Shown here: in pieces, positions 1-64,000 of the stretch | Numbering within the stretch: position 1 is the first letter of the stretch | Layout of the letters: the number at the start of each line of letters is the position of its first letter | Assembly (NCBI GenBank): GCA_043818215.1 | Contig: JBDRGC010000127.1 | Coordinates: 12,832-76,831, forward strand | DNA from: Chloroflexota bacterium | Lineage (GTDB): Bacteria > Chloroflexota > Anaerolineae > Anaerolineales > UBA11858 | DNA length: 64,000 nt | Direction: 5' to 3' | Translations under genes and position numbers: made by a program | The notes under the pieces: model-generated | Seen by the model: only the letters and a program-made list of their open reading frames with translations | What the model was told of the DNA's origin: nothing | Database searches by the model: none

Positions 1-1014
<1,014 letters not shown>

Positions 1015-1037
1015 AGTAGTTTTTTGGAGGTTGTGGT

Positions 1038-1268
1038 ATGAGTGCATTATTATCAGATATCAAAGAGCATGTAGATAAACTATCTTTCACCGAGCAATTG
1101 TGGCTCATGGAAAAATTGATTCATCGTATGCGAGAGTCAACGGTGGAAGAACGAGACTACGGTTCACAACTGTCGGCTATGGCCTACGATCCGGAAATTC
1201 AAAGAGAGTTGCAAAATATCAACCTGGAATTCTCACTGACAGAAGCAGATGGATTGGAAATATTGTAA
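1038..1268 (+). CDS. putative antitoxin partner of the downstream MazF-like toxin
   Basis: 76-aa acidic ORF whose stop overlaps the toxin start (TAATG at 1266-1270). No family recognised. Confidence 0.45.
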   Translation: MSALLSDIKEHVDKLSFTEQLWLMEKLIHRMRESTVEERDYGSQLSAMAYDPEIQRELQNINLEFSLTEADGLEIL

Positions 1269-1621
1269 TGGCAATTCATCGCGGTGAAATATACTTTGTG
1301 AATTTGAATCCCGTGAAGGGACGAGAGCAGGCTGGCAGCCGCCCGGTATTGGTGCTTTCCATAAACGCGATCAATGAGTTGCCGCTGGTAGTCACAGTTA
1401 TTGTTGGCACGAAAGGAGCGAATCTCAGTCGAGATTATCCAACAAATGTGCGCATCTCTCCGAAAGACAGTGGATTGCCTCTGGAAACGGTGTTTCTATG
1501 CTTTCAGATTCGTTCACTCGACCCAAACCGATTTCCAGATAAGCCCATGGGACAAATTTCAGGAGATATGTTGCGACAAGTGGAAGATACTGTGCGTTAT
1601 TGTCTGAATCTTCAATACTAA
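1268..1621 (+). CDS. mazF: MazF/PemK-family endoribonuclease toxin
   Basis: Internal ATG at 1268. The N-terminus RGEIYFVNLNPVKGREQAGSRPVLVLS is a typical PemK/MazF signature. Confidence 0.8.
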   Translation: MAIHRGEIYFVNLNPVKGREQAGSRPVLVLSINAINELPLVVTVIVGTKGANLSRDYPTNVRISPKDSGLPLETVFLCFQIRSLDPNRFPDKPMGQISGDMLRQVEDTVRYCLNLQY

Positions 1622-1699
1622 CAACAAAGTCTGCTCCAGAGACAATCCTCCTCCGCAAAACGTTTGAACGTTGAACGTTTAAACGTCACGGCGTTTTTT

Positions 1700-2551
1700 A
1701 TGACTGAGACATCGATTACTACAAAACCCGCTCCCGAAACCATCCTCCTCCGCCCCTCGCGCGGCTGGATGGCGCTTAATTTGCGGGATTTGTGGGTGTA
1801 CCGTGAATTGATCTACTTCCTCACCTGGCGCGATTTGAAGGTCCGCTATAAGCAGACTGCCCTGGGTGCGGCTTGGGCAGTTCTCCAGCCCCTCCTTTCG
1901 ATGGTGATATTCACCTTCTTTTTTGGGAATTTGTTGCAAGTAGATTCGGAGGGTTTGCCTTACGCTGTCTTCTCTTACACCGCATTGCTGCCCTGGGGCC
2001 TGTTTGCGAAAGCGCTAGGGGAGTCGGGTCGCTCGTTGGTTGCCAATCGCAATATGCTGACGAAGGTGTACTTCCCCCGTTTGGTGATCCCGATTTCGAC
2101 CATTCTAAGCGGCGTGGTCGATTTTGCGATCCAGTTTGTCGTATTGCTGGGGCTGATGTGGTATTTCAAAATTACCCCCACCTCTGCTGTGTGGATTTTG
2201 CCATTTTTGTTGCTGCTGGCTATGGTGACGGCCCTGGGCGTTGGCCTGTGGCTGGCTGCTTTGAATGTCCTTTACCGGGACGTGGGCTATGTTTTGCCAT
2301 TCTTGACCCAGCTTTGGTTTTACGTGACACCAATCGTTTACTCCTCCACTGAGTTGCCCGAGAATTTGCGGCTGCTCTATGCCCTCAACCCAATGGTTGG
2401 AGTAGTGGACGGCTTCCGGTGGGCCTTGCTAGGCACCGAAACTGCTCCCGGCCCGATGTTGGCGGTCTCGGCTCTCATCTCAGTGCTGATCCTGATCAGT
2501 GGTTTATTCTACTTCCGCCGCATGGAACGGACGTTTGCGGATATGGTTTAA
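1700..2551 (+). CDS. wzm: ABC-2 type polysaccharide export permease (Wzm/TagG-like)
   Basis: Multi-TM protein with the motif WRDLKVRYKQTALGAAWAVLQP typical of ABC-2 permeases, paired with the downstream Wzt-like ATPase. ATG at 1700 chosen over the TTG at 1664. Confidence 0.8.
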   Translation: MTETSITTKPAPETILLRPSRGWMALNLRDLWVYRELIYFLTWRDLKVRYKQTALGAAWAVLQPLLSMVIFTFFFGNLLQVDSEGLPYAVFSYTALLPWGLFAKALGESGRSLVANRNMLTKVYFPRLVIPISTILSGVVDFAIQFVVLLGLMWYFKITPTSAVWILPFLLLLAMVTALGVGLWLAALNVLYRDVGYVLPFLTQLWFYVTPIVYSSTELPENLRLLYALNPMVGVVDGFRWALLGTETAPGPMLAVSALISVLILISGLFYFRRMERTFADMV

Positions 2552-2555
2552 TGAT

Positions 2556-2592
2556 GACGGGAGACGGAGGACGGGAGACGGAGAACGGAGGA
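2556..2592. repeat. heptamer tandem array (GACGGGA/GACGGAG)
   Basis: The tandem 7-nt units can be read directly, between the wzm stop and the next start. Confidence 0.8.
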
Positions 2593-2595
2593 TGG

Positions 2596-2952
2596 ATGAC
2601 TGAGACGTATAAATTTCAAAAGTTGCGTGTTTATCAGTTGGCATTGGATTATGTTGATGCTATTTACTCCCTGAGCAAGCAATTGCCCGAAACAGAAAAG
2701 TACAATCTTCGTTCACAGGTTGAGCGAGCGGCCACATCCATTGTGCTCAATATTGCCGAAGGTTCAGCTGGTCAAAGTGATGCGGAACAGAAACGCTTTC
2801 TTGGTTTCGCTCTGCGTTCTTATCTCGAAACCATCGCTTGCCTGGATTTGATTGAACGCCGAAAGTTTTTGCCAGCAGACGTGTTATCTCACGTTCGGAA
2901 TATAGGACACCAACTATTTATCAAACTGCAAGCATTCCGAAACAGCCTGTGA
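2596..2952 (+). CDS. four-helix-bundle protein (23S rRNA intervening-sequence protein family)
   Basis: YKFQKLRVYQLALDY...NIAEGSAGQS...FLGFALRSYLE matches the conserved pattern of this family. ATG at 2596. Confidence 0.75.
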   Translation: MTETYKFQKLRVYQLALDYVDAIYSLSKQLPETEKYNLRSQVERAATSIVLNIAEGSAGQSDAEQKRFLGFALRSYLETIACLDLIERRKFLPADVLSHVRNIGHQLFIKLQAFRNSL

Positions 2953-3141
2953 AAATGAAATGGGTGCGTTTCATTTGATTTGGAGTAAGACATTTCGCCG
3001 GTTGAGTAGCTGCGTTCTTTGCAGCGTATCGAAACCAGCACTGATTTCGACCAGCTCAATCGACGCTTCCAACCGATTTGAAACACACCCAAATGAAATC
3101 AACATCCCCGTTCTCCGTCCTCTGTCCCCCGTCCAAAAGCC

Positions 3142-4422
3142 ATGTCAAACCTCACCATCCGCGTAACCAACCTCGGTAAACAATACCGCATCGGCGTAGC
3201 CCCGGAAAAATACCGCACGCTGCGTGATTCGCTCGTGGATGCGGTCACCTGGCCGGCACGCCGCCTACGCCAGAGACTGCCCGCTGGCGGTGATGGCGCC
3301 GACACGATATGGGCTTTGCGCAATATATCTTTCGAAGTCGAACATGGACAGGTGCTGGGTGTGATTGGCCGCAATGGGGCCGGGAAGAGCACCCTGCTCA
3401 AGATTCTCTCCCGGGTGACGGAACCCTCCGAGGGGGAGGTGGAAATCCGCGGGCGGGTCGGTGCCCTCCTCGAGGTGGGCACCGGATTCCATCCCGAATT
3501 GACCGGCCGCGAGAATATCTTCCTCAACGGCGCCATCCTGGGCATGAAGCGCACCGAGATCGAGCGCAAATTCGACGAAATTGTAGATTTCTCCGGCGTG
3601 GAGAAATTCATCGACACGCCTGTCAAGCGCTATTCCAGCGGGATGTATTTGCGTCTGGCCTTCGCCGTGGCCGCCCATTTGGAGCCGGAAATTCTGGTAG
3701 TGGATGAAGTCCTGGCGGTGGGTGATGCCGAGTTCCAGCGCAAATGCCTGGGCAAGATGAGTGATGTGGCTCAAGAAGGCCGCACCGTGCTATTCGTCAG
3801 CCACAATATGTCGGCCATCCTGCGGCTCACTCAGGAATCTATTGTGTTGGACAAGGGCCAGATGGTTTACCGTGCCCCCACGGCTGAGGCAGTGGATTAC
3901 TATATGTCATCGGGCTTTTCGGAAACTGGAGAGCGCACCTGGGCCGCTGAGGAGATTCCCGCCAGCGCAGCCCCGTTCAGCCCCATAGCTTTGCGGGTTC
4001 TGGATTCCCGCGGGCAAGTCGTGGACATAGTGCGTTCAACTGAGCCGTTGTCACTGGAAGTCGAATACCAACTCGACCAGCCCATCACAGGGTTGCGCGT
4101 CGGGCTGTACCTGATAAATATGCGCGGCGAGTATGTTTTCACATCCTTCGATACCGATGAGCCAACCCAGTACGAGAGCTATGCCGTGCGCCCGGCCGGA
4201 CATTACATCAGCCGTTGCAGCCTCCCCACGGACATGCTCAACGAGGGGGGCTACGTTGTGGGCCTCAACGCCAGTTCGTACCGCGTCAAAAGCTATTTCC
4301 AGGATGAACACGCCCTGGCCTTCAACGTAGACGGCATGGGCGCGCCCGGCAAGCAGTGGGCCGAAACTCGCTTGGGCCTGGTGCGTCCGCGTTTGGATTG
4401 GGTGATTGAGAATATGAGGTAA
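3142..4422 (+). CDS. wzt: polysaccharide ABC exporter ATP-binding protein (Wzt/TagH-like) with C-terminal extra domain
   Basis: Walker A GRNGAGKST, signature YSSGM, Walker B ILVVDE. An additional C-terminal domain of about 180 aa is present, as in O-antigen Wzt proteins. Confidence 0.85.
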   Translation: MSNLTIRVTNLGKQYRIGVAPEKYRTLRDSLVDAVTWPARRLRQRLPAGGDGADTIWALRNISFEVEHGQVLGVIGRNGAGKSTLLKILSRVTEPSEGEVEIRGRVGALLEVGTGFHPELTGRENIFLNGAILGMKRTEIERKFDEIVDFSGVEKFIDTPVKRYSSGMYLRLAFAVAAHLEPEILVVDEVLAVGDAEFQRKCLGKMSDVAQEGRTVLFVSHNMSAILRLTQESIVLDKGQMVYRAPTAEAVDYYMSSGFSETGERTWAAEEIPASAAPFSPIALRVLDSRGQVVDIVRSTEPLSLEVEYQLDQPITGLRVGLYLINMRGEYVFTSFDTDEPTQYESYAVRPAGHYISRCSLPTDMLNEGGYVVGLNASSYRVKSYFQDEHALAFNVDGMGAPGKQWAETRLGLVRPRLDWVIENMR

Positions 4423-4425
4423 ACC

Positions 4426-4498
4426 GGTATACAGAGTACACAGGGTATACAAAGTATGCAAAATATGCAAGTGGACACGCACAAATCCACTTGTATAC
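4426..4498. repeat. GTATACA-type heptamer words plus hairpin (stems 4468-4475 / 4486-4493)
   Basis: Degenerate 7-nt words are followed by the inverted repeat caagtgga...tccacttg, between convergent genes. This is a plausible bidirectional terminator. Confidence 0.6.
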
Positions 4499-4499
4499 T

Positions 4500-5066
4500 T
4501 TAGACTTGTTCCAGAATAAGCGACGCAAGGAATGGTACACGGATTTCACGGATCAGACGGATTCTTTTTCTTAATTTTATGCTTATATCCGTGTACAAAC
4601 AGTCAGCCGCTGTTATTGAGGAACAACTCTTTTGTTTACTTGTCCCCCCTCGTACAATTTTTAGAAACTCGTGAACCTTGACAATGGGAATCCCCCGGTA
4701 CTCCCCCAGTGAAAGAAGATGTTTGTCGCCGCTGATGATGAAGGACGCTCTCGCGGAGATTGCCGCAAGTATAACGATGTCGTCATCAGGATCAGCCGGT
4801 ACAAGCGTTTCTTCAGGGCTAGATACTGCAGTAAATAAAGAAGACAGTGCAGTTGCTTGACCAACCAGATAAGATATGGATACTCCCATTTCTTTGAGAC
4901 GGTGTTGGAATTTGGGATACGCAAGTACTCTGCTCAGTTCGGCCAGAATCGGTGCTGTCACACAAATTTCCACATCACCATGTTTGGTAAACTTAAGAAA
5001 TTTATAAGGTAGTCCTCGCCAAAGCAAAGCGGAAACCCAGACGTTTGTATCAATTACAACCCGCAC
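4500..5066 (-). CDS. PIN-domain toxin (putative ribonuclease) with unusually long C-terminal tail
   Basis: The N-terminus MRVVIDTNVWVSALL and later SGDKHLL are typical of the PIN_3 family of toxins. The last ~50 aa look like read-through. Confidence 0.7.
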   Translation of the reverse strand: MRVVIDTNVWVSALLWRGLPYKFLKFTKHGDVEICVTAPILAELSRVLAYPKFQHRLKEMGVSISYLVGQATALSSLFTAVSSPEETLVPADPDDDIVILAAISARASFIISGDKHLLSLGEYRGIPIVKVHEFLKIVRGGTSKQKSCSSITAADCLYTDISIKLRKRIRLIREIRVPFLASLILEQV

Positions 5067-5069
5067 GAT

Positions 5070-5315
5070 TTATTCCCCCTGACGCGTCTGGCGGCGCACT
5101 TCGTGAACGATTTCATTGATTTCTTCCATAGTCATCGGCTCACCCGGCGGCGATTTTTCAAGGACATCGAAAATCGAGACGGGTGTAATGCGTTTTAGAA
5201 GCAATGTGTCCCCCTCAAACCAGGTGTAGAACCGATCATCCGGCTGAAAACGTGTCGCGATTTCTTCGGGTAACTCTAGCGTTGTTGGTGAAGTTAGTGT
5301 CGCAAGTTCATTCAT
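5070..5315 (-). CDS. putative antitoxin of the PIN toxin
   Basis: 81-aa ORF from an internal ATG (CAT at 5313-5315), ending 4 nt upstream of the PIN start. Family not recognised. Confidence 0.4.
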   Translation of the reverse strand: MNELATLTSPTTLELPEEIATRFQPDDRFYTWFEGDTLLLKRITPVSIFDVLEKSPPGEPMTMEEINEIVHEVRRQTRQGE

Positions 5316-5493
5316 TGTAACGACCTCCGTCGATAAAATTTCGGATGACAACGTGATTTTTGACAAGTATACTACGCCGTGTGTTGAAACGCACGGCTGA
5401 TATCGGAAACCCGTTGAAAACGGATTGAGATCACCTGCCCGCAACTCGCGCCCAGCTACACTTCGGGTATCAGCCGCTGAATTCATTCATCGG

Positions 5494-5536
5494 CTTGCCT
5501 CTTGCCTCTTGCCTCTTGCCCCTTGCCCCTTGCCCC
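5494..5536. repeat. heptamer array (CTTGCCT/CTTGCCC)
   Basis: Six tandem 7-nt units lie immediately 5' of the ATG at 5537. Confidence 0.85.
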
Positions 5537-7132
5537 ATGGAAAACACGACACTCAAACACATCCTCGGTGACATCCCCCTCACCGCCGAACTTTACTGGC
5601 TTCTGCGGCAAACACATCTTCCCCCTGTGGGCGGCTACGATTTGAAGAGGTTGCAAAAAGCGCTCCCCGAATGGGTCGCGCAGGCTCAGGCCACAAAACG
5701 CGCTCAACCCGGCAAGCGCGTGCTGATATTCAGCATGCTGCGCTACTGGATCGAGCAAACCACAATGCTGGGTCTGGCCCTCAGCGCCCTGGGACATGAC
5801 GTGACCCTGGCTTATCTGCCTCACGGTCACTGGAAAAAGCATCTCAAACGTTTTGACCTGCGCCGCCAGAATCTGTATGTGCGTGATACCCTCGAACAGG
5901 TTGAACCCCTGCTGAAGACCATCTCCGTGCTGGAAATGCCGAAAGCCAGAGCGCTCTCCGCCGAGTTAGCATCGCAAATGGATGCCGCCGCCTACCGCGA
6001 CGTGCAGTACAGCCTCCTCCGCGAAGATGTCGAGCGGGATAGTGACTTGTACCGCCTGCGCACGGAGCGCAATCAGGCTCACGCCCGTTCAATGCTGGCC
6101 CGGATGCAGGAACACCGTCCCGACGTAGTCATTGTGCCCAACGGCAGCATCTTGGAATTCGGCATCACCTTCCGGGTGGCGCAATATTTGGGTATCCCCG
6201 TGATGACCTACGAATTCGGCGAGCAAAGCGAGCGGATGTGGCTGGCCCAAAACGCCGACGTGATGCAGCAGGATACCTCCGATTTGTGGACTGCCCGCGG
6301 CGAGATTCCTTTGACCGATACGGAGTGGGCGCGCGTCCGCGATTTTTTCGCCACCCGACAGGGAGGCGGCCTGTGGGAGAACTTTTCCCGCCATTGGCAG
6401 GGGACTCCCGCCCGTGGAGGCAAGCAAACCCGTGCGGAGTTGGGGCTGGATTCGCGACCTGTAGCATTAGTACCTGCCAACGTCCTCGGCGACAGCCTGA
6501 CCCTGGGGCGGCATCTCTTTAGCGGGAGCATGACCGGGTGGCTGGAGCGCACCATTGATTATTTCTCCGAGCGGACTGATGCTCAACTTGTGATTCGCGT
6601 TCACCCTGGCGAGCAGATCGGTTGGGGACCTTCGGTGTACGATATCTTGCGAGAGAAATTCCCTCAACTGCCTGAGCATATCCACCTGATGCCTGCTGAT
6701 GCGCAGGTCAACACCTACGATCTGGTCAACACCGCCGACTTCGGTTTGGTCTTCACCACCACCGTGGGCCTGGAAATGGCCATGAGCGGATTGCCGGTCA
6801 TCGTCACGGGGCAGACTCACTATCGGGGCAAGGGATTCACCCTCGACCCTGATTCGTGGACCGCCTACTTCGCGACCCTCGACCAATTGCTGGAATCCCC
6901 CACGGATCACTGCCCTTCCCGCCGGCAGGTCGAATCTGCCTGGACCTATGCTTACCGGTTCTTCTTCGATTATCCCCAGTCCTTCCCCTGGCATGTCCAG
7001 CACTTCTGGGAAGACGAGGCCAAATGGTCGCTGGCACGGGCCTTGTCGGATGAAGGTATGGCCTTGTTTGGTAAGACGTTCCAGTATCTGGTTGGTGAGC
7101 CGATAGACTGGGGAGCAGGAATCAGGGACTAG
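5537..7132 (+). CDS. large GT-B-like protein, capsule-polysaccharide-biosynthesis-like (function uncertain)
   Basis: 532 aa. The C-terminal half (LVIRVHPGE...DLVNTADFGLVFTTTVGLEMAMSGLPVIV) resembles the nucleotide-sugar-binding half of GT-B / capsule-synthesis proteins. The assignment is tentative. Confidence 0.4.
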   Translation: MENTTLKHILGDIPLTAELYWLLRQTHLPPVGGYDLKRLQKALPEWVAQAQATKRAQPGKRVLIFSMLRYWIEQTTMLGLALSALGHDVTLAYLPHGHWKKHLKRFDLRRQNLYVRDTLEQVEPLLKTISVLEMPKARALSAELASQMDAAAYRDVQYSLLREDVERDSDLYRLRTERNQAHARSMLARMQEHRPDVVIVPNGSILEFGITFRVAQYLGIPVMTYEFGEQSERMWLAQNADVMQQDTSDLWTARGEIPLTDTEWARVRDFFATRQGGGLWENFSRHWQGTPARGGKQTRAELGLDSRPVALVPANVLGDSLTLGRHLFSGSMTGWLERTIDYFSERTDAQLVIRVHPGEQIGWGPSVYDILREKFPQLPEHIHLMPADAQVNTYDLVNTADFGLVFTTTVGLEMAMSGLPVIVTGQTHYRGKGFTLDPDSWTAYFATLDQLLESPTDHCPSRRQVESAWTYAYRFFFDYPQSFPWHVQHFWEDEAKWSLARALSDEGMALFGKTFQYLVGEPIDWGAGIRD

Positions 7133-7188
7133 GAACCAGGGACTAATCACCTAGTCCCTAGCCCCTAATCCCTGGTCACTAGCCCCTA
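7115..7188. repeat. inverted heptamer arrays (CAGGGAC/TAGGAAC then CTAGTCC/CTAGCCC)
   Basis: The left and right arms are approximate reverse complements. The left arm overlaps the 3' end of the preceding CDS. Confidence 0.8.
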
Positions 7189-7190
7189 TT

Positions 7191-8075
7191 TTGAAAATGA
7201 TGACAGATGTCGAAACCAAAGGACAAGTGCGCGAATTTTATGACCGGGTCGGCTGGCAGGAGGTCGGCGAGGGTGTGTATCAGAACGCTCGTTACGAAGA
7301 CCTGCGCCCGGTGTCGCGCGATTATATCCATCGCTGCCACCTGCGGGTGATGCGCCACTTGAAATCGAATGGCCGCTACATGCTGGATGCCGGCTCCGGC
7401 CCGATCCAGTACCCTGATTATCTGGAATATTCCAAAGGGTATGACTACCGCGTTTGTGCGGATATTTCGATCACCGCTTTGCAGGAAGCCCGTAAACGCA
7501 TCGGTGAAAATGGCTTGTTTGTGGTCGCTGATATTGCAAATTTGCCGTTTGCCCCTTATGTCTTCGATGGAGTGGTATCGCTGCACACCATCCACCATTT
7601 GCCGATGGACGAACACGTGCAAGCCTACGGAGAATTGGAGCGTGTGCTGGCACCCGAGAGCACGGCTGTGGTGGTGAACGGCTGGGGCAGCCCGCCGATT
7701 GCACGCTTCCTGCTGATGCCGATGCGTTGGACCAATCGCTTGCAGGGCATTGTCCGCCGGATCATCGGGCATCCCTCGCCATCTGCAAATACAGGCCAGG
7801 CGGACGCAGCCCCAAAGAAGAAAAAGCCAAAGGGCACTTTTGTGCGCAAGAGCAACGCAGCCTGGCTCAAACAAGAAGTGGGTGCGCTGATTCCGCTCGA
7901 AATACTTGTTTGGCGCAGCGTCAGTGTGAAGCATCTGCGAACCTTCGTTCACGATGGCTGGGGCGGGCGCGGGATTCTGCGCTTGCTGTTTTGGCTGGAA
8001 GAACGTTCCCCGCATTTCTTTGGCGAGAAAGGGCAGTATCCGCTGGTGGTAATCAAGAAACTCAGGAGAGAATGA
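7191..8075 (+). CDS. class I SAM-dependent methyltransferase
   Basis: Motif I LDAGSGPIQ and a post-I acidic residue. There is a Lys-rich insertion (APKKKKPKG). Confidence 0.7.
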   Translation: MKMMTDVETKGQVREFYDRVGWQEVGEGVYQNARYEDLRPVSRDYIHRCHLRVMRHLKSNGRYMLDAGSGPIQYPDYLEYSKGYDYRVCADISITALQEARKRIGENGLFVVADIANLPFAPYVFDGVVSLHTIHHLPMDEHVQAYGELERVLAPESTAVVVNGWGSPPIARFLLMPMRWTNRLQGIVRRIIGHPSPSANTGQADAAPKKKKPKGTFVRKSNAAWLKQEVGALIPLEILVWRSVSVKHLRTFVHDGWGGRGILRLLFWLEERSPHFFGEKGQYPLVVIKKLRRE

Positions 8076-8076
8076 C

Positions 8077-8286
8077 ATGTCTGTTCAAACCTTTACAGCG
8101 ATTATTCATCGCGAAGATGATTTGTACGTTGTCGAATGTCCCGAAGTGGGCACTGTCAGTCAAGGCTATTCGATTGAGGAAGCCGTGGCAAATATAAAAG
8201 AAGCCACTGAACTATACTTAGAGGAATTTCCAACTCCTGAAACTAAACGATCTCTGTTGACCACTTTCGAGGCAGCTTATGCCTAA
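8077..8286 (+). CDS. hicB: HicB-family antitoxin
   Basis: FTAIIHREDDLYVVECPEVGTVSQGYSIEEAVANIKEA is the UPF0150/HicB pattern. It overlaps the downstream hicA by 8 nt. Confidence 0.7.
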   Translation: MSVQTFTAIIHREDDLYVVECPEVGTVSQGYSIEEAVANIKEATELYLEEFPTPETKRSLLTTFEAAYA

Positions 8287-8506
8287 GTTGCGCAGAGTTT
8301 CGGGAAGGCAAGCTATTCGCGCATTAGAACACCTGGGATTTTTTCAAGTCAGGCAGCGCGGGAGTCATGTAATCCTCAAACAAAAAACATTTGAGAGCGA
8401 GCGAGGCTGTGTTGTGCCGCTTCACCGAGAATTGGCGATTGGTACATTGCGGGGCATTCTCAAACAGGCTGGCGTGACTCCAGAAGAATTCATGGACAAT
8501 CTCTAA
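8279..8506 (+). CDS. hicA: HicA-family mRNA interferase toxin
   Basis: The GRQAIRALEHLGF...QRGSHVILK pattern is that of YcfA/HicA. Confidence 0.75.
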   Translation: MPKLRRVSGRQAIRALEHLGFFQVRQRGSHVILKQKTFESERGCVVPLHRELAIGTLRGILKQAGVTPEEFMDNL

Positions 8507-8583
8507 AAGGGATTGCCCGAAAGAATTATCAAGCTGTGGAAGCGATTTCACTCTAAAACGAAATTAGCAGCACGGAGCAATCA

Positions 8584-9591
8584 ATGAACTGGAAAGATCA
8601 AACCATTCTCGTCACCGGCGGTACCGGCTCGTTCGGCAAGAAATTCATCCAAATCATGCTGGCAGAGTACAATCCGGCCAAACTGATCGTCTACAGCCGC
8701 GACGAACTCAAGCAGCATGAGATGCGTGTGGCTGGATTCAATCATCCCAACCTGCGTTACTTCATCGGCGACGTGCGCGACCTGCCCCGCCTGCGGCGCG
8801 CCATGCAGGGCGTGGATATTGTGGTTCACGCCGCGGCTCTCAAGCAGGTCCCCGCCTGTGAATACAATCCAATGGAAGCTGTCAAGACCAATATTCTCGG
8901 CAGCAGCAACGTGGTGGACGCCGCCCTGGATACTGGTGTGAAGAAGGTGCTGGCCCTCAGCACGGACAAAGCCGTCAACCCGGTCAATCTCTACGGGGCC
9001 ACAAAACTAGCGGCTGAAAAATTGATTGTGCAGAGCAACGCCTACGCGGGAGGGCGCGAGACCCGCCTCAGTTGTGTGCGCTATGGAAACGTGGTCGGTA
9101 GCCGTGGTTCAGTAGTACCGGTCTTCCTCCGTCAGCGTGAGAGCGGTCACCTTACCGTCACCGACGAGCGCATGACCCGCTTCTGGCTCTCGTTGGAGCA
9201 GGGTGCGCGTTTCGTTATCAAGTGCATCGAACAGATGCAAGGCGGCGAGGTCTTTGTCCCCAAGATTCCTAGCATGAAGGTGGTTGATTTGGCTCGCACC
9301 ATTGCTCCTGACGCCGTAATACAATTCATCGGCATCCGCCCCGGTGAAAAGCTGCACGAGATGTTGATTTCCCGCGACGAGTCCCGTTCCACCATTGAGT
9401 TACACGATATGTTCGTTGTCCAGCCGGTGGAGGCCTTCTGGTTCGGCGGCGAGTGGCAAAAAATGGGCCAACCCGTCCCCGATGGTTTCCGTTACTCCAG
9501 CGCTGAAAATCATGAATGGCTGAATATCGACGAAATCAAAGCCATAATTGCACCTTTCGAAGAAGCGTACGCACGAGGTAAACTGACTTAG
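8584..9591 (+). CDS. pseB: UDP-N-acetylglucosamine 4,6-dehydratase (inverting), PseB/FlaA1-like
   Basis: Collinear with FlaA1/PseB: ILVTGGTGSFGK, YSRDELKQ, FIGDVRD, STDKAVNPVNLYGATK, VRYGNVVGSRGSVVP, IRPGEKLHE. Confidence 0.85.
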   Translation: MNWKDQTILVTGGTGSFGKKFIQIMLAEYNPAKLIVYSRDELKQHEMRVAGFNHPNLRYFIGDVRDLPRLRRAMQGVDIVVHAAALKQVPACEYNPMEAVKTNILGSSNVVDAALDTGVKKVLALSTDKAVNPVNLYGATKLAAEKLIVQSNAYAGGRETRLSCVRYGNVVGSRGSVVPVFLRQRESGHLTVTDERMTRFWLSLEQGARFVIKCIEQMQGGEVFVPKIPSMKVVDLARTIAPDAVIQFIGIRPGEKLHEMLISRDESRSTIELHDMFVVQPVEAFWFGGEWQKMGQPVPDGFRYSSAENHEWLNIDEIKAIIAPFEEAYARGKLT

Positions 9592-9596
9592 CCTTT

Positions 9597-9657
9597 TTTG
9601 TTTTCCCTGTATACTGTGTATGTAGACAAGGTATACACAGTAAACAAGGTACACACC
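9597..9657. repeat. degenerate GTATACA/GGTACAC heptamer words
   Basis: Tandem degenerate 7-nt words lie 5' of the ATG at 9658. Confidence 0.6.
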
Positions 9658-10575
9658 ATGCGCATTCTTATCACCGGCGCCAGCGGCCTGCTGGGTATCA
9701 ATCTGGCCCTGGAAGCCGCCGGCCAGCACACCGTTTTCGGAGTGGTTAATAGCCGCGGACTGAAAACCGAGGCCTTTACCGTCCTGCAAGCGGACTTGCT
9801 GGAACCTGGCGCGGTGGAACGTGTTCTTGATGAGAGCCAGCCCGATTGGGTGATCCACTGCGCCGCCCTGGCCAACCTGGAAGCCTGCGAAAAGCATCCG
9901 GCGTTGGCCCGGGAATTGAATACCGAAGTCCCCCGAAATCTGGCAGCCCAATGTCGGAATGGCGGAGCGCGCTTGTTGCACGTCTCCACGGACGCGGTAT
10001 TCGATGGTAAGCGCGGCGGCTACACAGAAGATGATTCCCCCAATCCGCTGGGCGTCTACTCCCGAACCAAACTCGAAGCTGAACACGCCGTAGCCGAGGC
10101 TTACCCCGAGGCGATCATCGCCCGCGTCAATCTCTTCGGCTGGAGTCTGACCGGTAAACGCAGTCTGGCCGAGTTTTTCTTTTACAATTTGCAAGCGGGT
10201 AAAAATTTGATGGGCTTCACCGATGTTTATTTCTCCCCCCTGTTGGTGAACGATATTGCTCACATTTTCATCAAAATGCTGAAAAAGGGCTTAGGCGGCT
10301 TGTATCACGTTGTCAGCAGTGAGAGCTTGAGTAAATATGAATTTGGTGTCGCTATTGCCCGGAAGTTCGGACTCGATTCCGAGTTGATTGCCCCCAGGTC
10401 AGTTTCGGATGCCGGCCTCGAGGCTGTCCGCTCCCCCAACTTGACTCTCAAGGTTGATAAACTTATCCACGCTTTGGGCGAATCTCCCCCCGGAATATCC
10501 CCAGCTTTAGAACGCTTTTACACCCTTTATCAACAGGGTTATCCACAGTTTCTTGGTAGGTTGGTAGGTTGGTAG
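9658..10575 (+). CDS. SDR-type sugar reductase, RmlD (dTDP-4-dehydrorhamnose reductase)-like
   Basis: MRILITGASGLLG Rossmann start and YSRTKLEAE (YxxxK). Its size and layout match the RmlD substrate-binding family. The last codons run into the TTGGTAGG array. Confidence 0.65.
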   Translation: MRILITGASGLLGINLALEAAGQHTVFGVVNSRGLKTEAFTVLQADLLEPGAVERVLDESQPDWVIHCAALANLEACEKHPALARELNTEVPRNLAAQCRNGGARLLHVSTDAVFDGKRGGYTEDDSPNPLGVYSRTKLEAEHAVAEAYPEAIIARVNLFGWSLTGKRSLAEFFFYNLQAGKNLMGFTDVYFSPLLVNDIAHIFIKMLKKGLGGLYHVVSSESLSKYEFGVAIARKFGLDSELIAPRSVSDAGLEAVRSPNLTLKVDKLIHALGESPPGISPALERFYTLYQQGYPQFLGRLVGW

Positions 10576-10668
10576 ATTGGTAGGTTGGTAGGTTGGTAGG
10601 TTGGTAAATTGGATCACCAATTTACCAATTTACCAATCTACCAATTCCCAATTTCCCAATCTACCAAT
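10553..10668. repeat. octamer array with inverted arms (TTGGTAGG x~7 / CCAATTTA-CCAATCTA x~6)
   Basis: The arms flank the centre GGATCACC near 10612 and the right arm is the reverse complement of the left. A long imperfect hairpin is predicted. Confidence 0.9.
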
Positions 10669-10685
10669 GCTCTCGTCAGTTTTGT

Positions 10686-10976
10686 TTAGCTTTCAGCGAT
10701 CTGATAAGTTGGCTTTCGCTGTAATTCCTGTAACTTCTCCTGTACCCATAGATTCAACAGGGTTTCGGCTGAAATACCCCGCTTCCTTGCTAAATCTGTG
10801 ATTTTTGATGACAGGGTAGATTCCACGGCAAAGTAAGTTTTACCGGATTGAATATCGATCTCGAATTCGACTTCGGGCATACCATCCAGGTAATCCCCCA
10901 TGTCTGTCTCATCAAAAAATGCTGCCATTTCATCAAGCGATTGGAATTTTGGAAGAGTCTTCCTATTTTCTGGCAT
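10686..10976 (-). CDS. brnA: BrnA-like antitoxin (copy 1)
   Basis: 96 aa, immediately downstream of the BrnT-like gene with a 14-nt overlap. The C-terminal ribbon-helix-helix-like segment is GISAETLLNLWVQEKL. Confidence 0.6.
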   Translation of the reverse strand: MPENRKTLPKFQSLDEMAAFFDETDMGDYLDGMPEVEFEIDIQSGKTYFAVESTLSSKITDLARKRGISAETLLNLWVQEKLQELQRKPTYQIAES

Positions 10977-11247
10977 AGCTTTTTCTCTCTTTGTTCGCCA
11001 TATTTCTGGCGCTCAAGATTAATGCCTGGCGGTTTATTTTATAGATGAACAAAACCGCCAGATACCTTCCTGCGTCCGTTTTCCCCAGCCCAATATATAC
11101 GTCTTCACCCGGACGTTCTCCTTTTTCCATAAAGCGGATTTTTGGTCTGTTTGTGAAGATCTCTTCTACCTCATAAATTTCAACCTGGTGCTTCACGGTC
11201 AGTTTGTTAACAACATCATGCAACCAAAAAAGCCCGGCAATCTTCAT
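10963..11247 (-). CDS. brnT: BrnT-like toxin (DUF497 ribonuclease, copy 1)
   Basis: The W..D..N..KL..KH.V...EVEE pattern, with RYL.V.F, is typical of DUF497. Internal ATG (CAT at 11245-11247). Confidence 0.7.
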   Translation of the reverse strand: MKIAGLFWLHDVVNKLTVKHQVEIYEVEEIFTNRPKIRFMEKGERPGEDVYIGLGKTDAGRYLAVLFIYKINRQALILSARNMANKERKSYARK

Positions 11248-11249
11248 AT

Positions 11250-11540
11250 TTATTCTTCTGCAATCTGATAGACGGGTTTCGGATGCGTTTCTTGCAGTTT
11301 CTCCTGCACCCATAGATTCAACAGGGTTTCGGCTGAAATACCCTGTTCTTTTGCGACCGCGCAAAGCTTTTTGTCAAGGATGGCATCCACAGCAAAGTAG
11401 GTTTTACTGGATTGAATATCGATCTCGAATTCGACAGGATGCGATTGATCCCAAAACTCACCTGCGTCGTGAGAATCCCAAAACTCGCCGATTTCTTCGT
11501 ATGAACTTGCTTTCGAAATTGAACTCTTATTTTTTGCCAT
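11250..11540 (-). CDS. brnA: BrnA-like antitoxin (copy 2)
   Basis: Paralog of 10686..10976, sharing EFEIDIQS.KTYFAV and GISAETLLNLWVQEKLQE. Confidence 0.6.
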   Translation of the reverse strand: MAKNKSSISKASSYEEIGEFWDSHDAGEFWDQSHPVEFEIDIQSSKTYFAVDAILDKKLCAVAKEQGISAETLLNLWVQEKLQETHPKPVYQIAEE

Positions 11541-11604
11541 ATCTTCTCTGTTCTGACCTTGTCATATTTCTCGCTGATACGACTAATGCAAGTTTATCTT
11601 TATT

Positions 11605-11811
11605 CTAGACGAAAAAAATATTCAGATAACGGCCAGCATCCGTTTGCCCAAGCGCTGAGTATACGTTTTCGCCTGGGCGATGGCCTTTTTCCATGAAGCG
11701 GATTTTTGGCCTGTTGGCGAAGACCTCTTCTACCTCATAAATTTCAACCTGGTGCTTCACGGTCAGTTTGTTAACAACATCACGCAACCAAAAAATCCCG
11801 GCAATCTTCAT
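11605..11811 (-). pseudogene. brnT: BrnT-like toxin copy 2, C-terminally truncated
   Basis: Paralog of copy 1. It ends at RYLNIFFV, lacking about 25 C-terminal residues present in copy 1. Confidence 0.5.
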
Positions 11812-11835
11812 ATCCCAATTATACCCCACTTGATT

Positions 11836-11876
11836 CCTAACTTCCTAACTCTCTAACTCCCTAACTCCCTAACCCC
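11836..11876. repeat. heptamer array (CCTAACT)
   Basis: The tandem 7-nt units can be read directly, 5' of the NeuB-family gene. Confidence 0.8.
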
Positions 11877-11895
11877 TCGCCCCCGGAGTCCACCC

Positions 11896-12981
11896 ATGAC
11901 TACAATCCCCGCCCCCGAAATCACCATCGCCGACCGCAAAGTTGGCCTCAATTACCCCACTTACTTCATCGCTGACATCGCCGCTAACCATGACGGCGAC
12001 CTCGACCGCGCTATCGAACTCATCCGTCTGGCGAAACAAGCCGGAGCGGAGGCAGCAAAATTCCAGAATTTCCGCGCCCCAAAGATTGTTTCCGATTATG
12101 GCTTCAAATCCCTGGGCGGGCAGCTCTCCCATCAGGCCGAGTGGGAGAAAAGCGTCTACGAAGTCTACGATGATGCCTCCGTGCCTTTCGAGTGGACGCC
12201 CATCCTCGAAGAAGCCTGTGAAGAATTCGATATCCACTACTTTTCGTCACCCTATGACTACGACGCTATCGAGATGCTCGATGCTTACGTCCCGGCGTAC
12301 AAGGCCGGTTCGGGATTGATGGCCTGGCCCGAAGCGTTGGTGCGAATGGCAAAGATGGGCAAGCCAATTCTGATTGCAACCGGCGCAGCCGACATCAGCG
12401 ACGTGGTGCGCGCCATGCGGGCAGTCAGCGCGGTCAACGATCAGATTGTGCTCATGCAGTGCAACACCAATTACACCGCGGCCGACTCGAATTACGACCA
12501 CCTCAATATCAACGTGCTCAAAACCTACGCGGCTCTCTTCCCCAACGCGGTGCTGGGCCTCTCTGATCACACCCACAACCCGGCTCCGATTGTAGGGGCG
12601 GTAGCCCTCGGTGCCCGTGTCATCGAGCGTCATTTCACCGACGATAACAACCGCGAGGGGCCTGACCACAAATTTGCCATGAACCCCGCAGCCTGGGCTG
12701 AGATGGTGCAGCAGGTGCGCACCCTGGAGCGTGCTCTCGGCTCCACTGATAAATTCGTCACCGGCAGCGAACAGGAGACCTACGTGCTGCAACGCCGCTG
12801 CCTGCGCGCCGCCCGCGATTTCAAAGCTGGCGAAACCCTCACCGCTGAAATGGTCGAACCCTTGCGCCCTGCCGCTCCCGGCGCCCTCATGCCCTGGGAA
12901 TTGGATAACCTCGTGGGAAAGAAGGCTCTGATCGATATGCCCTACGGCATGGATTTGCGGTGGGAGAATATCGGTGCGTGA
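11896..12981 (+). CDS. nonulosonic acid synthase (NeuB/PseI/LegI family) with C-terminal SAF domain
   Basis: PTYFIADIAANHDGDLDRAIELIRLAKQAGAEAAKFQNF is the N-terminus typical of NeuB. The sugar specificity cannot be called from sequence alone. Confidence 0.8.
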   Translation: MTTIPAPEITIADRKVGLNYPTYFIADIAANHDGDLDRAIELIRLAKQAGAEAAKFQNFRAPKIVSDYGFKSLGGQLSHQAEWEKSVYEVYDDASVPFEWTPILEEACEEFDIHYFSSPYDYDAIEMLDAYVPAYKAGSGLMAWPEALVRMAKMGKPILIATGAADISDVVRAMRAVSAVNDQIVLMQCNTNYTAADSNYDHLNINVLKTYAALFPNAVLGLSDHTHNPAPIVGAVALGARVIERHFTDDNNREGPDHKFAMNPAAWAEMVQQVRTLERALGSTDKFVTGSEQETYVLQRRCLRAARDFKAGETLTAEMVEPLRPAAPGALMPWELDNLVGKKALIDMPYGMDLRWENIGA

Positions 12982-13056
12982 AACGTGAAGCGTGAAAACG
13001 TGAAGTTACGTATCACGCTTCACGTTTCCCGTCTCATGCCTCACGCCTCACGCATC
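12982..13056. repeat. inverted heptamer words (ACGTGAA / CACGCTT-CACGCCT)
   Basis: acgtgaagcgtgaaaacgtgaag is followed by cacgcttcacgtt and the CTCACGC units. Confidence 0.75.
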
Positions 13057-14193
13057 ATGCGCATTTTATACTTCTCCCGCGACTACACCACCCACGACCA
13101 CCGCTTCCTCTCGGCCCTGGCGAAGACGGAGCACGCGGTAGGCTCTCTGCGCCTGGAGCGCCGGGGACACCAGGTAGAAGATCGACCTCTGCCCCCGGAG
13201 ATCAAACAAATCCAGTGGGCGGGAGGCCAGTCCACGGCAGAATTCAGCGACGGCCCGCGGCTGGTTGCCGGTTTACGGAGAGTGATCGGCACCTTCGAGC
13301 CTGACCTGATCCAGGCCGGCCCTTTGCAACGATCCGCGTTTTTGGTGGCCCTGACAGGCTTCCACCCCCTGGTGAGCATGTCTTGGGGCTACGACCTGCT
13401 CATAGACGCGGATCGCAACCGCTGGTGGAATTGGGCGACGCGGTATACCCTCCGCCGCAGCGATGCTTTCGTGGGGGATTGTGACACCATCCGCAATCTC
13501 GCCATTCAGCACGGCATGACCCCCGACCGCATTGTTACTTTCCCCTGGGGCGCAAACCTCCAACGCTTTACTCCCCTAACCCCTGGCTCGCTCCCCGCTC
13601 CCCTCTCCCCTCTCTCCGCTCTCCGCACCCGTCTCGGCTGGGGTGACGACACCTTTGTGCTGCTCTCCACGCGCGGCTGGTCAGATATTTACGGCGTGGA
13701 AGATTTGGCGCGTGCCTTCGTGTGTGCTACCCGACAGCGACCGGAATTGCGCTTGCTGATGCTGGGCAACGGCCCGCTGGCCTCCACCATTCGGAGGATT
13801 TTCATTCGGGGCGGTGTGCAAGATCAAGTGCATTTTCCGGGGCAGGTAACCCAAGAGAATTTACCCAACTTCTACCGGGCCGCGGATTTGTACATCAGCA
13901 CTTCGCACAGTGATGGCACTTCTATTTCATTGCTCGAAGCATTGGCCTGCGGAACCCCCGTGCTGCTGGCTGATATTCCTGGCAATCAGGAATGGATTAG
14001 GGGTGAGGGCGTCGGCTGGCTGTTCCGCGATGGGGAGGTGGACTCACTCACGGAGGGGATTCTCCACGCCTGGGGTGCGCGGGAGCAGTTGCCCGCTATG
14101 GGCCGCGCCGCTCGTCATTTGGCAGAATCACGCGCCAACTGGGAAAAGAACTTCCTTAAGTTGTTCGAGGCCTGGGAAATCGCGCTATCGTGA
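13057..14193 (+). CDS. glycosyltransferase family 4 (GT-B, GT1-type C-terminal domain)
   Basis: The [24 protein letters not shown] (E-x7-E region) and [10 protein letters not shown] start are typical of GT4. Confidence 0.75.
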
Positions 14194-15035
14194 TCCCATC
14201 TCTGATCGTTCTATCCCATTATCAGGCTGAGTCTCTGATTCGTGCTAAGGGAAACACTGCGGCTGAAGTCTCCCCAGATTTAGGCTTGACCACGGTAACG
14301 GTCGCTCTGCAAAATGAAAAGATATGCTTCCCCAATGGCGAGTATCTTTCCTGGGGAGCTGTTGATGAAATCGCGGCTAACGAGAACAATTGCTTTGTGG
14401 TGGAAGGCGGGGATGTCACGGTTGTGCAAGCATTTTCCGAAACTTTCGAGCGGGTATACACTTTGTACCCCACAGAATCTGCTCCCACGATGCTGGTTTC
14501 AGGCTTGCCTATGCACCGCATCAAAGACACTGACCCCTGGCGCGATACGCAAAGCAAAATCAGGGCGATGGGGCGCGTGAGCGGGCAGGTGCTAGATACG
14601 GCAACCGGACTGGGCTATACTGCTATTATGGCCGCAAAAACCGCCGGCCAAGTGACAAGTATCGAGCTGGACCCGGCGGCGCAGGATATTGCCCGGCATA
14701 ATCCCTGGTCGCAGCCGCTGTTCGATAACCCCAAGATCACGCAGATCATCGGCGATACTTATGACGAAATCGAGGAATTCGACAGTAGCATGTTCTCTTG
14801 TATCATCCACGACCCACCGATGTTCAGGCTAGCGGGAGACTTGTATTCGTTAGCCTTTTACCGTCAGGCTTTTCGGGTGTTGAAACCGGGCGGGTGCATG
14901 TTTCATTATATCGGCAACCCGCACAGCAAGTCGGGCGGACGCGTCACCCGAGGGGTGATCCGGCGATTGCAAGAGGCCGGCTTTTTACGCATCACGCCCA
15001 GGCCGCAGGCATTTGGGGTGGTGGCGTATAAATGA
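14190..15035 (+). CDS. class I SAM-dependent methyltransferase (COG2521-like)
   Basis: Motif [13 protein letters not shown] and a later IIHDPPMF motif. It overlaps the upstream gene by 4 nt. Confidence 0.6.
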
Positions 15036-15224
15036 GTCCGCGAGTCAGCGAGTCAGCGAGTCGGCGAGTTGGCGAGTTGGCGAGTCAGCGAGTCGGCGAG
15101 TCAGCGAGTCAACGAGTCGGCGAGTCAGCGAGTTGGCGAGTTGGCGAGTTGGCGAGTCGGCGAAGTAGAAGATTGTCGAATCGCTGATTCGTTGATTCGT
15201 TGATTCGCTGACTCGCTGACTCAC
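15036..15224. repeat. octamer array (GCGAGTCA/GCGAGTTG/GCGAGTCG, ~16 units) with short inverted arm (GATTCGYT/GACTCGCT)
   Basis: Read directly. The array is stop-free, which generates the spurious ORF 15045..15239. Confidence 0.9.
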
Positions 15225-15241
15225 CGCACCAGGAGACACTT

Positions 15242-16012
15242 ATGCTTACATTCGACAACCTCACAACTGAATTCCGCGCCATTGGCGTACAAACGGGCGA
15301 TACATTACTCGTCCACTCGTCATACAAATCCTTCGGCGGCGTGGAGGGCGGCCCGCAGACGGTGATCGACGCTTTGCTGCACGTTCTTGGCGACGCAGGC
15401 ACCCTCATTATGCCAACTTTCAATTTCGATTTTTGCAAGGGTAAGCCCTGGGATGTGCGCTCCACGCCCTCACACATGGGAGCCATCACCGATATGGTGC
15501 GCGAACATCCTGACAGCCGCCGCGTTTTTCACCCGATTTATTCTTTCGCAATTCTTGGCAAGCACGCAGAATTTCTAACCAAAGAGCGCTACAAGAGCAG
15601 CTATGAGCGCAACTCGCTGTTTGGCAAGTTGCGTGACTTGGACGGCAAGATAATGGTAGTCGGCCTGAGTTATAACGACAGTATGACCTTTTTTCATCAC
15701 ATCGAGGAGTTAGAGGGGGTGGATTACCGCTATATGAAAGTGTTCACCGGCATGGTCACGGACGAGAACGGCAATACCTACAAAGATACTTTCACTATGC
15801 TGGTGCGTGACATCGAGAAGGGCGTGCAGACCATGGTCGATCCCATGGGCGCTTTGATGGAAGATGAGGGAGTCATCACGGTTAGCAAAATTGGTGAGGC
15901 CAAAGTCAGTTTGATGAAGGCCAATGAGGTCTACGAGTTCACGGCTCGAGAGATGAAGCGCGACCCGATGTTGTTGTATCAGATTGAAGGAAACCAGGGA
16001 CTAGGGAACTAG
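15242..16012 (+). CDS. AAC(3)-family N-acetyltransferase (aminosugar acetyltransferase in this context)
   Basis: LVHSSYKSFGG...GTLIMPTFNFDFC is the pattern of the aminoglycoside 3-N-acetyltransferase fold. The 3' codons (GNQGLGN) are array-encoded. Confidence 0.75.
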   Translation: MLTFDNLTTEFRAIGVQTGDTLLVHSSYKSFGGVEGGPQTVIDALLHVLGDAGTLIMPTFNFDFCKGKPWDVRSTPSHMGAITDMVREHPDSRRVFHPIYSFAILGKHAEFLTKERYKSSYERNSLFGKLRDLDGKIMVVGLSYNDSMTFFHHIEELEGVDYRYMKVFTGMVTDENGNTYKDTFTMLVRDIEKGVQTMVDPMGALMEDEGVITVSKIGEAKVSLMKANEVYEFTAREMKRDPMLLYQIEGNQGLGN

Positions 16013-16087
16013 GGACTAGGAATCGGGAACTAGGAAGCTACTACATTCCCGACCCCTAATCCCTAATCCCTGATCCCTAGTCCCTGC
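15990..16087. repeat. inverted heptamer arrays (CAGGGAC/TAGGGAC then CCCTAAT/CCCTAGT)
   Basis: Read directly. It spans the stop of the acetyltransferase gene. Confidence 0.85.
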
Positions 16088-16092
16088 CTCCC

Positions 16093-17433
16093 ATGCTAAA
16101 AGAAATTCTCACCCAACTCTATCCCCTCCACCGCACGCTGGCTTGCGACGGTACTGACGAAGCCTTGCGCATTGTCGGTGCGCAGATGCCCGCGGCCGCA
16201 GGATATGCTATCGAAACCTACACCCCCGGCGCGCCCGTTTGGACGTGGAAGGTGCCGGAGCGATACATAGTTCACGAGGCTTATCTTGAAACGGAGAACG
16301 GCCAGCGCATCGTAGATTTTGCCGACAACCCTCTGCATATCGTTTCGTATTCCCTGCCCATAGACAAACTTCTTACCTGGGATGAACTCGAATCCCACCT
16401 GTATTTCAGCGAGAAACTGCCCCACGCCATCCCCTGGATTTTCAAATATTATCAGCGCGATTGGGGATTCTGCCTGCCCAAAGACACCTTCGACAAGTTG
16501 CCGCGGGATACCCGTTACCGGGCTGTCATCCGCAGCGAGTTTGTCACCGATCCCGATCATGGATTCCGCATCTCAACGGGAGTCCTAACCCCTAACCTCC
16601 TAACCCCTAACCCCCAAACTCCTAACTCGTATAGTACTAACAACCCCGGCGAATTCTTCATCTCCTCCCACATCTGCCACCCCATGCAGGCCAACGATGA
16701 TGCTGCCGGAGTGGTGACGGCCATCGAAGTGGCCCGCCGCCTGGCAGAGAATCCGCTTCCCCCTGGGTCGATGTCGGTGCGCTTCTGGTTCGGCCCGGAG
16801 ACCATCGGCACCATCGCTTACCTGGCTCACCACGAAGACCTGATTCCCCAACTCAAGGGCGGCATCTTCGTGGAGATGACTGGCAACCGCAGCCCCATTG
16901 CCTGGCATCACAGCCGCCAACACGACCACCTGCTCGACCGCGTCACAGACTACGTTCTACGCAACACGGATCACGTCGAGCGCGATTTCGCCGCCCACCC
17001 CGCCAATGACGAACGCGTCATCAACGGCCCCGGCGTCAACGTGCCCTGCATCTCGATCAACCGCTGGCCCTACGATGAGTACCACACCAGCGATGACAAC
17101 CTTGACATCATCCACGAAGATATGCTCCAGGAAGCCGCCGACGTGATCGAAGAAATCGTGCGAATTTATGCCAGCAACTACATACCCAGGCGTACATTCC
17201 GCGGACCGGTGTTTCTCTCCGGTCACGGGCTGTGGGTCGATTGGCGCGATAATTGGGAACTCAACCGCGCCATCGAAAAAATTATGATGCGCTTCGAGGG
17301 ACAGCACAGCATTTTCGACATCGCCGAAGAGGTGGGCCTGGATTACTGGGTGGTGCGCGAATACGTCGAAAAATTCCGGGCTAAGGGTTTTGTGAAAGCG
17401 CTGCCTATTCCCGGCGAGTCTCCGGGTTCATAG
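16093..17433 (+). CDS. aminopeptidase-like domain protein of polysaccharide loci (DUF4910/COG4310-like) with C-terminal winged-helix
   Basis: 446 aa with the M28-like core HICHPMQANDDAAGV. It contains an in-frame heptamer array at 16584-16628. Confidence 0.6.
   Translation: MLKEILTQLYPLHRTLACDGTDEALRIVGAQMPAAAGYAIETYTPGAPVWTWKVPERYIVHEAYLETENGQRIVDFADNPLHIVSYSLPIDKLLTWDELESHLYFSEKLPHAIPWIFKYYQRDWGFCLPKDTFDKLPRDTRYRAVIRSEFVTDPDHGFRISTGVLTPNLLTPNPQTPNSYSTNNPGEFFISSHICHPMQANDDAAGVVTAIEVARRLAENPLPPGSMSVRFWFGPETIGTIAYLAHHEDLIPQLKGGIFVEMTGNRSPIAWHHSRQHDHLLDRVTDYVLRNTDHVERDFAAHPANDERVINGPGVNVPCISINRWPYDEYHTSDDNLDIIHEDMLQEAADVIEEIVRIYASNYIPRRTFRGPVFLSGHGLWVDWRDNWELNRAIEKIMMRFEGQHSIFDIAEEVGLDYWVVREYVEKFRAKGFVKALPIPGESPGS
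16584..16628. repeat. in-CDS heptamer array (CCTAACC)
   Basis: It encodes LTPNLLTPNPQTPN inside the DUF4910-like protein. Confidence 0.8.
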
Positions 17434-17447
17434 GGTATACTTGAAGC

Positions 17448-17819
17448 ATGAGCGCGACTTCGACACTTAAACCTATCGAAATGGATTTAGATACCTGGAA
17501 GACCAGTTTAGAATTGGAACTGGCGCGCTTTGTGGAGCTGGTCATCAATCGTTTCGATCCCCAGAGGATAATTTTATTTGGCTCATTAGCTCAGGATAAT
17601 CCAAAGGTTTGGTCAGATATTGATGTGATAGTCATTCGAGAAACGGATGCTCGTTTTATAGACCGCGGCCTGGAAATTCGGAGTGCATTTCATCCGCGAG
17701 TGGGCATGGATATTTTAGTTTATACTCCCGAAGAGTTCGAACACTTATGTGTTGAGCGGATATTCTTCCGACAAGAAATTCTTGAAAAAGGGAAGGTACT
17801 ATATGAGCAGCGCTACTAA
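17448..17819 (+). CDS. MNT-type nucleotidyltransferase antitoxin (copy A)
   Basis: The GS-x9-12-D-x-D motif (LFGSLAQDNPKVWSDIDV) is present. It is paired with a HEPN gene. Confidence 0.75.
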   Translation: MSATSTLKPIEMDLDTWKTSLELELARFVELVINRFDPQRIILFGSLAQDNPKVWSDIDVIVIRETDARFIDRGLEIRSAFHPRVGMDILVYTPEEFEHLCVERIFFRQEILEKGKVLYEQRY

Positions 17820-18201
17820 TTGGTTGCAATTTGCTCGTGAGGATCTCCGAGTAGCAGAATGGGCACTTGACGAGACAATTAATAATCAAGCTTGTTTTCA
17901 TTCGCAACAATGTGTGGAGAAATCTCTCAAAGCCTGGTTGGTGAGTCAGGGGAAAGCTCCGCCTCGCGTTCATCAGTTGGCGACACTGCTTTCATTGATC
18001 CCTGGTGAACTTGTAGATGATCTCATAGATGGTATTGAGCTTTTGGACCAATTTTATATCCCTACGCGTTATCCTGATGCGCTTGTAAGCTCGTTGCCTG
18101 ATGGTCCGCCAAGCGATCACCAAGCGAGGCATGCCGTAGTGACTGCTCGCAAAGTTCTCCAACGCGTCGAACAACATATTTCCACCCAACCATCCCGTTG
18201 A
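17803..18201 (+). CDS. HEPN-domain toxin (copy A)
   Basis: The FAREDLRVAE...FHSQQCVEKSLKA and IPTRYPD motifs are typical of HEPN. ATG at 17803. Confidence 0.75.
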   Translation: MSSATNWLQFAREDLRVAEWALDETINNQACFHSQQCVEKSLKAWLVSQGKAPPRVHQLATLLSLIPGELVDDLIDGIELLDQFYIPTRYPDALVSSLPDGPPSDHQARHAVVTARKVLQRVEQHISTQPSR

Positions 18202-18308
18202 TTCATCTCCCCTCACCCCTCACCCCTCTTCCCTCTCCAAATATCATCGCCATCGTCCAGGCCCGAATAGACTCTTCTCGCCTGCCGGGCAAAGTGCTGC
18301 TCGACATC
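18198..18308 (+). pseudogene. 5' fragment (~37 codons) of the SpsF-like cytidylyltransferase gene
   Basis: Near-identical to 20476-20586 (MIHLPSPL.PLPSPNIIAI.QAR.DSSRLPGKVLLDI). Similarity stops abruptly at 18308. Confidence 0.7.
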
Positions 18309-18654
18309 AGGGCGAGATACCCTGGCACCGCCCGCCATACCATCCAGGTACAGGACATCGTCCCGATACCTATGCAGGTACTGCGCACTTGCGCCGCACG
18401 CAGTGTAGGTGTGGAAACCTGTCCTGAGTGTATCGAAAGGTCTCGGCTATAGACCCTAACTTTTGAAGAGGATACAAAATTTTATTGTATTCCTTTACCC
18501 CTTCGGGGCACAGGTATGTGTTACTTCGTGCGCAGTGCCTGCATAGGTATACTTTGTGGTTGGCCCCTTTTTGGTTCCGGCCTGTCCCTGTGTATTTCGG
18601 GGGTATGTCCGGGTTAGAGTAGACTTGAAATAGATGTTTTGATATGCCGCTATT

Positions 18655-18981
18655 GTGCAGGAGGCGTTTATGTTAGTTGACACGCGATACGAACACGTAA
18701 TCATGGATGAAGCCAATGTGCCTATAATAACAGGGACAAATACTAAGGTAGTTGAACTTGTTTTGGATAATATTGCCTACGGTTGGAGTCCTGAAGAACT
18801 TCATTTCCAACATCCTGAGTTAACGTTAGGGCAGATATATTCGGCGCTATCTTACTACTGGGACCACAAAGAAGAGCTTGATCAAGACATCGAGCGTCGT
18901 CTTCAACGCGTCAACCATATTCGGGAAGCAGCGCAGCAACTACCCCTGGAAACCCGGTTGAAGACAGCGATGGCAGCCTGA
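18655..18981 (+). CDS. DUF433-domain protein (antitoxin-like)
   Basis: PIITGTNTKVVELV...GWSPEELHFQHPELTLGQIYSALSYY is the pattern of DUF433. The start could be 18670. Confidence 0.65.
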   Translation: MQEAFMLVDTRYEHVIMDEANVPIITGTNTKVVELVLDNIAYGWSPEELHFQHPELTLGQIYSALSYYWDHKEELDQDIERRLQRVNHIREAAQQLPLETRLKTAMAA

Positions 18982-19328
18982 TGGCGATCAAGTTTTACAT
19001 GGACCATCATGTGCCGCGCGCGATCACGAACGGCCTCCGGCTGCGTGATGTAAATGTGATAACTGCTTACGAAGATGGAACCAGCAGATTTGATGACCCA
19101 GACCTGTTGGATCGAGCGGGCGCATTAGGACGCGTGCTATTCACCCGCGATGATGATCTCCTCGTGGAGGCAGCCCGACGACAGCGAAGTGGCATTTCGT
19201 TTCAAGGTGTGATCTATGCTCATCAACTCCATGTCACCATAGGTGTTTGCATTCGTGATTTGGAAACCATTGCCAAGATTGGGGAATCTGACGATTTGAT
19301 GAGTGGAGTGATATTTTTGCCCCTTTAA
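18981..19328 (+). CDS. DUF5615-family PIN-like protein (toxin-like partner of DUF433)
   Basis: The KFYMDHHVPRAITNGLR...VLFTRDDDL pattern is present, and the start overlaps the DUF433 stop (ATGA-type overlap). Confidence 0.65.
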   Translation: MAIKFYMDHHVPRAITNGLRLRDVNVITAYEDGTSRFDDPDLLDRAGALGRVLFTRDDDLLVEAARRQRSGISFQGVIYAHQLHVTIGVCIRDLETIAKIGESDDLMSGVIFLPL

Positions 19329-19342
19329 AGTCGAATAACCTT

Positions 19343-19711
19343 TGGCCCTACGATGAGTACCACACCAGCGATGATAACCTTGACATAATCCACGAAGATA
19401 TGCTCCAGGGAGCCGCCGACGTGATCGAAGAAATCGTGCGAATTTATGCCAGCAACTACATCCCCAGGCGCACATTCCGCGGGCCGGTGTTTCTCTCCGG
19501 TCACGGGCTGTGGGTCGATTGGCGCGATAATTGGGAACTCAACCGCGCCATCGAAAAAATTATGATGCGCTTCGAGGGCCAGCACAGCATTTTCGACATC
19601 GCCGCAGACGTGGGTCTGGATTACTGGGTGGTGCGTGAATACGTCGAAAAATTTCGGGATAAGGCTCTTGTGAAAGCGCTGCCTATTCCCGGCGAGTCTC
19701 CGGGTTCATAG
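19343..19711 (+). pseudogene. 3' fragment (~122 codons) of the DUF4910-like gene
   Basis: Collinear with 17065-17433. By manual alignment about 6 of ~122 residues differ. It has no 5' part. Confidence 0.75.
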
Positions 19712-19725
19712 GGTATACTTGAACC

Positions 19726-20088
19726 ATGAGTACTTTACAGACCCTTGAACCAATTGAGATGGATTTGAATACATGGAAGGCTCGCCTGGAGTCCGAATTG
19801 GCGCGTTTTGTGGACTTAATTATCGAACATTTCTCGCCGAAGAAGATCATCTTATTTGGCTCATTCGCGGAAGGGAAACCGCGGATCTGGTCTGATATTG
19901 ATTTGGTAGTGATCAAAGAAACAGATGATCGCTTTCTGGATCGTTCGAAAGATTTACTTCCTTTACTGATGCCGCGTGTTGGCTTAGACCTCATTGTTTA
20001 CACGCCAGCAGAATTTGACCAATTATGCCAGGAACGTAAATTCTTCCAAGATGAAATCTTGGAAAAAGGGAAAGTGTTGTATGGGTAG
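19726..20088 (+). CDS. MNT-type nucleotidyltransferase antitoxin (copy B, diverged)
   Basis: LFGSFAEGKPRIWSDIDL motif. Clearly more diverged from copy A than the flanking segments are. Confidence 0.75.
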   Translation: MSTLQTLEPIEMDLNTWKARLESELARFVDLIIEHFSPKKIILFGSFAEGKPRIWSDIDLVVIKETDDRFLDRSKDLLPLLMPRVGLDLIVYTPAEFDQLCQERKFFQDEILEKGKVLYG

Positions 20089-20479
20089 CCCCACTGATTG
20101 GCTTTATTTTGCTCGTGAAGATCTTCGTGTGGCAGAATTGACGCTATCGAATGAGATTTACAACCAGGTATGTTTCCACTCTCAACAATGTTGTGAGAAG
20201 GCTCTCAAAGCCTGGCTTGCTCATCAAGGTATTGAATCGCCGAGAAAACATCAATTGAGTGTGCTATTGGCCCTTTCGACGATTGATATTTTTGCAGAGT
20301 TAGGTGGGGATATCGTTCGTCTTGATCGTTTTTACATTCCCACTCGCTATCCTGACGTGCTGGCAGGTTCACTTCCTGAGGGACTTCCAAATAAAGCAAA
20401 TGCCGAGGAAGCTATTGATACTGCTCGCAAAGTTCTCCACCGCGTCGAACAACATATTTCCACCCAACCCTCCCGTTGA
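20081..20479 (+). CDS. HEPN-domain toxin (copy B, diverged)
   Basis: FAREDLRVAE...FHSQQCCEKALKA and IPTRYPD motifs. The last ~19 residues are nearly identical to copy A. Confidence 0.75.
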   Translation: MGSPTDWLYFAREDLRVAELTLSNEIYNQVCFHSQQCCEKALKAWLAHQGIESPRKHQLSVLLALSTIDIFAELGGDIVRLDRFYIPTRYPDVLAGSLPEGLPNKANAEEAIDTARKVLHRVEQHISTQPSR

Positions 20480-21405
20480 TTCATCTCCCCTCACCTCTCT
20501 CCCCTCTTCCCTCTCCAAATATCATTGCCATCATTCAGGCTCGCATGGACTCATCACGCTTGCCGGGAAAAGTGCTGCTCGATATCGGCGGTCGTCCGAT
20601 GCTCCAGTGGGTCGTCGAGCGCACCCGCCGCGCCAAAACCGTGGACGAAGTCATCGTCGCCACCACCACCGACCCATCCGACGATGCCGTAGCCCAATTT
20701 TGCGAGGCCAAAGGTTACCCCGTCACCCGCGGCAGCATCCACGATGTGCTGGATCGCTACTACCAGACCGCCCGGCAATTCAAAGCCGACGTCATCGTGC
20801 GCATCACTGCCGATTGTCCGCTGATTGACCCCGCGCTGGTGGACGGGACGGTGTTCTCGTTATTTGAGATTGGAGATTGGAGATTGAAAGCCGAATCTCC
20901 AATCTCAAATCTCAAATCCCCGATTTTTGACTTCGTCGCCAACCGCCTCCCGCCTCCCTGGGGACGCACCTACCCCATCGGCCTCGACACCGAAGTTTTT
21001 ACATTCGATGCTCTGGAACGTGCCTGGAAGCGAGCTATCGCCAGACACCACCGCGAACATGTCACCCCCTATTTTTACGAAGACACTCCTGTCGATCATT
21101 TGAAATTCAGTGTGCAGGGATCGGAATTTTCCAGCGCCATGACACTTGATGGACTCCACATCGCCTTGCTCCACCACGACCCCGACTACGGCCGCCTGCG
21201 CTGGACGGTGGACACCCCCGCGGATTTGGAACTGGTGCGCGCTATTGTGGCCCATTTCGATAGCCGCGACGACTTCACCTGGCAGGATGTGCTGGCTATC
21301 TTCGAGCGCGAGCCGGAACTGGCGCAAATCAACGCCAGCGTGCGGCACAAGACACACTTGGATGTGGACGATAGGTCAGTAAATCAGGAAGCAGTAAATC
21401 AGTAA
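20476..21405 (+). CDS. cytidylyltransferase-domain protein (SpsF/PseF-like CMP-sugar synthetase family)
   Basis: IIQARMDSSRLPGKVLLDIGGRPML is the N-terminus typical of the SpsF/COG1861 family. The start codon is uncertain (TTG at 20476). It contains an in-frame array at 20866-20919, and its tail (NQEAVNQ) is array-encoded. Confidence 0.7.
   Translation: MIHLPSPLSPLPSPNIIAIIQARMDSSRLPGKVLLDIGGRPMLQWVVERTRRAKTVDEVIVATTTDPSDDAVAQFCEAKGYPVTRGSIHDVLDRYYQTARQFKADVIVRITADCPLIDPALVDGTVFSLFEIGDWRLKAESPISNLKSPIFDFVANRLPPPWGRTYPIGLDTEVFTFDALERAWKRAIARHHREHVTPYFYEDTPVDHLKFSVQGSEFSSAMTLDGLHIALLHHDPDYGRLRWTVDTPADLELVRAIVAHFDSRDDFTWQDVLAIFEREPELAQINASVRHKTHLDVDDRSVNQEAVNQ
20866..20919. repeat. in-CDS inverted heptamer array (GAGATTG x3 / AATCTCC-AATCTCA)
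   Basis: It encodes EIGDWRLKAESPISNLKS inside the cytidylyltransferase. Confidence 0.8.
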
Positions 21406-21588
21406 ATCAGGAAACCAGGAAACCAGGAATCAGTAGATCAGGATGCCAGGGAAGACTGATTTACTGATCTACTGATCTACTGATCTACTGATCTACTGAT
21501 TTACTGATCTACTGATTTACTGATCTACTGATCTACTGATTTACTGATTTACTGATCTACTGATCTACTGATCTACTGATCTACTAAC
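21376..21588. repeat. octamer arrays with inverted arms (CAGTAAAT/CAGGAAAC then CTACTGAT/TTACTGAT x~18)
   Basis: Read directly. It spans the stop of the upstream CDS and ends 3 nt before the next ATG. Confidence 0.9.
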
Positions 21589-21591
21589 CTC

Positions 21592-22551
21592 ATGCCCTCC
21601 CTCACCATCTTCACCGCCCCCAAACCATTCACCGACCCGCATATCAACATCATCCAGCGCAATGCCATCCAATCGTTGCTGCATTTGAATGATAGTGTTG
21701 CTCCAGGCGAGTCCGTGACTCGCCGGCCTGGGCACGCCCCCGATCACGGATCGGCTGGGAGCAACCCGGTGCAAGTTATTCTGGTTGGCGATGAAGACGG
21801 TCTGGCTGAGACCGCGGCGGAATTTGCCGTGTTGCATCTGCCAGATGTGGCGCGCAACGAATGGGGCACGCCGTTGGTCAGCTCGATTTTTGCCCTGGCG
21901 CGTGAGGCCAGTGAGGGACCGCTGCTGGCTTATGTCAACGCCGATATTTTGCTGAGGCCCGATTTTGTGGAGACAGCCCGCACAGTAGCCTCTCAGGTCG
22001 AGAAATTTCTGGTGGTGGGGCAGCGCTGGGATCTGGCTGTCACGCAGGACTTGGCCTTCACCCCAAACTGGGATCAGCGGCTCCGGGTGGAGGTTCAGTC
22101 CCGAGGGGAATTGCACGCCCCTGCGGGCAGCGATTATTTCATCTTCCCCCGGTCAATTTTCACAGATATACCCGATTTCGCCATCGGCCGCGCTGGCTGG
22201 GATAATTGGATGATCTATTGCGCTCTGCAAAACCGCTGGCCGGTGGTGGATGCCACCGCAGCGTTGATGATCGTGCATCAAAACCACGATTACAGTCATC
22301 TGCCCGGCGGCGTGGCTCACTACGATCTCGAAGAGACGCAGATCAATGCTTCCCTGGGGGGCGGGATGCGCAATATGTACATGACTCTGGACGCCAGCCA
22401 TGAATTTGTGGGGGGACGGGTGCGGCGGGCGCGCCCCAGCCGGGCACGTATCCTGCGGAGGTTAGAGCGGTGGATGTACCCAGTTTTGCGCACAGGCATA
22501 CGCTGGACTTTCACCCGTTACCTGCGGCGTTGGCGTCGCAAAGTGATGTGA
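21592..22551 (+). CDS. hypothetical protein, possibly GT-A-like glycosyltransferase
   Basis: A 319-aa ORF with good coding character. Only weak resemblance (SDYFIFPRS...GRAGWDNW) to glycosyltransferase-like proteins. Confidence 0.3.
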   Translation: MPSLTIFTAPKPFTDPHINIIQRNAIQSLLHLNDSVAPGESVTRRPGHAPDHGSAGSNPVQVILVGDEDGLAETAAEFAVLHLPDVARNEWGTPLVSSIFALAREASEGPLLAYVNADILLRPDFVETARTVASQVEKFLVVGQRWDLAVTQDLAFTPNWDQRLRVEVQSRGELHAPAGSDYFIFPRSIFTDIPDFAIGRAGWDNWMIYCALQNRWPVVDATAALMIVHQNHDYSHLPGGVAHYDLEETQINASLGGGMRNMYMTLDASHEFVGGRVRRARPSRARILRRLERWMYPVLRTGIRWTFTRYLRRWRRKVM

Positions 22552-22555
22552 ACTG

Positions 22556-23455
22556 ATGCCTGAAATTGTGAAGTGTTGCCCCCTGTGTGGCAGCCAACTG
22601 AGCCGCTTCTTCGACCGGCGGGAATTCCGCGGTCACGAAGTGGTCAACCGGATTTGCGGAAACTGTGGGCTGGTGTACCAATCCCCGCGCATGATAGCCG
22701 CGGAACTGGATGATTTCTACGCCCGCGAGTACCGACAGGTTTATCAGGGGGAGGCTGGCCCGACCCCCAAGGACTTATTCGTCCAAAGTGGGCGTGCGGA
22801 TGCGTTGCTGAGGTTGGTGGGTGATTCCATTAATGAGGTGAATCGCCACCTTGACATTGGCTGCTCCGCCGGAGTGCTGCTGGCTCGCTTCCGAGAGCGC
22901 TACCACTGCGATGTGGCCGGCGTGGAACCCGGGGCGGCATACCGCTCCTATGCCCAGGCGCAGGGACTGTCGGTTTACCCCGATCTCGCCGACATGCAGG
23001 CTGCCGGCGGAGCTTGTTTCGACCTCGTCAGTATGGCGCATGTTTTAGAGCATATCCCGGCCCCGGTTGAATATCTGGCGGATTTGCGCGCAGATATTTT
23101 GACCCCCGATGGCTGGCTGCTGATCGAGGTGCCTAACCTGTACTGTCATGACAGCTTTGAGATCGCCCACACAACATCTTTCAGCGGGCATACGCTGCGC
23201 CAGACTATCGAAAAGGCTGGTCTCGAGGTTGTCAAACTGAAAAAACACGGTCTGCCGCGCTCGGAGTTACTGCCCTTGTATTTGACGGTGCTGGCGCGGC
23301 CCCGTAGAGTGGCTTTCGAAGTTGATCTACAGCGTGAGCACAGCGTGGCTCTCAAACGACGCATTGGCATGTTCTGGCGGCGCGTGGTGCAGAAACTATT
23401 TCCCCGCCGGGCGTGGATACCGCTGAAGAAAATGGAGAACAGAGACACACGATGA
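22556..23455 (+). CDS. class I SAM-dependent methyltransferase with N-terminal Cys4 zinc ribbon
   Basis: CPLCGS...CGNCG ribbon and motif I LDIGCSAGVLL. Confidence 0.7.
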   Translation: MPEIVKCCPLCGSQLSRFFDRREFRGHEVVNRICGNCGLVYQSPRMIAAELDDFYAREYRQVYQGEAGPTPKDLFVQSGRADALLRLVGDSINEVNRHLDIGCSAGVLLARFRERYHCDVAGVEPGAAYRSYAQAQGLSVYPDLADMQAAGGACFDLVSMAHVLEHIPAPVEYLADLRADILTPDGWLLIEVPNLYCHDSFEIAHTTSFSGHTLRQTIEKAGLEVVKLKKHGLPRSELLPLYLTVLARPRRVAFEVDLQREHSVALKRRIGMFWRRVVQKLFPRRAWIPLKKMENRDTR

Positions 23456-24369
23456 ACAAAACGATAAAATTGTATTGGCTCTTGGGTTTACTGGCGTTTA
23501 TAACTGGCTGTGTTCCCCAATCGACCGCTACTCCGGTGCCTGTCGCCGAAGCTGCTACGGCAACGCAGAAAACTCCCACGCAGACGAATACCCCGCCGCC
23601 GCCGACTTCCACACCAACTTTGCCGCCCTCTGCCACCCCCACCCCGCCGCCGACGAAAACTCCCACCAGCACACCGTCTCCCACAGCGACAGAAGAACCC
23701 GCCGCCCTGACAATGGATCAAAACGCGATCTGCCGGTCTGGGCCGGGGACAGTGTATGATGTGGTGACTTATTTGGTCGAGGGTGCGCAGGCTGATGTGG
23801 AAGGCCGGATAGAAGACGATTCCTGGTGGCTGATCCAACCACCGGAAGCCGAAGCGGCCTGTTGGGTGTCCGCAGAGATTGTTTCTGTGCGGGGGGATCT
23901 CGAAGGCTTACCTGTTTTGACTCCCCCGCCGCTGCCGACTCTGTCACCTACGCCTACGCTCACGTCGGCGGGCGTATACTATATTTTGATCGCTGAGAAT
24001 ACCGGAGGCCCATTGGGATGTGGCGACGGCTTAATCAAGTTTTACCCAGGGATACTAAGTCATGGGGGGTTTGAGGATGATATCAAAACTGCCCTGAATG
24101 CGTTGTTTTCCAATCACAGCGAATACTACAACGGATTGTATAATCCGCTTTATAAATCGGATTTGCGTGCCAAAAGTGTTGAATTGGATGCTTCGAATAC
24201 CCCTGTGATCCAACTGGGTGGTACCTTTGTAAAACCGAAAGATGAATGCGAAAGCAAACGTATGCATGCCCAAGTTTGGTATACGGTGGCTCAATTTTCG
24301 TCTAAGCGAGCCATAATTTTTCTTAATAATGCCCTGCTTGGCGATTTGATGGTAGTGTCAAATAAATAA
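23452..24369 (+). CDS. lipoprotein with Pro/Thr-rich linker and SH3b-like domain
   Basis: Lipobox LAFITGC, a long PT linker and an SH3-like segment (AICRSGPGTVYDVV...DDSWWLI). ATGA overlap with the upstream gene. Confidence 0.55.
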   Translation: MNKTIKLYWLLGLLAFITGCVPQSTATPVPVAEAATATQKTPTQTNTPPPPTSTPTLPPSATPTPPPTKTPTSTPSPTATEEPAALTMDQNAICRSGPGTVYDVVTYLVEGAQADVEGRIEDDSWWLIQPPEAEAACWVSAEIVSVRGDLEGLPVLTPPPLPTLSPTPTLTSAGVYYILIAENTGGPLGCGDGLIKFYPGILSHGGFEDDIKTALNALFSNHSEYYNGLYNPLYKSDLRAKSVELDASNTPVIQLGGTFVKPKDECESKRMHAQVWYTVAQFSSKRAIIFLNNALLGDLMVVSNK

Positions 24370-24373
24370 GGTG

Positions 24374-24413
24374 CAAGGTGCGACGCACTTAGCAGAAAGT
24401 GCGTCGCACCTTG
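24374..24413. other. perfect 16-bp stem hairpin containing the palindromic core GTGCGACGCAC
   Basis: caaggtgcgacgcact (24374-24389), an 8-nt loop, then agtgcgtcgcaccttg (24398-24413). It lies between the lipoprotein stop and the GT2 start. Confidence 0.85.
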
Positions 24414-24424
24414 ATAAATCTGAT

Positions 24425-25384
24425 ATGCGCATCGGTCAAAATCCTGCCAAGTCTATAAAACACGTTGTCCAGCCGCAGCAAGTGACGGTGGCGGTGGTCA
24501 CGTATATTCCGTTCCTGAGTGGGTATTATGCCCAAAGTCTGGATGTGCTCAAGGTATGTCTGAACAGCATCTGGGAGCACACCGACCTGCCTTACGATTT
24601 GATGGTCTTCGACAACGGCAGTTGCCCCGAAGTGCGGGATTATCTCTGCGAGGCCCGCGACCGGGGCCGGATCCAATACCTGGTGCTCTCTGAGAAAAAT
24701 ATTGGCAAAGGCGGGGCCTGGAATTTCATCTTTGGGGCTGCTCCGGGCGAGTACATTGCCTACGCTGATAGCGACGTGTATTTCTATCCCGGCTGGCTGG
24801 CTCCGCAACTCGAAGTCTTGGAGACCTTCCCCGAGACCGGGATGGTGACTGGCATGCCAATGTGGACGCCCTCGGAATTTTCGACTGCTACCGTCCGGTG
24901 GGCGGAGGCGAATCCTGAGGTGCAGTTGGAGCGGGGCAAATTCCTGGCCTGGGAAGATTACTGGCGTCATGCTCGCAGCCTGGGTGCTGACGAAACCAAA
25001 GCCCGCACCCACTTTGACACCTGTGAGGATATTGTTGTCATCCGCGATGGGAAGCGTTATTTCGTCGGGGCGGCGCATTTTCAGTTTGTGGCCCGCAAAA
25101 GCGCGCTGCAGAGCGTGCTGCCCATCCCCTCGCAGCGACCTATGGGTCAGGTGCGCTTGCTGGATATTGCCCTCAACGAAGCTGGATATTTGCGCTTCGC
25201 AACGCCCAAATGGTGGGTTCGACATATCGGCAACACCTTGGGGGCTGAGTTCGCTTCCTCGGGAACGGAACCCGTCATCAGGTCAGCGCGACGCGGTTCC
25301 CGCGGGATATGGGGAATCAAATTCGTTCGCGGCCTCGTCAATTGGTTGTACCACCGCACGTTTGAAATCCTGTATCGAGATTGA
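24425..25384 (+). CDS. glycosyltransferase family 2
   Basis: VAVVTYIPF start, FDNGSC and ADSDVYF (DxD-like) motifs. ATG at 24425. Confidence 0.7.
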   Translation: MRIGQNPAKSIKHVVQPQQVTVAVVTYIPFLSGYYAQSLDVLKVCLNSIWEHTDLPYDLMVFDNGSCPEVRDYLCEARDRGRIQYLVLSEKNIGKGGAWNFIFGAAPGEYIAYADSDVYFYPGWLAPQLEVLETFPETGMVTGMPMWTPSEFSTATVRWAEANPEVQLERGKFLAWEDYWRHARSLGADETKARTHFDTCEDIVVIRDGKRYFVGAAHFQFVARKSALQSVLPIPSQRPMGQVRLLDIALNEAGYLRFATPKWWVRHIGNTLGAEFASSGTEPVIRSARRGSRGIWGIKFVRGLVNWLYHRTFEILYRD

Positions 25385-25434
25385 AATTCCTGCCCCTGAT
25401 GCCTCCCCCCGATAATTCCCGGAGAGCCAAAAAC

Positions 25435-26937
25435 ATGAAACGAATTTTTATTTGCGCCGATCACGGTCTGGCGACGGTTTATTTTTTGCAGAGTGATATA
25501 GTTTCCACTTTGTTAGCTGCAGGAGTCGAAGTTATTCTGCTCACAGATGAGGCTTTGCAGGCCCAAATTCAGGCGCGATTCGGCCAACCGGGTTTAACTG
25601 TCGAAGGGCTGCGTCTGGATCAGGCGCGCGACTACGAGCGCACGGTCAACCCATCTTTGCAATGGTGGCTGCATTTCCTGCGCCGCGCTGGGGCATCTAA
25701 TCGTATTAACCTGGAAGCCGTGAACGGTTTTATCAGTCAGGTGGAAGACGAAGCTGAGAGAAAAAGAAAACTCTTATTTCCTGTGATGAAATTGGTGGTC
25801 GGTTTCCTACGTACCTCCCGGCTGGCTCGCCGGGCGCTCGGACGCTATCAAAACCGCTTCACTCCCCAAATATATACGGATCTGTTCGAAAAGTACCAGC
25901 CAGATTTGGTCGTAGCCAGCACACCGGGTTGGCGCTTGGATCGATATCTTCTGCGGGAGGCAGCCGCCCGCGGTGTGACCACTGCCGCCGTGATCGTGGG
26001 GTGGGATAATTCCAGCAGTTACAGCTTGCCAGGGGCCAGCGTGGACTGGATTTCGTGTTGGTCTGAACTCCAGAAGGACGAACTCACTCGCGGCGCTGAC
26101 TGGTCTCCCGCGCGGGTCAATATTGGGGGCGTCCCGGCTTACGATAGATATTTTCGCCGGGAGTGGCTCATGCCGCGCCATGAATATTTCCAGTTGCATG
26201 GCCTGGATCCAAATCGCAGGTTGATTTCTTATGCCAGCAGTTTCGTGACCTTCTCGCCCAATATCCAAAACGTGGAAGCTATAGCACATTTAGTTTCGTC
26301 GAATCAGTTATCCAGGCCTGCGCAATTGTTGATTCGCTTGCATCCTACGCATTTCATGGACACCCCACGCTTCGCCGCCGAGAGAGAGGCTATTCGGGCA
26401 CTGGCGAAAGAGCTGCCCCATGTTCATGTCGTCGAGCCGGTGCCCCTGGGCGAGGGGGGCATGAGTTACTATTCGGGGGAAGATATGCCCGAGAAATCAT
26501 CGATGATGGCGTATTCGGATGTGATGGTGACAGTCTACTCGACGATGGTGGTGGAAGCATCCATCCACGGGACGCCTGTTGTGAGCTTGTGTATTGACTC
26601 ACCGGAGGGCTGGCCGGGGAAATTCACTTTGCCGTTGACTCAAATAAGTGGATGGCCTACTCATTTGCGCTTCAGGGAATCGGGCGCTGGATGCGAGGCC
26701 CTGAACGAGGTTGACCTGCGAGCAGCGCTAAACCGCTATTTGGAGAATCCCTCCGCAAACCAGCAAGCCAGAAATGATTTCATTGCCCGCGAATGCACTT
26801 ACGCGGATGGCAGCGCAGGCAAGCACACCGCAGCTTATTTGCTTTCTCTTTTGGATAGGAAAGGGCGCATCTACGACTTGGGGGAGGAGACAGAAACAAC
26901 CACTGATTTCACAGATTGCACGGATAAAAGGCATTAA
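25435..26937 (+). CDS. large GT-B-like protein of unknown specificity
   Basis: 500 aa. The C-terminal half (LIRLHPTH...DVMVTVYSTMVVEASIHGTPVV) has a GT-B / TagF-like flavour. Tentative. Confidence 0.35.
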   Translation: MKRIFICADHGLATVYFLQSDIVSTLLAAGVEVILLTDEALQAQIQARFGQPGLTVEGLRLDQARDYERTVNPSLQWWLHFLRRAGASNRINLEAVNGFISQVEDEAERKRKLLFPVMKLVVGFLRTSRLARRALGRYQNRFTPQIYTDLFEKYQPDLVVASTPGWRLDRYLLREAAARGVTTAAVIVGWDNSSSYSLPGASVDWISCWSELQKDELTRGADWSPARVNIGGVPAYDRYFRREWLMPRHEYFQLHGLDPNRRLISYASSFVTFSPNIQNVEAIAHLVSSNQLSRPAQLLIRLHPTHFMDTPRFAAEREAIRALAKELPHVHVVEPVPLGEGGMSYYSGEDMPEKSSMMAYSDVMVTVYSTMVVEASIHGTPVVSLCIDSPEGWPGKFTLPLTQISGWPTHLRFRESGAGCEALNEVDLRAALNRYLENPSANQQARNDFIARECTYADGSAGKHTAAYLLSLLDRKGRIYDLGEETETTTDFTDCTDKRH

Positions 26938-27004
26938 AAATCAGTGAAATCGGTGAAATCCGTGGTTAAATAGGTCTGGAAAGTAGCTCTCCCCCAACTT
27001 GTAA

Positions 27005-28051
27005 ATGCGCCCGATAGGAAACATGATAAACAAAATCACTAGCCGATTGAAGCTGACCGCCCGAGTGTTTCTTACCGGGCAAATTCTCTCGAATCCGAGA
27101 GGGGAAATTCCCTCCATCACCCCCGAAGAGGTTGCCGAGGCCCGCGAATTCTTCCCCCTCGACAAATTCTTCATCTTCGGCCACGCCCGCTCCGGCACCA
27201 CTCTGCTCACTCGCCTGATCCGCCTGCATCCCGACGTGCATTGCAACTACCAGGGGCATTTCTTCACCCGCCAGCCCACGCTGGAGGGGTTGGTACACAG
27301 CGCCGAGATCGAAGCCTGGCTCACCCGCCGCAGCAATCGCTGGAACCGCGGGCGTGATCTGTCACCCGTGGTGCTGCGTGCCGCGGTGGACTTCATCATG
27401 GAGCGCGAAGCCCGTCCGCTGGGGGCGCGAGTGGTGGGCGATAAAAGCCCCAACAGCCTGCTGAACGGCGAGGCCGTGCGGCTGATGCACAAAGTCTACC
27501 CCGATGGTAAGCTCATCTTTATCGTGCGCGACGGGCGTGACGCAGCCGTTTCGCATCGTTTCCAGACATTTATCGACGCCACCCAACACCTGACAAAAGA
27601 AGACTGGACTATCCGGGAGGCCTTCGAGCGTGACCCGGAGCCGTTCCTGCGTGGCGAACGCTCGATTTTCACCGGGTCGGGCATTCGCACAGCCGCCGAG
27701 GGCTGGGTGCGCAACGTCACCGAGACCGACGAACTTGGCAGGCAGATTTTCGGCCAGCAATACATCTCCCTGCGCTACGAAGACCTGCTCTCCCAACCCT
27801 GGGAGCAGATGGCGCGCTTGTGGCATTTCCTCGACGTGGATACCGAGTTACCCGATTTGCCCGAAACCCTGCGATCCGAACTCACCAGCAACCCCGATAG
27901 GGACTGGCAGCGGCAGAAAGCCGGCGAGTTGGTCGAACCGCTGCAAAAGGGCAAATCCGGCTCCTGGCGGAATTTGTTTGCCAGACGGGATAAGGCGGTG
28001 TTCAATGAGATTGCGGGAGATGTGCTCACTCATTGGGGTTATGGTGACTAG
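27005..28051 (+). CDS. sulfotransferase-family protein
   Basis: 5'-PSB loop GHARSGTTLL and 3'-PB motif IVRDGRDAAVS, characteristic of PAPS-dependent sulfotransferases. Confidence 0.8.
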   Translation: MRPIGNMINKITSRLKLTARVFLTGQILSNPRGEIPSITPEEVAEAREFFPLDKFFIFGHARSGTTLLTRLIRLHPDVHCNYQGHFFTRQPTLEGLVHSAEIEAWLTRRSNRWNRGRDLSPVVLRAAVDFIMEREARPLGARVVGDKSPNSLLNGEAVRLMHKVYPDGKLIFIVRDGRDAAVSHRFQTFIDATQHLTKEDWTIREAFERDPEPFLRGERSIFTGSGIRTAAEGWVRNVTETDELGRQIFGQQYISLRYEDLLSQPWEQMARLWHFLDVDTELPDLPETLRSELTSNPDRDWQRQKAGELVEPLQKGKSGSWRNLFARRDKAVFNEIAGDVLTHWGYGD

Positions 28052-28172
28052 GGATTAGGAACCAGGAAACCAGGAAACCAGGAAATCAGGAAACCAGGAA
28101 ACCAGGAAATACCGCCCCCTGGTCTACTGATTCCTGATTTACTGATCTACTGATCTACTGTTCTACTGATAC
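28049..28172. repeat. octamer arrays with inverted arms (CAGGAAAC then CTACTGAT)
   Basis: Read directly, between the sulfotransferase and oxidoreductase genes. Confidence 0.9.
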
Positions 28173-28179
28173 CTATACT

Positions 28180-29385
28180 ATGAAATTTCTCATCGCCGGC
28201 TTCGGCTCCATCGGACGCCGCCACTTTCGTAATTTGCTTGCTTTGGGTGAGCGTGACATTGTGTTCCTGCGCAGCAAGCGGAGCACTCTGCCCGATGCCG
28301 AGATAGCCGCTTTCCCCGTGGAGACTGATATTCAAGCTGCGCTGGCACACAAGCCGGATGCGGTGATTGTCTCGAATCCCACGTCGCTGCATTTGGATGT
28401 GGCCCTCCCGGCGGCGGAAGCGGGCTGCCACATTTTTTTGGAGAAGCCCATCTCCCATTCGATGGAGCGCGTGGACGAATTGCAGGCCGCAGTCCAGCGC
28501 GGGGGCGGGCAGGTGCTCGTCGGCTTCCAATTTCGCTTTCACCCCAGCCTGGGCCTCATCAAACAATGGTTGTCGGGCAACCACGCCCCACGCTCCACGC
28601 CTCACGCTCCACCCCCCACGCCCCATGCTCTACGCTCCACGCCACACCCCCCACGCCCCATGCTCCACGCCTCACGCTCCACGCCCCACGCTCCACGCTC
28701 CACGCCCCACCACACCCCACGCCCCACGCACCACTCCCCACTCCCCGCGCCCCCAATCTCCAATCTCCAATCTCTAATCTCCAATCCCCACTCCCCCATC
28801 GGCCGGCCCCTTTCCGCCCGCGCCCACTGGGGCGAATATCTCCCCGGCTGGCATCCCTGGGAAGATTATCGGCAGGGGTACAGCGCGCGGGCAGATTTGG
28901 GAGGCGGCGTGATTCTGACACTTTGCCATCCTTTGGATTATCTGCGCTGGTTGTTGGGTGATGTGACAGGATTGTGGGCGTTTACGGGAAAGGCCGGCGA
29001 TTTGGAGTTGGCAGTCGAAGATACTGCTGAAATCGGGCTTCATTTCGCCAGCGGAGTGATTGGCAGTGTGCATCTGGATTATAATCAACGCCCCCCGTCC
29101 CATCACTTGGAAATTGTGGGAACTCATGGAACCATCCGCTGGGACAATGCCGACGGCGCGGTGCATATCTATCGTGCCTCTTCTGATGAATGGGGCATTT
29201 ACCCGCTTCCGCAGGGGTTCGAGCGCAACCAATTGTTCCGGGATCAGATGAAGCATTTCTTAGCGGTCGTGGGTGAGGGCGAGCAGCCTGTCTGTACTCT
29301 CGAAGATGGTGTGTGGGCATTAAGGCTGGCATTGGCCGCGCACGAGTCGGCTCGAAAAGGGGAAGTTATTACTTGGGCAGCGTGA
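28180..29385 (+). CDS. Gfo/Idh/MocA-family oxidoreductase carrying a ~70-aa array-encoded insertion
   Basis: The N-terminal Rossmann domain (MKFLIAGFGSIGRRH, EKP motif) and the C-terminal Gfo-type domain are separated by the low-complexity stretch HAPRSTPHAP...PISNLQS. Confidence 0.75.
   Translation: MKFLIAGFGSIGRRHFRNLLALGERDIVFLRSKRSTLPDAEIAAFPVETDIQAALAHKPDAVIVSNPTSLHLDVALPAAEAGCHIFLEKPISHSMERVDELQAAVQRGGGQVLVGFQFRFHPSLGLIKQWLSGNHAPRSTPHAPPPTPHALRSTPHPPRPMLHASRSTPHAPRSTPHHTPRPTHHSPLPAPPISNLQSLISNPHSPIGRPLSARAHWGEYLPGWHPWEDYRQGYSARADLGGGVILTLCHPLDYLRWLLGDVTGLWAFTGKAGDLELAVEDTAEIGLHFASGVIGSVHLDYNQRPPSHHLEIVGTHGTIRWDNADGAVHIYRASSDEWGIYPLPQGFERNQLFRDQMKHFLAVVGEGEQPVCTLEDGVWALRLALAAHESARKGEVITWAA
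28580..28796. repeat. in-CDS heptamer arrays (CACGCCC/CACGCTC ~24 units, then CCAATCT ~5 units)
   Basis: Read directly. It is open in all three forward frames and two reverse frames (ORF track 28180.., 28367.., 28566.., 28559..28921, 28602..28799). Confidence 0.9.
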
Positions 29386-29391
29386 ACGGCA

Positions 29392-30981
29392 TCAAGGCTG
29401 AATTTGGACACGATCCCATAAAATGTTTGCAGAATCGCTGAGAATTGAGAAAAGCATTCCATCAACTTCAACAACTGTATAATACTGTTCGATGTATTTC
29501 TCGGCGGGTTGGCTGTCACCCCAAAGCTGAACGATTATATCGGGTTTTAGTTGACCGATAGAGTAATCGTAATCCCATTTCATGTGGCCGGGGCGGATAT
29601 CAGCTAAAGCGGGCGGAATGTGGCTGGGGCGGTGGGCAATGATGGGATCGTTTTTCCCGAGCAGATCAATTGCCGGCCGGGTACTAAAGTAAGGAATAAC
29701 GCCCGCAGTGACCACGGCAAGATGGGCCTCGGGAGTGGTGATCTGTTTTAGGGCTAAGGCAATGCGCAGGTCCTCTTTGTTGCCTTCTACAAAAATGGGT
29801 TGGCGCTTCAATATCCAGGTTTCGATAGTGCGGCGAGCAGTTCTGAGCGTGAAATTGAAATTATACATGCTGGCAAGTACGAAAAGAGCAATACCCAAAT
29901 TTATGAGTATTTGCTTCGAGGGGGCCAATGCGTTTGTGTGGGATGCTATTGCTCGGAATATTTGTTCTGTGCTGTGAGTGAAGAGAATAAAAAATATGGG
30001 AATGCCGATGGAAATGTAACGGTTGCTGCCTCCCTGGTGCTCCCATGCGTCTCCCCCGACGTATATGCTATAGGCGATTTGCCCTAAAATGATCAGCGCC
30101 AAAAGCAGGGTGACTCGATTGCGCCGGAAAGCGAGCAGCGAGAAGGGCAGCAGGAATAGTACCCAATTCATTTGGACGGCAAATTCAGAAAAGACATACA
30201 GTCCTCGTTTGATCCGCAAAAGCAGCGGGAAACCCTCCATTTTTAGATAGTAGGTATTGGGTAGCACATCGCCGTAATACCAGAAACGGAATAGTGTTTG
30301 GCTAAGAATGAAAGCTGCTAAAAGCCCCAGCCCCCAGACGAAATTATTTTTACGGTTCTTTGAATCTGCGATGAACAGGTAGCCGAATATGACCAGGTAA
30401 GGGACAGCCATATCAATTCGCACTAATGTGCCCACACCGAGCAAAACGTAGATCCAGGGGGAGAAACGGTTATTGCGTAAGCATTGTATGGTCATCCATA
30501 GCGCCACACTTGTGATCAACGTGAGGATACTGACCTCCATGCCTTGCAAGCCCCAATTGTTCAACGGCATATAGAAAGCGGTCAATATCATAGCGAGCAC
30601 AGGAACTATGATGTTGGTGGAGAGAGACGCCGCGATTTTCTTGACATAAACCAGGTTAGCGGTGAGGAATATCGCCCCACTGATTTGGATCGGAAGGCTC
30701 ATCTTCGCTATTGGGATGGGCAATAAATGGAAGATCGCCATGAAAACCACCCATAATGGGTTTGTGTAACCTTCGACGGGAAGTTCACCCGGATTCCAAA
30801 CCAAACCGTACCCCTCAGCCAGGTTTTTGGCGTAGCGCATGGAGATCATAGCGTCATCGAAGAGAACGAAATAGCGTTCGCCGTCTGCTACAAAACTGGT
30901 TTTATAGATATATATCCCTGCATAGAGTACATAAACGAGAATGATGAGAACAAAAGGCCAGTTTTTTTTGATAGTATTCAT
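29392..30981 (-). CDS. polytopic membrane protein, GT-C-like (ArnT/PMT-type) glycosyltransferase candidate
   Basis: 529 aa with more than 10 predicted TM segments. The first-loop acidic motif (FDDAMISMRYAKN) is as in GT-C enzymes. It is visibly more AT-rich than its neighbours. Confidence 0.5.
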   Translation of the reverse strand: MNTIKKNWPFVLIILVYVLYAGIYIYKTSFVADGERYFVLFDDAMISMRYAKNLAEGYGLVWNPGELPVEGYTNPLWVVFMAIFHLLPIPIAKMSLPIQISGAIFLTANLVYVKKIAASLSTNIIVPVLAMILTAFYMPLNNWGLQGMEVSILTLITSVALWMTIQCLRNNRFSPWIYVLLGVGTLVRIDMAVPYLVIFGYLFIADSKNRKNNFVWGLGLLAAFILSQTLFRFWYYGDVLPNTYYLKMEGFPLLLRIKRGLYVFSEFAVQMNWVLFLLPFSLLAFRRNRVTLLLALIILGQIAYSIYVGGDAWEHQGGSNRYISIGIPIFFILFTHSTEQIFRAIASHTNALAPSKQILINLGIALFVLASMYNFNFTLRTARRTIETWILKRQPIFVEGNKEDLRIALALKQITTPEAHLAVVTAGVIPYFSTRPAIDLLGKNDPIIAHRPSHIPPALADIRPGHMKWDYDYSIGQLKPDIIVQLWGDSQPAEKYIEQYYTVVEVDGMLFSILSDSANILWDRVQIQP

Positions 30982-31375
30982 GGTATCCTTTTCCGGTGAG
31001 ATTTTGAGTAGAATGTCTCACATTATATAGCATTGAAGGATACCTGTCATCTGGTATTGCGTTGGCTATACGGGAAAGATTTGTAGCGCGATTTTGGAAA
31101 ATCGCTCAGGCAGCGAAAACTGCTATAATTGCACCTTCGTCGGCAGCTTTTACACCACTGTCATAACCGCATCTAGCGCCTCATCGCTATTTGTAAACCA
31201 ACAAGAAAACTACTCAGCCTGCTCAGGTTCGGCAGTTGGAAACTGCACCAACGAAGATCACAAAGCTGACCGGAGCCTGCACAGAGCTTGTCGAAGTGTC
31301 GGCTAGGAGTCCACGAAGGTGGACTTCGTGCATTTCGTTGCTGCGACTTAAGTCGCCCCGACATGGGCCAAGTAG

Positions 31376-33127
<1,752 letters not shown>

Positions 33128-33198
33128 GTTTTGGAGCGATTCCCAGGTTTCAAAGGACGTTTTGCCAACTCAGAAAGTGCGTCGCACCTGAACTAACC

Positions 33199-34251
33199 AT
33201 GCCCGATTTACCTCGACTTTTCGATCTGACAGACCGCGTTGCCATCGTCACCGGCGCCGCCGGCCTGTTGGGAACTGAATTCTGCCGCACACTGGCCGAG
33301 GCTGGGGCGGCGGTTACGATTGCGGATATGGATGGGGACTCTGCCGCTGATGTGGCGGATACCCTCACCCGAGGCGGATTCCGCGCCCTGGGGCTTAAAA
33401 CCGACGTGACCGCGCCGGATTCCGTTACCCGAATGGTGGCTGCTACCCTGGGGGCATTTGGGCGTCTCGACATCCTGGTTAACTCCGCCGCTCTCGATCC
33501 CAAGGTCAGGGAGCAGGAAGCAGGAAACCAGGAATCAGGAAACCAGGGATTAGGGACTAGGGATCAGGGACTAGGGACTAGGGATCAGGGATCAGGAAAC
33601 CAGGGATCAGGAAACCAGGGATCAGGAAACCAGGGATCAGGAAACCAGGGATCAGGAAACCAGGGATCAGGAAACCAGGGATCAGGAAATCAGGGATCAG
33701 GGACTAGGAATCAGGAACCGGGAGAATCCCTAACCCCTAACCCCCTAACCCCTAACCCCTTGTCCCTCACCTTCGAAGACTACCCCCTCGAACTCTGGCA
33801 GCAAGCTCTGGACGTCAACCTGACGGGGGCTATGCTATGCTGTCAAGCCGCCGTGCGGCCCATGTTGGAACAGGGCCGCGGGGTCATCATCAACATCGCT
33901 TCCATCTACGGCCTCGCCGCCCCCGACCAGCGACTCTATCAGCGTGAAGGGCAGTTCCCGCAGTACAAGCCCGCCTATTACACCGTCACCAAAGCCGGCG
34001 TGCTCGGTCTCACCAAATATCTGGCGGCCTATTATGCTGGCAAGAATATCCGCGTCAATGCCCTGACTCCCGGCGGCGTCTACAACGGCCACGATGACGA
34101 GTTCGTCAAAGCCTACTCCGCCCGCGCCGTCATGGGCCGCATGGCCGAAAAAGACGAGATGAACGGCGCCCTCCTCTTCCTGGCCTCCGAGGCCTCCAAA
34201 TACATGACCGGCGCTAATCTCATCGTCGATGGGGGCTGGACAGCGTGGTGA
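33199..34251 (+). CDS. SDR-family oxidoreductase carrying an ~85-aa array-encoded insertion
   Basis: TGAAGLLG, NSAA and YxxxK (YTVTK) motifs. The insertion (GSGNQ)n lies right after the NSAA strand. ATG at 33199. Confidence 0.75.
   Translation: MPDLPRLFDLTDRVAIVTGAAGLLGTEFCRTLAEAGAAVTIADMDGDSAADVADTLTRGGFRALGLKTDVTAPDSVTRMVAATLGAFGRLDILVNSAALDPKVREQEAGNQESGNQGLGTRDQGLGTRDQGSGNQGSGNQGSGNQGSGNQGSGNQGSGNQGSGNQGSGTRNQEPGESLTPNPLTPNPLSLTFEDYPLELWQQALDVNLTGAMLCCQAAVRPMLEQGRGVIINIASIYGLAAPDQRLYQREGQFPQYKPAYYTVTKAGVLGLTKYLAAYYAGKNIRVNALTPGGVYNGHDDEFVKAYSARAVMGRMAEKDEMNGALLFLASEASKYMTGANLIVDGGWTAW
33506..33762. repeat. in-CDS arrays: CAGGAAAC/TAGGGAC words, a 15-nt (7+8) unit CAGGGATCAGGAAAC x~8, then CCTAACC
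   Basis: Read directly. The 15-nt composite period keeps the frame and gives (GSGNQ)n. Confidence 0.9.
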
Positions 34252-34352
34252 TTCCAGTGTTCAGTATTCAGTTTTCAGTAAAACCGAACACCGAATGCCG
34301 ATCACTGAACACTGAACACTGGACACTGAACACTGAATACTGATGACTGAAA
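34252..34352. repeat. inverted heptamer arrays (TTCAGTG/TTCAGTA then CACTGAA)
   Basis: Read directly, immediately after the SDR stop. Confidence 0.85.
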
Positions 34353-34396
34353 CCCCCGCCCTCACCCCCGCCCGCGGCGGTTGGACGGCTTGGTAA
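34343..34396 (+). pseudogene. orphan 5' end (13 codons + junction) of the NeuA-like cytidylyltransferase gene
   Basis: ATG ACT GAA ... GCC CGC GGC GG encodes MTETPALTPARGG, matching LIPARGG of the intact gene at 37205-37225. It diverges after GCGGCGG. Confidence 0.6.
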
Positions 34397-34529
34397 AAAG
34401 AGCGTTCAGTGCCGGGGGGGGGGTATAATCAAGTATCCGATTCAAGAGGAAAGACACGGATGCGAGGGTGGAAAATGAATTGGCGCAATACAATGTAGTA
34501 TTGGCTTTGCAGCTTGGAGGTTTGGCGTT

Positions 34530-34889
34530 ATGAGTACACTTGATTTGCCAACAACTCTGACGAAGGAGATTCGATGGGAAGCAGAGACCGCTGGAATGTC
34601 AGTGGCGGATTTGCTAGGAGATGCAATTTACCATTACAAGTTAGTATTACAACGCCGCAAGATCAACGCGGAAGCCACTTGGTGGAATAGCGCATCTTCC
34701 GAGATACGTGACATCTACCAGGGGGAATACGTCGCGATTCACTGCCAACAAATTGTGGACCACGACGTTGATCGAGCAGCGCTCTATGACAGAGTGAGAA
34801 AGAAGTACGAAGACGCGGCTGTGCTCATTACCCCGGCCCGTGGAATTCCAACGCTTCGCATCTTAAGCCCTCGCCTGGAACGTTTATGA
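34530..34889 (+). CDS. DUF5678-like small protein (antitoxin-like partner of the aspartic protease)
   Basis: The YQGEYVAIHCQQIVDHD pattern is present, with a 4-nt overlap with the downstream gene. Confidence 0.45.
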   Translation: MSTLDLPTTLTKEIRWEAETAGMSVADLLGDAIYHYKLVLQRRKINAEATWWNSASSEIRDIYQGEYVAIHCQQIVDHDVDRAALYDRVRKKYEDAAVLITPARGIPTLRILSPRLERL

Positions 34890-35293
34890 ACATACCTTAT
34901 GATCCCTCGTACTGGCCGCCCTTTCCGGTTTTAGAAATTTCCCTGGCTCTGCGAGAGCAGCGACCTCAGGTTGGGCCTCTGCTTGCCCTGGTCGATACAG
35001 GCGCAGATGGGACTTTTATTCCCATCACGCATATCAAAACTTTGAGAGCGCCTGTGAGCGGACAGATGATCGTTCATCCGCAGTTTGGCAGCCCATACGT
35101 AGCACATACGCATACATTGGATGTTTTAGCCGGATCAATTCGGCTTTCCGCAATAGAGATTGTAGGAGATGACACGGGAAACGAGATTATTCTGGGTCGT
35201 AATCTGCTCAATAAGTTGGTGATGCTGCTAGATGGGCCGCAGGCTCAAACCGGCGTTTGGGAAAGCCGCCCGGATATTCACTGGCGGAAATAA
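34886..35293 (+). CDS. retropepsin-like (clan AA) aspartic protease
   Basis: ALVDTGADGTFIP contains the D-T/S-G catalytic triad, and the later IILGRNLL flap/closing motif is present. Confidence 0.6.
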   Translation: MNIPYDPSYWPPFPVLEISLALREQRPQVGPLLALVDTGADGTFIPITHIKTLRAPVSGQMIVHPQFGSPYVAHTHTLDVLAGSIRLSAIEIVGDDTGNEIILGRNLLNKLVMLLDGPQAQTGVWESRPDIHWRK

Positions 35294-35377
35294 GATAAAG
35301 GACACGGATGCGAGGGTGGAAAATGAATTGGCGCAATACAATGAACGCATCCCAGGAGTAATTGTTGGAGGTGTAGG

Positions 35378-35650
35378 ATGAAAAGAGTATTGATGTTTCC
35401 GATGTTTCGGTATGTAAAAGCTGCTTTGAGTCAGGCGGAATATGAGCGCAATGAGGATGGCGTCATCATTGCCCAGATAACGAACGCATCTGGTTTTTAC
35501 GCCCAAGGGGACACTTTCGAGGAAGCCCGCGAGAACTTGCGAGACGTAATCGAAGGCAATGTAGTATTGGCTTTGCAGCTTGGGTTGGAGATTCCGGCTA
35601 TCGAGGGGATAATCATTGAGGAACAAAATGTCGAGGCTGTCGCCGCTTAA
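35378..35650 (+). CDS. hicB: HicB-family antitoxin (second locus)
   Basis: GVIIAQITNASGFYAQGDTFEEARENLRDVIE is the pattern of HicB/UPF0150. Confidence 0.65.
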   Translation: MKRVLMFPMFRYVKAALSQAEYERNEDGVIIAQITNASGFYAQGDTFEEARENLRDVIEGNVVLALQLGLEIPAIEGIIIEEQNVEAVAA

Positions 35651-35852
35651 GCCCCATCAGGTCATTCACAAATTACAGAAGCTGGGCTATGAGGGGCCGT
35701 ATCCAGGAGGCCGTCACGTTCGCATGGTTCACGAGGAAACAGGGCAAATCGTTCCTATACCTATGCACAAGGGCAAGGATGTTAGCGTTGGGCTGATTCG
35801 GGCTATCATCCGTCAGGTTGGCATTACGCCCGAAGAGTGGAAGGAGTTGTAA
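35628..35852 (+). CDS. hicA: HicA-family toxin (second locus)
   Basis: The KPHQVIHKLQKLGY...GGRHVRMVH pattern is present. ATG at 35628 preferred over 35616. Confidence 0.7.
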   Translation: MSRLSPLKPHQVIHKLQKLGYEGPYPGGRHVRMVHEETGQIVPIPMHKGKDVSVGLIRAIIRQVGITPEEWKEL

Positions 35853-35982
35853 GGTTGAGAAAATCACAATATTAACATCCAATCTCCAATCTCCAGTCCC
35901 CAATCTCCAATTACCAGGTTCTGGTCCTCATCCCTGCCCGCGGCGGCTGGACGATGTAGTGAGGCAGAATGCATCGGGGAAC

Positions 35983-36327
35983 ATGAATATGAAGCTTCGC
36001 GATCTCGTCAATCGAGTTAGTATCGACCCTCGCAAACTAACAGAATACGCGTTACACCCCGATCACCCAAGAGGTGGTCACAAAGCGCGTGTATTTGAGG
36101 CGGCACTGGGATATAATCAAAGCAACTATCAATCCCTGCTTGACCAAATCGCGGATGAAGCCCTGGAATCTGAAGTGATACCAGGACAGGTTGATCAATT
36201 TGGGCAACGGGTCTGTGTTGGTTTGGAAGTTACAGGTGTGGAAGGCCAACGAGTGATTGTGCTAAGTGTTTGGATGATAGTGTCGCATGGTAGCGAAGCT
36301 CGTCTGGCCACATTGTATCCAAAGTGA
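35983..36327 (+). CDS. DUF6883-like protein
   Basis: 114 aa from the ATG at 35983. The KLTEYALHPDHPRGGHKARVFEAALG pattern is recalled for DUF6883. Confidence 0.5.
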   Translation: MNMKLRDLVNRVSIDPRKLTEYALHPDHPRGGHKARVFEAALGYNQSNYQSLLDQIADEALESEVIPGQVDQFGQRVCVGLEVTGVEGQRVIVLSVWMIVSHGSEARLATLYPK

Positions 36328-36336
36328 GAAGAGCTT

Positions 36337-36690
36337 ATGTCCGATCCAGAACTTTTTGATGTAATAGAATTACTCACAGATGTGCCTGAACAAAACCTGC
36401 GCGCAGGTACTCAGGGTACCATTGTGCATCAATATTCCGATGAAATTTTTGAAATCGAGTTCACCAACACTGAGGGAGAGACGTTGGCCTTGTGTGCGCT
36501 TCCATTTCGGCAGTTTATTGTCGTCTGGCAATCGGAGTATCAACGATGGGTACCAGTCGTTGAGCAACTTGTCCAAATAGTTGCTCGCTTGCCAGAAAAA
36601 GCTGGGACAGAAGTGCTCGACTTTGCACGATTTATCAGCGTTCGCACTGAACACCGTCACCCCACCCGCGTAGAACGTGTAGCTGCATAG
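36337..36690 (+). CDS. DUF4926-like protein
   Basis: FDVIELLTDVPEQNLRAGTQGTIVHQY..EIFEIEF is the pattern recalled for DUF4926. It is paired with the upstream gene. Confidence 0.5.
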   Translation: MSDPELFDVIELLTDVPEQNLRAGTQGTIVHQYSDEIFEIEFTNTEGETLALCALPFRQFIVVWQSEYQRWVPVVEQLVQIVARLPEKAGTEVLDFARFISVRTEHRHPTRVERVAA

Positions 36691-37065
36691 ATCCCTTATC
36701 CCTGGTAGTCCCCAAGATTGGCGGAGCATCCGGTACCAATCACGCGTACAGATAGCCAACGTGATAATATTATCCAATTGGCAGATTTTGTAGCCGGGGC
36801 AACCTACCAAAAACACATCCGAGGCAATTGTGTGTACACAGACCTTTTCGCCGAACGAGTGGTAGTGGAACGCACCATCCAATGGCACCCAAAATAAAAA
36901 AGGACAGGGATCCCGAGGGGCGTTTTAACCTGATCTTGTGTCAGGTGGGCCACGGTAATCGCGACCCCGCCGCACTCAGCCTTACTCCCTGTCATTGCTT
37001 ATAGTCTACTACAAAATAAGACAGAGGCAAACAGCAAAAGGGGTGAGAAAATCACAACATTAACA

Positions 37066-37190
37066 TCCAATCTCCAATCTCTAATCTCTAATCTCCAATC
37101 TCCAATCCCCAACCTCCCATGTACAATCCCCAATCCCCAATCTCCAATCTCCATTCTCCAATCTCCATTCTCCATTCTCCAATCTCCAAT
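37066..37190. repeat. heptamer array (CCAATCT and variants, ~17 units)
   Basis: Read directly. It contains the only in-frame ATG (37119) of the NeuA-like ORF. Confidence 0.9.
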
Positions 37191-37931
37191 TACCAGGTTC
37201 TGGCCCTCATCCCCGCCCGCGGCGGATCGAAATCCATCCCCCGCAAGAATATCATCGACTTTGCCGGCCACCCGCTGATCGCTTACAGTATCGCCGCAGG
37301 ACTGGCCGCCGAGACTGTGACGCGGGTGATCGTCTCCACCGATGACGATGAGATCGCCGCCATCTCCCGCCGCTGCGGGGCCGAGACTCCCTTTCTGCGT
37401 CCTGCGGAACACTCTCTCGACAACACCCCCGACCTGCCCGTCTTCCGGCAGGCCCTGGAATGGCTGGCCGACAACGAAGGCTACTGCCCGGACATCGTCG
37501 TCCAACTGCGGCCCACTTCCCCTTTCCGTCGCGTTTGGCATATCGACCAGGCTGTCTTGCGGCTCATCGAGCACCCCGAAGCCGACGCGGTGCGCACCGT
37601 CTGTGTGCCCTTCCAGAACCCCTTCAAAATGTGGCGCATCGCCCCCGACGGGTTAATGCAGCCCCTCGGAACCGAGCTGGGCATCCCCCGCGAGCCATAC
37701 AACCAGCCCCGGCAAGCCCTCCCCGAAGTCTACTGGCAGACCGGCTACGTCGATGCTGCCTGGGCCGACACCATTCTCTCGAAGAATTCCATGACCGGGG
37801 ACGCAATCCTACCCCTGGTCATCGACCCCTCCGAATGGGTGGACATCGACTCTCCCAATGATTGGCGCAGGGCGGAGAGACTGTTGGAGAGCGGGGAGGT
37901 TACTTTGGATGATCTAGGTTTTTCTATTTAG
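37119..37931 (+). CDS. acylneuraminate cytidylyltransferase family (NeuA/LegF/PseF-like CMP-nonulosonate synthetase)
   Basis: LIPARGGSKSIPRKNI N-terminal motif and the CTP_transf_3 layout. The first ~25 codons are array-encoded, so the true start is uncertain. Confidence 0.8.
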   Translation: MYNPQSPISNLHSPISILHSPISNYQVLALIPARGGSKSIPRKNIIDFAGHPLIAYSIAAGLAAETVTRVIVSTDDDEIAAISRRCGAETPFLRPAEHSLDNTPDLPVFRQALEWLADNEGYCPDIVVQLRPTSPFRRVWHIDQAVLRLIEHPEADAVRTVCVPFQNPFKMWRIAPDGLMQPLGTELGIPREPYNQPRQALPEVYWQTGYVDAAWADTILSKNSMTGDAILPLVIDPSEWVDIDSPNDWRRAERLLESGEVTLDDLGFSI

Positions 37932-38322
37932 GAATCAGTAGGTCAGTAGATCAGTAGATCAGTAAATCAGGGATCAGTAGATCAGTAAATTAGTAAATCA
38001 GTAGATCAGTAAATCAGGAATCAGTGGATCAGGGAGCAGTAGATCAGGAATATAATCAGGGTTTCCTGATTTCCTGATTTCCTGGTTTCCGGATTTCCTG
38101 ATTTACTGATTTCCTGATTTACTGATTTACTGATTTCCTGATTTCCTGATTTCCTGGTTTCCTGATTTCCTGATTTCCTGGTTTCCTGATTTCCTGGTTT
38201 CCTGGTTTCCTGGTTTCCTGATTTCCTGGTTTCCTGGTTTCCTGATTTCCTGGTTTCCTGGTTTCCTGGTTTCCTGATTTCCTGGTTTCCTGGTTTCCTG
38301 GTTTCCTAGTTTCCTAGTTTCT
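37931..38322. repeat. largest array in the window (~390 bp): CAGTAGAT/CAGTAAAT arm then TTTCCTGA/TTTCCTGG arm
   Basis: About 48 octamer units can be read directly, with an orientation switch near 38055. It generates the spurious ORF 38127..38411. Confidence 0.9.
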
Positions 38323-38375
38323 TGTCGTGGTAGAATGTATCTACATTTGTGGGCACATTCTACCGGGAGGTCGAA

Positions 38376-38627
38376 ATGATTGCTGTTGGAATACGTGAAT
38401 TGAAACAGCAAACCAGCGAGTTGATCCGTCTGGTGCGCGAAGAAGGAAGAGAACTCCAGGTTACTTATCGCGGCGATGTTGTGGCCCTCGTGGTTCCCGT
38501 GACTCGCGCCACATCACCGGATGCTGAAGCTGCCTGGTCCAGTCTGGATGTGCTGGCTGCGGAGATTGGGGCGTGCTGGCCTGCTGACGTTACCAGTGTG
38601 GAAGCCGTAGCTGAGGGCCGCGCGTGA
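38376..38627 (+). CDS. Phd/YefM-family antitoxin
   Basis: The MIAVGIRELKQQTSELIRLV...VTYRGDVVALVVP pattern, with GGGAGG upstream of the ATG at 38376. Confidence 0.7.
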   Translation: MIAVGIRELKQQTSELIRLVREEGRELQVTYRGDVVALVVPVTRATSPDAEAAWSSLDVLAAEIGACWPADVTSVEAVAEGRA

Positions 38628-39043
38628 GTGGCTACGTGGTAGTAGATGCCAGTGTATGGGTCGCGCGTATGATCGATCAAGACGTTTTTCATGCCATCAG
38701 CCGTCAATGGCTGGACGAGCAACGCACCAACGGGATGCGTTTTATTGCCCCCACGCTATTACTCGTCGAAGTGGTCGCCGCTATTTCCCGCCGCACGGGG
38801 GACAGAGGATTAGCACAACGCGCCGTGGATATATTGGAAAACCTGCCCGATTTGCGGCTGGTGGATATGGACCGCAGCCTCGTGCAAATTGCCATTCGCG
38901 TAGGGGTTGACCTGGGGGTGCGCGGTGCAGACGCGTTTTACATCGCCATTGCGCAACAGCTACACCTCCCCCTTACCACCCTGGATGTGGATCAGCGTAC
39001 CCGCGCCGGCCAGATAATAGAGACATGGAAGATAACGGGTTGA
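38624..39043 (+). CDS. vapC: VapC-type PIN-domain toxin
   Basis: VVVDASVWV start and the later conserved acidic residues (LLLVEV, GADAFYIA). 4-nt overlap with the antitoxin. Confidence 0.75.
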   Translation: MSGYVVVDASVWVARMIDQDVFHAISRQWLDEQRTNGMRFIAPTLLLVEVVAAISRRTGDRGLAQRAVDILENLPDLRLVDMDRSLVQIAIRVGVDLGVRGADAFYIAIAQQLHLPLTTLDVDQRTRAGQIIETWKITG

Positions 39044-39076
39044 ATAATCAATATGGGTGAGTTGGGGTTTTCTATT

Positions 39077-39262
39077 GGGGACTGGTAAATTGGGGAGTGG
39101 TAAATTGGTAAATTGGGGATTGGTAAATTGGTAAACTGGGGACTGGTGATTGGTTCCCAGCTTACCAACCTACCAATCTACCAATCTACCAACCTACCAA
39201 CCTACCAATCTACCAATCTACCAATCTACCAATCTACCAACCTACCACTCCCCAATTCCCAA
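39077..39262. repeat. octamer arrays with inverted arms (TGGTAAAT/TGGGGACT then CCAATCTA/CCAACCTA)
   Basis: Read directly, ending 5 nt before the kinase ATG. Confidence 0.9.
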
Positions 39263-39267
39263 AAACC

Positions 39268-40674
39268 ATGTTCACTTCCCTCCGCTCCCGCCTGTTGTTG
39301 ACTTATGCCCTTGTCATCGGGGTGGTGCTGTGCGTGGCAGGGACTGCGCTGATCTGGTACATTTTGCAGAATCCCGCCATCGAACGGCTATTGTACGTGC
39401 GTCTCGATCAGGCTGCGGAAAATGTTCTCCAGCAAGAGATGCCCGCTTTATCTTCGTCGCAGACATTACAAGCAACCGCCCGGCGTATCGACCAGCAATA
39501 TAATGTGCGTGTTTTGGTGCTGTCGGTTGATGGGGAAGTGTTGACCGACTCTCGGAGCGGGGACGAGCCAGAGTTGGCTCCCAAAACACGTCGCATCACA
39601 CAAGGAACGCATGGACTGGCCTGGGACGCCAACAACCGGGCCTGGTTATTCGTGTGGCAGCCACTCGATGATGACACTTTTCTGGTTTTGGCTGTGCCGC
39701 GTGTCAGAAAAGTATCTCTCCTTTTCTCCCAGCGTTTACGAGAAGTATTGCGGGATGATCTATTTCCGCCCCTGCTTCAAGCTGGCTGTGCGGCCTTGAT
39801 TTTAGCGCTGATCCTGGCTTTGTGGATGTCGCGCTGGGTGGCGGCCCCTTTGCGGCGCATGGCTGCAGCAACGCGGGACATGTCAGCGGGGGAATATGGT
39901 CACATTTCGGTAGAAGGGCCAGAAGAAGTACAGTCCCTGGCGCACGCCTTCAACGAGATGACAGCCCGGGTGCAAGCCAGCCAGCAATCCCAGAGAGACT
40001 TTGTGTCCAATGTCTCCCACGAGTTGAAAACGCCACTTACATCCATTCAGGGCTTCTCACAAGCCATGTTAGACGGCACTGCGGATACCCCGGAGAAATT
40101 GCAGCAATCTGCTGAGGTGATTTTTAGCGAGGCCGGGCGGATGCACCGCATGGTTTTAGACCTTTTGGATTTAGCCCGCCTGGATGCCGGGACGGTGGAA
40201 TTGGAGCGTGTTAGCGTGGACCTGGCAGCTTTGCTGCACAATGTGACCACCAGGCTCTCCCCGCAGGCCGCACAGGCTCAGGTGGATTTGCAGTTCGAGA
40301 GCTTTGCACTTCCGATTGTGATCGGCGATGGGGACCGCCTGACCCAGGTTTTTACAAATCTGGTGGAAAACGCCCTCAAGTATACGCCTCCGGGCGGGCA
40401 GGTGCGGCTCCGAGCGGCAGCGGCGGCAGACTGCGTGGAAATCTCGGTGGAGGACACGGGGCCGGGCATCCCCCCGGAACACTTGGGACGCATTTTCGAG
40501 CGATTCTATCAAGTGGACAAATCCCGCCCCGGTGGGGGCCGCCGCGGAGTTGGATTGGGGTTGCCCATTGCGCGGGAGATTATCCAAGCCCACGGAGGCA
40601 CAATCACAGCCCACAGCCAGACGGGACAGGGAAGTGTTTTTGTGGTAAAAATACCCCTTGCACGCCCCGAATGA
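39268..40674 (+). CDS. sensor histidine kinase (2 TM, HAMP, HisKA, HATPase_c)
   Basis: H-box SHELKTPLTSI, N-box NLVENALKYTP, G1 DTGPGI, G2 GVGLGL. No response regulator is adjacent. Confidence 0.85.
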   Translation: MFTSLRSRLLLTYALVIGVVLCVAGTALIWYILQNPAIERLLYVRLDQAAENVLQQEMPALSSSQTLQATARRIDQQYNVRVLVLSVDGEVLTDSRSGDEPELAPKTRRITQGTHGLAWDANNRAWLFVWQPLDDDTFLVLAVPRVRKVSLLFSQRLREVLRDDLFPPLLQAGCAALILALILALWMSRWVAAPLRRMAAATRDMSAGEYGHISVEGPEEVQSLAHAFNEMTARVQASQQSQRDFVSNVSHELKTPLTSIQGFSQAMLDGTADTPEKLQQSAEVIFSEAGRMHRMVLDLLDLARLDAGTVELERVSVDLAALLHNVTTRLSPQAAQAQVDLQFESFALPIVIGDGDRLTQVFTNLVENALKYTPPGGQVRLRAAAAADCVEISVEDTGPGIPPEHLGRIFERFYQVDKSRPGGGRRGVGLGLPIAREIIQAHGGTITAHSQTGQGSVFVVKIPLARPE

Positions 40675-40683
40675 ATTCGGTGT

Positions 40684-40790
40684 CTCGCCATTCGCCATTC
40701 GCCACTCGCCACTCGCCATTCGCCATTCGCCACTCGCCATTCGCCATTCGCCCCTCGCTATTCGCTATTCGCCACTCGCCACTCGCCCCC
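40684..40790. repeat. heptamer array (CATTCGC/CACTCGC, ~15 units)
   Basis: Read directly. It extends the ORF-track ORF 40658..41809 upstream of the real start. Confidence 0.9.
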
Positions 40791-40813
40791 ACGCTTCACT
40801 CCTCACGTACATA

Positions 40814-41809
40814 ATGAAAAGACCACTCAGCATCATAATTCCATGCTTCAATGAACAAGCCACTATTCGTTTGCTGCTGGACGCCATCTACGCGCAAACG
40901 TATCCCCGCGAACAGATAGAAGTGATTATTGCCGACGGCATTTCCACGGATGATACCCGCGCAGAGATTCGCGCTTTCCAGCAAACCCATCCAGACCTGA
41001 ACATCGAAGTGGTAGATAACCTGAAGCGCAATATTCCTGCGGGGCTTAACCGAGCCATCGAGGCTGCTGGCGGAGAGTTCATCGTGCGGCTGGATGCTCA
41101 CTCTGTGCCCCACAATGATTACGTTTCCCGGTGCTTGGCTGCTTTAGATGCCGGCCTGGGCGACAACGTCGGAGGGGTGTGGGAAATCCAGCCCTCGGAG
41201 CCGGGATGGGTGGCACGTTCCATTGCGGCTGCGGCAGCCCACCCACTTGGCGTGGGCGATGCCAGTTACCGGGTCGGCGGCCAGCCACAAGCCGTAGATA
41301 CGGTTCCCTTTGGGGCCTTCCGCCGCGCATTGACTGATCGCATAGGCCTTTTTGATGAGACTTTGCTTTCCAATGAAGATTATGAGTTCAACGTTCGGGT
41401 GCGCCAATCGGGGGGCACTGTTTGGATGGACCCTGCAATCCGCTCGCAATACTTTGCGCGTCCTAACCTGCGGGCGCTTGCCAAACAGTATTGGCGCTAC
41501 GGGTATTGGAAATTGTGTATGCTGAGACGTTTCCCGGAGACGTTTCGTTGGCGGCAGCTTTCGGGGGCCTTCGTGCTTACCTGGTTGGTTTTAGGTATAC
41601 TTGCAATTTGGTTCCCTGTGGCTCAGTGGCTCCTGTCGGCGGAGGCTATCATTTACAGTCTAGCCCTGGCAATGGCCGGAGCGCAGACTGCTGTGAAAAA
41701 CCGTGATCTGGCGATGTTGGTTGGCGTGCCTCTGGCAATTGCAACCATGCACTTCGCCTGGGGAACAGCGTTTTTGTGGAGTTTGTTGAAATCGGTGATT
41801 GGAGATTAG
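40814..41809 (+). CDS. glycosyltransferase family 2 with C-terminal TM helices (ExoA-like layout)
   Basis: LSIIIPCFNE, ADGISTDDT and RLDAHS motifs. ATG at 40814. Confidence 0.75.
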   Translation: MKRPLSIIIPCFNEQATIRLLLDAIYAQTYPREQIEVIIADGISTDDTRAEIRAFQQTHPDLNIEVVDNLKRNIPAGLNRAIEAAGGEFIVRLDAHSVPHNDYVSRCLAALDAGLGDNVGGVWEIQPSEPGWVARSIAAAAAHPLGVGDASYRVGGQPQAVDTVPFGAFRRALTDRIGLFDETLLSNEDYEFNVRVRQSGGTVWMDPAIRSQYFARPNLRALAKQYWRYGYWKLCMLRRFPETFRWRQLSGAFVLTWLVLGILAIWFPVAQWLLSAEAIIYSLALAMAGAQTAVKNRDLAMLVGVPLAIATMHFAWGTAFLWSLLKSVIGD

Positions 41810-41909
41810 AGATTGGAGATTGGATACTGGAGATTGGAGATTAGAGACTGGAGACCGTAGACGGAAATTGAGACTGGAAATCTCTAATCCCTAATCTCCA
41901 ATCTCCAAT
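41795..41909. repeat. inverted heptamer arrays (GAGATTG/GAGACTG then AATCTCY)
   Basis: Read directly. It overlaps the GT2 stop. Confidence 0.85.
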
Positions 41910-41917
41910 GAATATTT

Positions 41918-43330
41918 ATGACAAATCAAAAAACTAGCCGCTGGCGTCTAAGCCCCGTAGAGCGCCGAACACTGTTGGTAATCGGTGACTTTGTTGTGGG
42001 GCTGATCTCTTTGGCGGCCGCACTTGTATTTTGGGCTAATAATGCGGAATGGCTGGGCTTGTCTGTGGCTTTTTTGCAGGAGCGCGTCGCCACATGGTTT
42101 TATCTTCTCCCTTTTATCTGGCTGGCGCTATTAGTTGACACGTATGATATACACCGGGCTGCTGATTGGCGTAAGACCGTGCAAGGGGTTGCCTCCGCTA
42201 CGTCTATGGGATTGGGTTTATACCTAGTGGTTTACTTCGCATCAGATAACCCATTGCCTCGTAGTGGCGTGGCCGCTTTTCTAATTGCCGCTTCGGGGTT
42301 GACTCTAATCTGGCGGCTAATGTACATCCGCGTTTTCACCGCTTCTCAATTCATGCGCCGGGTTTTGGTGGTTGGCGCCGGCAAGGCCGGGCAGACGATT
42401 CTAGGCGCAATCAACAGCCTGCAACCCAAACCTTTCGATTTGATTGGTATTATCGACGATGACCCGGAGAAGATTGGCACTAAGGTCGAAGGTTATGATG
42501 TCATTGGCAGCAGCTATGAATTGCCAAACCTTCTGCAGGAAGAAAACATATCAGATATCATCGTGGCAATTTCGGGGGAAATGCAAGGATACACTTTCCA
42601 AACTTTGTTGGATGTCCAGCAGCAGGGGGTAGAGATCACCCGGATGCCGGTGGCCTACGAGGAATTGTTGAACCGGGTGCCCATCCAAATTCTCGAAGCG
42701 GATTGGATTCTGCGTTCCTTTGTAGATCAATTCCGCACGAATAATTTTTACAGAATCGGCAAACGTCTGCTAGATATTCTGGGCGGGCTGGTCGGTATGC
42801 TAATTCTGATGGTGATTGTGCCATTTGTGGGATTAGCAACCATATTGGATAGTGGCCGCCCCGTGTTCTACTCTCAAGTGCGGTTGGGCCGAGGCGGAAA
42901 ACTCCATAATATCTTCAAATTCCGCACTATGCGCCTGGATGCGGAGGCGGATGGTAAAGCGGTAACTGCCAAAGAAGACGATGAGCGCGCCACGCGGGTG
43001 GGGCGATTCTTGCGGAAGACGCATATCGACGAGATTCCTCAATTTATCAATGTCTTGCGCGGCGAAATGAGTCTGGTGGGGCCTCGGTCGGAACGTCCAG
43101 GTCTCATAGAGCATTACCACCGTCATATTCCTTTCTACCGCGCTCGTTTACTGGTCAAGCCGGGGCTTACTGGCTGGGCACAGGTTAATTATGGTTACGC
43201 AGGAAATATAGACGATACGATAATAAAGATAGAGTACGACTTATACTACGTTAAGCATCGGAATATGGTGTTAGACATAATCACTCTATTGCGTACTCCT
43301 GGGACAATGTTCGGGATGCGAGGCCAGTAG
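41918..43330 (+). CDS. polyprenyl-phosphate sugar phosphotransferase (WbaP/EPS initiating enzyme family)
   Basis: N-terminal TM block, central Rossmann-like region and the C-terminal bacterial sugar transferase domain (PVFYSQVRLGRGGK..FKFRTM, SLVGPRSERP). Confidence 0.85.
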   Translation: MTNQKTSRWRLSPVERRTLLVIGDFVVGLISLAAALVFWANNAEWLGLSVAFLQERVATWFYLLPFIWLALLVDTYDIHRAADWRKTVQGVASATSMGLGLYLVVYFASDNPLPRSGVAAFLIAASGLTLIWRLMYIRVFTASQFMRRVLVVGAGKAGQTILGAINSLQPKPFDLIGIIDDDPEKIGTKVEGYDVIGSSYELPNLLQEENISDIIVAISGEMQGYTFQTLLDVQQQGVEITRMPVAYEELLNRVPIQILEADWILRSFVDQFRTNNFYRIGKRLLDILGGLVGMLILMVIVPFVGLATILDSGRPVFYSQVRLGRGGKLHNIFKFRTMRLDAEADGKAVTAKEDDERATRVGRFLRKTHIDEIPQFINVLRGEMSLVGPRSERPGLIEHYHRHIPFYRARLLVKPGLTGWAQVNYGYAGNIDDTIIKIEYDLYYVKHRNMVLDIITLLRTPGTMFGMRGQ

Positions 43331-43525
43331 TGGAGGGTGGAGCGTGGGGCGTGGGGCGTGAAACGTGACGAAGTCCCCGAAGCGCAGCGGAGTGGGAAGA
43401 CGTGAAACGTGATGCGTAGGCAACTTGCCTCTTGTACCTTGCCTCCTGCACCTTGCCCCCTGCCTCTTGCACCTTGCCTCTTGCCTCTTGCCCCCTTGCA
43501 TCCCGCCACCCGCCACTCGCCTCAC
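43331..43525. repeat. composite array: GGGGCGT/ACGTGAA words, a 45-bp conserved element, then CTTGCCT/CTTGCAC and CACTCGC words
   Basis: Read directly. It extends ORF 43409..45472 upstream of the real ATG at 43535. Confidence 0.85.
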
Positions 43526-43534
43526 CGGAACTTC

Positions 43535-45472
43535 ATGAATATAAAAAATCTGCTGACAAAACTTACGCTGCCACATGCACCTGTGCGCAATCGCATGTTA
43601 TTGCTGGGCGATCTGTTCTTGATCGCTGCGGCGGTATTAGGTAGTTTTGCTCTGCGCTTCGAATTAGGGAACCTGTTTGCATTTTATCTGCCTCAAGCAT
43701 TGAAGATGATAATCCTGGCCCTTTTGATCAAGCCGGTAGTTTATTACTTCTTCGGTTTGTACCGCCGTCTGTGGGCTTATGCCAGCATTCGCGAACTGCT
43801 TTTGATTGTCGCGGCAGTTACAGCAGCTTCGATTTTGCTCTCGGTGAGCGTCACCCTGATGACATACAGCCAGGCAAGGTCGCCAAACTATATTGGCTTT
43901 CCCCGCGCCACGCTGGTGATCGATTGGCTGCTTTCTATATTTCTGGCCGGCGGGTTGCGCTTTTCCACCCGCCTGATTGCAGAGAGCAAATCCACGGCTG
44001 CCGATGGGAATGCCCGTACAAAGATGGTTCAAAACGTGTTGATTGTCGGGGCGGGAGACGCGGGAGCATTGGTCCTCCGCGAAATTCAGAAAAATCCTCA
44101 GCTCAATCTATCGCCGGTATGCTTTTTGGATGACGATAAAACCAAACAGGAGCAGCAAATCCATGGCGTCCCAATTGTCGGGACATTGGATGATTTAGCG
44201 CGGGTGGTACACGCCAAACGGATTCAGGAAGTGATCATTGCCATCCCCACCGCTCCGGGGCAAATCATCCGTAAAGTGGCTGATGTGTGCCGGGCAAAGC
44301 GCATCCCTTTCCGCACCATGCCTGGAGTTTACGATCTTATCGGCGGCAAAGTAAGCGTCAATCGCCTGCGAAATGTCAATATCTCCGACTTGCTGCGCCG
44401 CGCCCCCATCGCTATCGATAACCGGCGCATCGGCTCGATTTTGAGCGGACGCCGGGTGCTGGTCACAGGTGCGGGCGGCTCGATAGGCCGTGAACTCTGC
44501 CGCCAGATAGCCCGTTGGGGGCCATCTGCCCTGATATTGCTCGGACATGGCGAGAACAGCATTTTCGAGACCTTGATAGAACTCAAAGATGACTACCCCT
44601 CGCTGCTTTTGCACTCTGTCATCGCCGATATACGCGATCGAGACCGGCTGGAATCAGTATTCGAAAATCTCAGCCCTCAAATGGTCTTTCATGCCGCCGC
44701 GCATAAACACGTCCCCCTGATGGAAATCAACGTCGAAGAAGCCATCACCAACAATATTTTGGGCACTCGCAATGTGGTCGAAGTCTCGCTGACTTATGGC
44801 ATTGATCGGCTGGTAATGATTTCAACGGATAAAGCCATTCGCCCCACCAGTGTTATGGGGGCCACCAAACGCATGGCAGAGTTGTTGGTTTTGGATGCCG
44901 CTCATCGTTCTGATCAGGCCTATTCCGTGGTGCGATTTGGAAACGTATTGGGCAGCCGGGGCAGCGTTGTGCCGAAATTCCAGCGGCAAATTGCCCGCGG
45001 TGGCCCTATCACCATCACCCATCCAGACATGGAGCGCTACTTTATGACCATCCCCGAGGCCGTACATCTGGTTTTGCAGGCCGGCGCCATGGGACAGTGC
45101 GGCGAGGTCTTTGTGCTCAAGATGGGCGAACAAGTGCGAATTTTGGATCTGGCCGAAGACCTGATCCGCCTCTCCGGGTTGGAACCGGGAAAAGACATCG
45201 AGATCACTTTTACCGGCATCCGCCCTGGCGAAAAGTTGAAAGAAGAACTCTGGGATAAATGGGCGCAATATGAACCCACCTCTCACCCGGACATTGTCCT
45301 GCTGACCGAAGAAGACATCATCAGTGAAGGCGCCCTGCATCAGGCCGTGGATGAGCTGATCTATCTGGCGCGTGAAAGCAACGCTTCTGCCATTATCAAG
45401 CGATTGGATGCCCTCATTCCCGGCGCCACCGTGCGCAGCACCCCTCCCCCGGAGATCACAGCCGTAATCTAA
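43535..45472 (+). CDS. membrane-anchored nucleotide-sugar 4,6-dehydratase (CapD/WbpM/PglF family)
   Basis: N-terminal TM helices with two Rossmann regions. Motifs VLVTGAGGSIGREL, FHAAAHKHVPLME and STDKAIRPTSVMGATKR. Confidence 0.85.
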   Translation: MNIKNLLTKLTLPHAPVRNRMLLLGDLFLIAAAVLGSFALRFELGNLFAFYLPQALKMIILALLIKPVVYYFFGLYRRLWAYASIRELLLIVAAVTAASILLSVSVTLMTYSQARSPNYIGFPRATLVIDWLLSIFLAGGLRFSTRLIAESKSTAADGNARTKMVQNVLIVGAGDAGALVLREIQKNPQLNLSPVCFLDDDKTKQEQQIHGVPIVGTLDDLARVVHAKRIQEVIIAIPTAPGQIIRKVADVCRAKRIPFRTMPGVYDLIGGKVSVNRLRNVNISDLLRRAPIAIDNRRIGSILSGRRVLVTGAGGSIGRELCRQIARWGPSALILLGHGENSIFETLIELKDDYPSLLLHSVIADIRDRDRLESVFENLSPQMVFHAAAHKHVPLMEINVEEAITNNILGTRNVVEVSLTYGIDRLVMISTDKAIRPTSVMGATKRMAELLVLDAAHRSDQAYSVVRFGNVLGSRGSVVPKFQRQIARGGPITITHPDMERYFMTIPEAVHLVLQAGAMGQCGEVFVLKMGEQVRILDLAEDLIRLSGLEPGKDIEITFTGIRPGEKLKEELWDKWAQYEPTSHPDIVLLTEEDIISEGALHQAVDELIYLARESNASAIIKRLDALIPGATVRSTPPPEITAVI

Positions 45473-45504
45473 CCGGTATCGTCTCGACAAATGCGTGGAG
45501 GATG

Positions 45505-45585
45505 AATCGTGAAGACGTGAAACGTTCTCTGTTGTCACGCCATTCGCCACTCGCCACTCGCCACTCGCCCCACGCTCCACGGAGT
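45505..45585. repeat. heptamer words (ACGTGAA then CACTCGC)
   Basis: Read directly, upstream of the FemAB-like gene. Confidence 0.75.
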
Positions 45586-45599
45586 CCCCTGCCAATCTC

Positions 45600-46586
45600 A
45601 TGCCTGAAACCACTCTCGAAGAATGGGACGCTTTCCTATCCCGCTATCCCAACGCTCACCTGCTTCAAACCCAGTCGTGGGGTGAACTCAAGTCCACCTT
45701 TGGTTGGAACGTGGTCAGGATTGTGACCCGTGACGCCGGCGCCCAGATTCTCTTCAAAAAACTCCCCCTGGGACTGACGTGGGCCTACCTCCCCAAGGGG
45801 CCGGTGGGAGAGAATTGGGGCGATCTCTGGCCCGCGGTGAACGCGGCCTGCCGCAGGCGGCGGGCTGTATTCCTGAAAGTGGAACCCGACCTATGGGAGC
45901 AGGAGGCGGGTTCCCCCCGGGATGCCGCTACGCCCACAGGATTCCGCCTCAGCCCCCACCACATCCAGCCCCCGCGCACCCTGTTAGTAAACCTCGCCGG
46001 GGCAGAGGATCAAATCCTATCGCGCATGAAACAAAAAACTCGCTACAATATCGGTCTGGCAATCAGAAAAGGCGTGGTTGTGCGCTCATCGAATGATATT
46101 GATGGCTTTCACAAATTAATGCAAACGACTGGCGAAAGGGACGCGTTCGGGGTTCATAGTCTGGAATACTATCGCCGGGTATACGGTCTGTTTGCGCCGC
46201 GGGGCGAGTGCGAGTTGTTGTGGGCCGAGTATCAAGAAGAGCCGTTGGCAGCTTTGATGATTTTGGTGCATGGGAACCGGGCCTGGTATTTTTACGGCGC
46301 GTCATCGAACCTGCACCGCAACCGCATGGCTCCTTATATTTTGCAGTGGGAGGCCATGCGGTGGGCACGTGCGCAGGGCTGTATCGAATATGATCTGTGG
46401 GGTGTCCCGGATGCCGATATAGAAACCCTTGAGGCCGAGTTCATGCAACGCAGAGATGGTTTGTGGGGCCTGTACCGTTTCAAGCGCGGCTTCGGCGGCA
46501 AACTGCACCGCGTGGCCGCCCCCTGGGACCGCGTTTATCGCCCGGGTTTATATGCTTTTTATCGTTGGTGGGTGTCGTCTCGATAA
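45600..46586 (+). CDS. FemAB-family aminoacyl/peptidyl transferase
   Basis: LLQTQSWGELK...AWYFYGASSN.HRNRMAPYILQWEAMRWA is the pattern of FemAB (PF02388-like). Confidence 0.75.
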   Translation: MPETTLEEWDAFLSRYPNAHLLQTQSWGELKSTFGWNVVRIVTRDAGAQILFKKLPLGLTWAYLPKGPVGENWGDLWPAVNAACRRRRAVFLKVEPDLWEQEAGSPRDAATPTGFRLSPHHIQPPRTLLVNLAGAEDQILSRMKQKTRYNIGLAIRKGVVVRSSNDIDGFHKLMQTTGERDAFGVHSLEYYRRVYGLFAPRGECELLWAEYQEEPLAALMILVHGNRAWYFYGASSNLHRNRMAPYILQWEAMRWARAQGCIEYDLWGVPDADIETLEAEFMQRRDGLWGLYRFKRGFGGKLHRVAAPWDRVYRPGLYAFYRWWVSSR

Positions 46587-46593
46587 TAAGGTA

Positions 46594-46845
46594 GTTGCTC
46601 AAAATGTTAGTGGTGGATTGCATCCCAAAGGAAGCGTACCCACCAACAAAACCGAATTGTAAATGGTAAATGGTGAATTATAAATGGTAAATGATTGTGG
46701 CGCTGTCTGCACTTCATTTACAATTTACCATTCACCAGTTACCATTTATAATTTCATTCCCCCCTGCATAATTCAAATGACGCACTTTGGGGGGCAAAAA
46801 AGCATTTATGGGGATAACTTGAATAGACCGAACTGCAATATCATG
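46594..46845 (+). repeat. 252-bp dispersed repeat, copy A (contains a TAAATGG inverted heptamer hairpin)
   Basis: Near-identical to 48222-48473 in direct orientation. Confidence 0.9.
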
Positions 46846-47025
46846 CCCTTTGGGTACGCACCAAACGTTAGTATAAGTAGGGCAGGTATCCTTACCTGCC
46901 ACTCGTCAATCTCGCAACGTAATCGTCATCGGTGGGAATGGAATCCCGCCCTACGAGTACGTATAACAACAGGGATTTTGAGCAATTACAACTATTTCTA
47001 GTTAGCGCTTTGAAGGCTGCCGTAA

Positions 47026-48195
47026 ATGAATAAAAAACGTCCATTCGTACTCCATCTAACCTGGGTGGTATTAGCTGTGATCATCATTGCTGCCATTGTA
47101 TTGGCATCTTTGGTTCTGAAAAATATCGCCAACGAGAATTCACAAATCATACCCATTTACAGTCCAGGATCATATAATTTCGAGGGCCAAGCTGTGCGCC
47201 TGGCCTGGTTTTACAAGCCGCCTGTAGATGGCAATCTGGCTTCAGTGGCCGAGAACTTCGACACTATCATTTTGACATCCAACGATGAAAACGAGCGCGA
47301 TGAGCTTCAACAACGCGGCCTTGACACCCCCATTTTGCAATATCTAAGTTTCGACGCCATCCAAGATCCTGGCTCATGCGATGCCCAGCCCTACCAAAAC
47401 CAGGTCGCCAACCAGATCGGCGATTTCTGCCGTATCAGCGAACAGCACCCCGATTGGTTTCTGCTAGATATGCACGGCGAACGCATGAGTAACGGGAGCG
47501 GAAGCGTGATGATGGACCCCGGCAACCAGGAGTGGCGCGCCTTTTGGCTGGAGCGGGCCATCCAAAGCCAGGAACACCTCGGTTGGGATGGCGTTTTCCT
47601 TGACAATGTGGAGGCCAGCCTAAGCAAGCGCGCCCGCCGGGGACAGCTCCCCGCGGCTTACCTCACCAATGCCAGCTACCAAACTGCTGTTTTGAGATTT
47701 TTGCAATACATCTACATTAACTACTTTCAACCACAACAACGCCCCCTGATGGCCAATATTATCGCACTGGAAAATGAGGGCATCTGGTTCGATTATCTGC
47801 AATTTCTTGATGGCGTCATGGATGAAGGATGGGCAGTCGATTGGGAAGATGGTTACCGCAGCTCTGGCAGTTGGGAAGCAGACCTCGTCCGGGCCGAGGA
47901 GACTCAAGGGCTTGGCAAAACGATCCTGCTCGTCTCACAAGGGAATTACAGCGATATCCAACGCCAGGAATTTACCTTTGCCTCATACCTGCTCATCACC
48001 TATGGACGGGCCGCATTCCGCTACACCCACGCCGATCATTATAATGAAATTTGGCTTTATCCAGCCTACGACCTCGATCTGGGGGAACCTCTGGGCGGGC
48101 GTTATATCGACGGCAATCTGTGGCGCCGCGATTTCACCAACGGAACCGTGACCGTTGATCCCCTGAATCATACTGCGACGATTAGTGGGCCGTGA
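47026..48195 (+). CDS. exported/anchored putative glycoside-hydrolase-like protein (GHL15 / TIM-barrel-like)
   Basis: N-terminal TM/signal anchor, with WFLLDMHGERM...MMDPGNQEWRAFW...WDGVFLDN reminiscent of the GHL15/GH114-like families. Tentative. Confidence 0.4.
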   Translation: MNKKRPFVLHLTWVVLAVIIIAAIVLASLVLKNIANENSQIIPIYSPGSYNFEGQAVRLAWFYKPPVDGNLASVAENFDTIILTSNDENERDELQQRGLDTPILQYLSFDAIQDPGSCDAQPYQNQVANQIGDFCRISEQHPDWFLLDMHGERMSNGSGSVMMDPGNQEWRAFWLERAIQSQEHLGWDGVFLDNVEASLSKRARRGQLPAAYLTNASYQTAVLRFLQYIYINYFQPQQRPLMANIIALENEGIWFDYLQFLDGVMDEGWAVDWEDGYRSSGSWEADLVRAEETQGLGKTILLVSQGNYSDIQRQEFTFASYLLITYGRAAFRYTHADHYNEIWLYPAYDLDLGEPLGGRYIDGNLWRRDFTNGTVTVDPLNHTATISGP

Positions 48196-48221
48196 AACGT
48201 GGTGCTACACATTTTCACGTT

Positions 48222-48473
48222 GTTGCTCAAAATGTTAGTGATGCATTGCATCCCAAAGGATGCGTACCCACCAACAAAACCGAATGGTAAATGGTAAATG
48301 GTGAATTATAAATGGTAAATGATTGTGGCGCTGTCCGCACTTCATTTACAATTTTCCATTCACCATTTTCCATTTATAATTTCATTCCCCCTTCATAATT
48401 CAAATGACGCCCTTTGGGGGGTAAAAAAGGCATTTATGGGAATAACTTGAATAACCCGAACTGCAATATTATG
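48222..48473 (+). repeat. 252-bp dispersed repeat, copy B
   Basis: Near-identical to 46594-46845. It abuts a truncated trmO-like fragment. Confidence 0.9.
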
Positions 48474-48608
48474 GTGCTCGATGTAGACGAGGAACACGGC
48501 ATCGTTATGCTGCCCTGGATAGATGCTCTCGATGGCACACCCGTTCTCGATCTGAAGCCTTACATACCAATCTCAGATCGCATTCATGATTACAAGGTTG
48601 CAGCATGA
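48474..48608 (+). pseudogene. 3' fragment of a TrmO/YaeB (TsaA-like) methyltransferase gene
   Basis: LDALDGTPVLDLKPYIP is the conserved C-terminal motif of TsaA/TrmO. The N-terminal ~100 residues are missing, and the apparent N-terminus of ORF 48414.. is repeat-derived. Confidence 0.5.
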
Positions 48609-48734
48609 CTTGAAGAGTGGCCCGAATGGATGGAAGATGCCGCTGAACATTTTACCAAGCACGAAGTTGATTTTGGGGAGTGAGTCTATAAAGCGGTATT
48701 GCGATAAAAACAATCTTGCAAAAGGGAGCCCGCG

Positions 48735-50534
48735 ATGAGCAAATCATCTTCTCTGCACATTTTTGGGCGGACAATTCCGATGTGGGTTGTGGCGTTGGCG
48801 TTTGTCATATTGGGGCTGATGGCTTACTCGCCTTATCTGGGTTCTGGCTTCTCCGGTGATGATTTCATCTTCGTCAATATGCTGGAAGGTGCCATTCCTT
48901 ACGACCCGGTGATGGGTTTCTGGTTCGGCGACATAGACTCCTACCCAGGTTTTACGATGCAGTGGTGGTTCGAACCAGGCGTGGCAGGGTCTTTCCTGCG
49001 CCCGTTGGCAAGCTGGACGCTGACCCTGCTGTACCAAACCTTTGGCCGCAACGCGGTTCCCTTTCATATCACACTGGTGATGGTACATGCGCTGGGAGCT
49101 TTTACCGCCTGCCTCGTGCTGCGGCGATTATCGGGCCGTGACGCGCCCGCGCTGCTGGCTGCGCTGCTGTTTCTCATCTGCGAAGACCACGCCATGACTG
49201 TGGCCTGGATCGCCACCATCACCGACCTGCTATGCGCGCTGTTCCTGAATTTGGCCTTTCTGTGTCACATCACTGCCCGGCAGGAGCGCAAACCCTGGCT
49301 GATTGCCCTGAGCCTGGTTTTCTTCCTGGGGGCGATCACTTCCAAAGAGACGGCTGCCATCTACCCCTTGATTATCGCCGCTTACGAGTTCTTCTTCGCC
49401 GAGCACTTGAGCAGCGACCGCGAACAAGTCAGTTTGATCGCCCGCGTCAGGCTGTTTTTCCGGCATTGGTGGGCCTGGGCGATTCCCCTGACCGCTGTCG
49501 CCGCTTATATGACCTTCTACCTCAACCTCGTCCCGCCAATGCGCAGCCTGATGTACGTGGATCCCTTCAGCCAGCCGGGCCGTTACCTGATTATGATGCT
49601 GACCAACCTGCCGGTGATGTTCGTAGCTCTGTTGACGCAATTCCTGCCTTCGATTGTGGTCATGCTCCCCAAGACGCTGCCCTTCGTGGCGGGGCCCGGA
49701 GTGATCTTGACCGGCCTGCTGCTTTGGGCGTTGCTTCCCTACCGGCGGGAACGCGCCGTCTGGTTTGCACTGCTCGTCTTCGTGTTGGGCCTGCTCCCGG
49801 GCCTGGCGACCGAACCCGGCGAGCGGCTGCTCTACTTCCCCAGCATGTACGGGCTTTTCCTCGTGATCTGGCTCATCGTGCAGATTCCCATCTTGCGGCC
49901 GCGATTCGCGCCCGATGCCCCGCCCGGCGTGCGGCGGCTTGGCGCGGCGTGGGGCTGGTACCTGGCGGCTTCTGCGCTGATCCTGCCGGTCATCCTGCTG
50001 TTCGTCTCCCCCTCGATGTGGATTCCTGGCCTGCAATGGCCTGAACAGACAATGCTCGACAGCCTGCCGATTATCGACGCCGGCGAGTACGAGCATATCG
50101 TCTACCTGAACACCGACTCATCCTACAATTCCTTCTATCTGCCCGATATCTACCGCTACCACCGCGGCGAGTACATCGACCTGCGGCTGCTTTCGAGCTT
50201 CAACGGGCACGTGTGGGCCAGGCAGGCATCGGATCATGCCATCGTACTCAAGAGCGAGGATACCGGCTGGTTGAGCAATATGTTCGCCCGGCTCACGCGC
50301 CTCACGCCGGAGTTCGCTGTGGGCGACGAGTACACCACGTCGCTGTTCACGGCCACCATTTTAGCTGTAACGCCAGACAGGCAGGATGTGCAAGAAGTGC
50401 GCTTCGAGTTTACACTCCCCCTGGACGATCCGTCGATTGTGCTGCTGTTCTACGATGGGGAAAACTATCTCCGCTGGGAGCTATCGACGGAGTGGGAGCT
50501 GCTCAACCCGAGGTTGGATCCGTTTGCGTTCTAA
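48735..50534 (+). CDS. polytopic membrane protein, GT-C-like glycosyltransferase/polymerase candidate with soluble C-terminal domain
   Basis: 599 aa with about 12 TM segments. The early loop motif is SGDDFIFVNMLEG. No precise family recognised. Confidence 0.45.
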   Translation: MSKSSSLHIFGRTIPMWVVALAFVILGLMAYSPYLGSGFSGDDFIFVNMLEGAIPYDPVMGFWFGDIDSYPGFTMQWWFEPGVAGSFLRPLASWTLTLLYQTFGRNAVPFHITLVMVHALGAFTACLVLRRLSGRDAPALLAALLFLICEDHAMTVAWIATITDLLCALFLNLAFLCHITARQERKPWLIALSLVFFLGAITSKETAAIYPLIIAAYEFFFAEHLSSDREQVSLIARVRLFFRHWWAWAIPLTAVAAYMTFYLNLVPPMRSLMYVDPFSQPGRYLIMMLTNLPVMFVALLTQFLPSIVVMLPKTLPFVAGPGVILTGLLLWALLPYRRERAVWFALLVFVLGLLPGLATEPGERLLYFPSMYGLFLVIWLIVQIPILRPRFAPDAPPGVRRLGAAWGWYLAASALILPVILLFVSPSMWIPGLQWPEQTMLDSLPIIDAGEYEHIVYLNTDSSYNSFYLPDIYRYHRGEYIDLRLLSSFNGHVWARQASDHAIVLKSEDTGWLSNMFARLTRLTPEFAVGDEYTTSLFTATILAVTPDRQDVQEVRFEFTLPLDDPSIVLLFYDGENYLRWELSTEWELLNPRLDPFAF

Positions 50535-50560
50535 CCTTATTTCTACCGTACATCTGTGAA

Positions 50561-50613
50561 AATAGAACGCGGACACTTGCGCCTGCGGTAGGTACAAGTG
50601 TCCGCGTTCTATT
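50561..50613. terminator. perfect 19-bp stem / 15-nt loop hairpin just after the membrane-protein stop
   Basis: aatagaacgcggacacttg ... caagtgtccgcgttctatt. No T-tract follows, so terminator function is inferred only. Confidence 0.45.
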
Positions 50614-50792
50614 GAAAGGGGAAGCAAATATCGGGAAGGCGGAGGGGGAGATGAAAAGTTTGAAGTTCATTATGAATCGCAACGATTGGCTTCCGTCATC
50701 AAGCAAACCTTAAATTATTGTTTCTGCCTTGACTTAGAACATGTGTGCGTGTATTATTGAGAACAGAACGGGCGTTCTAATTATGGCTCTAT

Positions 50793-51269
50793 TTGAAGGT
50801 AAATTATATGAACAGATTATTCTCTGGCTCAACGCATGTAGATATTCAAGGAAAACAGGTATTAATATTCCACAGCCTTAATGCAGAGGTTGCAGAATAC
50901 GCAGTAATTGGCTTCGAAAACTATCCTGTGCAAATCCTTGACTACCGGGACTTTGGGTTAGCTGCAATCAACTCCCTTTTGGCGACCAACAGATTTCACG
51001 ATTTCGCTCCAAAGTTCAATCATCCTGCACATACGACCATTGTTAAATCAGAGCAGGGAAAGATACAAATTGAGCTTAGGAATACAGATGAACAGAACCC
51101 ATCTCACATGCTTAGGATTGCAATTGGTATTAAGGAAGCAACTATCCCCGAATATACTTTTTTGCTAAAAGAACTTCAACCATTTAAGAACAAAGTTGCT
51201 TTACTTTCTATATATGAACGTCCTTTTCCAAACGAATTTCCTGCTTACTACCCTTCTTGTGATACGTAA
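50793..51269 (+). CDS. hypothetical protein (within insertion)
   Basis: A 158-aa AT-rich ORF with no recognisable motifs. Confidence 0.3.
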   Translation: MKVNYMNRLFSGSTHVDIQGKQVLIFHSLNAEVAEYAVIGFENYPVQILDYRDFGLAAINSLLATNRFHDFAPKFNHPAHTTIVKSEQGKIQIELRNTDEQNPSHMLRIAIGIKEATIPEYTFLLKELQPFKNKVALLSIYERPFPNEFPAYYPSCDT

Positions 51270-51340
51270 TTTTCCACTTCTGTACACTCAATGTCATTGA
51301 GCGAAGAAAAAGGGTACGGTGCGACAAAAAGAGAGCATCC

Positions 51341-52282
51341 ATGAGCAACAACCATCGAGTCTATCGCAGCATCCGAAATGCCACCAAGCAATTCTATCCA
51401 AATAAACCCGAATGGAATTTGGCTCGCCAATCGAACCCGTTGGCGGAGTTGGCAACAGTGATCGCTCAAAGCAATCGCAGACAATTGCCTGCGATTGCCT
51501 GGAAGTTTCCTGTTAGCACCAAGCCGGAGAGCCAGGTGACGAAATATTGCTGCCGTATACAGAACGAGCTGACTGATTTGGAAATCCACTATTTGCCCTT
51601 TGTCAGAGAATTTCTGGCTGCGCTGGCCGATATTCGCACGTTGGTCTTGGTGATGGATGATCGTGAAGTGGGGCACAATTGTCCGGCTCTGATGCTCAGC
51701 GTGGTTTACAAAGGTCGAACTTTGCCTATTGCGTGGATCGTTGCCAAAGGCAGCCACGGTAATTATCCTGCCGCAAATCATGCCGCCTTAGTCCATAAAG
51801 CCCACCAACTTATCCCCGCAGGAGCAGATGTCATTTTCTTAGATGATATGGACTTGGACAGCACTCCCCTGCAAACCACGATCAAGGCGTATGGATGGGC
51901 TTATGTCTGCCGCGCGGCAGAGGACGTCATCCTTCAAGAAGATGGGGTAGAGTTCTCGTTCAAAGACCTTATGGTCACTCCCGGAGATTGCCTCAGTCTG
52001 CCGCAAGTATTGCTCGCTCAACAAGGTTATAGGCCAGTCCATGCGATTGCCCGGTGGCAAAAAGGCTGCCAAGAACCACTCTATTTGATCACCAATTTAG
52101 AATTGGCAGAAGAAGCTTGTTACTGGTATGCCAGGCGGCTCCGAATCGAAACCTTTTTTTCTGATGAAAAAAGCCGTGGATTTCACATTCACAAGAGCCA
52201 TCTTTCTGACCCAGATCGATTAGCCCACCTAATGATAGCCGCTTGTTTAACCTACATTTGGATCATTTACCTGGGCGTTTAG
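51341..52282 (+). CDS. IS4/IS5-superfamily DDE transposase (possibly truncated)
   Basis: Acidic residues occur in LVMDDRE and IFLDDMD contexts, and the Y-x2-R-x3-E-x6-K signature (YARRLRIETFFSDEK) is typical of DDE_Tnp_1. The ORF ends soon after it. No terminal inverted repeats were found. Confidence 0.6.
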   Translation: MSNNHRVYRSIRNATKQFYPNKPEWNLARQSNPLAELATVIAQSNRRQLPAIAWKFPVSTKPESQVTKYCCRIQNELTDLEIHYLPFVREFLAALADIRTLVLVMDDREVGHNCPALMLSVVYKGRTLPIAWIVAKGSHGNYPAANHAALVHKAHQLIPAGADVIFLDDMDLDSTPLQTTIKAYGWAYVCRAAEDVILQEDGVEFSFKDLMVTPGDCLSLPQVLLAQQGYRPVHAIARWQKGCQEPLYLITNLELAEEACYWYARRLRIETFFSDEKSRGFHIHKSHLSDPDRLAHLMIAACLTYIWIIYLGV

Positions 52283-52641
52283 GAATGAGAATTAAATAAC
52301 TTACCCATTCAAGCAATCACGGTAGCGCCGGTTGAGTAGCGCAGGCACATGCTTTTCGTGCCGTAGCGTATACCTATGCAGGTATACCGTCCCGGTATCT
52401 AGGGACTGCGCACCTGCACTGCATGTGGCGCAAGTGTCGAAACCCAGCGGATTACAGGAAACTAGCCCATTTTCAAGCCCCGTTTGGTTTCTGGACGATC
52501 CATCGATTGTGTTGCTGTTCTACGATGGGGAAAACTATCTCCGTTGGGAGCCATCGACGGAGTGGGAACTGCTCAACCCGAGGCTGTATCCATTTGCGGT
52601 CTAAACCCCGGTGCATGCAAGGATGAAGTGATATTCATTTC

Positions 52642-55600
52642 TCAAGCTATGGGCCATTCGGTTATCACTGCATCTATCTCGGCCATCAGGCGGATGGTTT
52701 CGCGCAAAGCTTTGACAATACACCCATAATGGCGCACGTCGTCGAAGGTGAGGGCGCGCTGGGCTTTTTTGCGATCTTTGAGCCATTTATCGAGTACCTG
52801 GTAGCCGCCGATCTGGAATTCCCACACTTGTGGCTCGATGCCAGCGAAGTACTGCTGGTTGTTGATGTAGACGCGGCCTTGCTCCAAGTGAGTATCGCTG
52901 CCGGGAGCGGGTTCACCTGGAGCGTAGTAACGCGGGTAACGGCTGACCGTCAAATCTGAGCCGGAGACTGGGTAGCTGACGCCAGTTTTACGTAGGGACT
53001 CGGATTCCATCAGGTGCAGAGCGACCAATTGCCCGCCTTTTTCGGCCAGGGTGCGGAAGAGGGCCACATCACTTGTCAGGGGCAGACGGGGGAAATCAAT
53101 CTTTAGAAATTCAGCGTAGCGTTCGCGGAAGGTGGGCGAGTGGAAGACGGCGTAGGCGTAGTCGAAGATGTCTTCAGGGCCGAAGTTTTCTTGCAGGTCG
53201 CCGCGGCCGTTAGGGGTGAAGGCTAAACTCAGTTTATCTTTCGTATAGGCCAGGAACTTTCGTGAGAGATTAGGACAGCGGGTTTTGTATGGTTCCTGTT
53301 CTTCAAACAGACTCAAAATGAACGGCATGCTGCCCCCGCTGCTGAGAGTTTCTATCTTTTTTCTCGTGTTGTTATAGAGATAGAGGGGAAATAGAACAGG
53401 AGTTCCTCGATTACTAAAAAACGTTCTGTTATCAGCAATTACATTCGTAGCAATAAAGTGATTATGTGGAGGACCAACTACTTGTCGTATGGTTAATAAT
53501 GCCATGTTATTGTGCAACATGTGCTGAGATACATCCATTCTTGGGCGGTCGACAAAACCAACAGAATAAAAAATTGATCTAATGTCAAAAGGACGATAGA
53601 GATATTGACTGAAATGTTCGTCCCAGCCAGTTTGATTTTGAAAACTATCCCGTGCCTCGGATAACTTCCAATCTCGAGTGTCATTCAGTTCAAAGCGATC
53701 TTTAATTATCTCATCAGAAAATTTCTCATCGCGAAATATTTTGATTCTTTCTCGTAATGCGTCTTCGTCAAAATCAATCACAAAATGATCCCTGTGAGTT
53801 TTGACACCGCTGGAATGCACAGGGAAAATATCGGTCACGCTCCAGCCGCGCTGGTATTCATCGTACAAGTTAAAATCTTTGGGCACGAAGAAGTAGTGCG
53901 GGGCTTGGGGGGTTAGTTCTTCCCAGTCGGTAGTGCTGAGGTCGTGGGTGTTGAGGGCGTTGTATTTATCAGCGCGGCGGCCCCACAGGTCAGCGTAGTA
54001 GACATCTGCCAAGACCTCCGAGGTTTCCGAGACCTCGGAGGTCTTACCTTGGGGCAACTTCACCGCCAAAATAATCCCCACGCCCTGACGAATGTCGAAT
54101 ACGTTTTCGTCTTTGCTGCCGTCGGAAGCGGTTTCTCCCATCAGGGCATTGCCGTGCAGGTTGAGCAGGTAAATCTCATCGAAGGTTTTCATCAATTCCT
54201 GGCGCATGCCGCGGTGAATCAGCCCGGAGAGATAGGAGTGATTGGTGATCATCCCCACCAGCCCGTAGCCAGTCTGTTCGATGCGCTCGTGAGCAAAACG
54301 TAAAAACTTGATGTAATCATCCGAAAGGGGCTGGATATTGCGCTCATCGCGCACGGCCTTTTTGTAACGCTTCATCAACTGCTCGATGTATTCTCCCTTG
54401 TTGGCCGAACTGACCGAGTAAGGCGGGTTGCCCAGTACAACCATAATGGGCTTATCTCCCTTGATTTCAGCGGCTGCGTTGGCTTCCTCGGTAATATAAC
54501 GCGCAAAGGGGGCAACCTCCTCTTGAAAAATAGGTTTGCCCAAAGTGTTGGTCAGGTAAACACCCAACCGCTGTTTTCCAGCAAATTGATAGCCTAATTT
54601 TTGAAGCTGAATCCCCAACTTCATATGCGCCACCGCGTAGGGAGCCATGAGCAACTCGAAACCAAAGATGCGCGGCAAAAGCTGGTTTTTAGCGTAATCG
54701 TCCCACATCCCGGCCAGCCCCATAACTTCCAGCGACTCGTAAACGCGCTGGATCACGAAATACAAAAAGGTAGCCGTACCCACCGCTGGGTCGAGGATTA
54801 GGGTGTCCCGGTCGGCCAGTCCATCGGGTCGGCCAAAGCGTGTTTTAAGCAAATAATCCAGCGAGCGCACGATATACGAAACCACTGGCTCCGGAGTGTA
54901 ATACACACCGCGTGCCTGACGCATTCGCGGGTCGTAGGCAGCCAAAAAAGTCTCGTAGAAATGCACCACCGGGTCTTCCTGGCGGGTGCTTTTGCCGAAA
55001 TCACGCAGAACTGCGTCCATATCGGCGTTAGCCAGCAGATGGGCAATATCATCTACCAACCAGGCGATGCTGTCATCCAAGTCTGGCCCGGCAATTTCGT
55101 TGAATAGCTTACGCAAGAAAGGATTGGTTTTGGGGAGATTCCAGGCCGCTTCGCGACGGGTGAATTCCTGAGGAGCGGGTACTCGCACCCGCGCGGCGAA
55201 CAACCCATAGGTGATGGTTTGGGCGTACATATCGGCGAACTGGGCCACATCTAGGTCAGGTATCAGCGTTTCACGGAAGACGTTCATTTGAGCGTGAAGC
55301 GCACCCGATGCGCTCTCCTGCTCGAAGGCTTCGGAGAGCAGTTCGCGTAACATACGCGCCAGACCAGCCATCCGCCGCGCCAGTTCCTGCGGGTCGCCAA
55401 TGACCGGGGTCTGTTGGGTCAAAAACCGGTTGAGTAGGTTGGCGGTTTGCTGTATGCCCCCTGGTTCGGTACGAATTTGATGGTCTCTGGTCAACCTGCC
55501 CAGCTGGACTGTCTCCCGCAGATCGCCGTTTACATACCAATGGAATTCCAAGTAATCAGTCAGTATGAGATTGTTGAGCGAAGTCCGATAACGGGTTATT

Positions 55601-55863
55601 TGCTCATCATTTTCCAGCGCGTGCAGATTCGCCCCAATATCTTTGGCCTCCACGTAACCAATCGGTGTTTGCCCGCGCAATATGCAATAATCAGGCGCGC
55701 CACAAGCCACACGTTTGGGTTCGTTTATAGCCTGGATATCATCGGCGAAGCTTTCCAGCAAAACCGACAAAGCTGGGCGGTGGGTGTGCTCAGTAGCATC
55801 GCCGGTATCGAGTTTCTGGCGCAATGATTTTAGATATTCCTTGAGCATAGTATTATCAGTCAT
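52642..55863 (-). CDS. single-polypeptide type IIG (type IIL-like) restriction-modification enzyme: N-terminal PD-ExK nuclease, gamma-class N6-adenine methyltransferase, C-terminal specificity domain
   Basis: GAPDY-x12-VEAKD near the N-terminus, motif I LDPAVGTATFL, motif IV GNPPY and a long C-terminal region conserved in type ISP/IIG enzymes (FDYAYAVFHSP..., GGYQVLDKWLKDR). Confidence 0.7.
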   Translation of the reverse strand: MTDNTMLKEYLKSLRQKLDTGDATEHTHRPALSVLLESFADDIQAINEPKRVACGAPDYCILRGQTPIGYVEAKDIGANLHALENDEQITRYRTSLNNLILTDYLEFHWYVNGDLRETVQLGRLTRDHQIRTEPGGIQQTANLLNRFLTQQTPVIGDPQELARRMAGLARMLRELLSEAFEQESASGALHAQMNVFRETLIPDLDVAQFADMYAQTITYGLFAARVRVPAPQEFTRREAAWNLPKTNPFLRKLFNEIAGPDLDDSIAWLVDDIAHLLANADMDAVLRDFGKSTRQEDPVVHFYETFLAAYDPRMRQARGVYYTPEPVVSYIVRSLDYLLKTRFGRPDGLADRDTLILDPAVGTATFLYFVIQRVYESLEVMGLAGMWDDYAKNQLLPRIFGFELLMAPYAVAHMKLGIQLQKLGYQFAGKQRLGVYLTNTLGKPIFQEEVAPFARYITEEANAAAEIKGDKPIMVVLGNPPYSVSSANKGEYIEQLMKRYKKAVRDERNIQPLSDDYIKFLRFAHERIEQTGYGLVGMITNHSYLSGLIHRGMRQELMKTFDEIYLLNLHGNALMGETASDGSKDENVFDIRQGVGIILAVKLPQGKTSEVSETSEVLADVYYADLWGRRADKYNALNTHDLSTTDWEELTPQAPHYFFVPKDFNLYDEYQRGWSVTDIFPVHSSGVKTHRDHFVIDFDEDALRERIKIFRDEKFSDEIIKDRFELNDTRDWKLSEARDSFQNQTGWDEHFSQYLYRPFDIRSIFYSVGFVDRPRMDVSQHMLHNNMALLTIRQVVGPPHNHFIATNVIADNRTFFSNRGTPVLFPLYLYNNTRKKIETLSSGGSMPFILSLFEEQEPYKTRCPNLSRKFLAYTKDKLSLAFTPNGRGDLQENFGPEDIFDYAYAVFHSPTFRERYAEFLKIDFPRLPLTSDVALFRTLAEKGGQLVALHLMESESLRKTGVSYPVSGSDLTVSRYPRYYAPGEPAPGSDTHLEQGRVYINNQQYFAGIEPQVWEFQIGGYQVLDKWLKDRKKAQRALTFDDVRHYGCIVKALRETIRLMAEIDAVITEWPIA

Positions 55864-56057
55864 TCGAATCTTTCTTTGTTGCTGCCTAAAACCGCATTAC
55901 GGTAAAAGTGGCGCAATCAATTCTGGCCTGACCGCCGACCACCAACCGCAGGCCATACTTTCGGCTGCCTGGTTTTGGCCGTCTGCCTTCTCTTAACTCC
56001 CCCTCTCCCCAGGTTGGGAGAGGGGGAGAGGGGGACAGGGGGTGAGGGTTGCCCTCA

Positions 56058-56825
56058 TTAAATATAAAACTTATCCCGATCCACCTCATCCCTCAGCACC
56101 CGCAGCTCCTCATCACTAGGCGGCGGATTCTGCGTCACTTCATCGGCAACCAATAATTCGAAACCAGTATTTTCGATTACCTCGTCCACCGTGATGCCCG
56201 GCTGAGTGGACAGCAGCATCATGCGCTTCGATTCGGGATGATAGCCCATCACCGCCAGGGTAGTGACTACGCGGTACGGCCCGGTTCCTGGCGGCAGACC
56301 GGCGGCTTCGCGCGCTCCGGGGCCGGTCAGGTAGCCGGGCGTTGTGATGAAATCAACTTTTTCGATGAAGCGGCGTTTGTCGTGGGGCATGATTGCAATC
56401 GTCCGCCAGCAGTGCGAGCCGACATCGTTGCCGCCGCCGCTGCCGGGCAGGCGCACCTTGGGTTTAAAGTAATCGCCGATCACGGTCGAGTTCAGGTTGC
56501 CGTAGGAGTCGATCTGCGCGCCGCCCAGGAATCCGTAATCGACAAAGCCGCGCTGGACCGTCTCCACGACATCGAGGATGCCGGAGGCCGCCAGCGCTCT
56601 GTGGAAGGTTCGCCGCTCCCCCACGGCCAGGGGCAAATCATCCAAAATGGCGCCCGTGCCCCCAAACTCGAAGATGCTCACCAAATTGGGGGCATGCATC
56701 TTTTGGGCCAGCGCACCCGCCAACATGGGAATACCTGTGCCAATAAAAGCAGTGGTATTGTCGCTCATCAACCGCGAGGCAGTACAAATCAATAATTCGT
56801 TGGGATTGTAAGTTAATTCGGACAT
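56058..56825 (-). CDS. CoA-transferase subunit B (3-oxoacid / glutaconate CoA-transferase family)
   Basis: The GAAQ-type region FLGGAQIDSYGNLN and SGGGNDV are typical of family I CoA-transferase beta subunits. ATG at 56825. Confidence 0.8.
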   Translation of the reverse strand: MSELTYNPNELLICTASRLMSDNTTAFIGTGIPMLAGALAQKMHAPNLVSIFEFGGTGAILDDLPLAVGERRTFHRALAASGILDVVETVQRGFVDYGFLGGAQIDSYGNLNSTVIGDYFKPKVRLPGSGGGNDVGSHCWRTIAIMPHDKRRFIEKVDFITTPGYLTGPGAREAAGLPPGTGPYRVVTTLAVMGYHPESKRMMLLSTQPGITVDEVIENTGFELLVADEVTQNPPPSDEELRVLRDEVDRDKFYI

Positions 56826-56844
56826 ATCATTCCTCTCAAAAAAG

Positions 56845-56950
56845 TGAGACGTGACGCAGTCCCCGAAGCTTAGCGGAGTGGGAAACGTGATGGGTGAGTT
56901 CACTCTCCACGTTTCACGTTTTACGCATCACGTTTCACGCTTCACGCCTC
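56845..56950. repeat. 45-bp conserved element followed by inverted ACGTGAA/CACGTTT heptamer words
   Basis: 56845-56898 resembles 43358-43420. The words can be read directly between the two CoA-transferase genes. Confidence 0.75.
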
Positions 56951-57910
56951 AGGCACCATATCTCTAAGTTCTTGTAGCCGTTCCTTGCCGATCAAATCCA
57001 GATATTCCTGGTGGTCAGCGACCTTGTGGATATACTTGTCAAGATAGGCTTGCGTATCCTCCACGGTTTTAGAGGCCTCCACCCAGGCTTTGATTTGGGC
57101 CTCGTCCCGCTCGTAGATATAACACATCTCGCCGGGGTGCGACCCGAAGGGGGCATGTATTACCGCGTCCACCAGGTAATAGGGAATCACGGTGCGATCG
57201 GGCTGCGAGCGGATAAAATCGGTGTCCACGATTTCCTCGGCGCTGATGATCAGCCGCTTGGAAGCCCGCGACATCTCGAATGCGAATCCGCTGATGCCGT
57301 CGATTTGGGCGTTGCCGTATTTATCGGCCCGGTGGACGTGGATCAATCCCACGTCGAGGATCAAGGCCGGCAGCAGTGCAATCGGGTCGCCAGTGAAAGG
57401 ACACTCGACTACCTTGGCGGCGCTGTATTTGAGGGTGTCGGTGCCCAGCATGGAGCGGACGGGGATGAAGGGCACGCCCATTGCGGCGGCCTTGAATCGC
57501 CAGGCAATCCCGGCGTTGCTCCAATCGACGCATTTGACGCGCCCGCTTTCCACCTCCCGCCGCAGGCAGTTGGAGATGCCGTAAACCTCCAATCCAATAT
57601 AGGTGTGGTCGAGTGCCTTGACCAGCCCGGCCCCCAGCAGGATGTCCAACTCGTAGACTCCCTGCCCGGCCACGCGCAGGTCTTTTTTCCCCTGGCGGAC
57701 GATCTCGTTGACCAGCGATTGCGGGCAGCGCACCGTGCCGTACAGTTCCGTGCCGATATAATCGCCATCGTGGACGAAGCGGCTGACGGCCTCGGCTTCG
57801 GTCATCATTTTGTCCACCAACCCCCTGGGCTTGTTGCGATTATGCTCGCGGAAGGCATTGACATCGGGCGGTTGAAGCATTTCGCCGATGCCGGATTGGA
57901 GTACTTTCAT
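56942..57910 (-). CDS. CoA-transferase subunit A
   Basis: EAVSRFVHDGDYIG...AGQGVYELD...VHVHRADKYGN is the pattern of family I CoA-transferase alpha subunits. ATG at 57910. Confidence 0.8.
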   Translation of the reverse strand: MKVLQSGIGEMLQPPDVNAFREHNRNKPRGLVDKMMTEAEAVSRFVHDGDYIGTELYGTVRCPQSLVNEIVRQGKKDLRVAGQGVYELDILLGAGLVKALDHTYIGLEVYGISNCLRREVESGRVKCVDWSNAGIAWRFKAAAMGVPFIPVRSMLGTDTLKYSAAKVVECPFTGDPIALLPALILDVGLIHVHRADKYGNAQIDGISGFAFEMSRASKRLIISAEEIVDTDFIRSQPDRTVIPYYLVDAVIHAPFGSHPGEMCYIYERDEAQIKAWVEASKTVEDTQAYLDKYIHKVADHQEYLDLIGKERLQELRDMVPEA

Positions 57911-57924
57911 GATCACGTCTCCTT

Positions 57925-57998
57925 GTTGGTAATTGGTAAATTGGTGATTGGTAGATTGGTAAATTGGTAATTGGTAAACTGGTGCTTGGTGGATTGGT
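57925..57998. repeat. octamer/heptamer array (TGGTAAAT/TGGTAATT/TGGTAGAT)
   Basis: Read directly, upstream (minus sense) of CoA-transferase A. Confidence 0.85.
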
Positions 57999-58183
57999 AT
58001 GCTCAGTATACTCCGCACGGTCAGTGTAAAGTCAATGTCATTAATTTTATCCATCGGCGGATTATAGCGCAGTATCCCCTTGCGGGATGAAACCGCCTGG
58101 AACATGTCAGAAAACCTTATTTTGCTCCTGTCGGATCCGTCCCTCAAGGGGATGCTGCGCGATGATCCGACAGACACCAACCC

Positions 58184-60661
58184 CTAACTTAATAACCTTG
58201 AGCATAAAGTGATCTCCAACTCACCAATCCGCTCGAACTCCACGGGGATACGATACCGGCCCTGACCGGCAGATTGGCAAGCAACCGGTTTCTGGTTTAA
58301 TACGACCTTGTCAGGGGGGCGCGGTAGAGCGACCTCTATCTCGCCCCGCGCTTTTCCCGGCCTCTCGAGGCGAACCCGGAGATTTGAGGGTGATTCTACC
58401 CATTGAGTGACTTCCAGCCCCTGAGAGATATGCAGGTCGCTCCCCAGGTACACCGCCCCCATCCGCCGCAGGGAAAGCAGCCGCACCCCGTGGGCCGGGA
58501 TTCCCCTCAGGGTCAGCACCCCTCCCCCAATCCGGGCAGTGGTTCCGTCCCAAAAGGAACGGGCAAAGTAATCCCCGTCGGGGTCGAGGTCGAATTTCTC
58601 CAAAGGCAGCCTCGCACCCGCAGGTTTATCATCCCAATTGAAAATTGCCAGCAAATGCCACACCCCGGTGACGTTTTCCAAATCCAATCGCAGCAGGCGC
58701 GGGGTGGCGGAGTCGAACCAATCGAGGACACGGGGTGACTCGCCAATCAGCGGTAGCAACTGCCCGGCGATGCGCAGACGATCCGGGGGCAGCTTGGGCA
58801 GGTCGTCGGAGAGCAGCACAGGGCCGCCGGTGAGGGCAATGGCCGTGGCAAGAGATCGAACTTCGTCCAGGGTGAGGTCTGAATCGGGGCGCAGCAACAG
58901 GCAGTCGGGGTCGTTGATCCACCAGCGGCGGTGGAATGGGGCGCGTGTGAGTATATTTTGGATGGCGTTGCGCACTGCGGGCATAGCCGGTTCATCTCGG
59001 AAACTGCCTTTGTGACCATGAAAGGCGGGCATCCAGTCGGGGGCCACATCGGCGCCGATACGCATGACGTCCACCAATCCGATGGCCGACCCCATCGGGC
59101 AGCCGCAGCCCAGCAGGGTGGTATCCGGCCCCGCGGCCTCCCGCAGTGCTTCCAGGCCGGTGCGCAAAACCTGGGCGCGGGTCTTGGTGCGGTCACGGTA
59201 GCGGCCGGGGAGCGCGGCGGCGTAGAGAAAATCGAGCTTGAGGTAGGAGTAGCCCCACTCGTGGGCTGCGGTGCGCACGACTTCGCGGGCATAATCGAGG
59301 GCCGGGGGGTGGGTCAGGTCGAGGGCGCGGTCGAATGCATTCCACACAAAACCGGCGTTGACTGGCAGCCGCCAGCGGTTGCGCAACAGCCAATCGGGAT
59401 GCTGGCGGGCCAGTTTCGATTTTGGGTGTACGATGAAAGGCGCCAGCCACAGGCCGGGCGTGAATCCCGCCGCTCGGATTTCGCCGGCCAGAGGAGCTAC
59501 CCCATCGGGGAAGCCGGGGGCGAAATCGAACCAATCGCCGATTTGAGCCTCGAAGCCATCGTCGATTTGGAAAAGCTGGAGGGGGATGGCCGGCCGCATC
59601 TCCGCAGCAGCCTGTAGGTTAGCGCGCATTTTGTCGGCGGTGATGTCTTGGAAGAAGTGATACCAGGAGCACCACCCTGCTGAAGACTGAAGATTGAAGA
59701 TTGAAGACTGAAGACCGAAGACTGAAGACTGAAGACTGAAGACTGAAGACTGGAGCCTATGTTCACGCGCTACAGCATTTAAATATGGGCCGAGGGGATC
59801 GGGGGCGTCGATGTTCACAAACTGGACAACGGCCCAGTCGGTACTCATTTGCGCGCCGGGGTCGAGGCGGGCATGATCGCCGTTGGCCCACAAACTCAGG
59901 GCCGGGTACACAGAGTCGCAGCGGGATTCGAGGGAGCCGAAGTGCTGCTTTTGGGAGAGGAAGCCCGCTAAGATACCGGTGCGGTGTTGGCGGTCTCCCA
60001 GCACGCCGAACATATCGCTGGCGAAGTGGCCGGCTTTTTTAGGGCGCGGCGTCCCGGCGTTGTACCACATCGGCGCGGCGATGAATCCCAGGCGTGTATT
60101 CCGGTAACTATCACCGGGGCCGAAAGCTCCCGTGTGAGACCAGGATTGCCAGCCGTTGGAGAAGAAAGCTATTTCCCCCAAGTCGGGGTGGGGGCGAATA
60201 GCCCCGTATCCGCTGGGAGGTGTATTTTTACGCAGGGAGACATATCCCGGTTCGGGCAGCAAAGTCTTCTTCGGGAAGAAGCCGGCTCGCAGAAGCACCA
60301 GGCGGTCGATTTCTACGGCGTGTTCCCCCTGATTTTCGATGCTCAGTTTCCACAGGAAAAGGGGGTGGTCTTCGGGTAAAGAAAATGTGAATGTATACCG
60401 CAATCCGTTTTTATCAGGGCCGATGGTGACGTGAAGCTGTGTCAGTGTTCCGTGGAGTGAGGGCATATTTTCGGGGCCGCGTATTTGGGGATTATGCCAT
60501 TGCTCCAAAGCCTGAAAGCGCTGCCGCCCGCGGCGATAGTGGACGCGCATCCACACATCTTCGAGAAAAGGGGACTCGCGGTTTGTCCCGTGCAAGCTCC
60601 AAGTAGCTTTGTCAGGGTTGATAATGAATTGGAGGTGGGGGGAAGTAAGTATAAAGGTCAT
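58184..60661 (-). CDS. GH36-family alpha-galactosidase (melibiase-like) with in-frame array insertion
   Basis: GWCSWYHF, QIDDGFE, YLKLDF, GCGCP and WINDPDC motifs. ATG at 60661 chosen, which removes the overlap with the next gene. Confidence 0.8.
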   Translation of the reverse strand: MTFILTSPHLQFIINPDKATWSLHGTNRESPFLEDVWMRVHYRRGRQRFQALEQWHNPQIRGPENMPSLHGTLTQLHVTIGPDKNGLRYTFTFSLPEDHPLFLWKLSIENQGEHAVEIDRLVLLRAGFFPKKTLLPEPGYVSLRKNTPPSGYGAIRPHPDLGEIAFFSNGWQSWSHTGAFGPGDSYRNTRLGFIAAPMWYNAGTPRPKKAGHFASDMFGVLGDRQHRTGILAGFLSQKQHFGSLESRCDSVYPALSLWANGDHARLDPGAQMSTDWAVVQFVNIDAPDPLGPYLNAVAREHRLQSSVFSLQSSVFGLQSSIFNLQSSAGWCSWYHFFQDITADKMRANLQAAAEMRPAIPLQLFQIDDGFEAQIGDWFDFAPGFPDGVAPLAGEIRAAGFTPGLWLAPFIVHPKSKLARQHPDWLLRNRWRLPVNAGFVWNAFDRALDLTHPPALDYAREVVRTAAHEWGYSYLKLDFLYAAALPGRYRDRTKTRAQVLRTGLEALREAAGPDTTLLGCGCPMGSAIGLVDVMRIGADVAPDWMPAFHGHKGSFRDEPAMPAVRNAIQNILTRAPFHRRWWINDPDCLLLRPDSDLTLDEVRSLATAIALTGGPVLLSDDLPKLPPDRLRIAGQLLPLIGESPRVLDWFDSATPRLLRLDLENVTGVWHLLAIFNWDDKPAGARLPLEKFDLDPDGDYFARSFWDGTTARIGGGVLTLRGIPAHGVRLLSLRRMGAVYLGSDLHISQGLEVTQWVESPSNLRVRLERPGKARGEIEVALPRPPDKVVLNQKPVACQSAGQGRYRIPVEFERIGELEITLCSRLLS
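59681..59754. repeat. in-CDS heptamer array (TGAAGAC on + strand, ~10 units)
   Basis: It encodes LQSSVFSLQSSVFGLQSSIFNLQSS directly before the catalytic-barrel motif GWCSWY. Confidence 0.9.
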
Positions 60662-60710
60662 GGGTTGGGGATGATCGCCGACGGACGACGGGTGACGGGC
60701 GACCGACGAC

Positions 60711-60811
60711 AAAGGTGCGACGCACTTACAATCAGTGCTCAAAAGTTGCGATTTGGCTTGATTTGACGCTGGTTGAGTGCATTGAAATGGTATAAAGTGC
60801 GTCGCACCTTC
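60711..60811. other. pair of inverted copies of the AGGTGCGACGCACTT motif separated by about 64 nt
   Basis: aaaggtgcgacgcactta (60711-60728) and taaagtgcgtcgcaccttc (60793-60811). This is the same core as at 24374-24413 and 33171-33190. Confidence 0.8.
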
Positions 60812-60857
60812 TGCCGATTGATATTGGCGGTCAGCGGTCAGCGGTCGGCAGTCGCTA

Positions 60858-61898
60858 TCAGCGGAGAACTTCACCCGTTTGTGCCAGCACCTCGAGTACT
60901 TTGTCGGCGATGGCGACGGTGGTGGAGCCGAGACCGCAGGCAGGGGTGATCAGGCTGCGAGACTCGAATTCAACGGGGTTGATGGACACTCCTCGGGCGG
61001 CAGCCTTATCGCAAATCAACGCCAACCCCGCGCGCAGTTGGTCGGCCAATCCCTGAGGGGTGACGGAGTGGATGTCTTCGTTGTTGGGCACGATGCCCCA
61101 GGCAACGATGCCGCCGCGGTCGAGGAATTTTCGCAGTTCCTCGGGATAGAGGGCCAGGTTGTCCAGGTATCCGTAGGCATCCAGGTTGAGAATGTCCAAC
61201 TGAGTAGCCAGCAGCACCGACCAATCGGTGTTGGCGCAGCAGTGTACACCGGTCAGAGCGTCCTCGGCGTGGATGGCTTCGAAGACTTCGTCCATCATGG
61301 CGATAGCTTGCTCGCGGCTCAGGCTGATAAAGGCCGAACCGAAGGATGCCATGTAGGGTTCGTCAACGAACATGATGATATTGGGGCGCACACTGCGGAG
61401 CTGCTGGATTTGCCAGCGAGCGTTCAGGGCCATATTTTTGACGATGGTGTCGGCCAGAAGTTCGTTGTAGAGCACGGAGCGCAGGTCTTGATCGACGACA
61501 GTGAGGCCAAAGCTGATGGGGCCGGTGACCTGTCCTTTGACCCATTCGCCGGGGGTGGCACGCAACGTGTCCAGCATGGCGTAGAATCCGGCGGCGTACT
61601 CCGGGGTGAGACCAAAAGCATCGAAGTCTTCGTCCAGGTATTTCATGTAGAAAGTTTCTAATTCGGGGGTGAAGTCGCCGGTGGTATCGAAGGTGATCTT
61701 CTGGTTGACTTCATCCAGCACGGTGCGGGGCAGCGCGGCGCTATACTGCGTGTACATATTCTCGCGGAAACCGAGGCGCACCATCTGCGGCCAGGTAGGG
61801 ATGTCGATGGCAGCGGCGATGCGCTGGCAGACTTCGACGGCGTCGGTATGCGGAAAGCTGCCGATGAGGGTTGTCAGGAAATTGGGTCGGAAGGTCAT
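60858..61898 (-). CDS. cobalamin-independent methionine-synthase-like (MetE C-terminal / URO-D superfamily) protein
   Basis: N-terminal TTLIGSFPHT and later HCCANTDW (metal ligands) resemble MetE-like methyltransferases. The substrate is unknown. Confidence 0.55.
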   Translation of the reverse strand: MTFRPNFLTTLIGSFPHTDAVEVCQRIAAAIDIPTWPQMVRLGFRENMYTQYSAALPRTVLDEVNQKITFDTTGDFTPELETFYMKYLDEDFDAFGLTPEYAAGFYAMLDTLRATPGEWVKGQVTGPISFGLTVVDQDLRSVLYNELLADTIVKNMALNARWQIQQLRSVRPNIIMFVDEPYMASFGSAFISLSREQAIAMMDEVFEAIHAEDALTGVHCCANTDWSVLLATQLDILNLDAYGYLDNLALYPEELRKFLDRGGIVAWGIVPNNEDIHSVTPQGLADQLRAGLALICDKAAARGVSINPVEFESRSLITPACGLGSTTVAIADKVLEVLAQTGEVLR

Positions 61899-62020
61899 AA
61901 AACTGCTCTCTCGTGGTATAATATTTCGGCGGGTGGCCAGTGGCGCAGCTATCCTTGACCGGACGCTCTCTCCCTGGCAGCAAGGCCCAACGCCGGCACA
62001 AAAGGGCCTCCCCGCTGGAA

Positions 62021-62503
62021 TTATTGGCCCGTGATCGGTATCAGCAGATCACGGGCTGTTATTATTCTATCAGCCCTGGCTATGCCTCTATATATTGCCA
62101 GGGCTTTTTTATATGCCGGCGATTTCTTTCCAACATATCCAAACGTGATATTTTCGGCGTCGTAATCAGGGTTGTCTCGCCATAGCAATGCCAACAGCAT
62201 GTTTTTGATGCTTTTCTCATGTCCAGTGTATTCTTTATCTATGACAACCCGTTCCCCTGGGGGTAATTCCCTGACCAGGTAATATAACGCCACAGCAAAG
62301 AGGCGCAGATGAACTCGTACACGCCGGCGTCCCCTGGGATGCGGGCGTAAAGCACGAATTGCCTCTCTCTTTTCCCTGGCAGGGATGCGGATCGTGTATT
62401 CTCTGCTGTTGCTCAAAGCCAGGGCGGTGTCGCCTGTGCTCTCGATCTTGTTACTTTGGTCTATTTGATAGGACAAACGGTCTGCCTCCCATCCTGTGCG
62501 CAT
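62021..62503 (-). CDS. hypothetical protein
   Basis: A 160-aa ORF, relatively AT-rich and basic, with no recognisable motifs. Confidence 0.3.
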   Translation of the reverse strand: MRTGWEADRLSYQIDQSNKIESTGDTALALSNSREYTIRIPAREKREAIRALRPHPRGRRRVRVHLRLFAVALYYLVRELPPGERVVIDKEYTGHEKSIKNMLLALLWRDNPDYDAENITFGYVGKKSPAYKKALAIYRGIARADRIITARDLLIPITGQ

Positions 62504-62512
62504 CCGACCTTT

Positions 62513-63775
62513 CTAGCAATGCAGCCTTCGCGCGGCCACAAACGACAACCCCCTCTCCGTCAACGCCCAGGCGGTCTTGTTGAGGGCATCGAATTTATCG
62601 AGGAAGTTTAGCTGTAAGGCGTCCCAATGGCCGGTTTCGATGATCTCATCTTTGGCCCGGAAATAGTCGAGGATGTCGGAGGGATGCTCGCGGGTCTGGT
62701 CGATCTCGGGGTCGCCGCCTTCGTGCTTGGCAGAGATATTGGCAACATGGCCGGCGATTTCGAGCAATTCGTCGCGGCGGTTGTAGGGCTGGATGACGAT
62801 GCTCTTGTACGTTTCGACAATATGGTGTTCGAAGCGCACAACATCTTCAAAGCCCCAGTCTTTGCGGAATTGGGCGGTGATCTCCATGGTTTCGTTGTTG
62901 ATCGAGTTGGCCCAGTTGAAGCCAATCAGCGGGGAGGTGCCGTCATCGCGGGCAAAGAGCTTGGCCCCAAGCAGAGTCCACAAAGCAGCGTAGGGATTGT
63001 CGTTACCCATATAGACCGAAATCTTGAATTCGATGTCCACACCAATGCGGTGAAGCATATAACTCAGCAGCACGGTGCCGGGGTTGATATTGAGCACCTG
63101 ATTGACGCCGTATTCGGTGTAATAATACAGGAATTCGTCGAGCCATTGAATGGCATGCCCATTGGGTTGACCCACACCGCCGAAGTAGCCAGTGATAGTT
63201 TCCGGGCCGCCGAGGTGGATATTGGAACCATCGGTGCCCTTGGTATCGAGGGTTTCCACGTAACTGGCTCCAACGATCTGCATGGCGGCAGCAAAAGCTG
63301 CCAGGTCGCCGTCGGCCTCCTGCTCTTTCATATTGCGGACGCGAATGAAGCGGCCTGGCATGAGCAAGCCTTCTGCAATGGCACGTTTGGCAATTTCGAT
63401 AAGATAAGGGAAGAATTGGCAGGCGCTGATCTCCAATGTGACTGCAAAATCGTCGGCAAAGGTCATCGTATCGGCTTTATCGCCGAGGACTTTGCGGCGA
63501 TACTCGTCCACGCTGATGAAGGCTCCCTTGTCGCGCTGCTCGGCCAGCCAGTCAAGGTCAGCGAGGTATTCGGGCTTGATGGCCTTCACACAGGCGAGCA
63601 GGGCAGACATTTCACGAGCTGCTTTGGCTTTAGCGTTGATCTCCTCGGGAGTGCCGTATTTGGCGACCACATCGAGAAAATCATTGATCACACGCGTATC
63701 GGGGTTTAGCAAGACGGCGTTGATGTCGTCGAGGCGGGAGGGGGGAATTTGTAGTAGTTTACGTAGGTCTGTCAT
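62513..63775 (-). CDS. conserved-looking hypothetical protein (420 aa), family not recognised
   Basis: A long ORF with a good coding pattern. The opposite-strand ORF 62627..63709 is judged a shadow. Confidence 0.4.
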   Translation of the reverse strand: MTDLRKLLQIPPSRLDDINAVLLNPDTRVINDFLDVVAKYGTPEEINAKAKAAREMSALLACVKAIKPEYLADLDWLAEQRDKGAFISVDEYRRKVLGDKADTMTFADDFAVTLEISACQFFPYLIEIAKRAIAEGLLMPGRFIRVRNMKEQEADGDLAAFAAAMQIVGASYVETLDTKGTDGSNIHLGGPETITGYFGGVGQPNGHAIQWLDEFLYYYTEYGVNQVLNINPGTVLLSYMLHRIGVDIEFKISVYMGNDNPYAALWTLLGAKLFARDDGTSPLIGFNWANSINNETMEITAQFRKDWGFEDVVRFEHHIVETYKSIVIQPYNRRDELLEIAGHVANISAKHEGGDPEIDQTREHPSDILDYFRAKDEIIETGHWDALQLNFLDKFDALNKTAWALTERGLSFVAARRLHC

Positions 63776-63796
63776 GGGTGGTCTCCTTTAGGTCAA

Positions 63797-63897
63797 GTGG
63801 CTAGGGACTAGGGGCTAGGGATCAGGTACTAGCCCTTATCCCTGGTTTCCTATTTTCCTAGTCCCTAGTTCCTAGTTCCTAGTTTCCTAATCACTAG
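63797..63897. repeat. inverted heptamer arrays (CTAGGGA/CTAGGGG then TTCCTAG)
   Basis: Read directly, between two minus-strand genes. Confidence 0.85.
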
Positions 63898-64000
63898 TCA
63901 ATCAAGTCCAACAAATCTTCGTACTCTTCATCCTTCATAGTGAACCAATTCTCGCGCTGCGGGAAAGTTTTGTCTTTCACTTCTGAAACGTATTCCTGCA
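63896..64000 (-). CDS. 3' end of an unidentified gene running off the window
   Basis: The open frame on the minus strand ends ...EEYEDLLDLID then TAG (CTA at 63896-63898). It is too short to classify. Confidence 0.25.

Follow-up and report, generated by a model that had tools for sequence, protein, structure and literature searches.

Tandem arrays of 7- and 8-nucleotide words, many paired as inverted arms, between and within genes of a Chloroflexota locus

The stretch of DNA analyzed here (the window: 64 kb of contig JBDRGC010000127.1 from a Chloroflexota bacterium) raises the question of whether the short tandem words that occupy much of the space between its genes represent a dedicated intergenic function or repeat expansion wherever it is tolerated. 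The original prediction held that nearly every gap of one operon-like locus is built from arrays of 7- or 8-nt words, typically as two inverted arms. Our census, which covered the 64 kb of the window and short contigs of the same organism, indicates that the arrays are a genuine sequence feature. Tandem Repeats Finder identified 57 arrays in the window with a smallest period of 7 (n = 43) or 8 (n = 14), 3.4 kb in total (69 merged arrays when all periods are included), against 1 to 6 small rows in third-order Markov simulations, bearing out the prediction that both word lengths occur. Within the window, exact tandems with three or more copies were confined to k = 7 (7 loci) and k = 8 (10 loci), with none at k = 5, 6, or 9 to 12. 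The predicted intergenic preference was clear, with array density reaching ∼250 bp/kb in gaps versus 14 to 26 bp/kb in genes (10- to 18-fold), and a cross-gap matrix confirmed that word families recur between gaps. All examples named in advance are present (10553-10668, 15034-15225, 21376-21585, 37930-38321, 39074-39247, and 40685-40787; Table 1). The claim of near-total occupancy was right as to a high level but overstated: among the 41 gaps that measure 20 nt or more, 28 (68%) contain an array, and 28% of gap bases lie inside one. Likewise, the gaps of the + strand operon-like locus are occupied, but it is not the sole site, as the - strand genes at 52 to 64 kb carry arrays too. Abutting genes, such as those at 21.6 to 27 kb, are array-free.

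Table 1. Arrays, hairpins, and duplicated elements in the window. Strand is given where assigned; L numbers designate comparison loci.
Position	Strand	Feature	Remarks
2556-2605		Purine-rich arm GACGGAG/GACGGGA	Starts 5 nt past Wzm stop; long-range partner is 3108-3134 (18/21 complementary, best partner in its row)
3108-3134		Pyrimidine-rich arm CCGTCCT	Ends 7 nt before Wzt start; with 2556-2605 flanks 23S_rRNA_IVP four-helix-bundle gene (2623-2952)
5494-5534		Solo CTTGCCT ×6	Divergent gap; ends 2 nt before capsule-synthesis-like start; recurs in L140 with 3 unit variants
7117-7188		Hairpin AGGAACC/AGGGACT then CCTAGTC	z -4.2; upstream stop TAG within first arm; methyltransferase start 2 nt after second arm; identical in L140
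10553-10668		8-mer hairpin TTGGTAGG ×6.8 then ACCAATTT ×6.8	DNA fold -35.1 kcal/mol, z -9.2; RmlD-like stop TAG in first arm, so last 7 residues array-coded; identical in L140
11836-11877		Solo CCTAACTC ×5.4	Divergent BrnT-NeuB gap; present in L052
12976-13057		Hairpin CGTGAAA then TCACGCC	NeuB-GT4 gap; z -7.5; NeuB stop TGA in first arm; identical in L052
13571-13635	+	CGCTCCC-family array in GT4 glycosyltransferase ORF	In frame; in linker separating the two Pfam domain matches; identical in L052, L053
15034-15225		8-mer hairpin GAGTCGGC ×16 then TCGCTGAT ×5	Unequal arms; RNA MFE -120.5 kcal/mol, z -13.1; first unit is stop TGA; pair (192 nt) identical in two MAGs
15988-16085		Hairpin AGGAAAC/CAGGGACT then CCCTAAT	Acetyltransferase stop TAG in first arm; next ATG 7 nt after second arm; identical in two MAGs
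16583-16626	+	CCTAACC array in DUF4910/M28 ORF	In frame; encodes LTPNLLTPNPQTPN; between DUF2172 and M28 matches; identical in L052, L053
18206-18238		Solo TCTCCCC	Just past HEPN stop; in duplicated MNT-HEPN segment
20484-20516		Solo TCTCCCC	Past second HEPN stop; overlaps first codons of cytidylyltransferase 20476-21405
20862-20918	+	Near-perfect hairpin ATTGGAG then AATCTCA in cytidylyltransferase ORF	In frame; z -8.2; ∼18-residue insert versus PDB 6oew_A
21376-21585		8-mer hairpin CAGTAAAT/CAGGAAAC ×8.5 then ACTGATCT ×16.4	z -9.2; stop TAA in first arm; next ATG 6 nt after second arm; L137 second arm 100% identical; three short-read contigs break at site
28060-28170		Hairpin AACCAGGA then CTGATCTA	Sulfotransferase-Gfo/Idh/MocA gap; identical in L003
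28581-28790	+	CCACGCC ×24 + CCAATCT ×5 in Gfo/Idh/MocA ORF	In frame; adds 70 residues between N- and C-terminal domains; sister MAG 105 nt (35 aa) shorter
33506-33760	+	CAGGAAAC+CAGGGAT ×13 (15-nt period, 5 codons) then CCCTAAC ×4.6 in SDR ORF	In frame
34255-34351		Pair CAGTATT then CACTGAA	Just past SDR stop; only pair with reversed, pyrimidine-first polarity
35878-35911		Solo TCCAATC	In 69-bp direct repeat of 37157-37225; repeat flanks toxin-antitoxin cassette
37066-37190		Solo TCCAATC ×18	Present in L001, L002; contains ATG of cytidylyltransferase 37119-37931, so first ∼24 residues array-coded
37930-38321		Largest hairpin: ATCAGTAG/ATCAGGA (122 nt) then GGTTTCCT ×33 (262 nt)	-171.7 kcal/mol, z -14.2; first unit is stop TAG; both arms begin in L001, first arm differs by 39 nt
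39074-39247		8-mer hairpin TGGTAAAT/TGGGGAC then TACCAATC	Upstream of histidine kinase gene; z -9.3
40685-40787		Solo TCGCCAT ×14.7	Histidine kinase-GT2 gap
41797-41909		Hairpin GATTGGA then AATCTCC	GT2 stop TAG in first arm; next ATG 8 nt after second arm
43330-43521		Arrays GTGGAGC, CTTGCCC, CCCGCCA in single gap	Complementarity unconvincing, z +0.9
45503-45569		Short arrays TGAAACG then CGCCACT	Complementarity unconvincing, z +0.5
46591-46845		256-bp dispersed element	Contains hairpin AATGGTA then CATTTAC (46654-46748); three further copies in L054
48219-48473		256-bp element, copy 2	93% identical; hairpin 48283-48382
56016-56048		Solo GGGAGAGG on + strand	Pyrimidine-rich on sense (-) strand; downstream of CoA-transferase B
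56826-56956	-	Inserted hairpin, CoA-transferase A-B	GCGTGAA ×7.6 (56899-56951, contains A stop codon) then weaker pyrimidine arm, followed by TTTTTT and new Shine-Dalgarno sequence
57926-57999		Solo 8-mer, sense strand TTTACCAA	Ends 9 nt before AGGAG-GTG start of CoA-transferase A; also in L054, L055 with 1-2 substitutions
59680-59752	-	Sense-strand TCTTCAG array in alpha-galactosidase-like ORF	In frame; encodes LQSSVFS ×3.5 just before conserved GWCSWYHFF motif
60679-60864		Two arms, GACCGCT and GTCGTCC families on - strand	z -5.4; flank inner 16-bp palindrome GGTGCGACGCAC; upstream stop TGA in first arm
63801-63899		Hairpin CTAGGGA then TTCCTAG	Upstream of - strand gene 62513-63775

An assembly artefact is ruled out because near-identical independent assemblies (two NCBI MAGs and one Logan assembly, 99.5 to 100% identity) reproduce arrays of up to ∼190 bp wherever they span them, although their contigs end inside the longest ones. 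The same comparison showed the arrays to be the main site of length differences among near-identical strains: differences of 7, 39, and 105 nt all fall within arrays, the array of the SDR gene varies by indels of 1 to 13 nt (adjoining a contig end), and the sole indel outside arrays in all contigs compared is 9 nt long and in frame.

Pairing of arrays into two-arm hairpins is genuine and exceeds chance. Across 20 candidate arm pairs, complementarity averaged 17.3/21 with an arm's own partner versus 12.2/21 across gaps, a value reached in 0 of 20,000 permutations, and 16 of the 19 pairs computed gave folding z-scores of -4 to -14. The predicted inverted arms therefore stand for these pairs, but some gaps hold solo arrays or arrays with unconvincing complementarity. 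The purine-rich arm precedes the pyrimidine-rich one in 19 of 20 pairs, as it does in 5 of 6 pairs from other species. First arms begin at or over the upstream stop codon and second arms finish 0 to 25 nt 5′ of the next start; second arms, 1,204 nt in all, contain no Shine-Dalgarno-like motif, whereas first arms have 4.4 per 100 nt.

The original prediction overlooked arrays inside coding sequences. At least seven proteins in the window contain array-coded segments that remain in frame within intact ORFs, which argues for a mutational process filtered by selection and not for a dedicated intergenic function. Taken together, the position of the arms between stop and start, the lack of arrays where genes abut, and these in-frame proteins show that the arrays occupy only tolerated space: between genes, they reach from a stop codon to a point shortly upstream of the following ribosome-binding site or start, and within proteins, they sit in linkers or loops and preserve the frame.

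Comparison with relatives showed the arrays to be derived insertions or expansions, without counterpart in most of the relatives. Anaerolineales MAGs supply the nearest relatives of the Sat/CysC protein, and synteny is conserved in them; the adjoining SDR orthologues are uninterrupted in 11 relatives, while the SDR of the window has 78 extra residues; in L005 and L009, the SDR gene carries short purine-then-pyrimidine arrays at the same codon position as this insert. The stop of CoA-transferase A overlaps the start of B (ATGA) in ∼70 relatives, and the two genes are split by a hairpin of 116 to 128 nt in the window and L057. Units of the alpha-galactosidase-like insert number 0 in L080, 2 in L057, and ∼4 in the window. 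The window, L005, L009, and L057 carry ∼0.9 to 1.1 arrays per kb, against 0 to 0.2 per kb at the majority of other Anaerolineae loci. As part of the explanation favored below, and with the same modest confidence, we suggest that the arrays multiplied within a single sub-lineage of Anaerolineae-type Chloroflexota.

Long simple-sequence repeats of this kind recall the STRR of cyanobacteria, which is apt as an analogy for the 7- and 8-nt words found here. STRR itself was rejected as an identification, the host being a Chloroflexota MAG whose proteins are listed under 'Chloroflexota bacterium' at NCBI and whose nearest relatives are Anaerolineales, and the classical STRR words have no tandem occurrence in the window. 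Inverted heptamer-array hairpins, which had been thought undescribed, are already known from the P6b stem-loop of the Nostoc trnL intron (PMC4476775) and from the GGGAATC repeats of Xanthomonas (PMC4692102). Mrazek et al. 2007, as relayed by PMC4679880 and PMC4692102, ascribed heptanucleotide over-representation to polymerase slippage, a precedent for a slippage reading of our arrays.

Selection for structure could account for the hairpin between CoA-transferases A and B, which is kept in both the window and L057 despite changed sequence. Four copies of one hairpin contain no compensatory changes, and the sense strand of the arm pairs folds no more strongly than the antisense strand. The arrays have no match in Rfam, and terminator-like sites in the window are as frequent as chance predicts and do not fall on arrays, so that the proposed role in termination or insulation, in canonical form, is unsupported. 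Given the lack of a sense-strand advantage, compensatory pairs, a terminator excess, or an Rfam match, we find nothing that points to a dedicated RNA function or to selection on RNA structure. The arrays may also be recombination substrates, as the context of two MAG contigs switches precisely where arrays lie, but chimeric assembly could produce the same pattern.

The best reading, which we rate somewhat better than an even bet, is repeat expansion by slippage at the sites that tolerate it, and not a proven regulatory device. Simple slippage by itself leaves the complementary pairing of most gap arrays and their uniform polarity unexplained, for which we infer palindromic seeds and avoidance of ribosome-binding-site mimics, respectively, as causes. 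Under slippage-driven expansion, replication slippage would amplify a short local word; in gaps, the seed would be a short palindrome, so that both arms turn into arrays and then grow largely independently, giving unequal lengths (e.g., 130 versus 45 nt or 122 versus 262 nt), with hairpin-templated strand switching perhaps occasionally re-symmetrizing them. A selective filter would exclude Shine-Dalgarno-like and start-like motifs from the arm adjoining a start codon and keep that arm pyrimidine-rich; its purine-rich partner at the preceding stop codon would simply be the complement. Intragenic arrays would be filtered for changes in multiples of 3 nt, and a self-pairing insert between genes may loop out such that the distance from the stop to the following start remains short.

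Species whose CoA-transferase A proteins differ by ∼7% in sequence still share the presence of arrays and the word family, which weighs against our reading in that the arrays are not purely ephemeral. Should the arrays influence mRNA processing, stability, translational coupling, or Rho access, that influence would follow from their expansion and not be its demonstrated purpose.

Tandem Repeats Finder (TRF) returned 113 rows in the window, which merged into 69 arrays with a smallest period of 7 in 43 and of 8 in another 14. These 57 arrays cover 3.4 kb of the 64 kb and qualify as LSSR (units of 5-11 nt, longer than chance); third-order Markov simulations of the window gave 8-13 TRF rows, 1-6 of them with a period of 7 or 8. 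Exact tandems of at least three copies occur at 7 loci for k=7 and at 10 loci for k=8, with none in the window for k=5, 6 or 9-12. Higher-order periods of 15 (7+8), 21, 23 (8+8+7), 35 and 47 are common. TRF recovered in place every array named in the original prediction, and the mixture of 7- and 8-mers described there is evident from these counts. Occupancy is high, with arrays in 28 of the 41 gaps of at least 20 nt in our curated gene map, although the earlier description of nearly every gap as filled was overstated. Arrays make up 28% of gap bases, and their density of ~250 bp/kb in gaps versus 14-26 bp/kb in genes bears out the proposed intergenic enrichment. Two seemingly empty gaps contain small genes, and no arrays occur where genes abut at 21.6-27 kb. 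Two arrays of period 9, GTATACAAA and AAATCAGTG, both lie in gaps without 7/8-nt arrays.

Pfam scans place a polysaccharide-type cluster on the + strand, followed by an insertion sequence and then by genes on the - strand (see the table), and simple sequence repeats sit within the ORFs and 5' regions of the polysaccharide genes. We note that at least 10 toxin-antitoxin-type modules are scattered among ~40 kb of polysaccharide genes, including MazF, PIN_3, HicAB (two), CopG/BrnT (two), MNT/HEPN (two), DUF433/DUF5615, DUF6883/DUF4926 and Phd/PIN. A tRNA scan of the window found none.

Coordinates of features in the window and, where a contig is named, in comparison contigs
Feature	Position	Strand	Remark
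Polysaccharide-type cluster (Pfam)	34 to ~50.5 kb	+	epimerases; Wzm/Wzt ABC transporter; NeuB, GT4, GT2, methyltransferase; two cytidylyltransferases; sulfotransferase; Gfo/Idh/MocA, Sat/CysC, SDR; Bac_transf, Polysacc_synt_2, FemAB, GHL15
Genes beyond the insertion sequence (Pfam)		-	type ISP restriction-modification; CoA-transferase A + B; alpha-galactosidase-like; three unknown genes
Toxin-antitoxin-type modules	1100-1621, 4500-5486, 8077-8506, 10686-11829, 17448-20479, 34530-36690, 38349-39043		
Period-9 arrays	4427-4470; 26938-26964		GTATACAAA x4.9; AAATCAGTG x3
Arrays reproduced in comparison contigs	5494, 7117, 10553, 11836, 12976, 13571, 15034-15225, 15988, 16583, 28060, 34255, 35878, 37066, 46654, 48283, 56016, 56899, 57926		
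Second arm reproduced whole	21455-21585		
Ends of short-read contigs	21.4, 33.5, 38.0 kb		inside long arrays
Strain length differences in arrays	46669; 37988; 28603		7 nt; 39 nt; 105 nt
Non-array length difference	23482		9-nt in-frame insertion
CTTGCCT units	5500, 5507, 5514		T vs C between window and L140
Contig junctions	28675 (= L141 5767); 46601 (= L054 3088)		inside array; inside array-bearing element
Pairs with arms not convincingly complementary	33506, 43330, 45503		
Strongest RNA fold	37930-38321		-172 kcal/mol
23S_rRNA_IVP gene	2623-2952		four-helix bundle
GGTGCGACGCAC inverted pairs	24377-24410, 33112-33188, 60714-60808		each either closely precedes a gene start or surrounds a gene junction
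15-nt (7+8) SDR array	33506-33717	+	Pentapeptide_2 match, E 1.6e-5
Cytidylyltransferase; its paralogue	20476-21405; 37119-37931		
Terminator-like site in A-B insert	56846-56863		
~256-bp element	46591-46845, 48219-48473; L054 1301-1457, 2750-2971, 3088-3340		
69-bp direct repeat	35878-35946 / 37157-37225		93% identical
1.26-kb segmental duplication	17053-18308 / 19331-20586		77% identical
ORF copied from DUF4910 C-terminus	19400-19711		
114-nt direct repeat	50421-50534 / 52491-52604		92% identical; one copy makes up the 3' end of gene 48735-50534

Exact-protein look-ups led to comparison contigs from two NCBI MAGs (GCA_018812425.1 and GCA_018822265.1) and from the Logan assembly SRR2540949, all with 99.5-100% identity to the window; for 41918-43330 and 39268-40674 such look-ups returned no record. 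The arrays listed in the table and one complete second arm recur in these contigs, and spanned arrays of up to ~190 nt agree base-for-base or nearly so in three independent assemblies. Because short-read contigs end inside long arrays and copy numbers differ among assemblies, there is uncertainty about exactly how many copies the long arrays have, and these same two features are what would speak for the arrays as assembly artefacts. As regards array presence that reading is already refuted, both by the three assemblies and by homologous arrays at the same sites in related species, and we accord it virtually no probability. Array lengths do differ between strains: the 7-nt and 105-nt changes (the latter 15 units) are of whole units and the 39-nt change lies in a mixed 7/8-nt array, though the larger differences could include collapse of repeats in short reads. 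The SDR array also shows indels of 1-13 nt, next to the end of a contig. Across the compared contigs the sole length difference outside arrays is a 9-nt insertion, and the reading frame is kept in those intragenic differences that could be checked, namely 105 nt for Gfo/Idh/MocA and 45 nt for the alpha-galactosidase-like gene.

Two further observations concern the contigs themselves. At the same unit position, three consecutive CTTGCCT units differ between the window and L140, a nearly identical contig, which suggests unit homogenisation or contig-end noise. Two sister-MAG contigs, L141 and L054, jump to unrelated genes, exactly inside an array and an array-bearing element, respectively; ATP synthase genes with a ligase fragment lie beyond one junction and a BPL_LplA_LipB gene beyond the other. 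Each junction may reflect either genuine recombination at arrays or chimeric short-read assembly.

Neighboring arrays form ~20 pairs in the window. On average, 17.3 of 21 positions of an arm agree with its own partner's reverse complement, versus 12.2 of 21 for arms of other gaps; the observed value was reached in 0 of 20,000 permutations. RNA folding gave z scores of -4 to -14 in 16 of the 19 pairs for which z was computed, and DNA folds agree with the RNA picture, so that the predicted architecture of inverted, hairpin-forming arms is well supported; in three pairs (see the table) the arms are not convincingly complementary. The period is identical in both arms of each pair, and arm lengths are frequently unequal (130 versus 45, 66 versus 131, 122 versus 262 and 212 versus 33 nt). 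The 5' arm is the more purine-rich in 19 of 20 window pairs and in five of six complementary pairs from other species. The purine-to-pyrimidine order is the same on either strand and is thus a property of the element rather than of the strand. All 15 tabulated solo arrays are pyrimidine-rich on the sense strand as assigned, with the + strand gene used for divergent gaps.

The arms are also placed regularly with respect to the flanking genes. The first begins at or over the upstream stop codon, with the stop triplet often within the repeated word (TTGGTAGG, CAGTAAAT, GCGTGAA and AGGGACTAGG), and the second terminates 0-25 nt upstream of the next start. Shine-Dalgarno-like motifs number 0 in 1204 nt of second arms and 4.4 per 100 nt in first arms, and start-like triplets 1.2 versus 4.8 per 100 nt. 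The idea that purine arms are special through their stop codons was rejected, the stop density of the two arms being equal (5.5 versus 5.9 per 100 nt).

Two other structures occur in or near gaps. In the Wzm-Wzt gap, complementary array arms 502 nt apart flank a 23S_rRNA_IVP gene; in rRNA intervening sequences, which RNase III excises, ORFs of this kind are enclosed by a stem, an arrangement that the bracketed gene recalls. A separate palindromic element, GGTGCGACGCAC with its reverse complement, forms three inverted pairs (6 matches versus 0.43 expected), of which the one at 60.7 kb is nested between two array arms.

Comparison with relatives identifies several arrays as derived inserts in conserved genes. 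The SDR gene is uninterrupted in 11 relatives (DPKF-DP-xSxxxHS-GAFED), whereas related-species loci carry arrays at the insert site: a slightly longer segment with a short array of about three units in L006, five CAGGGAA-type and then four TCCCCGA-type units at the insert codon position in L009, and four GGGAGCAG units followed by CCTGAT-type units in L005. In the window an array of 212 + 33 nt encodes 78 extra residues (GSGNQ... LTPNP...) and divides the Pfam SDR domain with a clean break at profile position 85-92; every version keeps the frame. The 15-nt part of this array yields a Pfam Pentapeptide_2 match, which we rejected as a pentapeptide-repeat domain and regard as a by-product of the nucleotide repeat.

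In ~70 metagenome relatives the stop of CoA-transferase A overlaps the start of B (GAGAAATGACC). In the window and in L057, a related-species locus whose A is 93% identical, a segment of 116-128 nt is inserted between the two, in which a GCGTG-type purine arm with the stop codon is followed by a pyrimidine arm, then by TTTTTT and lastly by a new Shine-Dalgarno sequence. The hairpin is thus present in two species with differing sequence. At its 3' end the insert carries the motif CTTTTTTGAGAGGAATG, which has no second occurrence in the window.

Other enzymes have acquired comparable segments. The alpha-galactosidase-like protein has 3.5 copies of LQSSVFS preceding a conserved GWCSWYHFF, with two units in L057 and none in the related locus L080, and Gfo/Idh/MocA has 70 array-coded residues between its two domains, 35 fewer in the sister MAG. 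The GT4 and DUF4910/M28 proteins contain array-coded linkers, and one cytidylyltransferase has an insert of ~18 residues relative to PDB 6oew that is encoded by a near-perfect hairpin; the start of its paralogue lies inside an array, and several proteins end in array-coded C-terminal tails.

The proteins of the window are recorded as "MAG: ... [Chloroflexota bacterium]", on a contig of 84,789 bp, and the best relatives of its Sat/CysC (65-90% identical) come from Chloroflexota, Anaerolineae and Anaerolineales MAGs; in most of the closest ones that SDR gene again lies downstream. Among relatives with conserved synteny, Anaerolineales MAGs rank best, with 80-90% amino-acid identity, which points to an Anaerolineae-type host at the class level and rules out a cyanobacterial one; the arrays are therefore not STRR in the strict sense. 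Density is ~0.9 arrays per kb in the window, 0.9-1.1 in the related loci L005, L009 and L057 and 0.46-0.85 in L104 and L129, but 0-0.2 in the majority of other Anaerolineae loci, long-read contigs among them. Contigs of the same species carry arrays outside the region shared with the window as well.

Several searches addressed a dedicated function. Terminator-like sites (a short G+C-rich stem-loop followed by a U-run) number 20, 14 and 22 against 21.8, 19.9 and 22.3 expected; they are at chance level in the window and away from the array hairpins, the sole exception being a small site in the A-B insert, so the role in termination proposed originally is not supported in its canonical form. Sigma-70 promoters were rejected as an explanation, promoter-like sites being just mildly above chance, at 40-60 kb. 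The curated covariance models of Rfam 15 gave 0 matches at the gathering score on both strands of the 64 kb. Folding of sense versus antisense RNA gave no signal of G-U-tolerant selection on transcripts, its direction being mixed, with 6 pairs favoring the + and 12 the - strand. Sequence inspection found GGG runs in only some words, which removes G-quadruplex potential as a general explanation, and iterated transposon target-site duplication is unsupported as a source of 7-8-nt units, the window's sole insertion sequence being unrelated to the arrays.

We also observed dispersed and duplicated segments. Copies of an element of ~256 bp (85-93% identical) flank the GHL15 gene and recur in a sister MAG; the element carries an AATGGTA/CATTTAC hairpin, and its second arm contains a promoter-like TTTACC-17-TATAAT. 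A 69-bp direct repeat, composed of the end of a TCCAATC array and the first cytidylyltransferase codons, lies around a 1.2-kb segment with the DUF6883/DUF4926 module that looks like an insertion with target duplication. A segmental duplication comprises the DUF4910 3' end, MNT-HEPN and a TCTCCCC array, and one ORF is a copy of the DUF4910 C-terminus. Finally, a small ORF and the DDE_Tnp_1 insertion sequence lie between the two copies of a 114-nt direct repeat.

The most economical reading of these observations, and in our view probably the correct one, is that 7-/8-nt words expanded by slippage-type events in a lineage-specific burst and were then filtered by selection. The slippage, seed, template-switch and filter steps are those we infer. 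Arrays would persist in the space that follows a stop codon, up to the next ribosome-binding site or start, and in protein loops provided the frame is kept, while an arm beside a start must presumably not resemble a ribosome-binding site. A self-pairing insert would loop itself out and leave neighboring cistrons juxtaposed. Pairing could be explained by palindromic seeds with occasional template switching, after which, as the unequal arm lengths indicate, each arm would expand on its own.

The hairpins might instead be functional RNA elements within polycistronic transcripts. They could serve between cistrons as processing or stabilizer sites (RNase III substrates, or barriers to 3' exonucleases like REP/BIME), they could couple translation by letting a terminating ribosome melt the hairpin base and free the next start, or C-rich, G-poor solo arrays could serve as Rho-loading sites that a purine arm masks. 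The strength of the folds (down to -172 kcal/mol), the stop and start codons at the 5' and 3' base, the retention of the A-B hairpin in two species despite sequence change, the arms around the 23S_rRNA_IVP gene and second arms free of Shine-Dalgarno-like motifs are all consistent with this. However, the sense strand is not consistently more stable, which leaves no G-U signature; the hairpin of the 256-bp element shows 0 compensatory and 5 pair-breaking changes among four copies; and arm lengths are often very unequal. The same arrays also occur within coding sequences, relatives with overlapping genes function without hairpins, and neither a canonical terminator signature nor an Rfam match emerged, so we consider functional RNA fairly unlikely. 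Distinctly unlikely, in our judgment, is a combined reading of paired arrays as selected operon punctuation (self-looping, fast-evolving spacers) and as a source of phase-variable surface polysaccharides via unit slippage. Under it the purine arm could hold the stop codon and the pyrimidine arm, lacking mimics of ribosome-binding sites, could abut the next start; the terminating ribosome would open the hairpin at its base and pass on to the cistron that follows, the arms could also be RNase III or Rho control points, and slippage in or before glycosyltransferase and sugar-modifying genes would give phase variation in an environmental Chloroflexota bacterium.

As contingency and recombination loci for surface-polysaccharide variation, the arrays would toggle genes or tune expression by slippage of a 7- or 8-nt unit, neither length being divisible by 3, and shared words would promote cassette exchange. 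Many arrays do lie in or beside glycosyltransferase, sugar-modifying and capsule/O-antigen-type genes, strain length polymorphism is confined to arrays save for one indel, in the two MAG contigs the switch to unrelated context coincides exactly with an array or an element that bears one, and the 69-bp array-containing repeat brackets a toxin-antitoxin cassette. Set against this, the checkable intragenic differences preserve frame, arrays are as common near non-surface genes (CoA-transferase, alpha-galactosidase-like), and chimeric short-read assembly may account for the contig junctions; ectopic recombination is disfavored by the variation of words between gaps. We consider this reading improbable. 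Miniature mobile elements (MITE- or REPIN-like) that inserted in gaps and genes and then diverged would account for the dispersal of the 256-bp array-hairpin element, which has two window copies and another three in L054, for word families that recur at several loci and for an A-B insert that came with its own T-run and Shine-Dalgarno sequence. Most words are nonetheless gap-specific, orthologous inserts grow unit by unit, and among ~60 window ORFs scanned with Pfam there is no RAYT/IS200-type transposase, the sole transposase being that of the DDE_Tnp_1 insertion sequence. In a self-BLAST of the window, non-array flanks are common only to the 256-bp element and two local duplications, on which ground recurring words were rejected as copied elements; a mobile origin is highly improbable.

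Proliferation of short words has precedents, and the class of phenomenon (heptamer repeats, and hairpins from complementary heptamers) is already known. The original likening to the STRR of heterocystous cyanobacteria holds for the tandem heptamers, which in both cases are mostly intergenic, of many different words per genome and polymorphic in whole units, but neither for the host nor for the words: the classical CCCCAGT (STRR1), TTGGTCA (STRR2) and CAACAGT (STRR3) do not occur even twice in tandem in the window. The phylum here is Chloroflexota, a quarter of the arrays are 8-mers, arms are paired as a rule rather than as an example, polarity is uniformly purine to pyrimidine, and in-frame coding inserts are frequent. 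In Nostoc, the trnL intron's P6b stem-loop is formed from two complementary heptamer motifs (PMC4476775), and a heptamer array lies between the operon genes pecE and pecF (PMC4692102). LSSR of 5-11 nt (Mrazek et al. 2007) are similar in that, as later papers summarize, heptanucleotides are over-represented, phylogenetic distribution is sporadic and slippage is the hypothesized cause (PMC4679880, PMC4692102). Chloroflexus aurantiacus, itself a member of the Chloroflexota, has 22 heptamer satellites derived from (GATAGRA)n (PMC6749651); relative to these and to LSSR, the window has many words, a sharp 7/8 dual periodicity, hairpin pairing and ~0.9 arrays per kb. Our literature search found no paper combining Chloroflexi or Anaerolinea with such arrays.

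Intergenic heptamer arrays near start codons are also found in Xanthomonas (GGGAATC), where they are at times inverted pairs with stem-loop or cruciform potential (PMC4692102), and in Beggiatoaceae (TAACTGA), and a role in translation has been proposed (PMC4679880). Those genomes have essentially one word, and neither word is tandem in the window. The sections of the Borg account drawn on here describe pervasive, recent and fast-evolving tandem repeats on archaeal extrachromosomal elements, both between genes and in frame within them, as in the window, and encoding low-complexity, probably disordered protein segments (PMC9879509); by that description the Borg repeats are direct, and it mentions no inverted arms, which sets them apart. 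REP/BIME/REPIN likewise form intergenic hairpins, often between co-directional or convergent genes, but REPs share a single genome-wide palindromic consensus mobilized by RAYT (PMC3116915), whereas here the words are gap-specific, the arms are tandem arrays and just one 256-bp element is dispersed with its flanks. What is new is the host lineage, the 7/8 duality, paired arms that are pervasive and keep one polarity, and the documented cases in which overlapping genes and conserved enzymes have been split.

These arrays extend STRR-like heptamer proliferation to Anaerolineae-type Chloroflexota and add an 8-nt class. They provide unusually clear before-and-after cases, in which a hairpin of ~116 nt separates two genes that had overlapped by ATGA and conserved enzymes gain array-coded loops of 18-78 residues or more. 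Short-read assemblies of the lineage break at these arrays, which may also give rise to chimeric contigs. This has consequences for the quality of MAGs and for gene calling, as in N-terminal extensions, split genes and the spurious Pentapeptide_2 match. The placement of a purine arm at the stop codon and a pyrimidine arm at the start codon is a simple, testable rule that may reflect translational limits on what noncoding DNA can become, and if any of the functional readings were true, operon punctuation or phase variation would take a new form here, in a lineage that is uncultured.

Follow-up and report, generated by a model that had tools for sequence, protein, structure and literature searches.

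Stacked toxin-antitoxin modules and gene scars in the DUF4910-spsF spacer of an Anaerolineales genome

Based on all comparisons, it was concluded that the scar between a DUF4910 gene and an spsF-like gene, two sugar-pathway genes of an uncultured Anaerolineales bacterium, shows diverged versions of one locus that were added to each other by recombination and not swapped. The explanation that we consider the probable one, with moderate confidence, was that DNA of a related strain carrying a different module recombined at one end by homology and at the other illegitimately, resulting in stacked toxin-antitoxin (TA) modules and gene scars. Three modules were found stacked in this genome: MNT_A/HEPN_A, DUF433/DUF5615 and MNT_B/HEPN_B. 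The rearrangement was of a known kind, instructive and of moderate interest. The features are listed below by their positions in the window, the whole stretch of 64,000 nt of DNA that was analysed.

16093-17433, + strand: intact DUF4910/DUF2172/M28-like gene, 446 aa (Pfam); its last 369 nt are the left arm of copy A
17065-18308, + strand: copy A of the 1244-nt direct repeat, A-type haplotype
17448-17819, + strand: MNT_A, minimal nucleotidyltransferase, predicted antitoxin, 123 aa (Pfam PF18765/PF01909, Polbeta/NTP_transf_2)
17803-18201, + strand: HEPN_A, PF05168 type, predicted toxin, 132 aa (Pfam)
18198-18308, + strand: spsF', 5' fragment of the A-type cytidylyltransferase gene, 37 codons, TTG start (Pfam CTP_transf_3 positions 1-21)
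18309-18614, no strand: X1, non-coding, hairpin-forming (inverted repeat, predicted fold)
18615-19331, + strand: X2, predicted DUF433/DUF5615 toxin-antitoxin module (Pfam, match to the relative L001)
18670-18981, + strand: DUF433 (Pfam)
18981-19328, + strand: DUF5615, PIN-like, 1-nt overlap with DUF433 (Pfam)
19332-19342, no strand: J2 filler CGAATAACCTT, between the end of the DUF433/DUF5615 module and the DUF4910 fragment
19343-20586, + strand: copy B of the 1244-nt direct repeat, B-type haplotype
19343-19711, + strand: 'DUF4910, 3' fragment, last 122 codons plus stop, without start codon (Pfam positions 212-246 of 247)
19726-20088, + strand: MNT_B, 120 aa (Pfam)
20081-20479, + strand: HEPN_B, 132 aa (Pfam)
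20476-21405, + strand: intact spsF-like cytidylyltransferase gene, B type (Pfam CTP_transf_3, NCBIfam)

Structure and divergence of the repeat

The sequence-only reading had described two collinear segments of identical length with near-identical outer parts and a diverged centre, and this description was borne out. The copies (17065-18308 and 19343-20586) were aligned at a constant offset of 2278 nt with zero gaps, matched at 950 of 1244 nt (76.4%) and flanked 1034 nt. A ragged extension of 12 nt to 17053/19331 (8/12 matches) was present, and beyond the repeat edges the identity fell immediately to ~25%, the random level. The nucleotide identity profile along the copies was sharp-edged, with 366/382 (95.8%) in the left arm (17065-17446), 432/695 (62.2%) in the MNT/HEPN centre (17447-18141) and 152/167 (91.0%) in the right arm (18142-18308). 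The first identity break fell after the DUF4910 stop (17433) and before the MNT start (17448), and the second was 57 nt upstream of the HEPN stop; the last 19 codons of HEPN_A were part of the right arm. Six substitutions were counted in the DUF4910 fragment (junction codons aside) and three in the 37 spsF codons. The central proteins, estimated before as two thirds identical, showed 62% for both MNT and HEPN. The HEPN_A start overlapped the MNT_A stop by 17 nt. Copy A had the intact DUF4910 gene at its outer side and the 37-codon spsF' at its inner end, and copy B had the truncated 'DUF4910 at its inner end and the intact spsF-like gene, whose first 37 codons form the end of the copy, at its outer side. 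All domain calls at the locus (DUF4910, MNT, HEPN, CTP_transf_3, DUF433, DUF5615) were confirmed by Pfam.

Further, the substitution patterns were compared. In the centre the synonymous sites were saturated (pS 0.78, dN 0.27-0.40), whereas the arms were unsaturated (dS 0.13-0.43), in agreement with the earlier view that the duplication combines two diverged haplotypes in a mosaic and did not arise as an old tandem duplication. The truncated fragments gave dN/dS values of 0.09-0.18 against the intact copies: 0.09 for spsF', and 0.17 for 'DUF4910 counted from 17065 (9 synonymous and 6 non-synonymous changes). When both fragments were pooled, 21 synonymous versus 11 non-synonymous changes were obtained (binomial P = 3e-7 against neutrality). 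Due to this predominance of synonymous changes, it was concluded that both fragments had diverged as working genes in another genome. SNPs came as near as 32 nt (left) and 4 nt (right) to the outer repeat edges, which argues against a later conversion of an in-situ duplicate. The dS and dN/dS of the arms, the saturated centre and the occurrence of a single-copy A haplotype elsewhere pointed to a donor from a diverged genome, as expected for homology-facilitated illegitimate recombination (HFIR), a process with one homologous anchor and one illegitimate joint.

Related loci and the spacer segment

The gene order AAC(3)-like, DUF4910, spsF-like and a 319-aa gene was conserved in ~140 related loci, and the DUF4910 and spsF-like genes belong to a nonulosonic-acid-type glycan cluster. 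The DUF4910-spsF gap was ≤107 nt in 99 of 141 related loci, and MNT/HEPN genes occupied it at 5 of ~140 (L008, L026, L034, L047 and L126). As part of the explanation favoured here, and with the same moderate confidence, the spacer was regarded as a recombination hot spot in this Anaerolineales lineage, either empty or holding one TA module.

Single-copy alleles were found in the survey: allele A was represented by L169, and allele B had relatives in L008 and L047. The L169 locus, from another sample and another sequencing run, carried DUF4910, MNT_A', HEPN_A' and then an intact spsF; it was collinear with copy A up to 18307 and 94.4% identical to window positions 16605-18307, and its HEPN protein (P0121) was 95% identical to HEPN_A. 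The MNT_B protein shared 71-72% identity with the MNT proteins that L008 and L047 carry in single copy, versus 62% with MNT_A, and HEPN_B was 66-75% identical to its counterparts in L047 and L008. Allele B thus grouped with L008/L047 (related species), and allele A was the outlier. The arms showed a mosaic pattern involving three sequences (copy A, copy B and L169), which supported the proposed use of the conserved gene ends as recombination arms. Exact protein matches to MNT_A were found on independent contigs, HEPN_B also occurred on the independent unitigs L162 and L170, and the intact spsF-like protein had a 100% identical match in Logan and NCBI.

The 1-kb segment between the copies had been taken for unrelated foreign cargo. 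The DUF433/DUF5615 pair itself was confirmed (PF04255 and PF18480), but the claim of foreign cargo failed, since the same module fills the same spacer in the closest relative, L001, beginning directly after the DUF4910 stop codon. The X2 segment was 91.4% identical at the nucleotide level to L001 4144-4861, with a module dS of 0.22-0.24 versus 1.16 for the flanking DUF4910. On sequence comparison the module was shown to be native to this locus and horizontally transferred, moving as a unit. The non-coding X1 had hairpin arms of 23 nt (18366-18388 and 18528-18550) with a fold z-score of -4.5. It had zero matches in Rfam, and its hairpin was absent from the other module borders at the locus. One weak relative, intergenic and with a rare motif in common, was located at 52355-52468 of the window.

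Joints and their possible origin

Two illegitimate joints border the segment. J1 (18307/18308) connects spsF codon 37 to X1, and J2 (19331-19343) leads from 3-14 nt past the DUF5615 stop to DUF4910 codon 325. The shared sequence was provisionally scored as 0-1 nt at J1 and a patchy 4+4 of 12 nt at J2, since a proper score requires the original context of X. At J2, SNNL replaced CIS[IL]NR, the motif ahead of WPYDEYH in every homologue found by pattern scan (53 instances). Besides the window, two older MAG assemblies and one Logan unitig contained J1. Additionally, a second, different joint, spsF_A(codon ~88)|DUF4910(codon 239), was found at the 5' end of L161, a sister assembly. Since this spsF'|'DUF4910 joint has coordinates of its own, the process was taken to be recurrent. 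An integron cassette array did not fit the locus: there was no recombinase among the neighbouring genes and there were no attC-like repeats at the module borders, which consisted of gene fragments.

We proposed that incoming DNA from related strains, with a different module at the same locus, would recombine with the resident locus. The homologous end would lie in one of the conserved "linker" islands, either the DUF4910 3' end or the HEPN tail together with the spsF 5' end, and the non-homologous end would join illegitimately (J1, J2). Because one end is homologous and the other illegitimate, the incoming module would not replace the resident one but come to lie beside it, and both flanking genes would leave truncated copies as scars. 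The incoming DNA was likely linear (HFIR) rather than circular, the DUF433/DUF5615 module was presumably the resident one, and stacked recombinants may persist because selection acts against cells that lose a resident TA module. Several observations count against this explanation. Besides the single-assembly linkage and the contig ends described below, the L001 module abuts the DUF4910 stop without X1, which makes X1 a merely putative resident sequence, and the microhomology at J1 was ≤1 nt, when a few nucleotides are usual at HFIR joints.

In Campbell-type insertion-duplication, known from suicide plasmids, a circular molecule enters by a single crossover and leaves repeats that flank the insert, each with an intact-gene side and a truncated side. 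The sequence-only reading had proposed such an integration, and its topology stood: direct repeats of one homology segment surrounded inserted DNA, and each copy was whole outward and truncated insert-ward, exactly the single-crossover product. Strictly, a non-replicating 2278-nt circle ['DUF4910 - MNT/HEPN - spsF' - X1 - DUF433/DUF5615] would have entered by one crossover within the 1244-nt homology. Both arms were foreign-like, the crossover point could lie within the mosaic SNP pattern of the arms, and the spsF_A''|'DUF4910 joint of L161 looks like the place where an A-type fragment closed into a circle. The circular donor, however, was not supported. No replication, integration or mobilisation gene was detected by Pfam in the 2278-nt unit, and no plasmid, phage or viral relatives of it were found. 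In difference from a Campbell insertion, no vector backbone, replicon or circular form was seen here, and the insert was a TA module that normally occupies the same spacer in L001. A natural route to small double-stranded circles was not indicated, and a circle merely moves the origin of the illegitimate joints J1 and J2 to an earlier event. These joints need explaining under any model, and HFIR of linear DNA yields the same product. A search for the circular junction 18308/19343 would not be diagnostic, since an excised circle has only junctions already in the chromosome. One-sided homologous recombination together with an illegitimate joint accounts for the locus no less well than a circular donor, and the circle was judged unlikely.

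A cross-strain assembly chimera was considered somewhat less probable still. Both J1 and J2 would then be real but belong to separate strains (DUF4910 - A - spsF' - X - other, and other - X - 'DUF4910 - B - spsF), and joined via the shared 1-kb X. Only one assembly placed unit A, X and unit B on a single molecule, and allele B was missing from the two older MAG assemblies. The older assemblies and the L161 contig end at 19336, and the allele A Logan unitig (L163) breaks off at 18340, at a distance of exactly 31 nt from 18309; these end points suggest that further contexts of X occur in those samples. The population was heterogeneous: L167 and L168 differed from the window at 16881-16944, and the window equalled L168 up to 16880 and L161 from 16832 on. 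The 1022-nt X was also longer than typical short-read insert sizes. However, J2 ties X to mid-DUF4910 without shared sequence, so that real spanning reads are needed, and a strain with truncated spsF' still requires an intact spsF, which the stacked structure provides. Further, alleles A and B were both present in run SRR2540949, the last 5 nt of L161 matched the window past the module end, and the longest identical run between the copies was 95 nt, hence the arms would not confuse an assembler.

A tandem duplication that arose in situ long ago, after which the TA genes diverged rapidly while gene conversion homogenised the arms, accounts for collinear copies of equal length without indels and has a diverged tandem BrnT/BrnA duplication 6 kb upstream as a neighbour, but it was excluded as hardly credible: the centre was saturated at both synonymous and non-synonymous sites, which means age and not positive selection, allele A was less similar to allele B than alleles of other species were, both truncated fragments were under purifying selection (dN/dS not ~1) and had diverged as working genes elsewhere, and relatives have single copies. 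A simple tandem duplication has a head-to-tail unit, one novel joint and uniform divergence and cannot put X between the copies; here X was unrepeated and the profile uneven.

Comparison with known systems

According to the accounts in PMC5361080 and PMC3240628, HFIR was established by experiments on naturally transformable bacteria and on conjugation in E. coli (de Vries & Wackernagel 2002, Prudhomme et al. 2002, Meier & Wackernagel 2003, via PMC5361080). As these accounts describe it, the locus resembles HFIR in its anchor and joint, in foreign DNA placed beside resident DNA, in the remaining fragments of anchor genes and in a dedicated recombinase being unnecessary; it differs in that the process was read here from scars alone.

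The nearest published precedent was the displacement arrays of Vibrio cholerae T6SS effector-immunity genes, for which HFIR was proposed (PMC5361080). These arrays, like the orphan toxin-immunity strings of Rhs/CDI, grow by successive horizontal additions via a conserved upstream anchor, keep older modules and contain conserved-gene fragments ahead of the displaced modules; the proposed driver is that an old protective gene cannot be lost (PMC5361080). However, the arrays keep orphan immunity genes with the old toxin lost, whereas complete two-gene intracellular TA modules were retained here, and the scars came from two unrelated housekeeping genes, on both sides.

The DUF433/DUF5615 pair resembled the predicted TA pairs of DUF433 and a Mut7-C-like PIN toxin (COG4634/PIN_10, VapB45-type; Matelska et al. 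2017, PMC5499597), with DUF433 upstream of an adjacent small PIN-like gene, a 1-nt overlap and a weak PF01927 match. In difference from those pairs, the putative assignment was made by Pfam DUF5615 only, and toxicity is predicted only.

The HEPN proteins differed from type VII HepT/MntA (PMC7641770, PMC11586414): they were of PF05168 type, TT1696/TM0613-like (closest structures of HEPN_A, 1ufb and 1o3u), not the DUF86 HepT for which AMPylation was shown. Against the MntA equivalog NF047752 (NCBIfam), the MNT proteins scored 28.3 and 37.0 bits versus a cutoff of 60, as related non-members. They agreed with the MNT-HEPN modules (COG1708/COG2250, Makarova et al. 2009, PMC2701414), in which an MNT gene is followed by an adjacent, overlapping HEPN gene, both of ~120-130 aa, and shared the G-S...D-x-D motif (LFGS...SDID). 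Such modules were reported as inserted in otherwise syntenic operons (PMC2701414), and the genes found here were likewise small, adjacent and co-oriented, with a patchy presence in syntenic loci.

Duplicated locus and the segment between its copies

The duplication consisted of two directly repeated copies, offset from each other by a constant 2278 nt. When 17065-18308 (copy A) and 19343-20586 (copy B) were compared base by base, they aligned without gaps over 1244 nt at 76.4% identity; the lead-in was ragged (12 nt, 8/12 matches), and directly outside the repeat the identity was random. The profile was not uniform. Identity reached 95.8% at 17065-17446, fell to 62.2% at 17447-18141 and rose to 91.0% at 18142-18308, with a first break after the DUF4910 stop and before the MNT start, and a second one 57 nt upstream of the HEPN stop. 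A mosaic direct duplication around a 1-kb segment, as described by the sequence-only reading, was thus confirmed, and all of its domain calls were borne out by Pfam. The gene order was as follows:

17065-18308, copy A: end of the intact DUF4910/M28-like gene, then MNT_A, HEPN_A and spsF' (18198-18308), a 5' fragment of 37 codons of an spsF-like cytidylyltransferase gene
18309-19342, segment X: 1034 nt with a DUF433/DUF5615 pair, between spsF' and 'DUF4910
19343-20586, copy B: 'DUF4910 (19343-19711), a 3' fragment of 122 codons, then MNT_B, HEPN_B and the start of the intact spsF-like gene

All six toxin-antitoxin (TA) genes were intact, and the genes overlapped within each pair. The HEPN proteins were of the PF05168/COG2250 type and closest to TT1696 and TM0613. 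The MNT proteins carried the LFGS...SDID motif and scored under the MntA equivalog cutoff, and PADLOC returned weak candidate-family matches only. By their domains, the pairs fall in the MNT-HEPN class that Makarova et al. predicted (PMC2701414); they are not established as AMPylating HepT/MntA systems of type VII (PMC7641770). DUF433 together with a Mut7-C-like PIN protein is likewise a predicted TA pair (PMC5499597).

Segment X consisted of two parts. The second, X2 (18615-19331), was a discrete module composed of a leader of ~55 nt, DUF433, DUF5615 and 3 nt past the stop codon, and it was 91.4% identical in nucleotides to 4144-4861 of L001, the closest related locus. The dS between these modules was 0.22-0.24, when the adjoining DUF4910 genes showed a dS of 1.16 and 78% nucleotide identity. 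Since the dS of X2 was far below that of DUF4910, it was concluded that the module had been transferred between lineages, yet it lies downstream of DUF4910 in both. The first part, X1 (18309-18614), folded as a long hairpin (z = -4.5); coding potential was absent in all frames, and no homologue was found among 170 loci. An intergenic sequence at 52355-52468 was related to the hairpin (nhmmer E = 4e-5), both containing ATACCTATGCAGGTA...CTGCGCAC. It may be a small palindromic element that is dispersed in this genome. An Rfam search of 16000-21700 gave no real match, only sub-threshold miRNA-model matches on low-complexity repeats, and the promoter and terminator scan stayed at chance level. Genes for replication, integration or transposition were absent from the 2278-nt unit, for which plasmid, phage and viral searches were all negative. 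A reading as integron cassettes was rejected, as attC-like borders and an integrase were both absent.

Divergence of the copies and related haplotypes

The divergence was estimated by the Nei-Gojobori method. The centre of the repeat was saturated at synonymous sites (pS 0.78), with a dN of 0.27 for MNT and 0.40 for HEPN. The DUF4910 arm showed a dS of 0.13-0.15 and a dN of 0.02-0.03, and the spsF' arm a dS of 0.43 and a dN of 0.04. A gene fragment decaying in place is expected to have a dN/dS near 1. The truncated fragments differed from the intact copies by 21 synonymous and 11 non-synonymous changes (P = 3e-7 against the neutral expectation; P < 0.002 for either arm alone). This synonymous excess in both fragments indicates that the differences were gathered in working genes and therefore in another genome. 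The outermost differences lay 32 nt from the left edge of the repeat (17097) and 4 nt from its right edge (18305), which makes later conversion of a duplicate formed in situ implausible.

The alleles were also compared with single-copy pairs of related loci (pairwise identities computed with Biopython). Allele B was 71-72% identical in MNT and 66-75% in HEPN to L008 and L047, as against 62% to allele A, which was an outlier to all alleles; L026, L034 and L126 formed a third lineage. An old tandem duplication followed by gene conversion was ruled out by the synonymous saturation, the allele relationships and the dN/dS values. A tandem duplication of uniform age, named in the sequence-only reading as evidence against it, was excluded.

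Other assemblies of the population were recovered by exact-protein look-ups. The NCBI MAG contig L161 (JAHJKI010000273.1, 2616 nt) matched window positions 16809-19336 with two mismatches and confirmed the order DUF4910, MNT_A, HEPN_A, spsF', X; the same contig type occurred in a second older MAG. Two Logan unitigs of run SRR2540949 were 100% identical to 17416-18340 (allele A and 31 nt past J1, the left joint of X) and to 19694-20598 (allele B), and in another run 20170-21429 was covered at 100% (L170). The sequence-only reading had called for a survey of single-copy alleles, and an allele-A haplotype was found in a third run: L169, from a related strain (94.4% nucleotide identity), carried DUF4910, MNT_A', HEPN_A' (95% amino acid identity) and an intact spsF, being collinear with copy A to 18307 and then running on as spsF.

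Along the copy B path of the window, identity to L169 was 90-100% for the left arm and for 20423-20660, whereas it was 53-75% across the TA centre and 45-85% past spsF codon ~62. The arms are conserved linker islands amid hypervariable segments, and the 3' part of spsF past codon ~62 (45-85% to L169) is a second such segment. A table of SNPs in copy A, copy B and L169 showed the arms to be three-way mosaics: L169 sided with copy B against copy A at nine sites within 18162-18269, and with copy A against copy B at 17057-17109 and 17327-17389. Recombination among haplotypes is free in these islands.

Joints, phasing and proposed mechanism

At J1 the spsF homology ended at 18307/18308, where copy A read GACAT/CAGGGCGAG and L169 GACAT/TCGCGGTCG. 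At J2, the right joint, the module homology stopped at 19331 and was followed by 11 nt of filler, DUF4910 homology starting from 19343. In every homologue of the pattern scan CIS[IL]NR preceded WPYDEYH, when copy B had SNNL. J1 and J2 are both illegitimate. At the 5' end of L161, where nt 1-88 met window position ~16809, there was a third joint with the same polarity. These nucleotides encode VATTLDPSDDPVFEFCKRKNYRV, corresponding to A-type spsF codons ~60-88 as in L169 (VVATTLDPSDDPIFEFCKRKDYRV), and the fragment ran into DUF4910 at codon 239 in a different reading frame. Head-to-tail joints of spsF' and 'DUF4910 therefore arose more than once in the population. The L161 joint implies that some strains have an additional unit or that such events recur.

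The exact-protein look-ups gave no match for the full DUF4910 protein, spsF from its TTG start or the 103-aa ORF in the copy B DUF4910 fragment, and no independent contig with the left arm of copy B; hence J2 lacked independent contig support. An 84.8-kb NCBI contig listed MNT_A, HEPN_A, DUF433, DUF5615, MNT_B, HEPN_B and spsF under consecutive accessions, but it is probably the source of the window and was therefore not counted as independent. L161 stopped at 19336 and the allele A unitig 31 nt past 18309, a pattern to be anticipated where X occurs in more than one context per side in the samples. The window equalled the MAG contig L168 up to 16880 and L161 from 16832 on, when L168 and L161 differed from each other; it has the look of two haplotypes that were recombined or merged into a consensus, with the switch within 16832-16880. 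Strain-level SNPs were also observed in DUF4910 at 16881-16944 between the window and L167 and L168, both assemblies of the same population. The phasing A-X-B may join two strains, or else an additional unit may be present in the true genome. J1 and J2 are real rearrangement joints in both cases, and the conclusion on the hot spot stands.

All models have in common that the resident locus recombined with a diverged allelic copy, with illegitimate joining in addition. The sequence-only reading had proposed that circular DNA was integrated by a single crossover. It was supported in part: its mosaic of diverged haplotypes was confirmed, and the topology fits; however, a small circle lacking maintenance functions would be needed, the origin of J1 and J2 is left unexplained, and X2, taken as foreign cargo, is an occupant of the same spacer in L001. 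One-sided events, i.e., homology-facilitated illegitimate recombination, fit the same product, and they account for the L161 joint too, as one more event anchored on the left. This mechanism is documented for linear DNA and was proposed for T6SS effector-immunity arrays and Rhs/CDI orphan strings (PMC5361080; PMC3240628), which are the closest known analogues of the stacked locus.

In the scheme that we prefer, the polarity and order of the one-sided events are inferred as follows. The DUF433/DUF5615 module would have been resident first. The B unit, with its anchor in spsF, would have entered from the right and been joined directly past the DUF5615 stop; the A unit, with its anchor in DUF4910, would have entered from the left, spsF codon 37 being joined to X1. 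Homologous resolution between the arms would remove the central module, and all modules may have been kept through counter-selection against losing the resident TA module.

Spacer occupancy and stacking of modules

The best relatives of the DUF4910 protein (72-80% identity) came from Anaerolineales/Chloroflexota MAGs; a search with this protein did not find the same species in GTDB representative genomes or JGI metagenomes (best 80% and 79%). Neighbouring genes encoded NeuB, glycosyltransferases, methyltransferases and an AAC(3)-like acetyltransferase, indicating a surface-glycan cluster of the nonulosonic-acid type.

The spacer was surveyed in 141 related loci in which both DUF4910 and spsF were placed. 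The two genes overlapped or lay <=107 nt apart in 99 loci. In about 32, a small ORF (~110 aa), which by eye looks like a membrane protein, lay in a gap of 250-470 nt, and in 5 loci large membrane proteins were encoded in a gap of 1.4-1.9 kb. The gap was filled by one MNT/HEPN pair in L008 (truncated HEPN), L026, L034, L047 and L126, and in L001 the DUF433/DUF5615 pair started directly after the DUF4910 stop codon. The spacer is a variable hot spot with both module families of the window as regular occupants. The HEPN partner in L008 (9690-9860) was cut to 54 aa, the module thus decaying at the same spacer. In another lineage, L057 (905-3572) and L132 had DUF4910 paralogues in tandem ahead of spsF, which were 72% and 64% identical to the query.

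Chromosomal TA modules come and go in otherwise syntenic operons; to our knowledge, they carry no recombinase and their movement is rarely visible. For MNT-HEPN, presence and absence in syntenic operons was noted by Makarova et al. 2009 (PMC2701414). The present locus keeps the scars of such movement: conserved ends of the flanking biosynthetic genes served as homology arms, truncated copies of both genes mark where incoming DNA joined, and one spacer is shared across species by diverged modules of two families. At this hot spot, TA modules of known kinds were stacked by a natural insertion-duplication, a rearrangement of known kind with a well-preserved scar.

We consider it possible, although rather unlikely, that recombination hot spots are subject to a ratchet driven by TA addiction. 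Recombinants whose resident TA module is exchanged by ordinary two-sided allelic replacement would be killed; the survivors would be rare insertion-duplications with one homologous and one illegitimate end, or single crossovers, in which the resident module is kept. TA modules would then build up as arrays with core-gene fragments between them, and the DUF433/PIN-like module would lock the duplication, because it would be lost whenever the duplication is resolved by homologous recombination of the 95%-identical arms. If true, this would be a recombinase-free route for the spread and pile-up of chromosomal TA modules, and such scars are predicted at other TA-occupied spacers, e.g., at the BrnT/BrnA pair at 10.7-11.8 kb. 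The locus lends itself, as a clean natural case, to testing whether addiction shifts the outcome of recombination toward stacking. In practical terms, short-read MAG assemblies break, and may be mis-phased, at such loci.

Other features were observed in the window. On the minus strand at 10685-11829, BrnT/BrnA (CopG-like) genes were duplicated in tandem with a 564-nt period and 75-88% identity. This is a second stacked TA locus in the glycan cluster, flanked by neuB and an epimerase-like gene; with 74 aa, its second BrnT copy seems to be shortened. CCTAACC-type heptamer repeats at 16584-16620 in DUF4910 gave a low-complexity protein insert (LTPNLLTPNPQTPNS). The intact spsF-like coding sequence held a near-perfect 24-nt inverted repeat of GATTGGA-type heptamers at 20862-20917, to which a heptamer array at 41797-41854 was related. 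Intergenic tandem arrays of 7-8-nt units, including GAGTCGGC, ACTGATCT and GGTTTCCT, were found at 15034-15163, 21455-21585, 28060-28109, 37934-38321, 39163-39247 and elsewhere, some of them inverted, and the short-read contigs of the population break at such arrays, e.g., at ~21450-21565.

What the first reader, a model, noticed from the sequence alone, without database searches (positions are those of the whole stretch)
20866..20919. An inverted (hairpin-capable) heptamer array lies inside the SpsF-like cytidylyltransferase ORF
GAGATTG x3, a 7-nt spacer, then AATCTCC/AATCTCA x3 are read through as EIGDWRLKAESPISNLKS. Unlike the other in-CDS arrays, this one keeps the two-arm inverted architecture. 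The mRNA would therefore carry a stem-loop inside the coding region, with possible ribosome pausing or RNase cleavage. The DNA could form a cruciform at a site prone to deletion.
Basis: partly seen in the sequence, partly recalled or inferred. Interest (0 to 1): 0.55.

Follow-up and report, generated by a model that had tools for sequence, protein, structure and literature searches.

The report
Translated heptamer hairpin repeat inside an enzyme gene
A small hairpin-forming block of 7-base repeats, one of dozens scattered through this Anaerolineales genome, sits in frame in a flexible surface loop of an intact sugar-activating enzyme gene and is translated as about 17 extra amino acids; it looks like tolerated repeat DNA, and nothing found here points to a dedicated regulatory role.

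Summary
GAGATTG x3 (20866-20886), spacer AAAGCCG, then AATCTCC/AATCTCA/AATCTCA (20894-20914) lie inside ORF 20476-21405, an intact CTP_transf_3 (SpsF-like) cytidylyltransferase gene. They are read as EIGDWRLKAESPISNLKS. The stretch 20862-20917 folds into a 23-bp stem with one mismatch (RNA -33.7 kcal/mol, z -5.1; DNA -21.5, z -5.9).

It belongs to a window-wide population of 7/8-nt tandem arrays: 54 arrays, 5.1% of bases, about 17 of them inverted pairs, nearly all intergenic. It is the only inverted pair inside a conserved coding sequence.

The insert occupies a hypervariable loop. Minimal orthologs have 31 aa between TADCP and ANRL; the window has 48. AlphaFold confidence is low exactly there.

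None of 13 minimal ortholog loops contains heptamers. At least 13 of 24 extended loops do, with different units. L070 has another strong two-arm form. L069 and L131 carry decayed two-arm forms of the same length as the window's.

Best reading: tolerated, translated repeat DNA kept repeat-like by slippage or template switching (insert GC 38% against 59.5% for the gene). Ribosome pausing, RNase cleavage and cruciform-driven deletion are physically plausible but untested. The hairpin is not conserved across orthologs. New variant of a known kind; moderate interest.

The parts
20862..20886 (+). Left arm: ATTT + GAGATTG x3 (register ATTTGAG ATTGGAG ATTGGAG ATTG), translated as (F)EIGDWRL
20887..20893 (+). 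7-nt spacer AAAGCCG. In the fold the hairpin loop is 20886-20893. Translated within K-A-E.
20894..20919 (+). Right arm: AATCTCC AATCTCA AATCTCA AATCC, the reverse complement of the left-arm unit family. Translated as SPISNLKS.
20862..20917 (+). Predicted stem-loop or cruciform: 23 bp, one G/A mismatch. RNA -33.7 kcal/mol (z -5.1); DNA -21.5 kcal/mol (z -5.9).
20866..20916 (+). About 51 nt (17 codons, roughly residues 131-147) that are extra relative to minimal orthologs (31 aa against 48 aa between TADCP and ANRL). The exact boundaries cannot be resolved. GC is 38% against 59.5% for the rest of the gene.
20476..21405 (+). Host gene: SpsF-like cytidylyltransferase (Pfam CTP_transf_3). It is intact, and every column that is invariant across the alignment A1 is by definition kept in it. 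Its TTG start overlaps the stop of the upstream HEPN gene.
20484..20516 (+). TCTCCCC x4.7 array, translated as the N-terminal extension [13 protein letters not shown]. No other ATG, GTG or TTG start precedes the conserved IAIIQAR strand.
21376..21585 (+). Large two-arm 8-mer element (TCAGTAAA x8.5, then ACTGATCT x16.4). It supplies the last 9 codons and the TAA stop of the gene, and it fills the whole spacer before the next gene at 21592.
41795..41909 (+). Intergenic two-arm element of the same GAGATTG/AATCTCC unit family. Single-arm copies lie at 28753-28790, 35878-35911 and 37066-37190.

Best explanation
The feature is one copy of this genome's pervasive short-tandem-repeat hairpin elements. 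These are arrays of 7- or 8-nt units followed by an array of the complementary unit, comparable to cyanobacterial STRR or long-SSR heptamers and to the 'inverted repeat pairs' of Xanthomonas.

This copy lies in frame in a hypervariable, structurally tolerant surface loop of a functional SpsF-like cytidylyltransferase. It is transcribed and translated with the gene as a 17-18 aa, probably disordered, insert.

It survives for two reasons:
- The unit GAGATTG and its complement contain no stop codon in any frame.
- The total inserted length is a multiple of three.

The insert is probably old. Same-length decayed versions are found in two other lineages. In the window lineage it has stayed repeat-like and self-complementary. 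I infer this is due to replication slippage and hairpin-templated strand switching (quasi-palindrome correction) or conversion from sister arrays.

The mRNA stem-loop and the DNA cruciform potential are physical by-products. At most they tax expression slightly or raise the indel rate. No dedicated regulatory role is needed.

Shown: the anatomy, the loop location, the family membership and the recurrence in orthologs. Inferred: the homogenisation mechanism and the near-neutrality.
For: Family context:
- The window holds 54 period-7/8 arrays covering 5.1% of its bases. About 17 are inverted pairs with strong hairpins. 25 of 50 gene junctions carry arrays.
- The same unit family recurs at 28753, 35878, 37066 and 41795.

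The host gene is real and intact:
- Pfam CTP_transf_3 scores E 4e-35.
- Every column that is invariant across the alignment A1 is by definition kept in the window protein.
- The AlphaFold model has mean pLDDT 87 and matches 6oew with target-normalised TM 0.91.

The site is tolerant:
- The only low-confidence parts of the model are residues 1-10, 131-150 and 301-309. These are the three repeat-derived stretches.
- 6oew aligns on both sides and skips the insert.

Recurrence in orthologs:
- All 13 minimal ortholog loops (29-31 aa) are repeat-free.
- At least 13 of 24 extended loops show heptamer periodicity with different units: CTCCAAC, CAATTGC, ACTGACC, AGTCACC, TTCACTx, CCAATAT.
- L070 carries an independent strong two-arm form (z -4.3 to -4.8).

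Age of the insert:
- L069 and L131 align with the window codon for codon without gaps.
- Insert nucleotide identity is 0.56-0.63, against 0.62-0.71 for the whole gene.
- They keep 13 and 16 of the 23 stem pairs, where about 8.6 is expected at random.

Renewal in the window lineage:
- A 23-bp stem keeping at least 22 pairs after that much divergence has probability about 1-2 in 1000.
- Insert GC is 38% and GC3 39%, against 59.5% and 64% for the gene.

Frame compatibility:
- The unit is stop-free in both orientations.

No sign of a dedicated element:
- No terminator-like site was called and no Rfam family matched.
Against: No closely related genome was available; the best non-self homolog is 73% identical. 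Slippage, homogenisation and neutrality are therefore inferred, not observed.

The near-perfect stem could equally reflect selection on the structure.

In the neighbour-joining tree built without the loop, the window sits next to short-loop sequences (the P0012 group), not next to P0040 (L069) or P0047 (L131). Common ancestry of the insert would then require later losses or replacements. Independent acquisition of a 3+3-unit element at the same site is not excluded.

No expression data exist.
Confidence: 0.68

Rival explanations
1. The stem-loop is a selected mRNA element inside the coding region. It might act as a translational pause between the N-terminal nucleotide-binding half and the C-terminal half of the enzyme, or as a double-strand-specific RNase (RNase III-type) cleavage site that tunes expression of this gene or the operon.
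For: The stem is long (23 bp) and stable. It is better preserved than neutral divergence predicts if the insert is old. A second lineage, L070, keeps a strong hairpin at the same protein position using different units. Two G-C to U-A double changes appear in L131.
Against: Only 2 of 24 extended loops fold significantly. Most orthologs carry single-arm arrays or no repeat. L069 and L131 have let the stem decay. Covariation with three sequences is not significant: 118 of 500 shuffles do as well for pairs with a change on both sides. The same architecture fills intergenic spacers all over the window regardless of gene, so the architecture is not specific to this gene. No Rfam match and no terminator call were obtained.
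Confidence: 0.12
2. The array is a contingency (phase-variation) switch. Gain or loss of one 7-nt unit shifts the frame and turns a surface-polysaccharide gene off; a later slip turns it on again.
For: A change of +/-1 unit produces stops at residue 135 or 154. The gene lies in a polysaccharide-biosynthesis cluster in which several other genes also carry in-frame heptamer arrays. Heptamer repeats are known slippage substrates (Mrazek 2007, as cited in PMC4679880 and PMC4692102).
Against: There are only three units per arm, and the array is mid-gene instead of near the 5' end. Every ortholog examined is in frame. The one independent assembly has the identical copy number. No variant allele was found in metagenome contigs.
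Confidence: 0.07
3. A recent insertion of a small mobile hairpin element (MITE-, REP- or RPE-like) moved as a unit into the gene. It was not inherited or grown in place.
For: The insert is a compositional outlier (GC 38% against 59.5%). Its repeats are nearly perfect. The same unit family is present at four other places in the window. The closest relatives on the tree lack it. Rickettsia palindromic elements provide a precedent for in-frame palindromic insertions (PMC10969869).
Against: No target-site duplication or terminal-repeat signature can be recognised at the borders (direct reading). Copies of the family differ freely in unit number and unit variants, and do not share a fixed consensus. 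Same-length, codon-aligned, decayed versions in L069 and L131 point to inheritance. No transposase was linked, although this was not searched systematically.
Confidence: 0.1
4. The feature is a chance similarity or an assembly artefact.
For: Repeats are a common cause of misassembly. The Logan contig ends inside the flanking arrays.
Against: There are 36 matches against 0.58 expected. The fold z-scores are -5 to -6. The reading frame is intact through the element, with conserved domain sequence on both sides. An independent contig is identical. Homologous inserts exist in other genomes.
Confidence: 0.02

Closest known systems
Inverted pairs of heptameric simple-sequence repeats in Xanthomonas (GGGAATC) and GGGGA(T/C)T repeats in Nostoc PCC 7120 (Rehm et al. 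2015, PMC4692102)
   Same: Both have 7-nt units in short tandem arrays spread over the genome. In Xanthomonas, 70-75 cases consist of two arrays in convergent orientation that can form stem-loops or cruciforms. They lie mostly between co-directional ORFs, and copy number varies between relatives. Variants of the window family (GGGGATT at 37124-37144) are identical to the Nostoc unit.
   Different: The published repeats are G-quadruplex-capable (G3-4 tracts) and under-represented in coding regions. The unit here, GGAGATT, has only GG. Both arms lie inside a conserved CDS and are translated. The host is an Anaerolineales (Chloroflexota) bacterium, for which my literature searches found no description of such repeats.
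Cyanobacterial STRR and long SSRs of prokaryotes (the Calothrix PCC 7601 heptanucleotides, ref. 39 of PMC4692102; Mrazek 2007, as cited in PMC4679880 and PMC4692102)
   Same: Both are heptanucleotide tandem repeats of several unit families, abundant in filamentous bacteria, mostly intergenic, and attributed to polymerase slippage.
   Different: A systematic two-arm (inverted) architecture and in-frame residence in enzyme loops are not part of the STRR description.
Rickettsia palindromic elements (RPE), described in the review PMC10969869
   Same: Both are palindromic, hairpin-capable repeated elements found in frame inside unrelated metabolic genes. Both are translated as a peptide insert judged compatible with the protein fold.
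   Different: RPEs are about 150-bp elements with family consensus sequences that encode a conserved peptide. The element here is 51-58 nt, built from 7-nt units, and has no fixed consensus. Mobility was not shown.
Tandem repeats creating disordered protein regions in Borg elements (PMC9879509; only title and abstract seen)
   Same: In both, tandem nucleotide repeats arise within ORFs and are read as new, likely disordered protein segments that evolve fast.
   Different: Borg repeats are direct repeats only, with longer and more varied units, in archaeal extrachromosomal elements. They have no inverted arm.
REP/BIME extragenic palindromes and SSR contingency loci
   Same: Like REP/BIME, the elements are abundant hairpin repeats at gene junctions. 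Like contingency loci, a slip of a unit whose length is not a multiple of three would frameshift the gene.
   Different: REPs are single 20-40 nt palindromes with a conserved tetranucleotide tag and an associated RAYT transposase. Contingency loci usually have long arrays near the 5' end and show on/off alleles. Neither was seen here.

Membership tests
Heptameric tandem repeat (long SSR / STRR-type) | A unit of 7 nt repeated head to tail at least about 3 times | tested here: met
   TRF finds 20862-20886 with 3.6 copies and 20894-20918 with 3.6 copies, both at 94% matches.
Heptameric tandem repeat (long SSR / STRR-type) | The same unit family is dispersed at many loci of the genome, far above chance | tested here: met
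   36 matches against 0.58 expected. There are 54 period-7/8 arrays in 64 kb.
Inverted heptamer-repeat pair (Xanthomonas type, PMC4692102) | Two arrays of complementary units in convergent orientation and close proximity, able to form a stem-loop | tested here: met
   The spacer is 7 nt and the stem is 23 bp with z -5.1 as RNA and -5.9 as DNA.
Inverted heptamer-repeat pair (Xanthomonas type, PMC4692102) | A G-rich GGGNATC unit with at least 4 G-tracts, capable of G-quadruplex formation | tested here: not met
   The unit GGAGATT has G-runs of only 2, and there are three units per arm.
Inverted heptamer-repeat pair (Xanthomonas type, PMC4692102) | Intergenic location, under-represented in coding sequence | tested here: not met
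   This copy lies inside a conserved CDS with domain sequence on both sides. The rest of the window's two-arm elements are intergenic.
MITE / RPE-like mobile palindromic element | Terminal inverted repeats flanked by a target-site duplication | tested here: inconclusive
   No direct repeat is recognisable at the borders by reading. However, the borders cannot be placed to the base, because empty-site orthologs are at most about 68% identical at the nucleotide level.
MITE / RPE-like mobile palindromic element | Copies share a full-length consensus of fixed size | tested here: not met
   Family copies range from 33 to 125 nt with free variation in unit number and unit variants.
MITE / RPE-like mobile palindromic element | A cognate transposase in the genome, or presence/absence polymorphism between close strains | not testable with these tools
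   Only a 64-kb window is available, and no close relative exists in the collections.
Intrinsic transcription terminator | A G+C-rich stem directly followed by a T-run | tested here: not met
   No terminator-like site was called at 20850-20935. Only 9 of the 26 pairs in the predicted fold of 20856-20924 are G-C. TTTTT starts 7 nt after the main stem.
Known structured RNA family (Rfam 15) | A match at the family's gathering score | tested here: not met
   There are 0 matches in the window at gathering thresholds. Only generic miRNA-precursor hairpin hits far below threshold (26 bits against 100) were found.
SSR contingency (phase-variation) locus | Repeat-number changes shift the reading frame | tested here: met
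   In silico, +/-1 unit gives a stop at residue 135 or 154.
SSR contingency (phase-variation) locus | On and off alleles are observed within or between populations | tested here: not met
   The independent contig is identical. No variant was found in metagenome contigs. All orthologs are in frame. Read-level data were not available.
CTP_transf_3 cytidylyltransferase (host gene) | Pfam PF02348 above the gathering score, and the fold of CMP-sugar synthetases | tested here: met
   122 bits against a cut-off of 22.6. Foldseek finds 6oew at E 3e-23 with TMt 0.91. NCBIfam KdsB and PseF equivalog models all score below their cut-offs, so the substrate is unknown.

The most novel reading that the evidence does not exclude
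Anaerolineales may possess an active process that seeds and continually re-homogenises inverted heptamer arrays. The process could be hairpin-templated repair, or a dedicated enzyme.

The process would operate even inside coding sequence. One surface loop of an SpsF-like enzyme would then have been a resident hairpin-repeat site since before these lineages diverged, with unit sequences turning over while length and frame are kept.

A corollary is that the many in-frame heptamer arrays in this polysaccharide-synthesis cluster act as frameshift switches or as RNase-processing sites. That would amount to a previously unrecognised layer of gene control or protein-loop innovation in a free-living filamentous Chloroflexota bacterium.
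Probability: 0.12. Interest if true: 0.7.

Novelty: new variant of a known kind. Interest (0 to 1): 0.42.

Why it matters
The case shows that short hairpin-forming tandem repeats, normally confined to intergenic DNA, can settle in frame in enzyme surface loops. In one gene family of Anaerolineales, repeat-bearing loops account for at least 13 of 24 extended loops, and none of 13 minimal loops carries repeats.

This gives a concrete, datable case for studying three things:
- how repeat DNA creates new protein segments;
- how inverted arrays stay complementary over time;
- how much a 23-bp stem inside a CDS costs in expression.

It also warns annotators. In such genomes, stop-free arrays extend ORFs at both ends and supply start-proximal and stop codons.

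The single instance is not a discovery of a new mechanism. The genome-wide phenomenon in Chloroflexota appears to be undescribed and is the more interesting target.

Tried and rejected
1. Intrinsic terminator or promoter at the site: nothing was called.

2. Known RNA family: none matched at gathering score. Only sub-threshold generic hairpin (miRNA precursor) hits appeared.

3. Alleles with other copy numbers: an exact-flank pattern with a variable gap found nothing in metagenome contigs. The only other occurrence, a Logan contig, is identical.

4. RNA-level selection inferred from G.U asymmetry of the window's two-arm elements: some fold better on the + strand and others on the - strand, irrespective of gene direction. 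This gives no consistent signal.

5. Covariation test on window, L069 and L131: only 2 double changes, not distinguishable from shuffles.

6. Target-site duplication at the insert borders: none recognisable by reading. The borders are not resolvable.

7. Assigning the enzyme to KdsB or PseF: all NCBIfam equivalog scores are far below their cut-offs.

8. Antisense ORF 20760..20969 (-): it mirrors the peptide because of the palindrome, has no support, and is treated as a mechanical ORF.

9. Literature search for a description of such repeats in Anaerolineae or Chloroflexi: none found in the held library.
Full report
OBSERVATION

The sequence is exactly as described. GAGATTG x3 lies at 20866-20886. 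The spacer AAAGCCG lies at 20887-20893. AATCTCC, AATCTCA and AATCTCA lie at 20894-20914, followed by AATCC. TRF reports two 3.6-copy arrays at 20862-20886 and 20894-20918. The + strand ORF 20476..21405 reads straight through them as ...VFSLF EIGDWRL KAE SPISNLKS PIFDF....

The pattern is not chance. The double unit, with up to 2 mismatches, occurs 36 times in the window against 0.58 expected. The stretch 20850-20935 folds at -33.7 kcal/mol as RNA (z -5.1; 0 of 200 shuffles as good) and at -21.5 kcal/mol as DNA (z -5.9).

The stem is 20862-20871/20908-20917 plus 20873-20885/20894-20906. That is 23 pairs with one G/A mismatch and an 8-nt loop. Its outer four pairs use the host codons TTA TTT.

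A public contig assembled independently (Logan SRR26275510) is 100% identical over 20170-21429.

THE HOST GENE

The ORF is a CTP_transf_3 cytidylyltransferase (Pfam E 4e-35). JGI names its homologs SpsF. NCBIfam KdsB and PseF models score far below their cut-offs, so the substrate is unknown.

All close homologs come from Anaerolineales metagenome-assembled genomes. The best non-self match is 73% identical, and no GTDB representative exceeds 68%.

The gene is intact. Every column that is invariant across the alignment A1 is by definition kept in the window protein. The AlphaFold model has mean pLDDT 87 and superposes on the Leptospira cytidylyltransferase 6oew with target-normalised TM 0.91.

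The only low-confidence parts of the model are residues 1-10, 131-150 (134-140 below 50) and 301-309. These are the three stretches encoded by repeat arrays:
- the N-terminal extension, from TCTCCCC x4.7 (20484-20516);
- the internal insert;
- the C-terminal tail and TAA stop, supplied by the TCAGTAAA array that begins at 21376.

TTG 20476 overlaps the HEPN stop. It is the only ATG, GTG or TTG start that retains the conserved IAIIQAR strand.

IS IT AN INSERTION?

Against 6oew, the query segment 132-161 (30 aa) faces 12 residues. I measured the distance between the conserved motifs TADCP and ANRL. It is 29-31 aa in 13 distinct 'minimal' orthologs and 48 aa in the window. About 17 codons are therefore extra.

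The nearest relatives are not empty, however. One large group has a conserved 20-aa loop (..TGSLELRAKLS..) and another has a 12-aa loop (..GGRTRTPR..). Across 120 homologs the loop ranges from 7 to 31 aa. The site is a long-standing hypervariable loop.

THE SAME LOOP IN OTHER GENOMES

This is the most informative result. None of the 13 minimal loops shows 7-nt periodicity. Of 24 longer loops with DNA in hand, at least 13 do, and with different units:
- CTCCAAC/TTCCAAC x7 in L002;
- CAATTGC in L003 and L005;
- ACTGACC/ACTGTCC in L004, L006, L007, L008 and L010;
- AGTCACC followed by ACTGCTC in L077;
- TTCACTx in L015;
- CCAATAT in L131.

L070 has another two-arm form (TAATTGG.../CCAATxx...) with z -4.3 to -4.8.

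L069 and L131 have loops of exactly the window's length, and they align with it codon for codon without gaps. L069 reads AGGATTGGAGAT...AAATCTCCATCC...CTCCAATCT. L131 reads TATTAGG x2...CCAATAT x2. Threaded onto the window's stem, they keep 13 and 16 of 23 pairs, against about 8.6 expected at random. L131 also shares the window's gene order DUF4910 - nucleotidyltransferase - HEPN - SpsF.

Nucleotide identity inside the insert (0.56-0.63) is about that of the whole gene (0.62-0.71). The simplest reading is an old two-arm insert inherited by these lineages.

Two facts complicate this reading:
- In a neighbour-joining tree built without the loop, the window groups with short-loop sequences, not with P0040 (L069) or P0047 (L131). 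Losses, replacements or independent colonisation cannot be excluded.
- The window's copy is far too perfect for an old, freely drifting sequence. The probability of keeping at least 22 of 23 pairs after that divergence is about 1-2 in 1000. Its composition is repeat-like (GC 38%, GC3 39%), not gene-like (59.5% and 64%).

GENOMIC CONTEXT

The window is a polysaccharide-biosynthesis cluster containing RmlD-like, epimerase, glycosyltransferase and a second, PseF-like cytidylyltransferase genes. It is saturated with 7/8-nt arrays: 54 arrays covering 5.1% of bases. 25 of 50 gene junctions carry arrays.

About 17 arrays form inverted pairs, with hairpins of -32 to -173 kcal/mol. Nearly all lie between co-directional genes.

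Other arrays are truly inside genes, at inter-domain linkers:
- 210 nt (CCACGCC x24 plus CCAATCT x5) between the two domains of a GFO/IDH/MocA oxidoreductase;
- 42 nt between the two halves of a GT4/GT1 glycosyltransferase;
- further arrays in the DUF4910 and melibiase-like genes.

None of these has a complementary arm.

A two-arm array can be read through only if the unit and its complement are both stop-free in all frames. GAGATTG satisfies this, whereas many other units in the window do not.

MECHANISM

I commit to the following, at about 0.68 confidence.

Shown:
- The element is a member of the genome's tandem-repeat hairpin population.
- It sits in frame in a tolerant loop of a functional enzyme and is translated.

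Inferred:
- It is near-neutral passenger DNA.
- Its arrays and the complementarity of its arms are renewed by replication slippage and intramolecular template switching (quasi-palindrome correction, an established mutational mechanism, named here from my own knowledge), or by conversion from sister arrays.
- The hairpin in the mRNA and the cruciform potential in DNA are consequences, not purposes.

Against a dedicated regulatory role:
- The strong hairpin is present in only 2 of 24 extended loops.
- It has decayed in L069 and L131.
- Covariation is not significant.
- The site resembles neither a terminator nor any Rfam family.

A contingency-switch reading is physically possible, since +/-1 unit gives a stop at residue 135 or 154. 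It has no allelic support, and three units per arm is short for frequent slippage.

COMPARISON WITH KNOWN SYSTEMS

The closest description is that of Rehm et al. 2015 (PMC4692102). They report heptameric GGGAATC repeats in Xanthomonas, 70-75 of which form 'inverted repeat' pairs able to make stem-loops or cruciforms. They also report GGGGA(T/C)T repeats in Nostoc PCC 7120. Both are mostly intergenic and under-represented in coding regions. Variants of the window's unit (GGGGATT) are identical to the Nostoc unit. The present unit, however, lacks G3 tracts and lies in a CDS.

Heptanucleotide SSRs as the commonest long SSR class, and the slippage explanation for them, go back to Mrazek 2007 as cited in PMC4679880 and PMC4692102.

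In-frame palindromic elements tolerated in enzymes are known from Rickettsia (RPE; PMC10969869). Those are about 150-bp consensus elements.

Tandem repeats creating disordered protein segments are described for Borgs (PMC9879509; only title and abstract seen).

I found no description of such repeats in Anaerolineae or Chloroflexota in the held library.

VERDICT

The feature is a new variant of a known kind, namely an inverted heptamer-repeat pair residing in frame in a protein loop. Interest is moderate. The recurrence of heptamer arrays in the orthologous loop across Anaerolineales, and the genome-wide two-arm repeat system itself, deserve more attention than this single instance.

Noticed in passing
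window 28581-28790 (ORF 28180-29385, +): 210 nt of heptamer repeats (CCACGCC x24, then CCAATCT x5) are read in frame as a roughly 70-aa linker. The linker lies between the NAD-binding domain (residues 2-116) and the C-terminal domain (residues 207-397) of a GFO/IDH/MocA oxidoreductase. This is a much larger translated array than the one in the finding.
   Followed up: partly
window 13589-13630, 16584-16626, 59680-59752: There are further in-frame heptamer arrays at inter-domain positions. They lie in a GT4/GT1 glycosyltransferase, in the DUF4910/M28-like gene, and just before the melibiase domain of an 896-aa ORF on the - strand.
   Followed up: partly
window 17053-18308 and 19331-20586: A segmental duplication of about 1.25 kb (81-91% identity) covers the 3' end of the DUF4910 gene, a nucleotidyltransferase/HEPN pair, the TCTCCCC array and the first ~70 nt of the SpsF-like gene. 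The upstream copy leaves a truncated SpsF 5' fragment (ORF 18198-18452). Two small ORFs (18655-18981 and 18981-19328) lie between the copies.
   Followed up: partly
window 20476-20530 and 21376-21405: Repeat arrays supply coding sequence at both ends of the same gene. The N-terminal extension [13 protein letters not shown] comes from TCTCCCC x4.7, with the TTG start overlapping the HEPN stop (GTTGA). The last nine codons and the TAA stop come from the TCAGTAAA array. Stop-free arrays will mislead ORF callers in this genome.
   Followed up: partly
window, whole (e.g. 10553-10668, 15034-15219, 21376-21585, 37934-38321, 39083-39247): About 17 giant two-arm 7/8-mer hairpin elements (up to about 400 nt and -173 kcal/mol) fill most spacers between co-directional genes, often leaving no room for a promoter or ribosome-binding site. 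The arms often differ by transitions, so one strand's RNA folds much better through G.U pairs, but with no consistent relation to gene direction.
   Followed up: partly
L015:3533-3579: An Anaerolineaceae ortholog of the same enzyme carries a second in-gene heptamer array (CACTGAA/CACTGTA x6.7). Its position (about 530 nt into the gene) appears to fall near the second indel-prone region of the alignment (around window residues 205-215), although L015 itself was not aligned. This would suggest that arrays colonise whichever loops tolerate them.
   Followed up: no
L070:2098-2154; L005:603-627: Related genomes carry arrays of the same unit families outside the gene: CCAATCCA x6 directly downstream of the SpsF ortholog in L070, and TCCAATC x3.6 in L005. 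The unit families are therefore shared across Anaerolineales genomes, and the junction after SpsF is occupied by different units in different genomes.
   Followed up: no
window 37066-37190 / ORF 37119-37931: A second cytidylyltransferase gene, closest to PseF but below the NCBIfam cut-off, is preceded by a TCCAATC x17.9 array of the same unit family as the finding. The array overlaps the gene's nominal 5' end.
   Followed up: no
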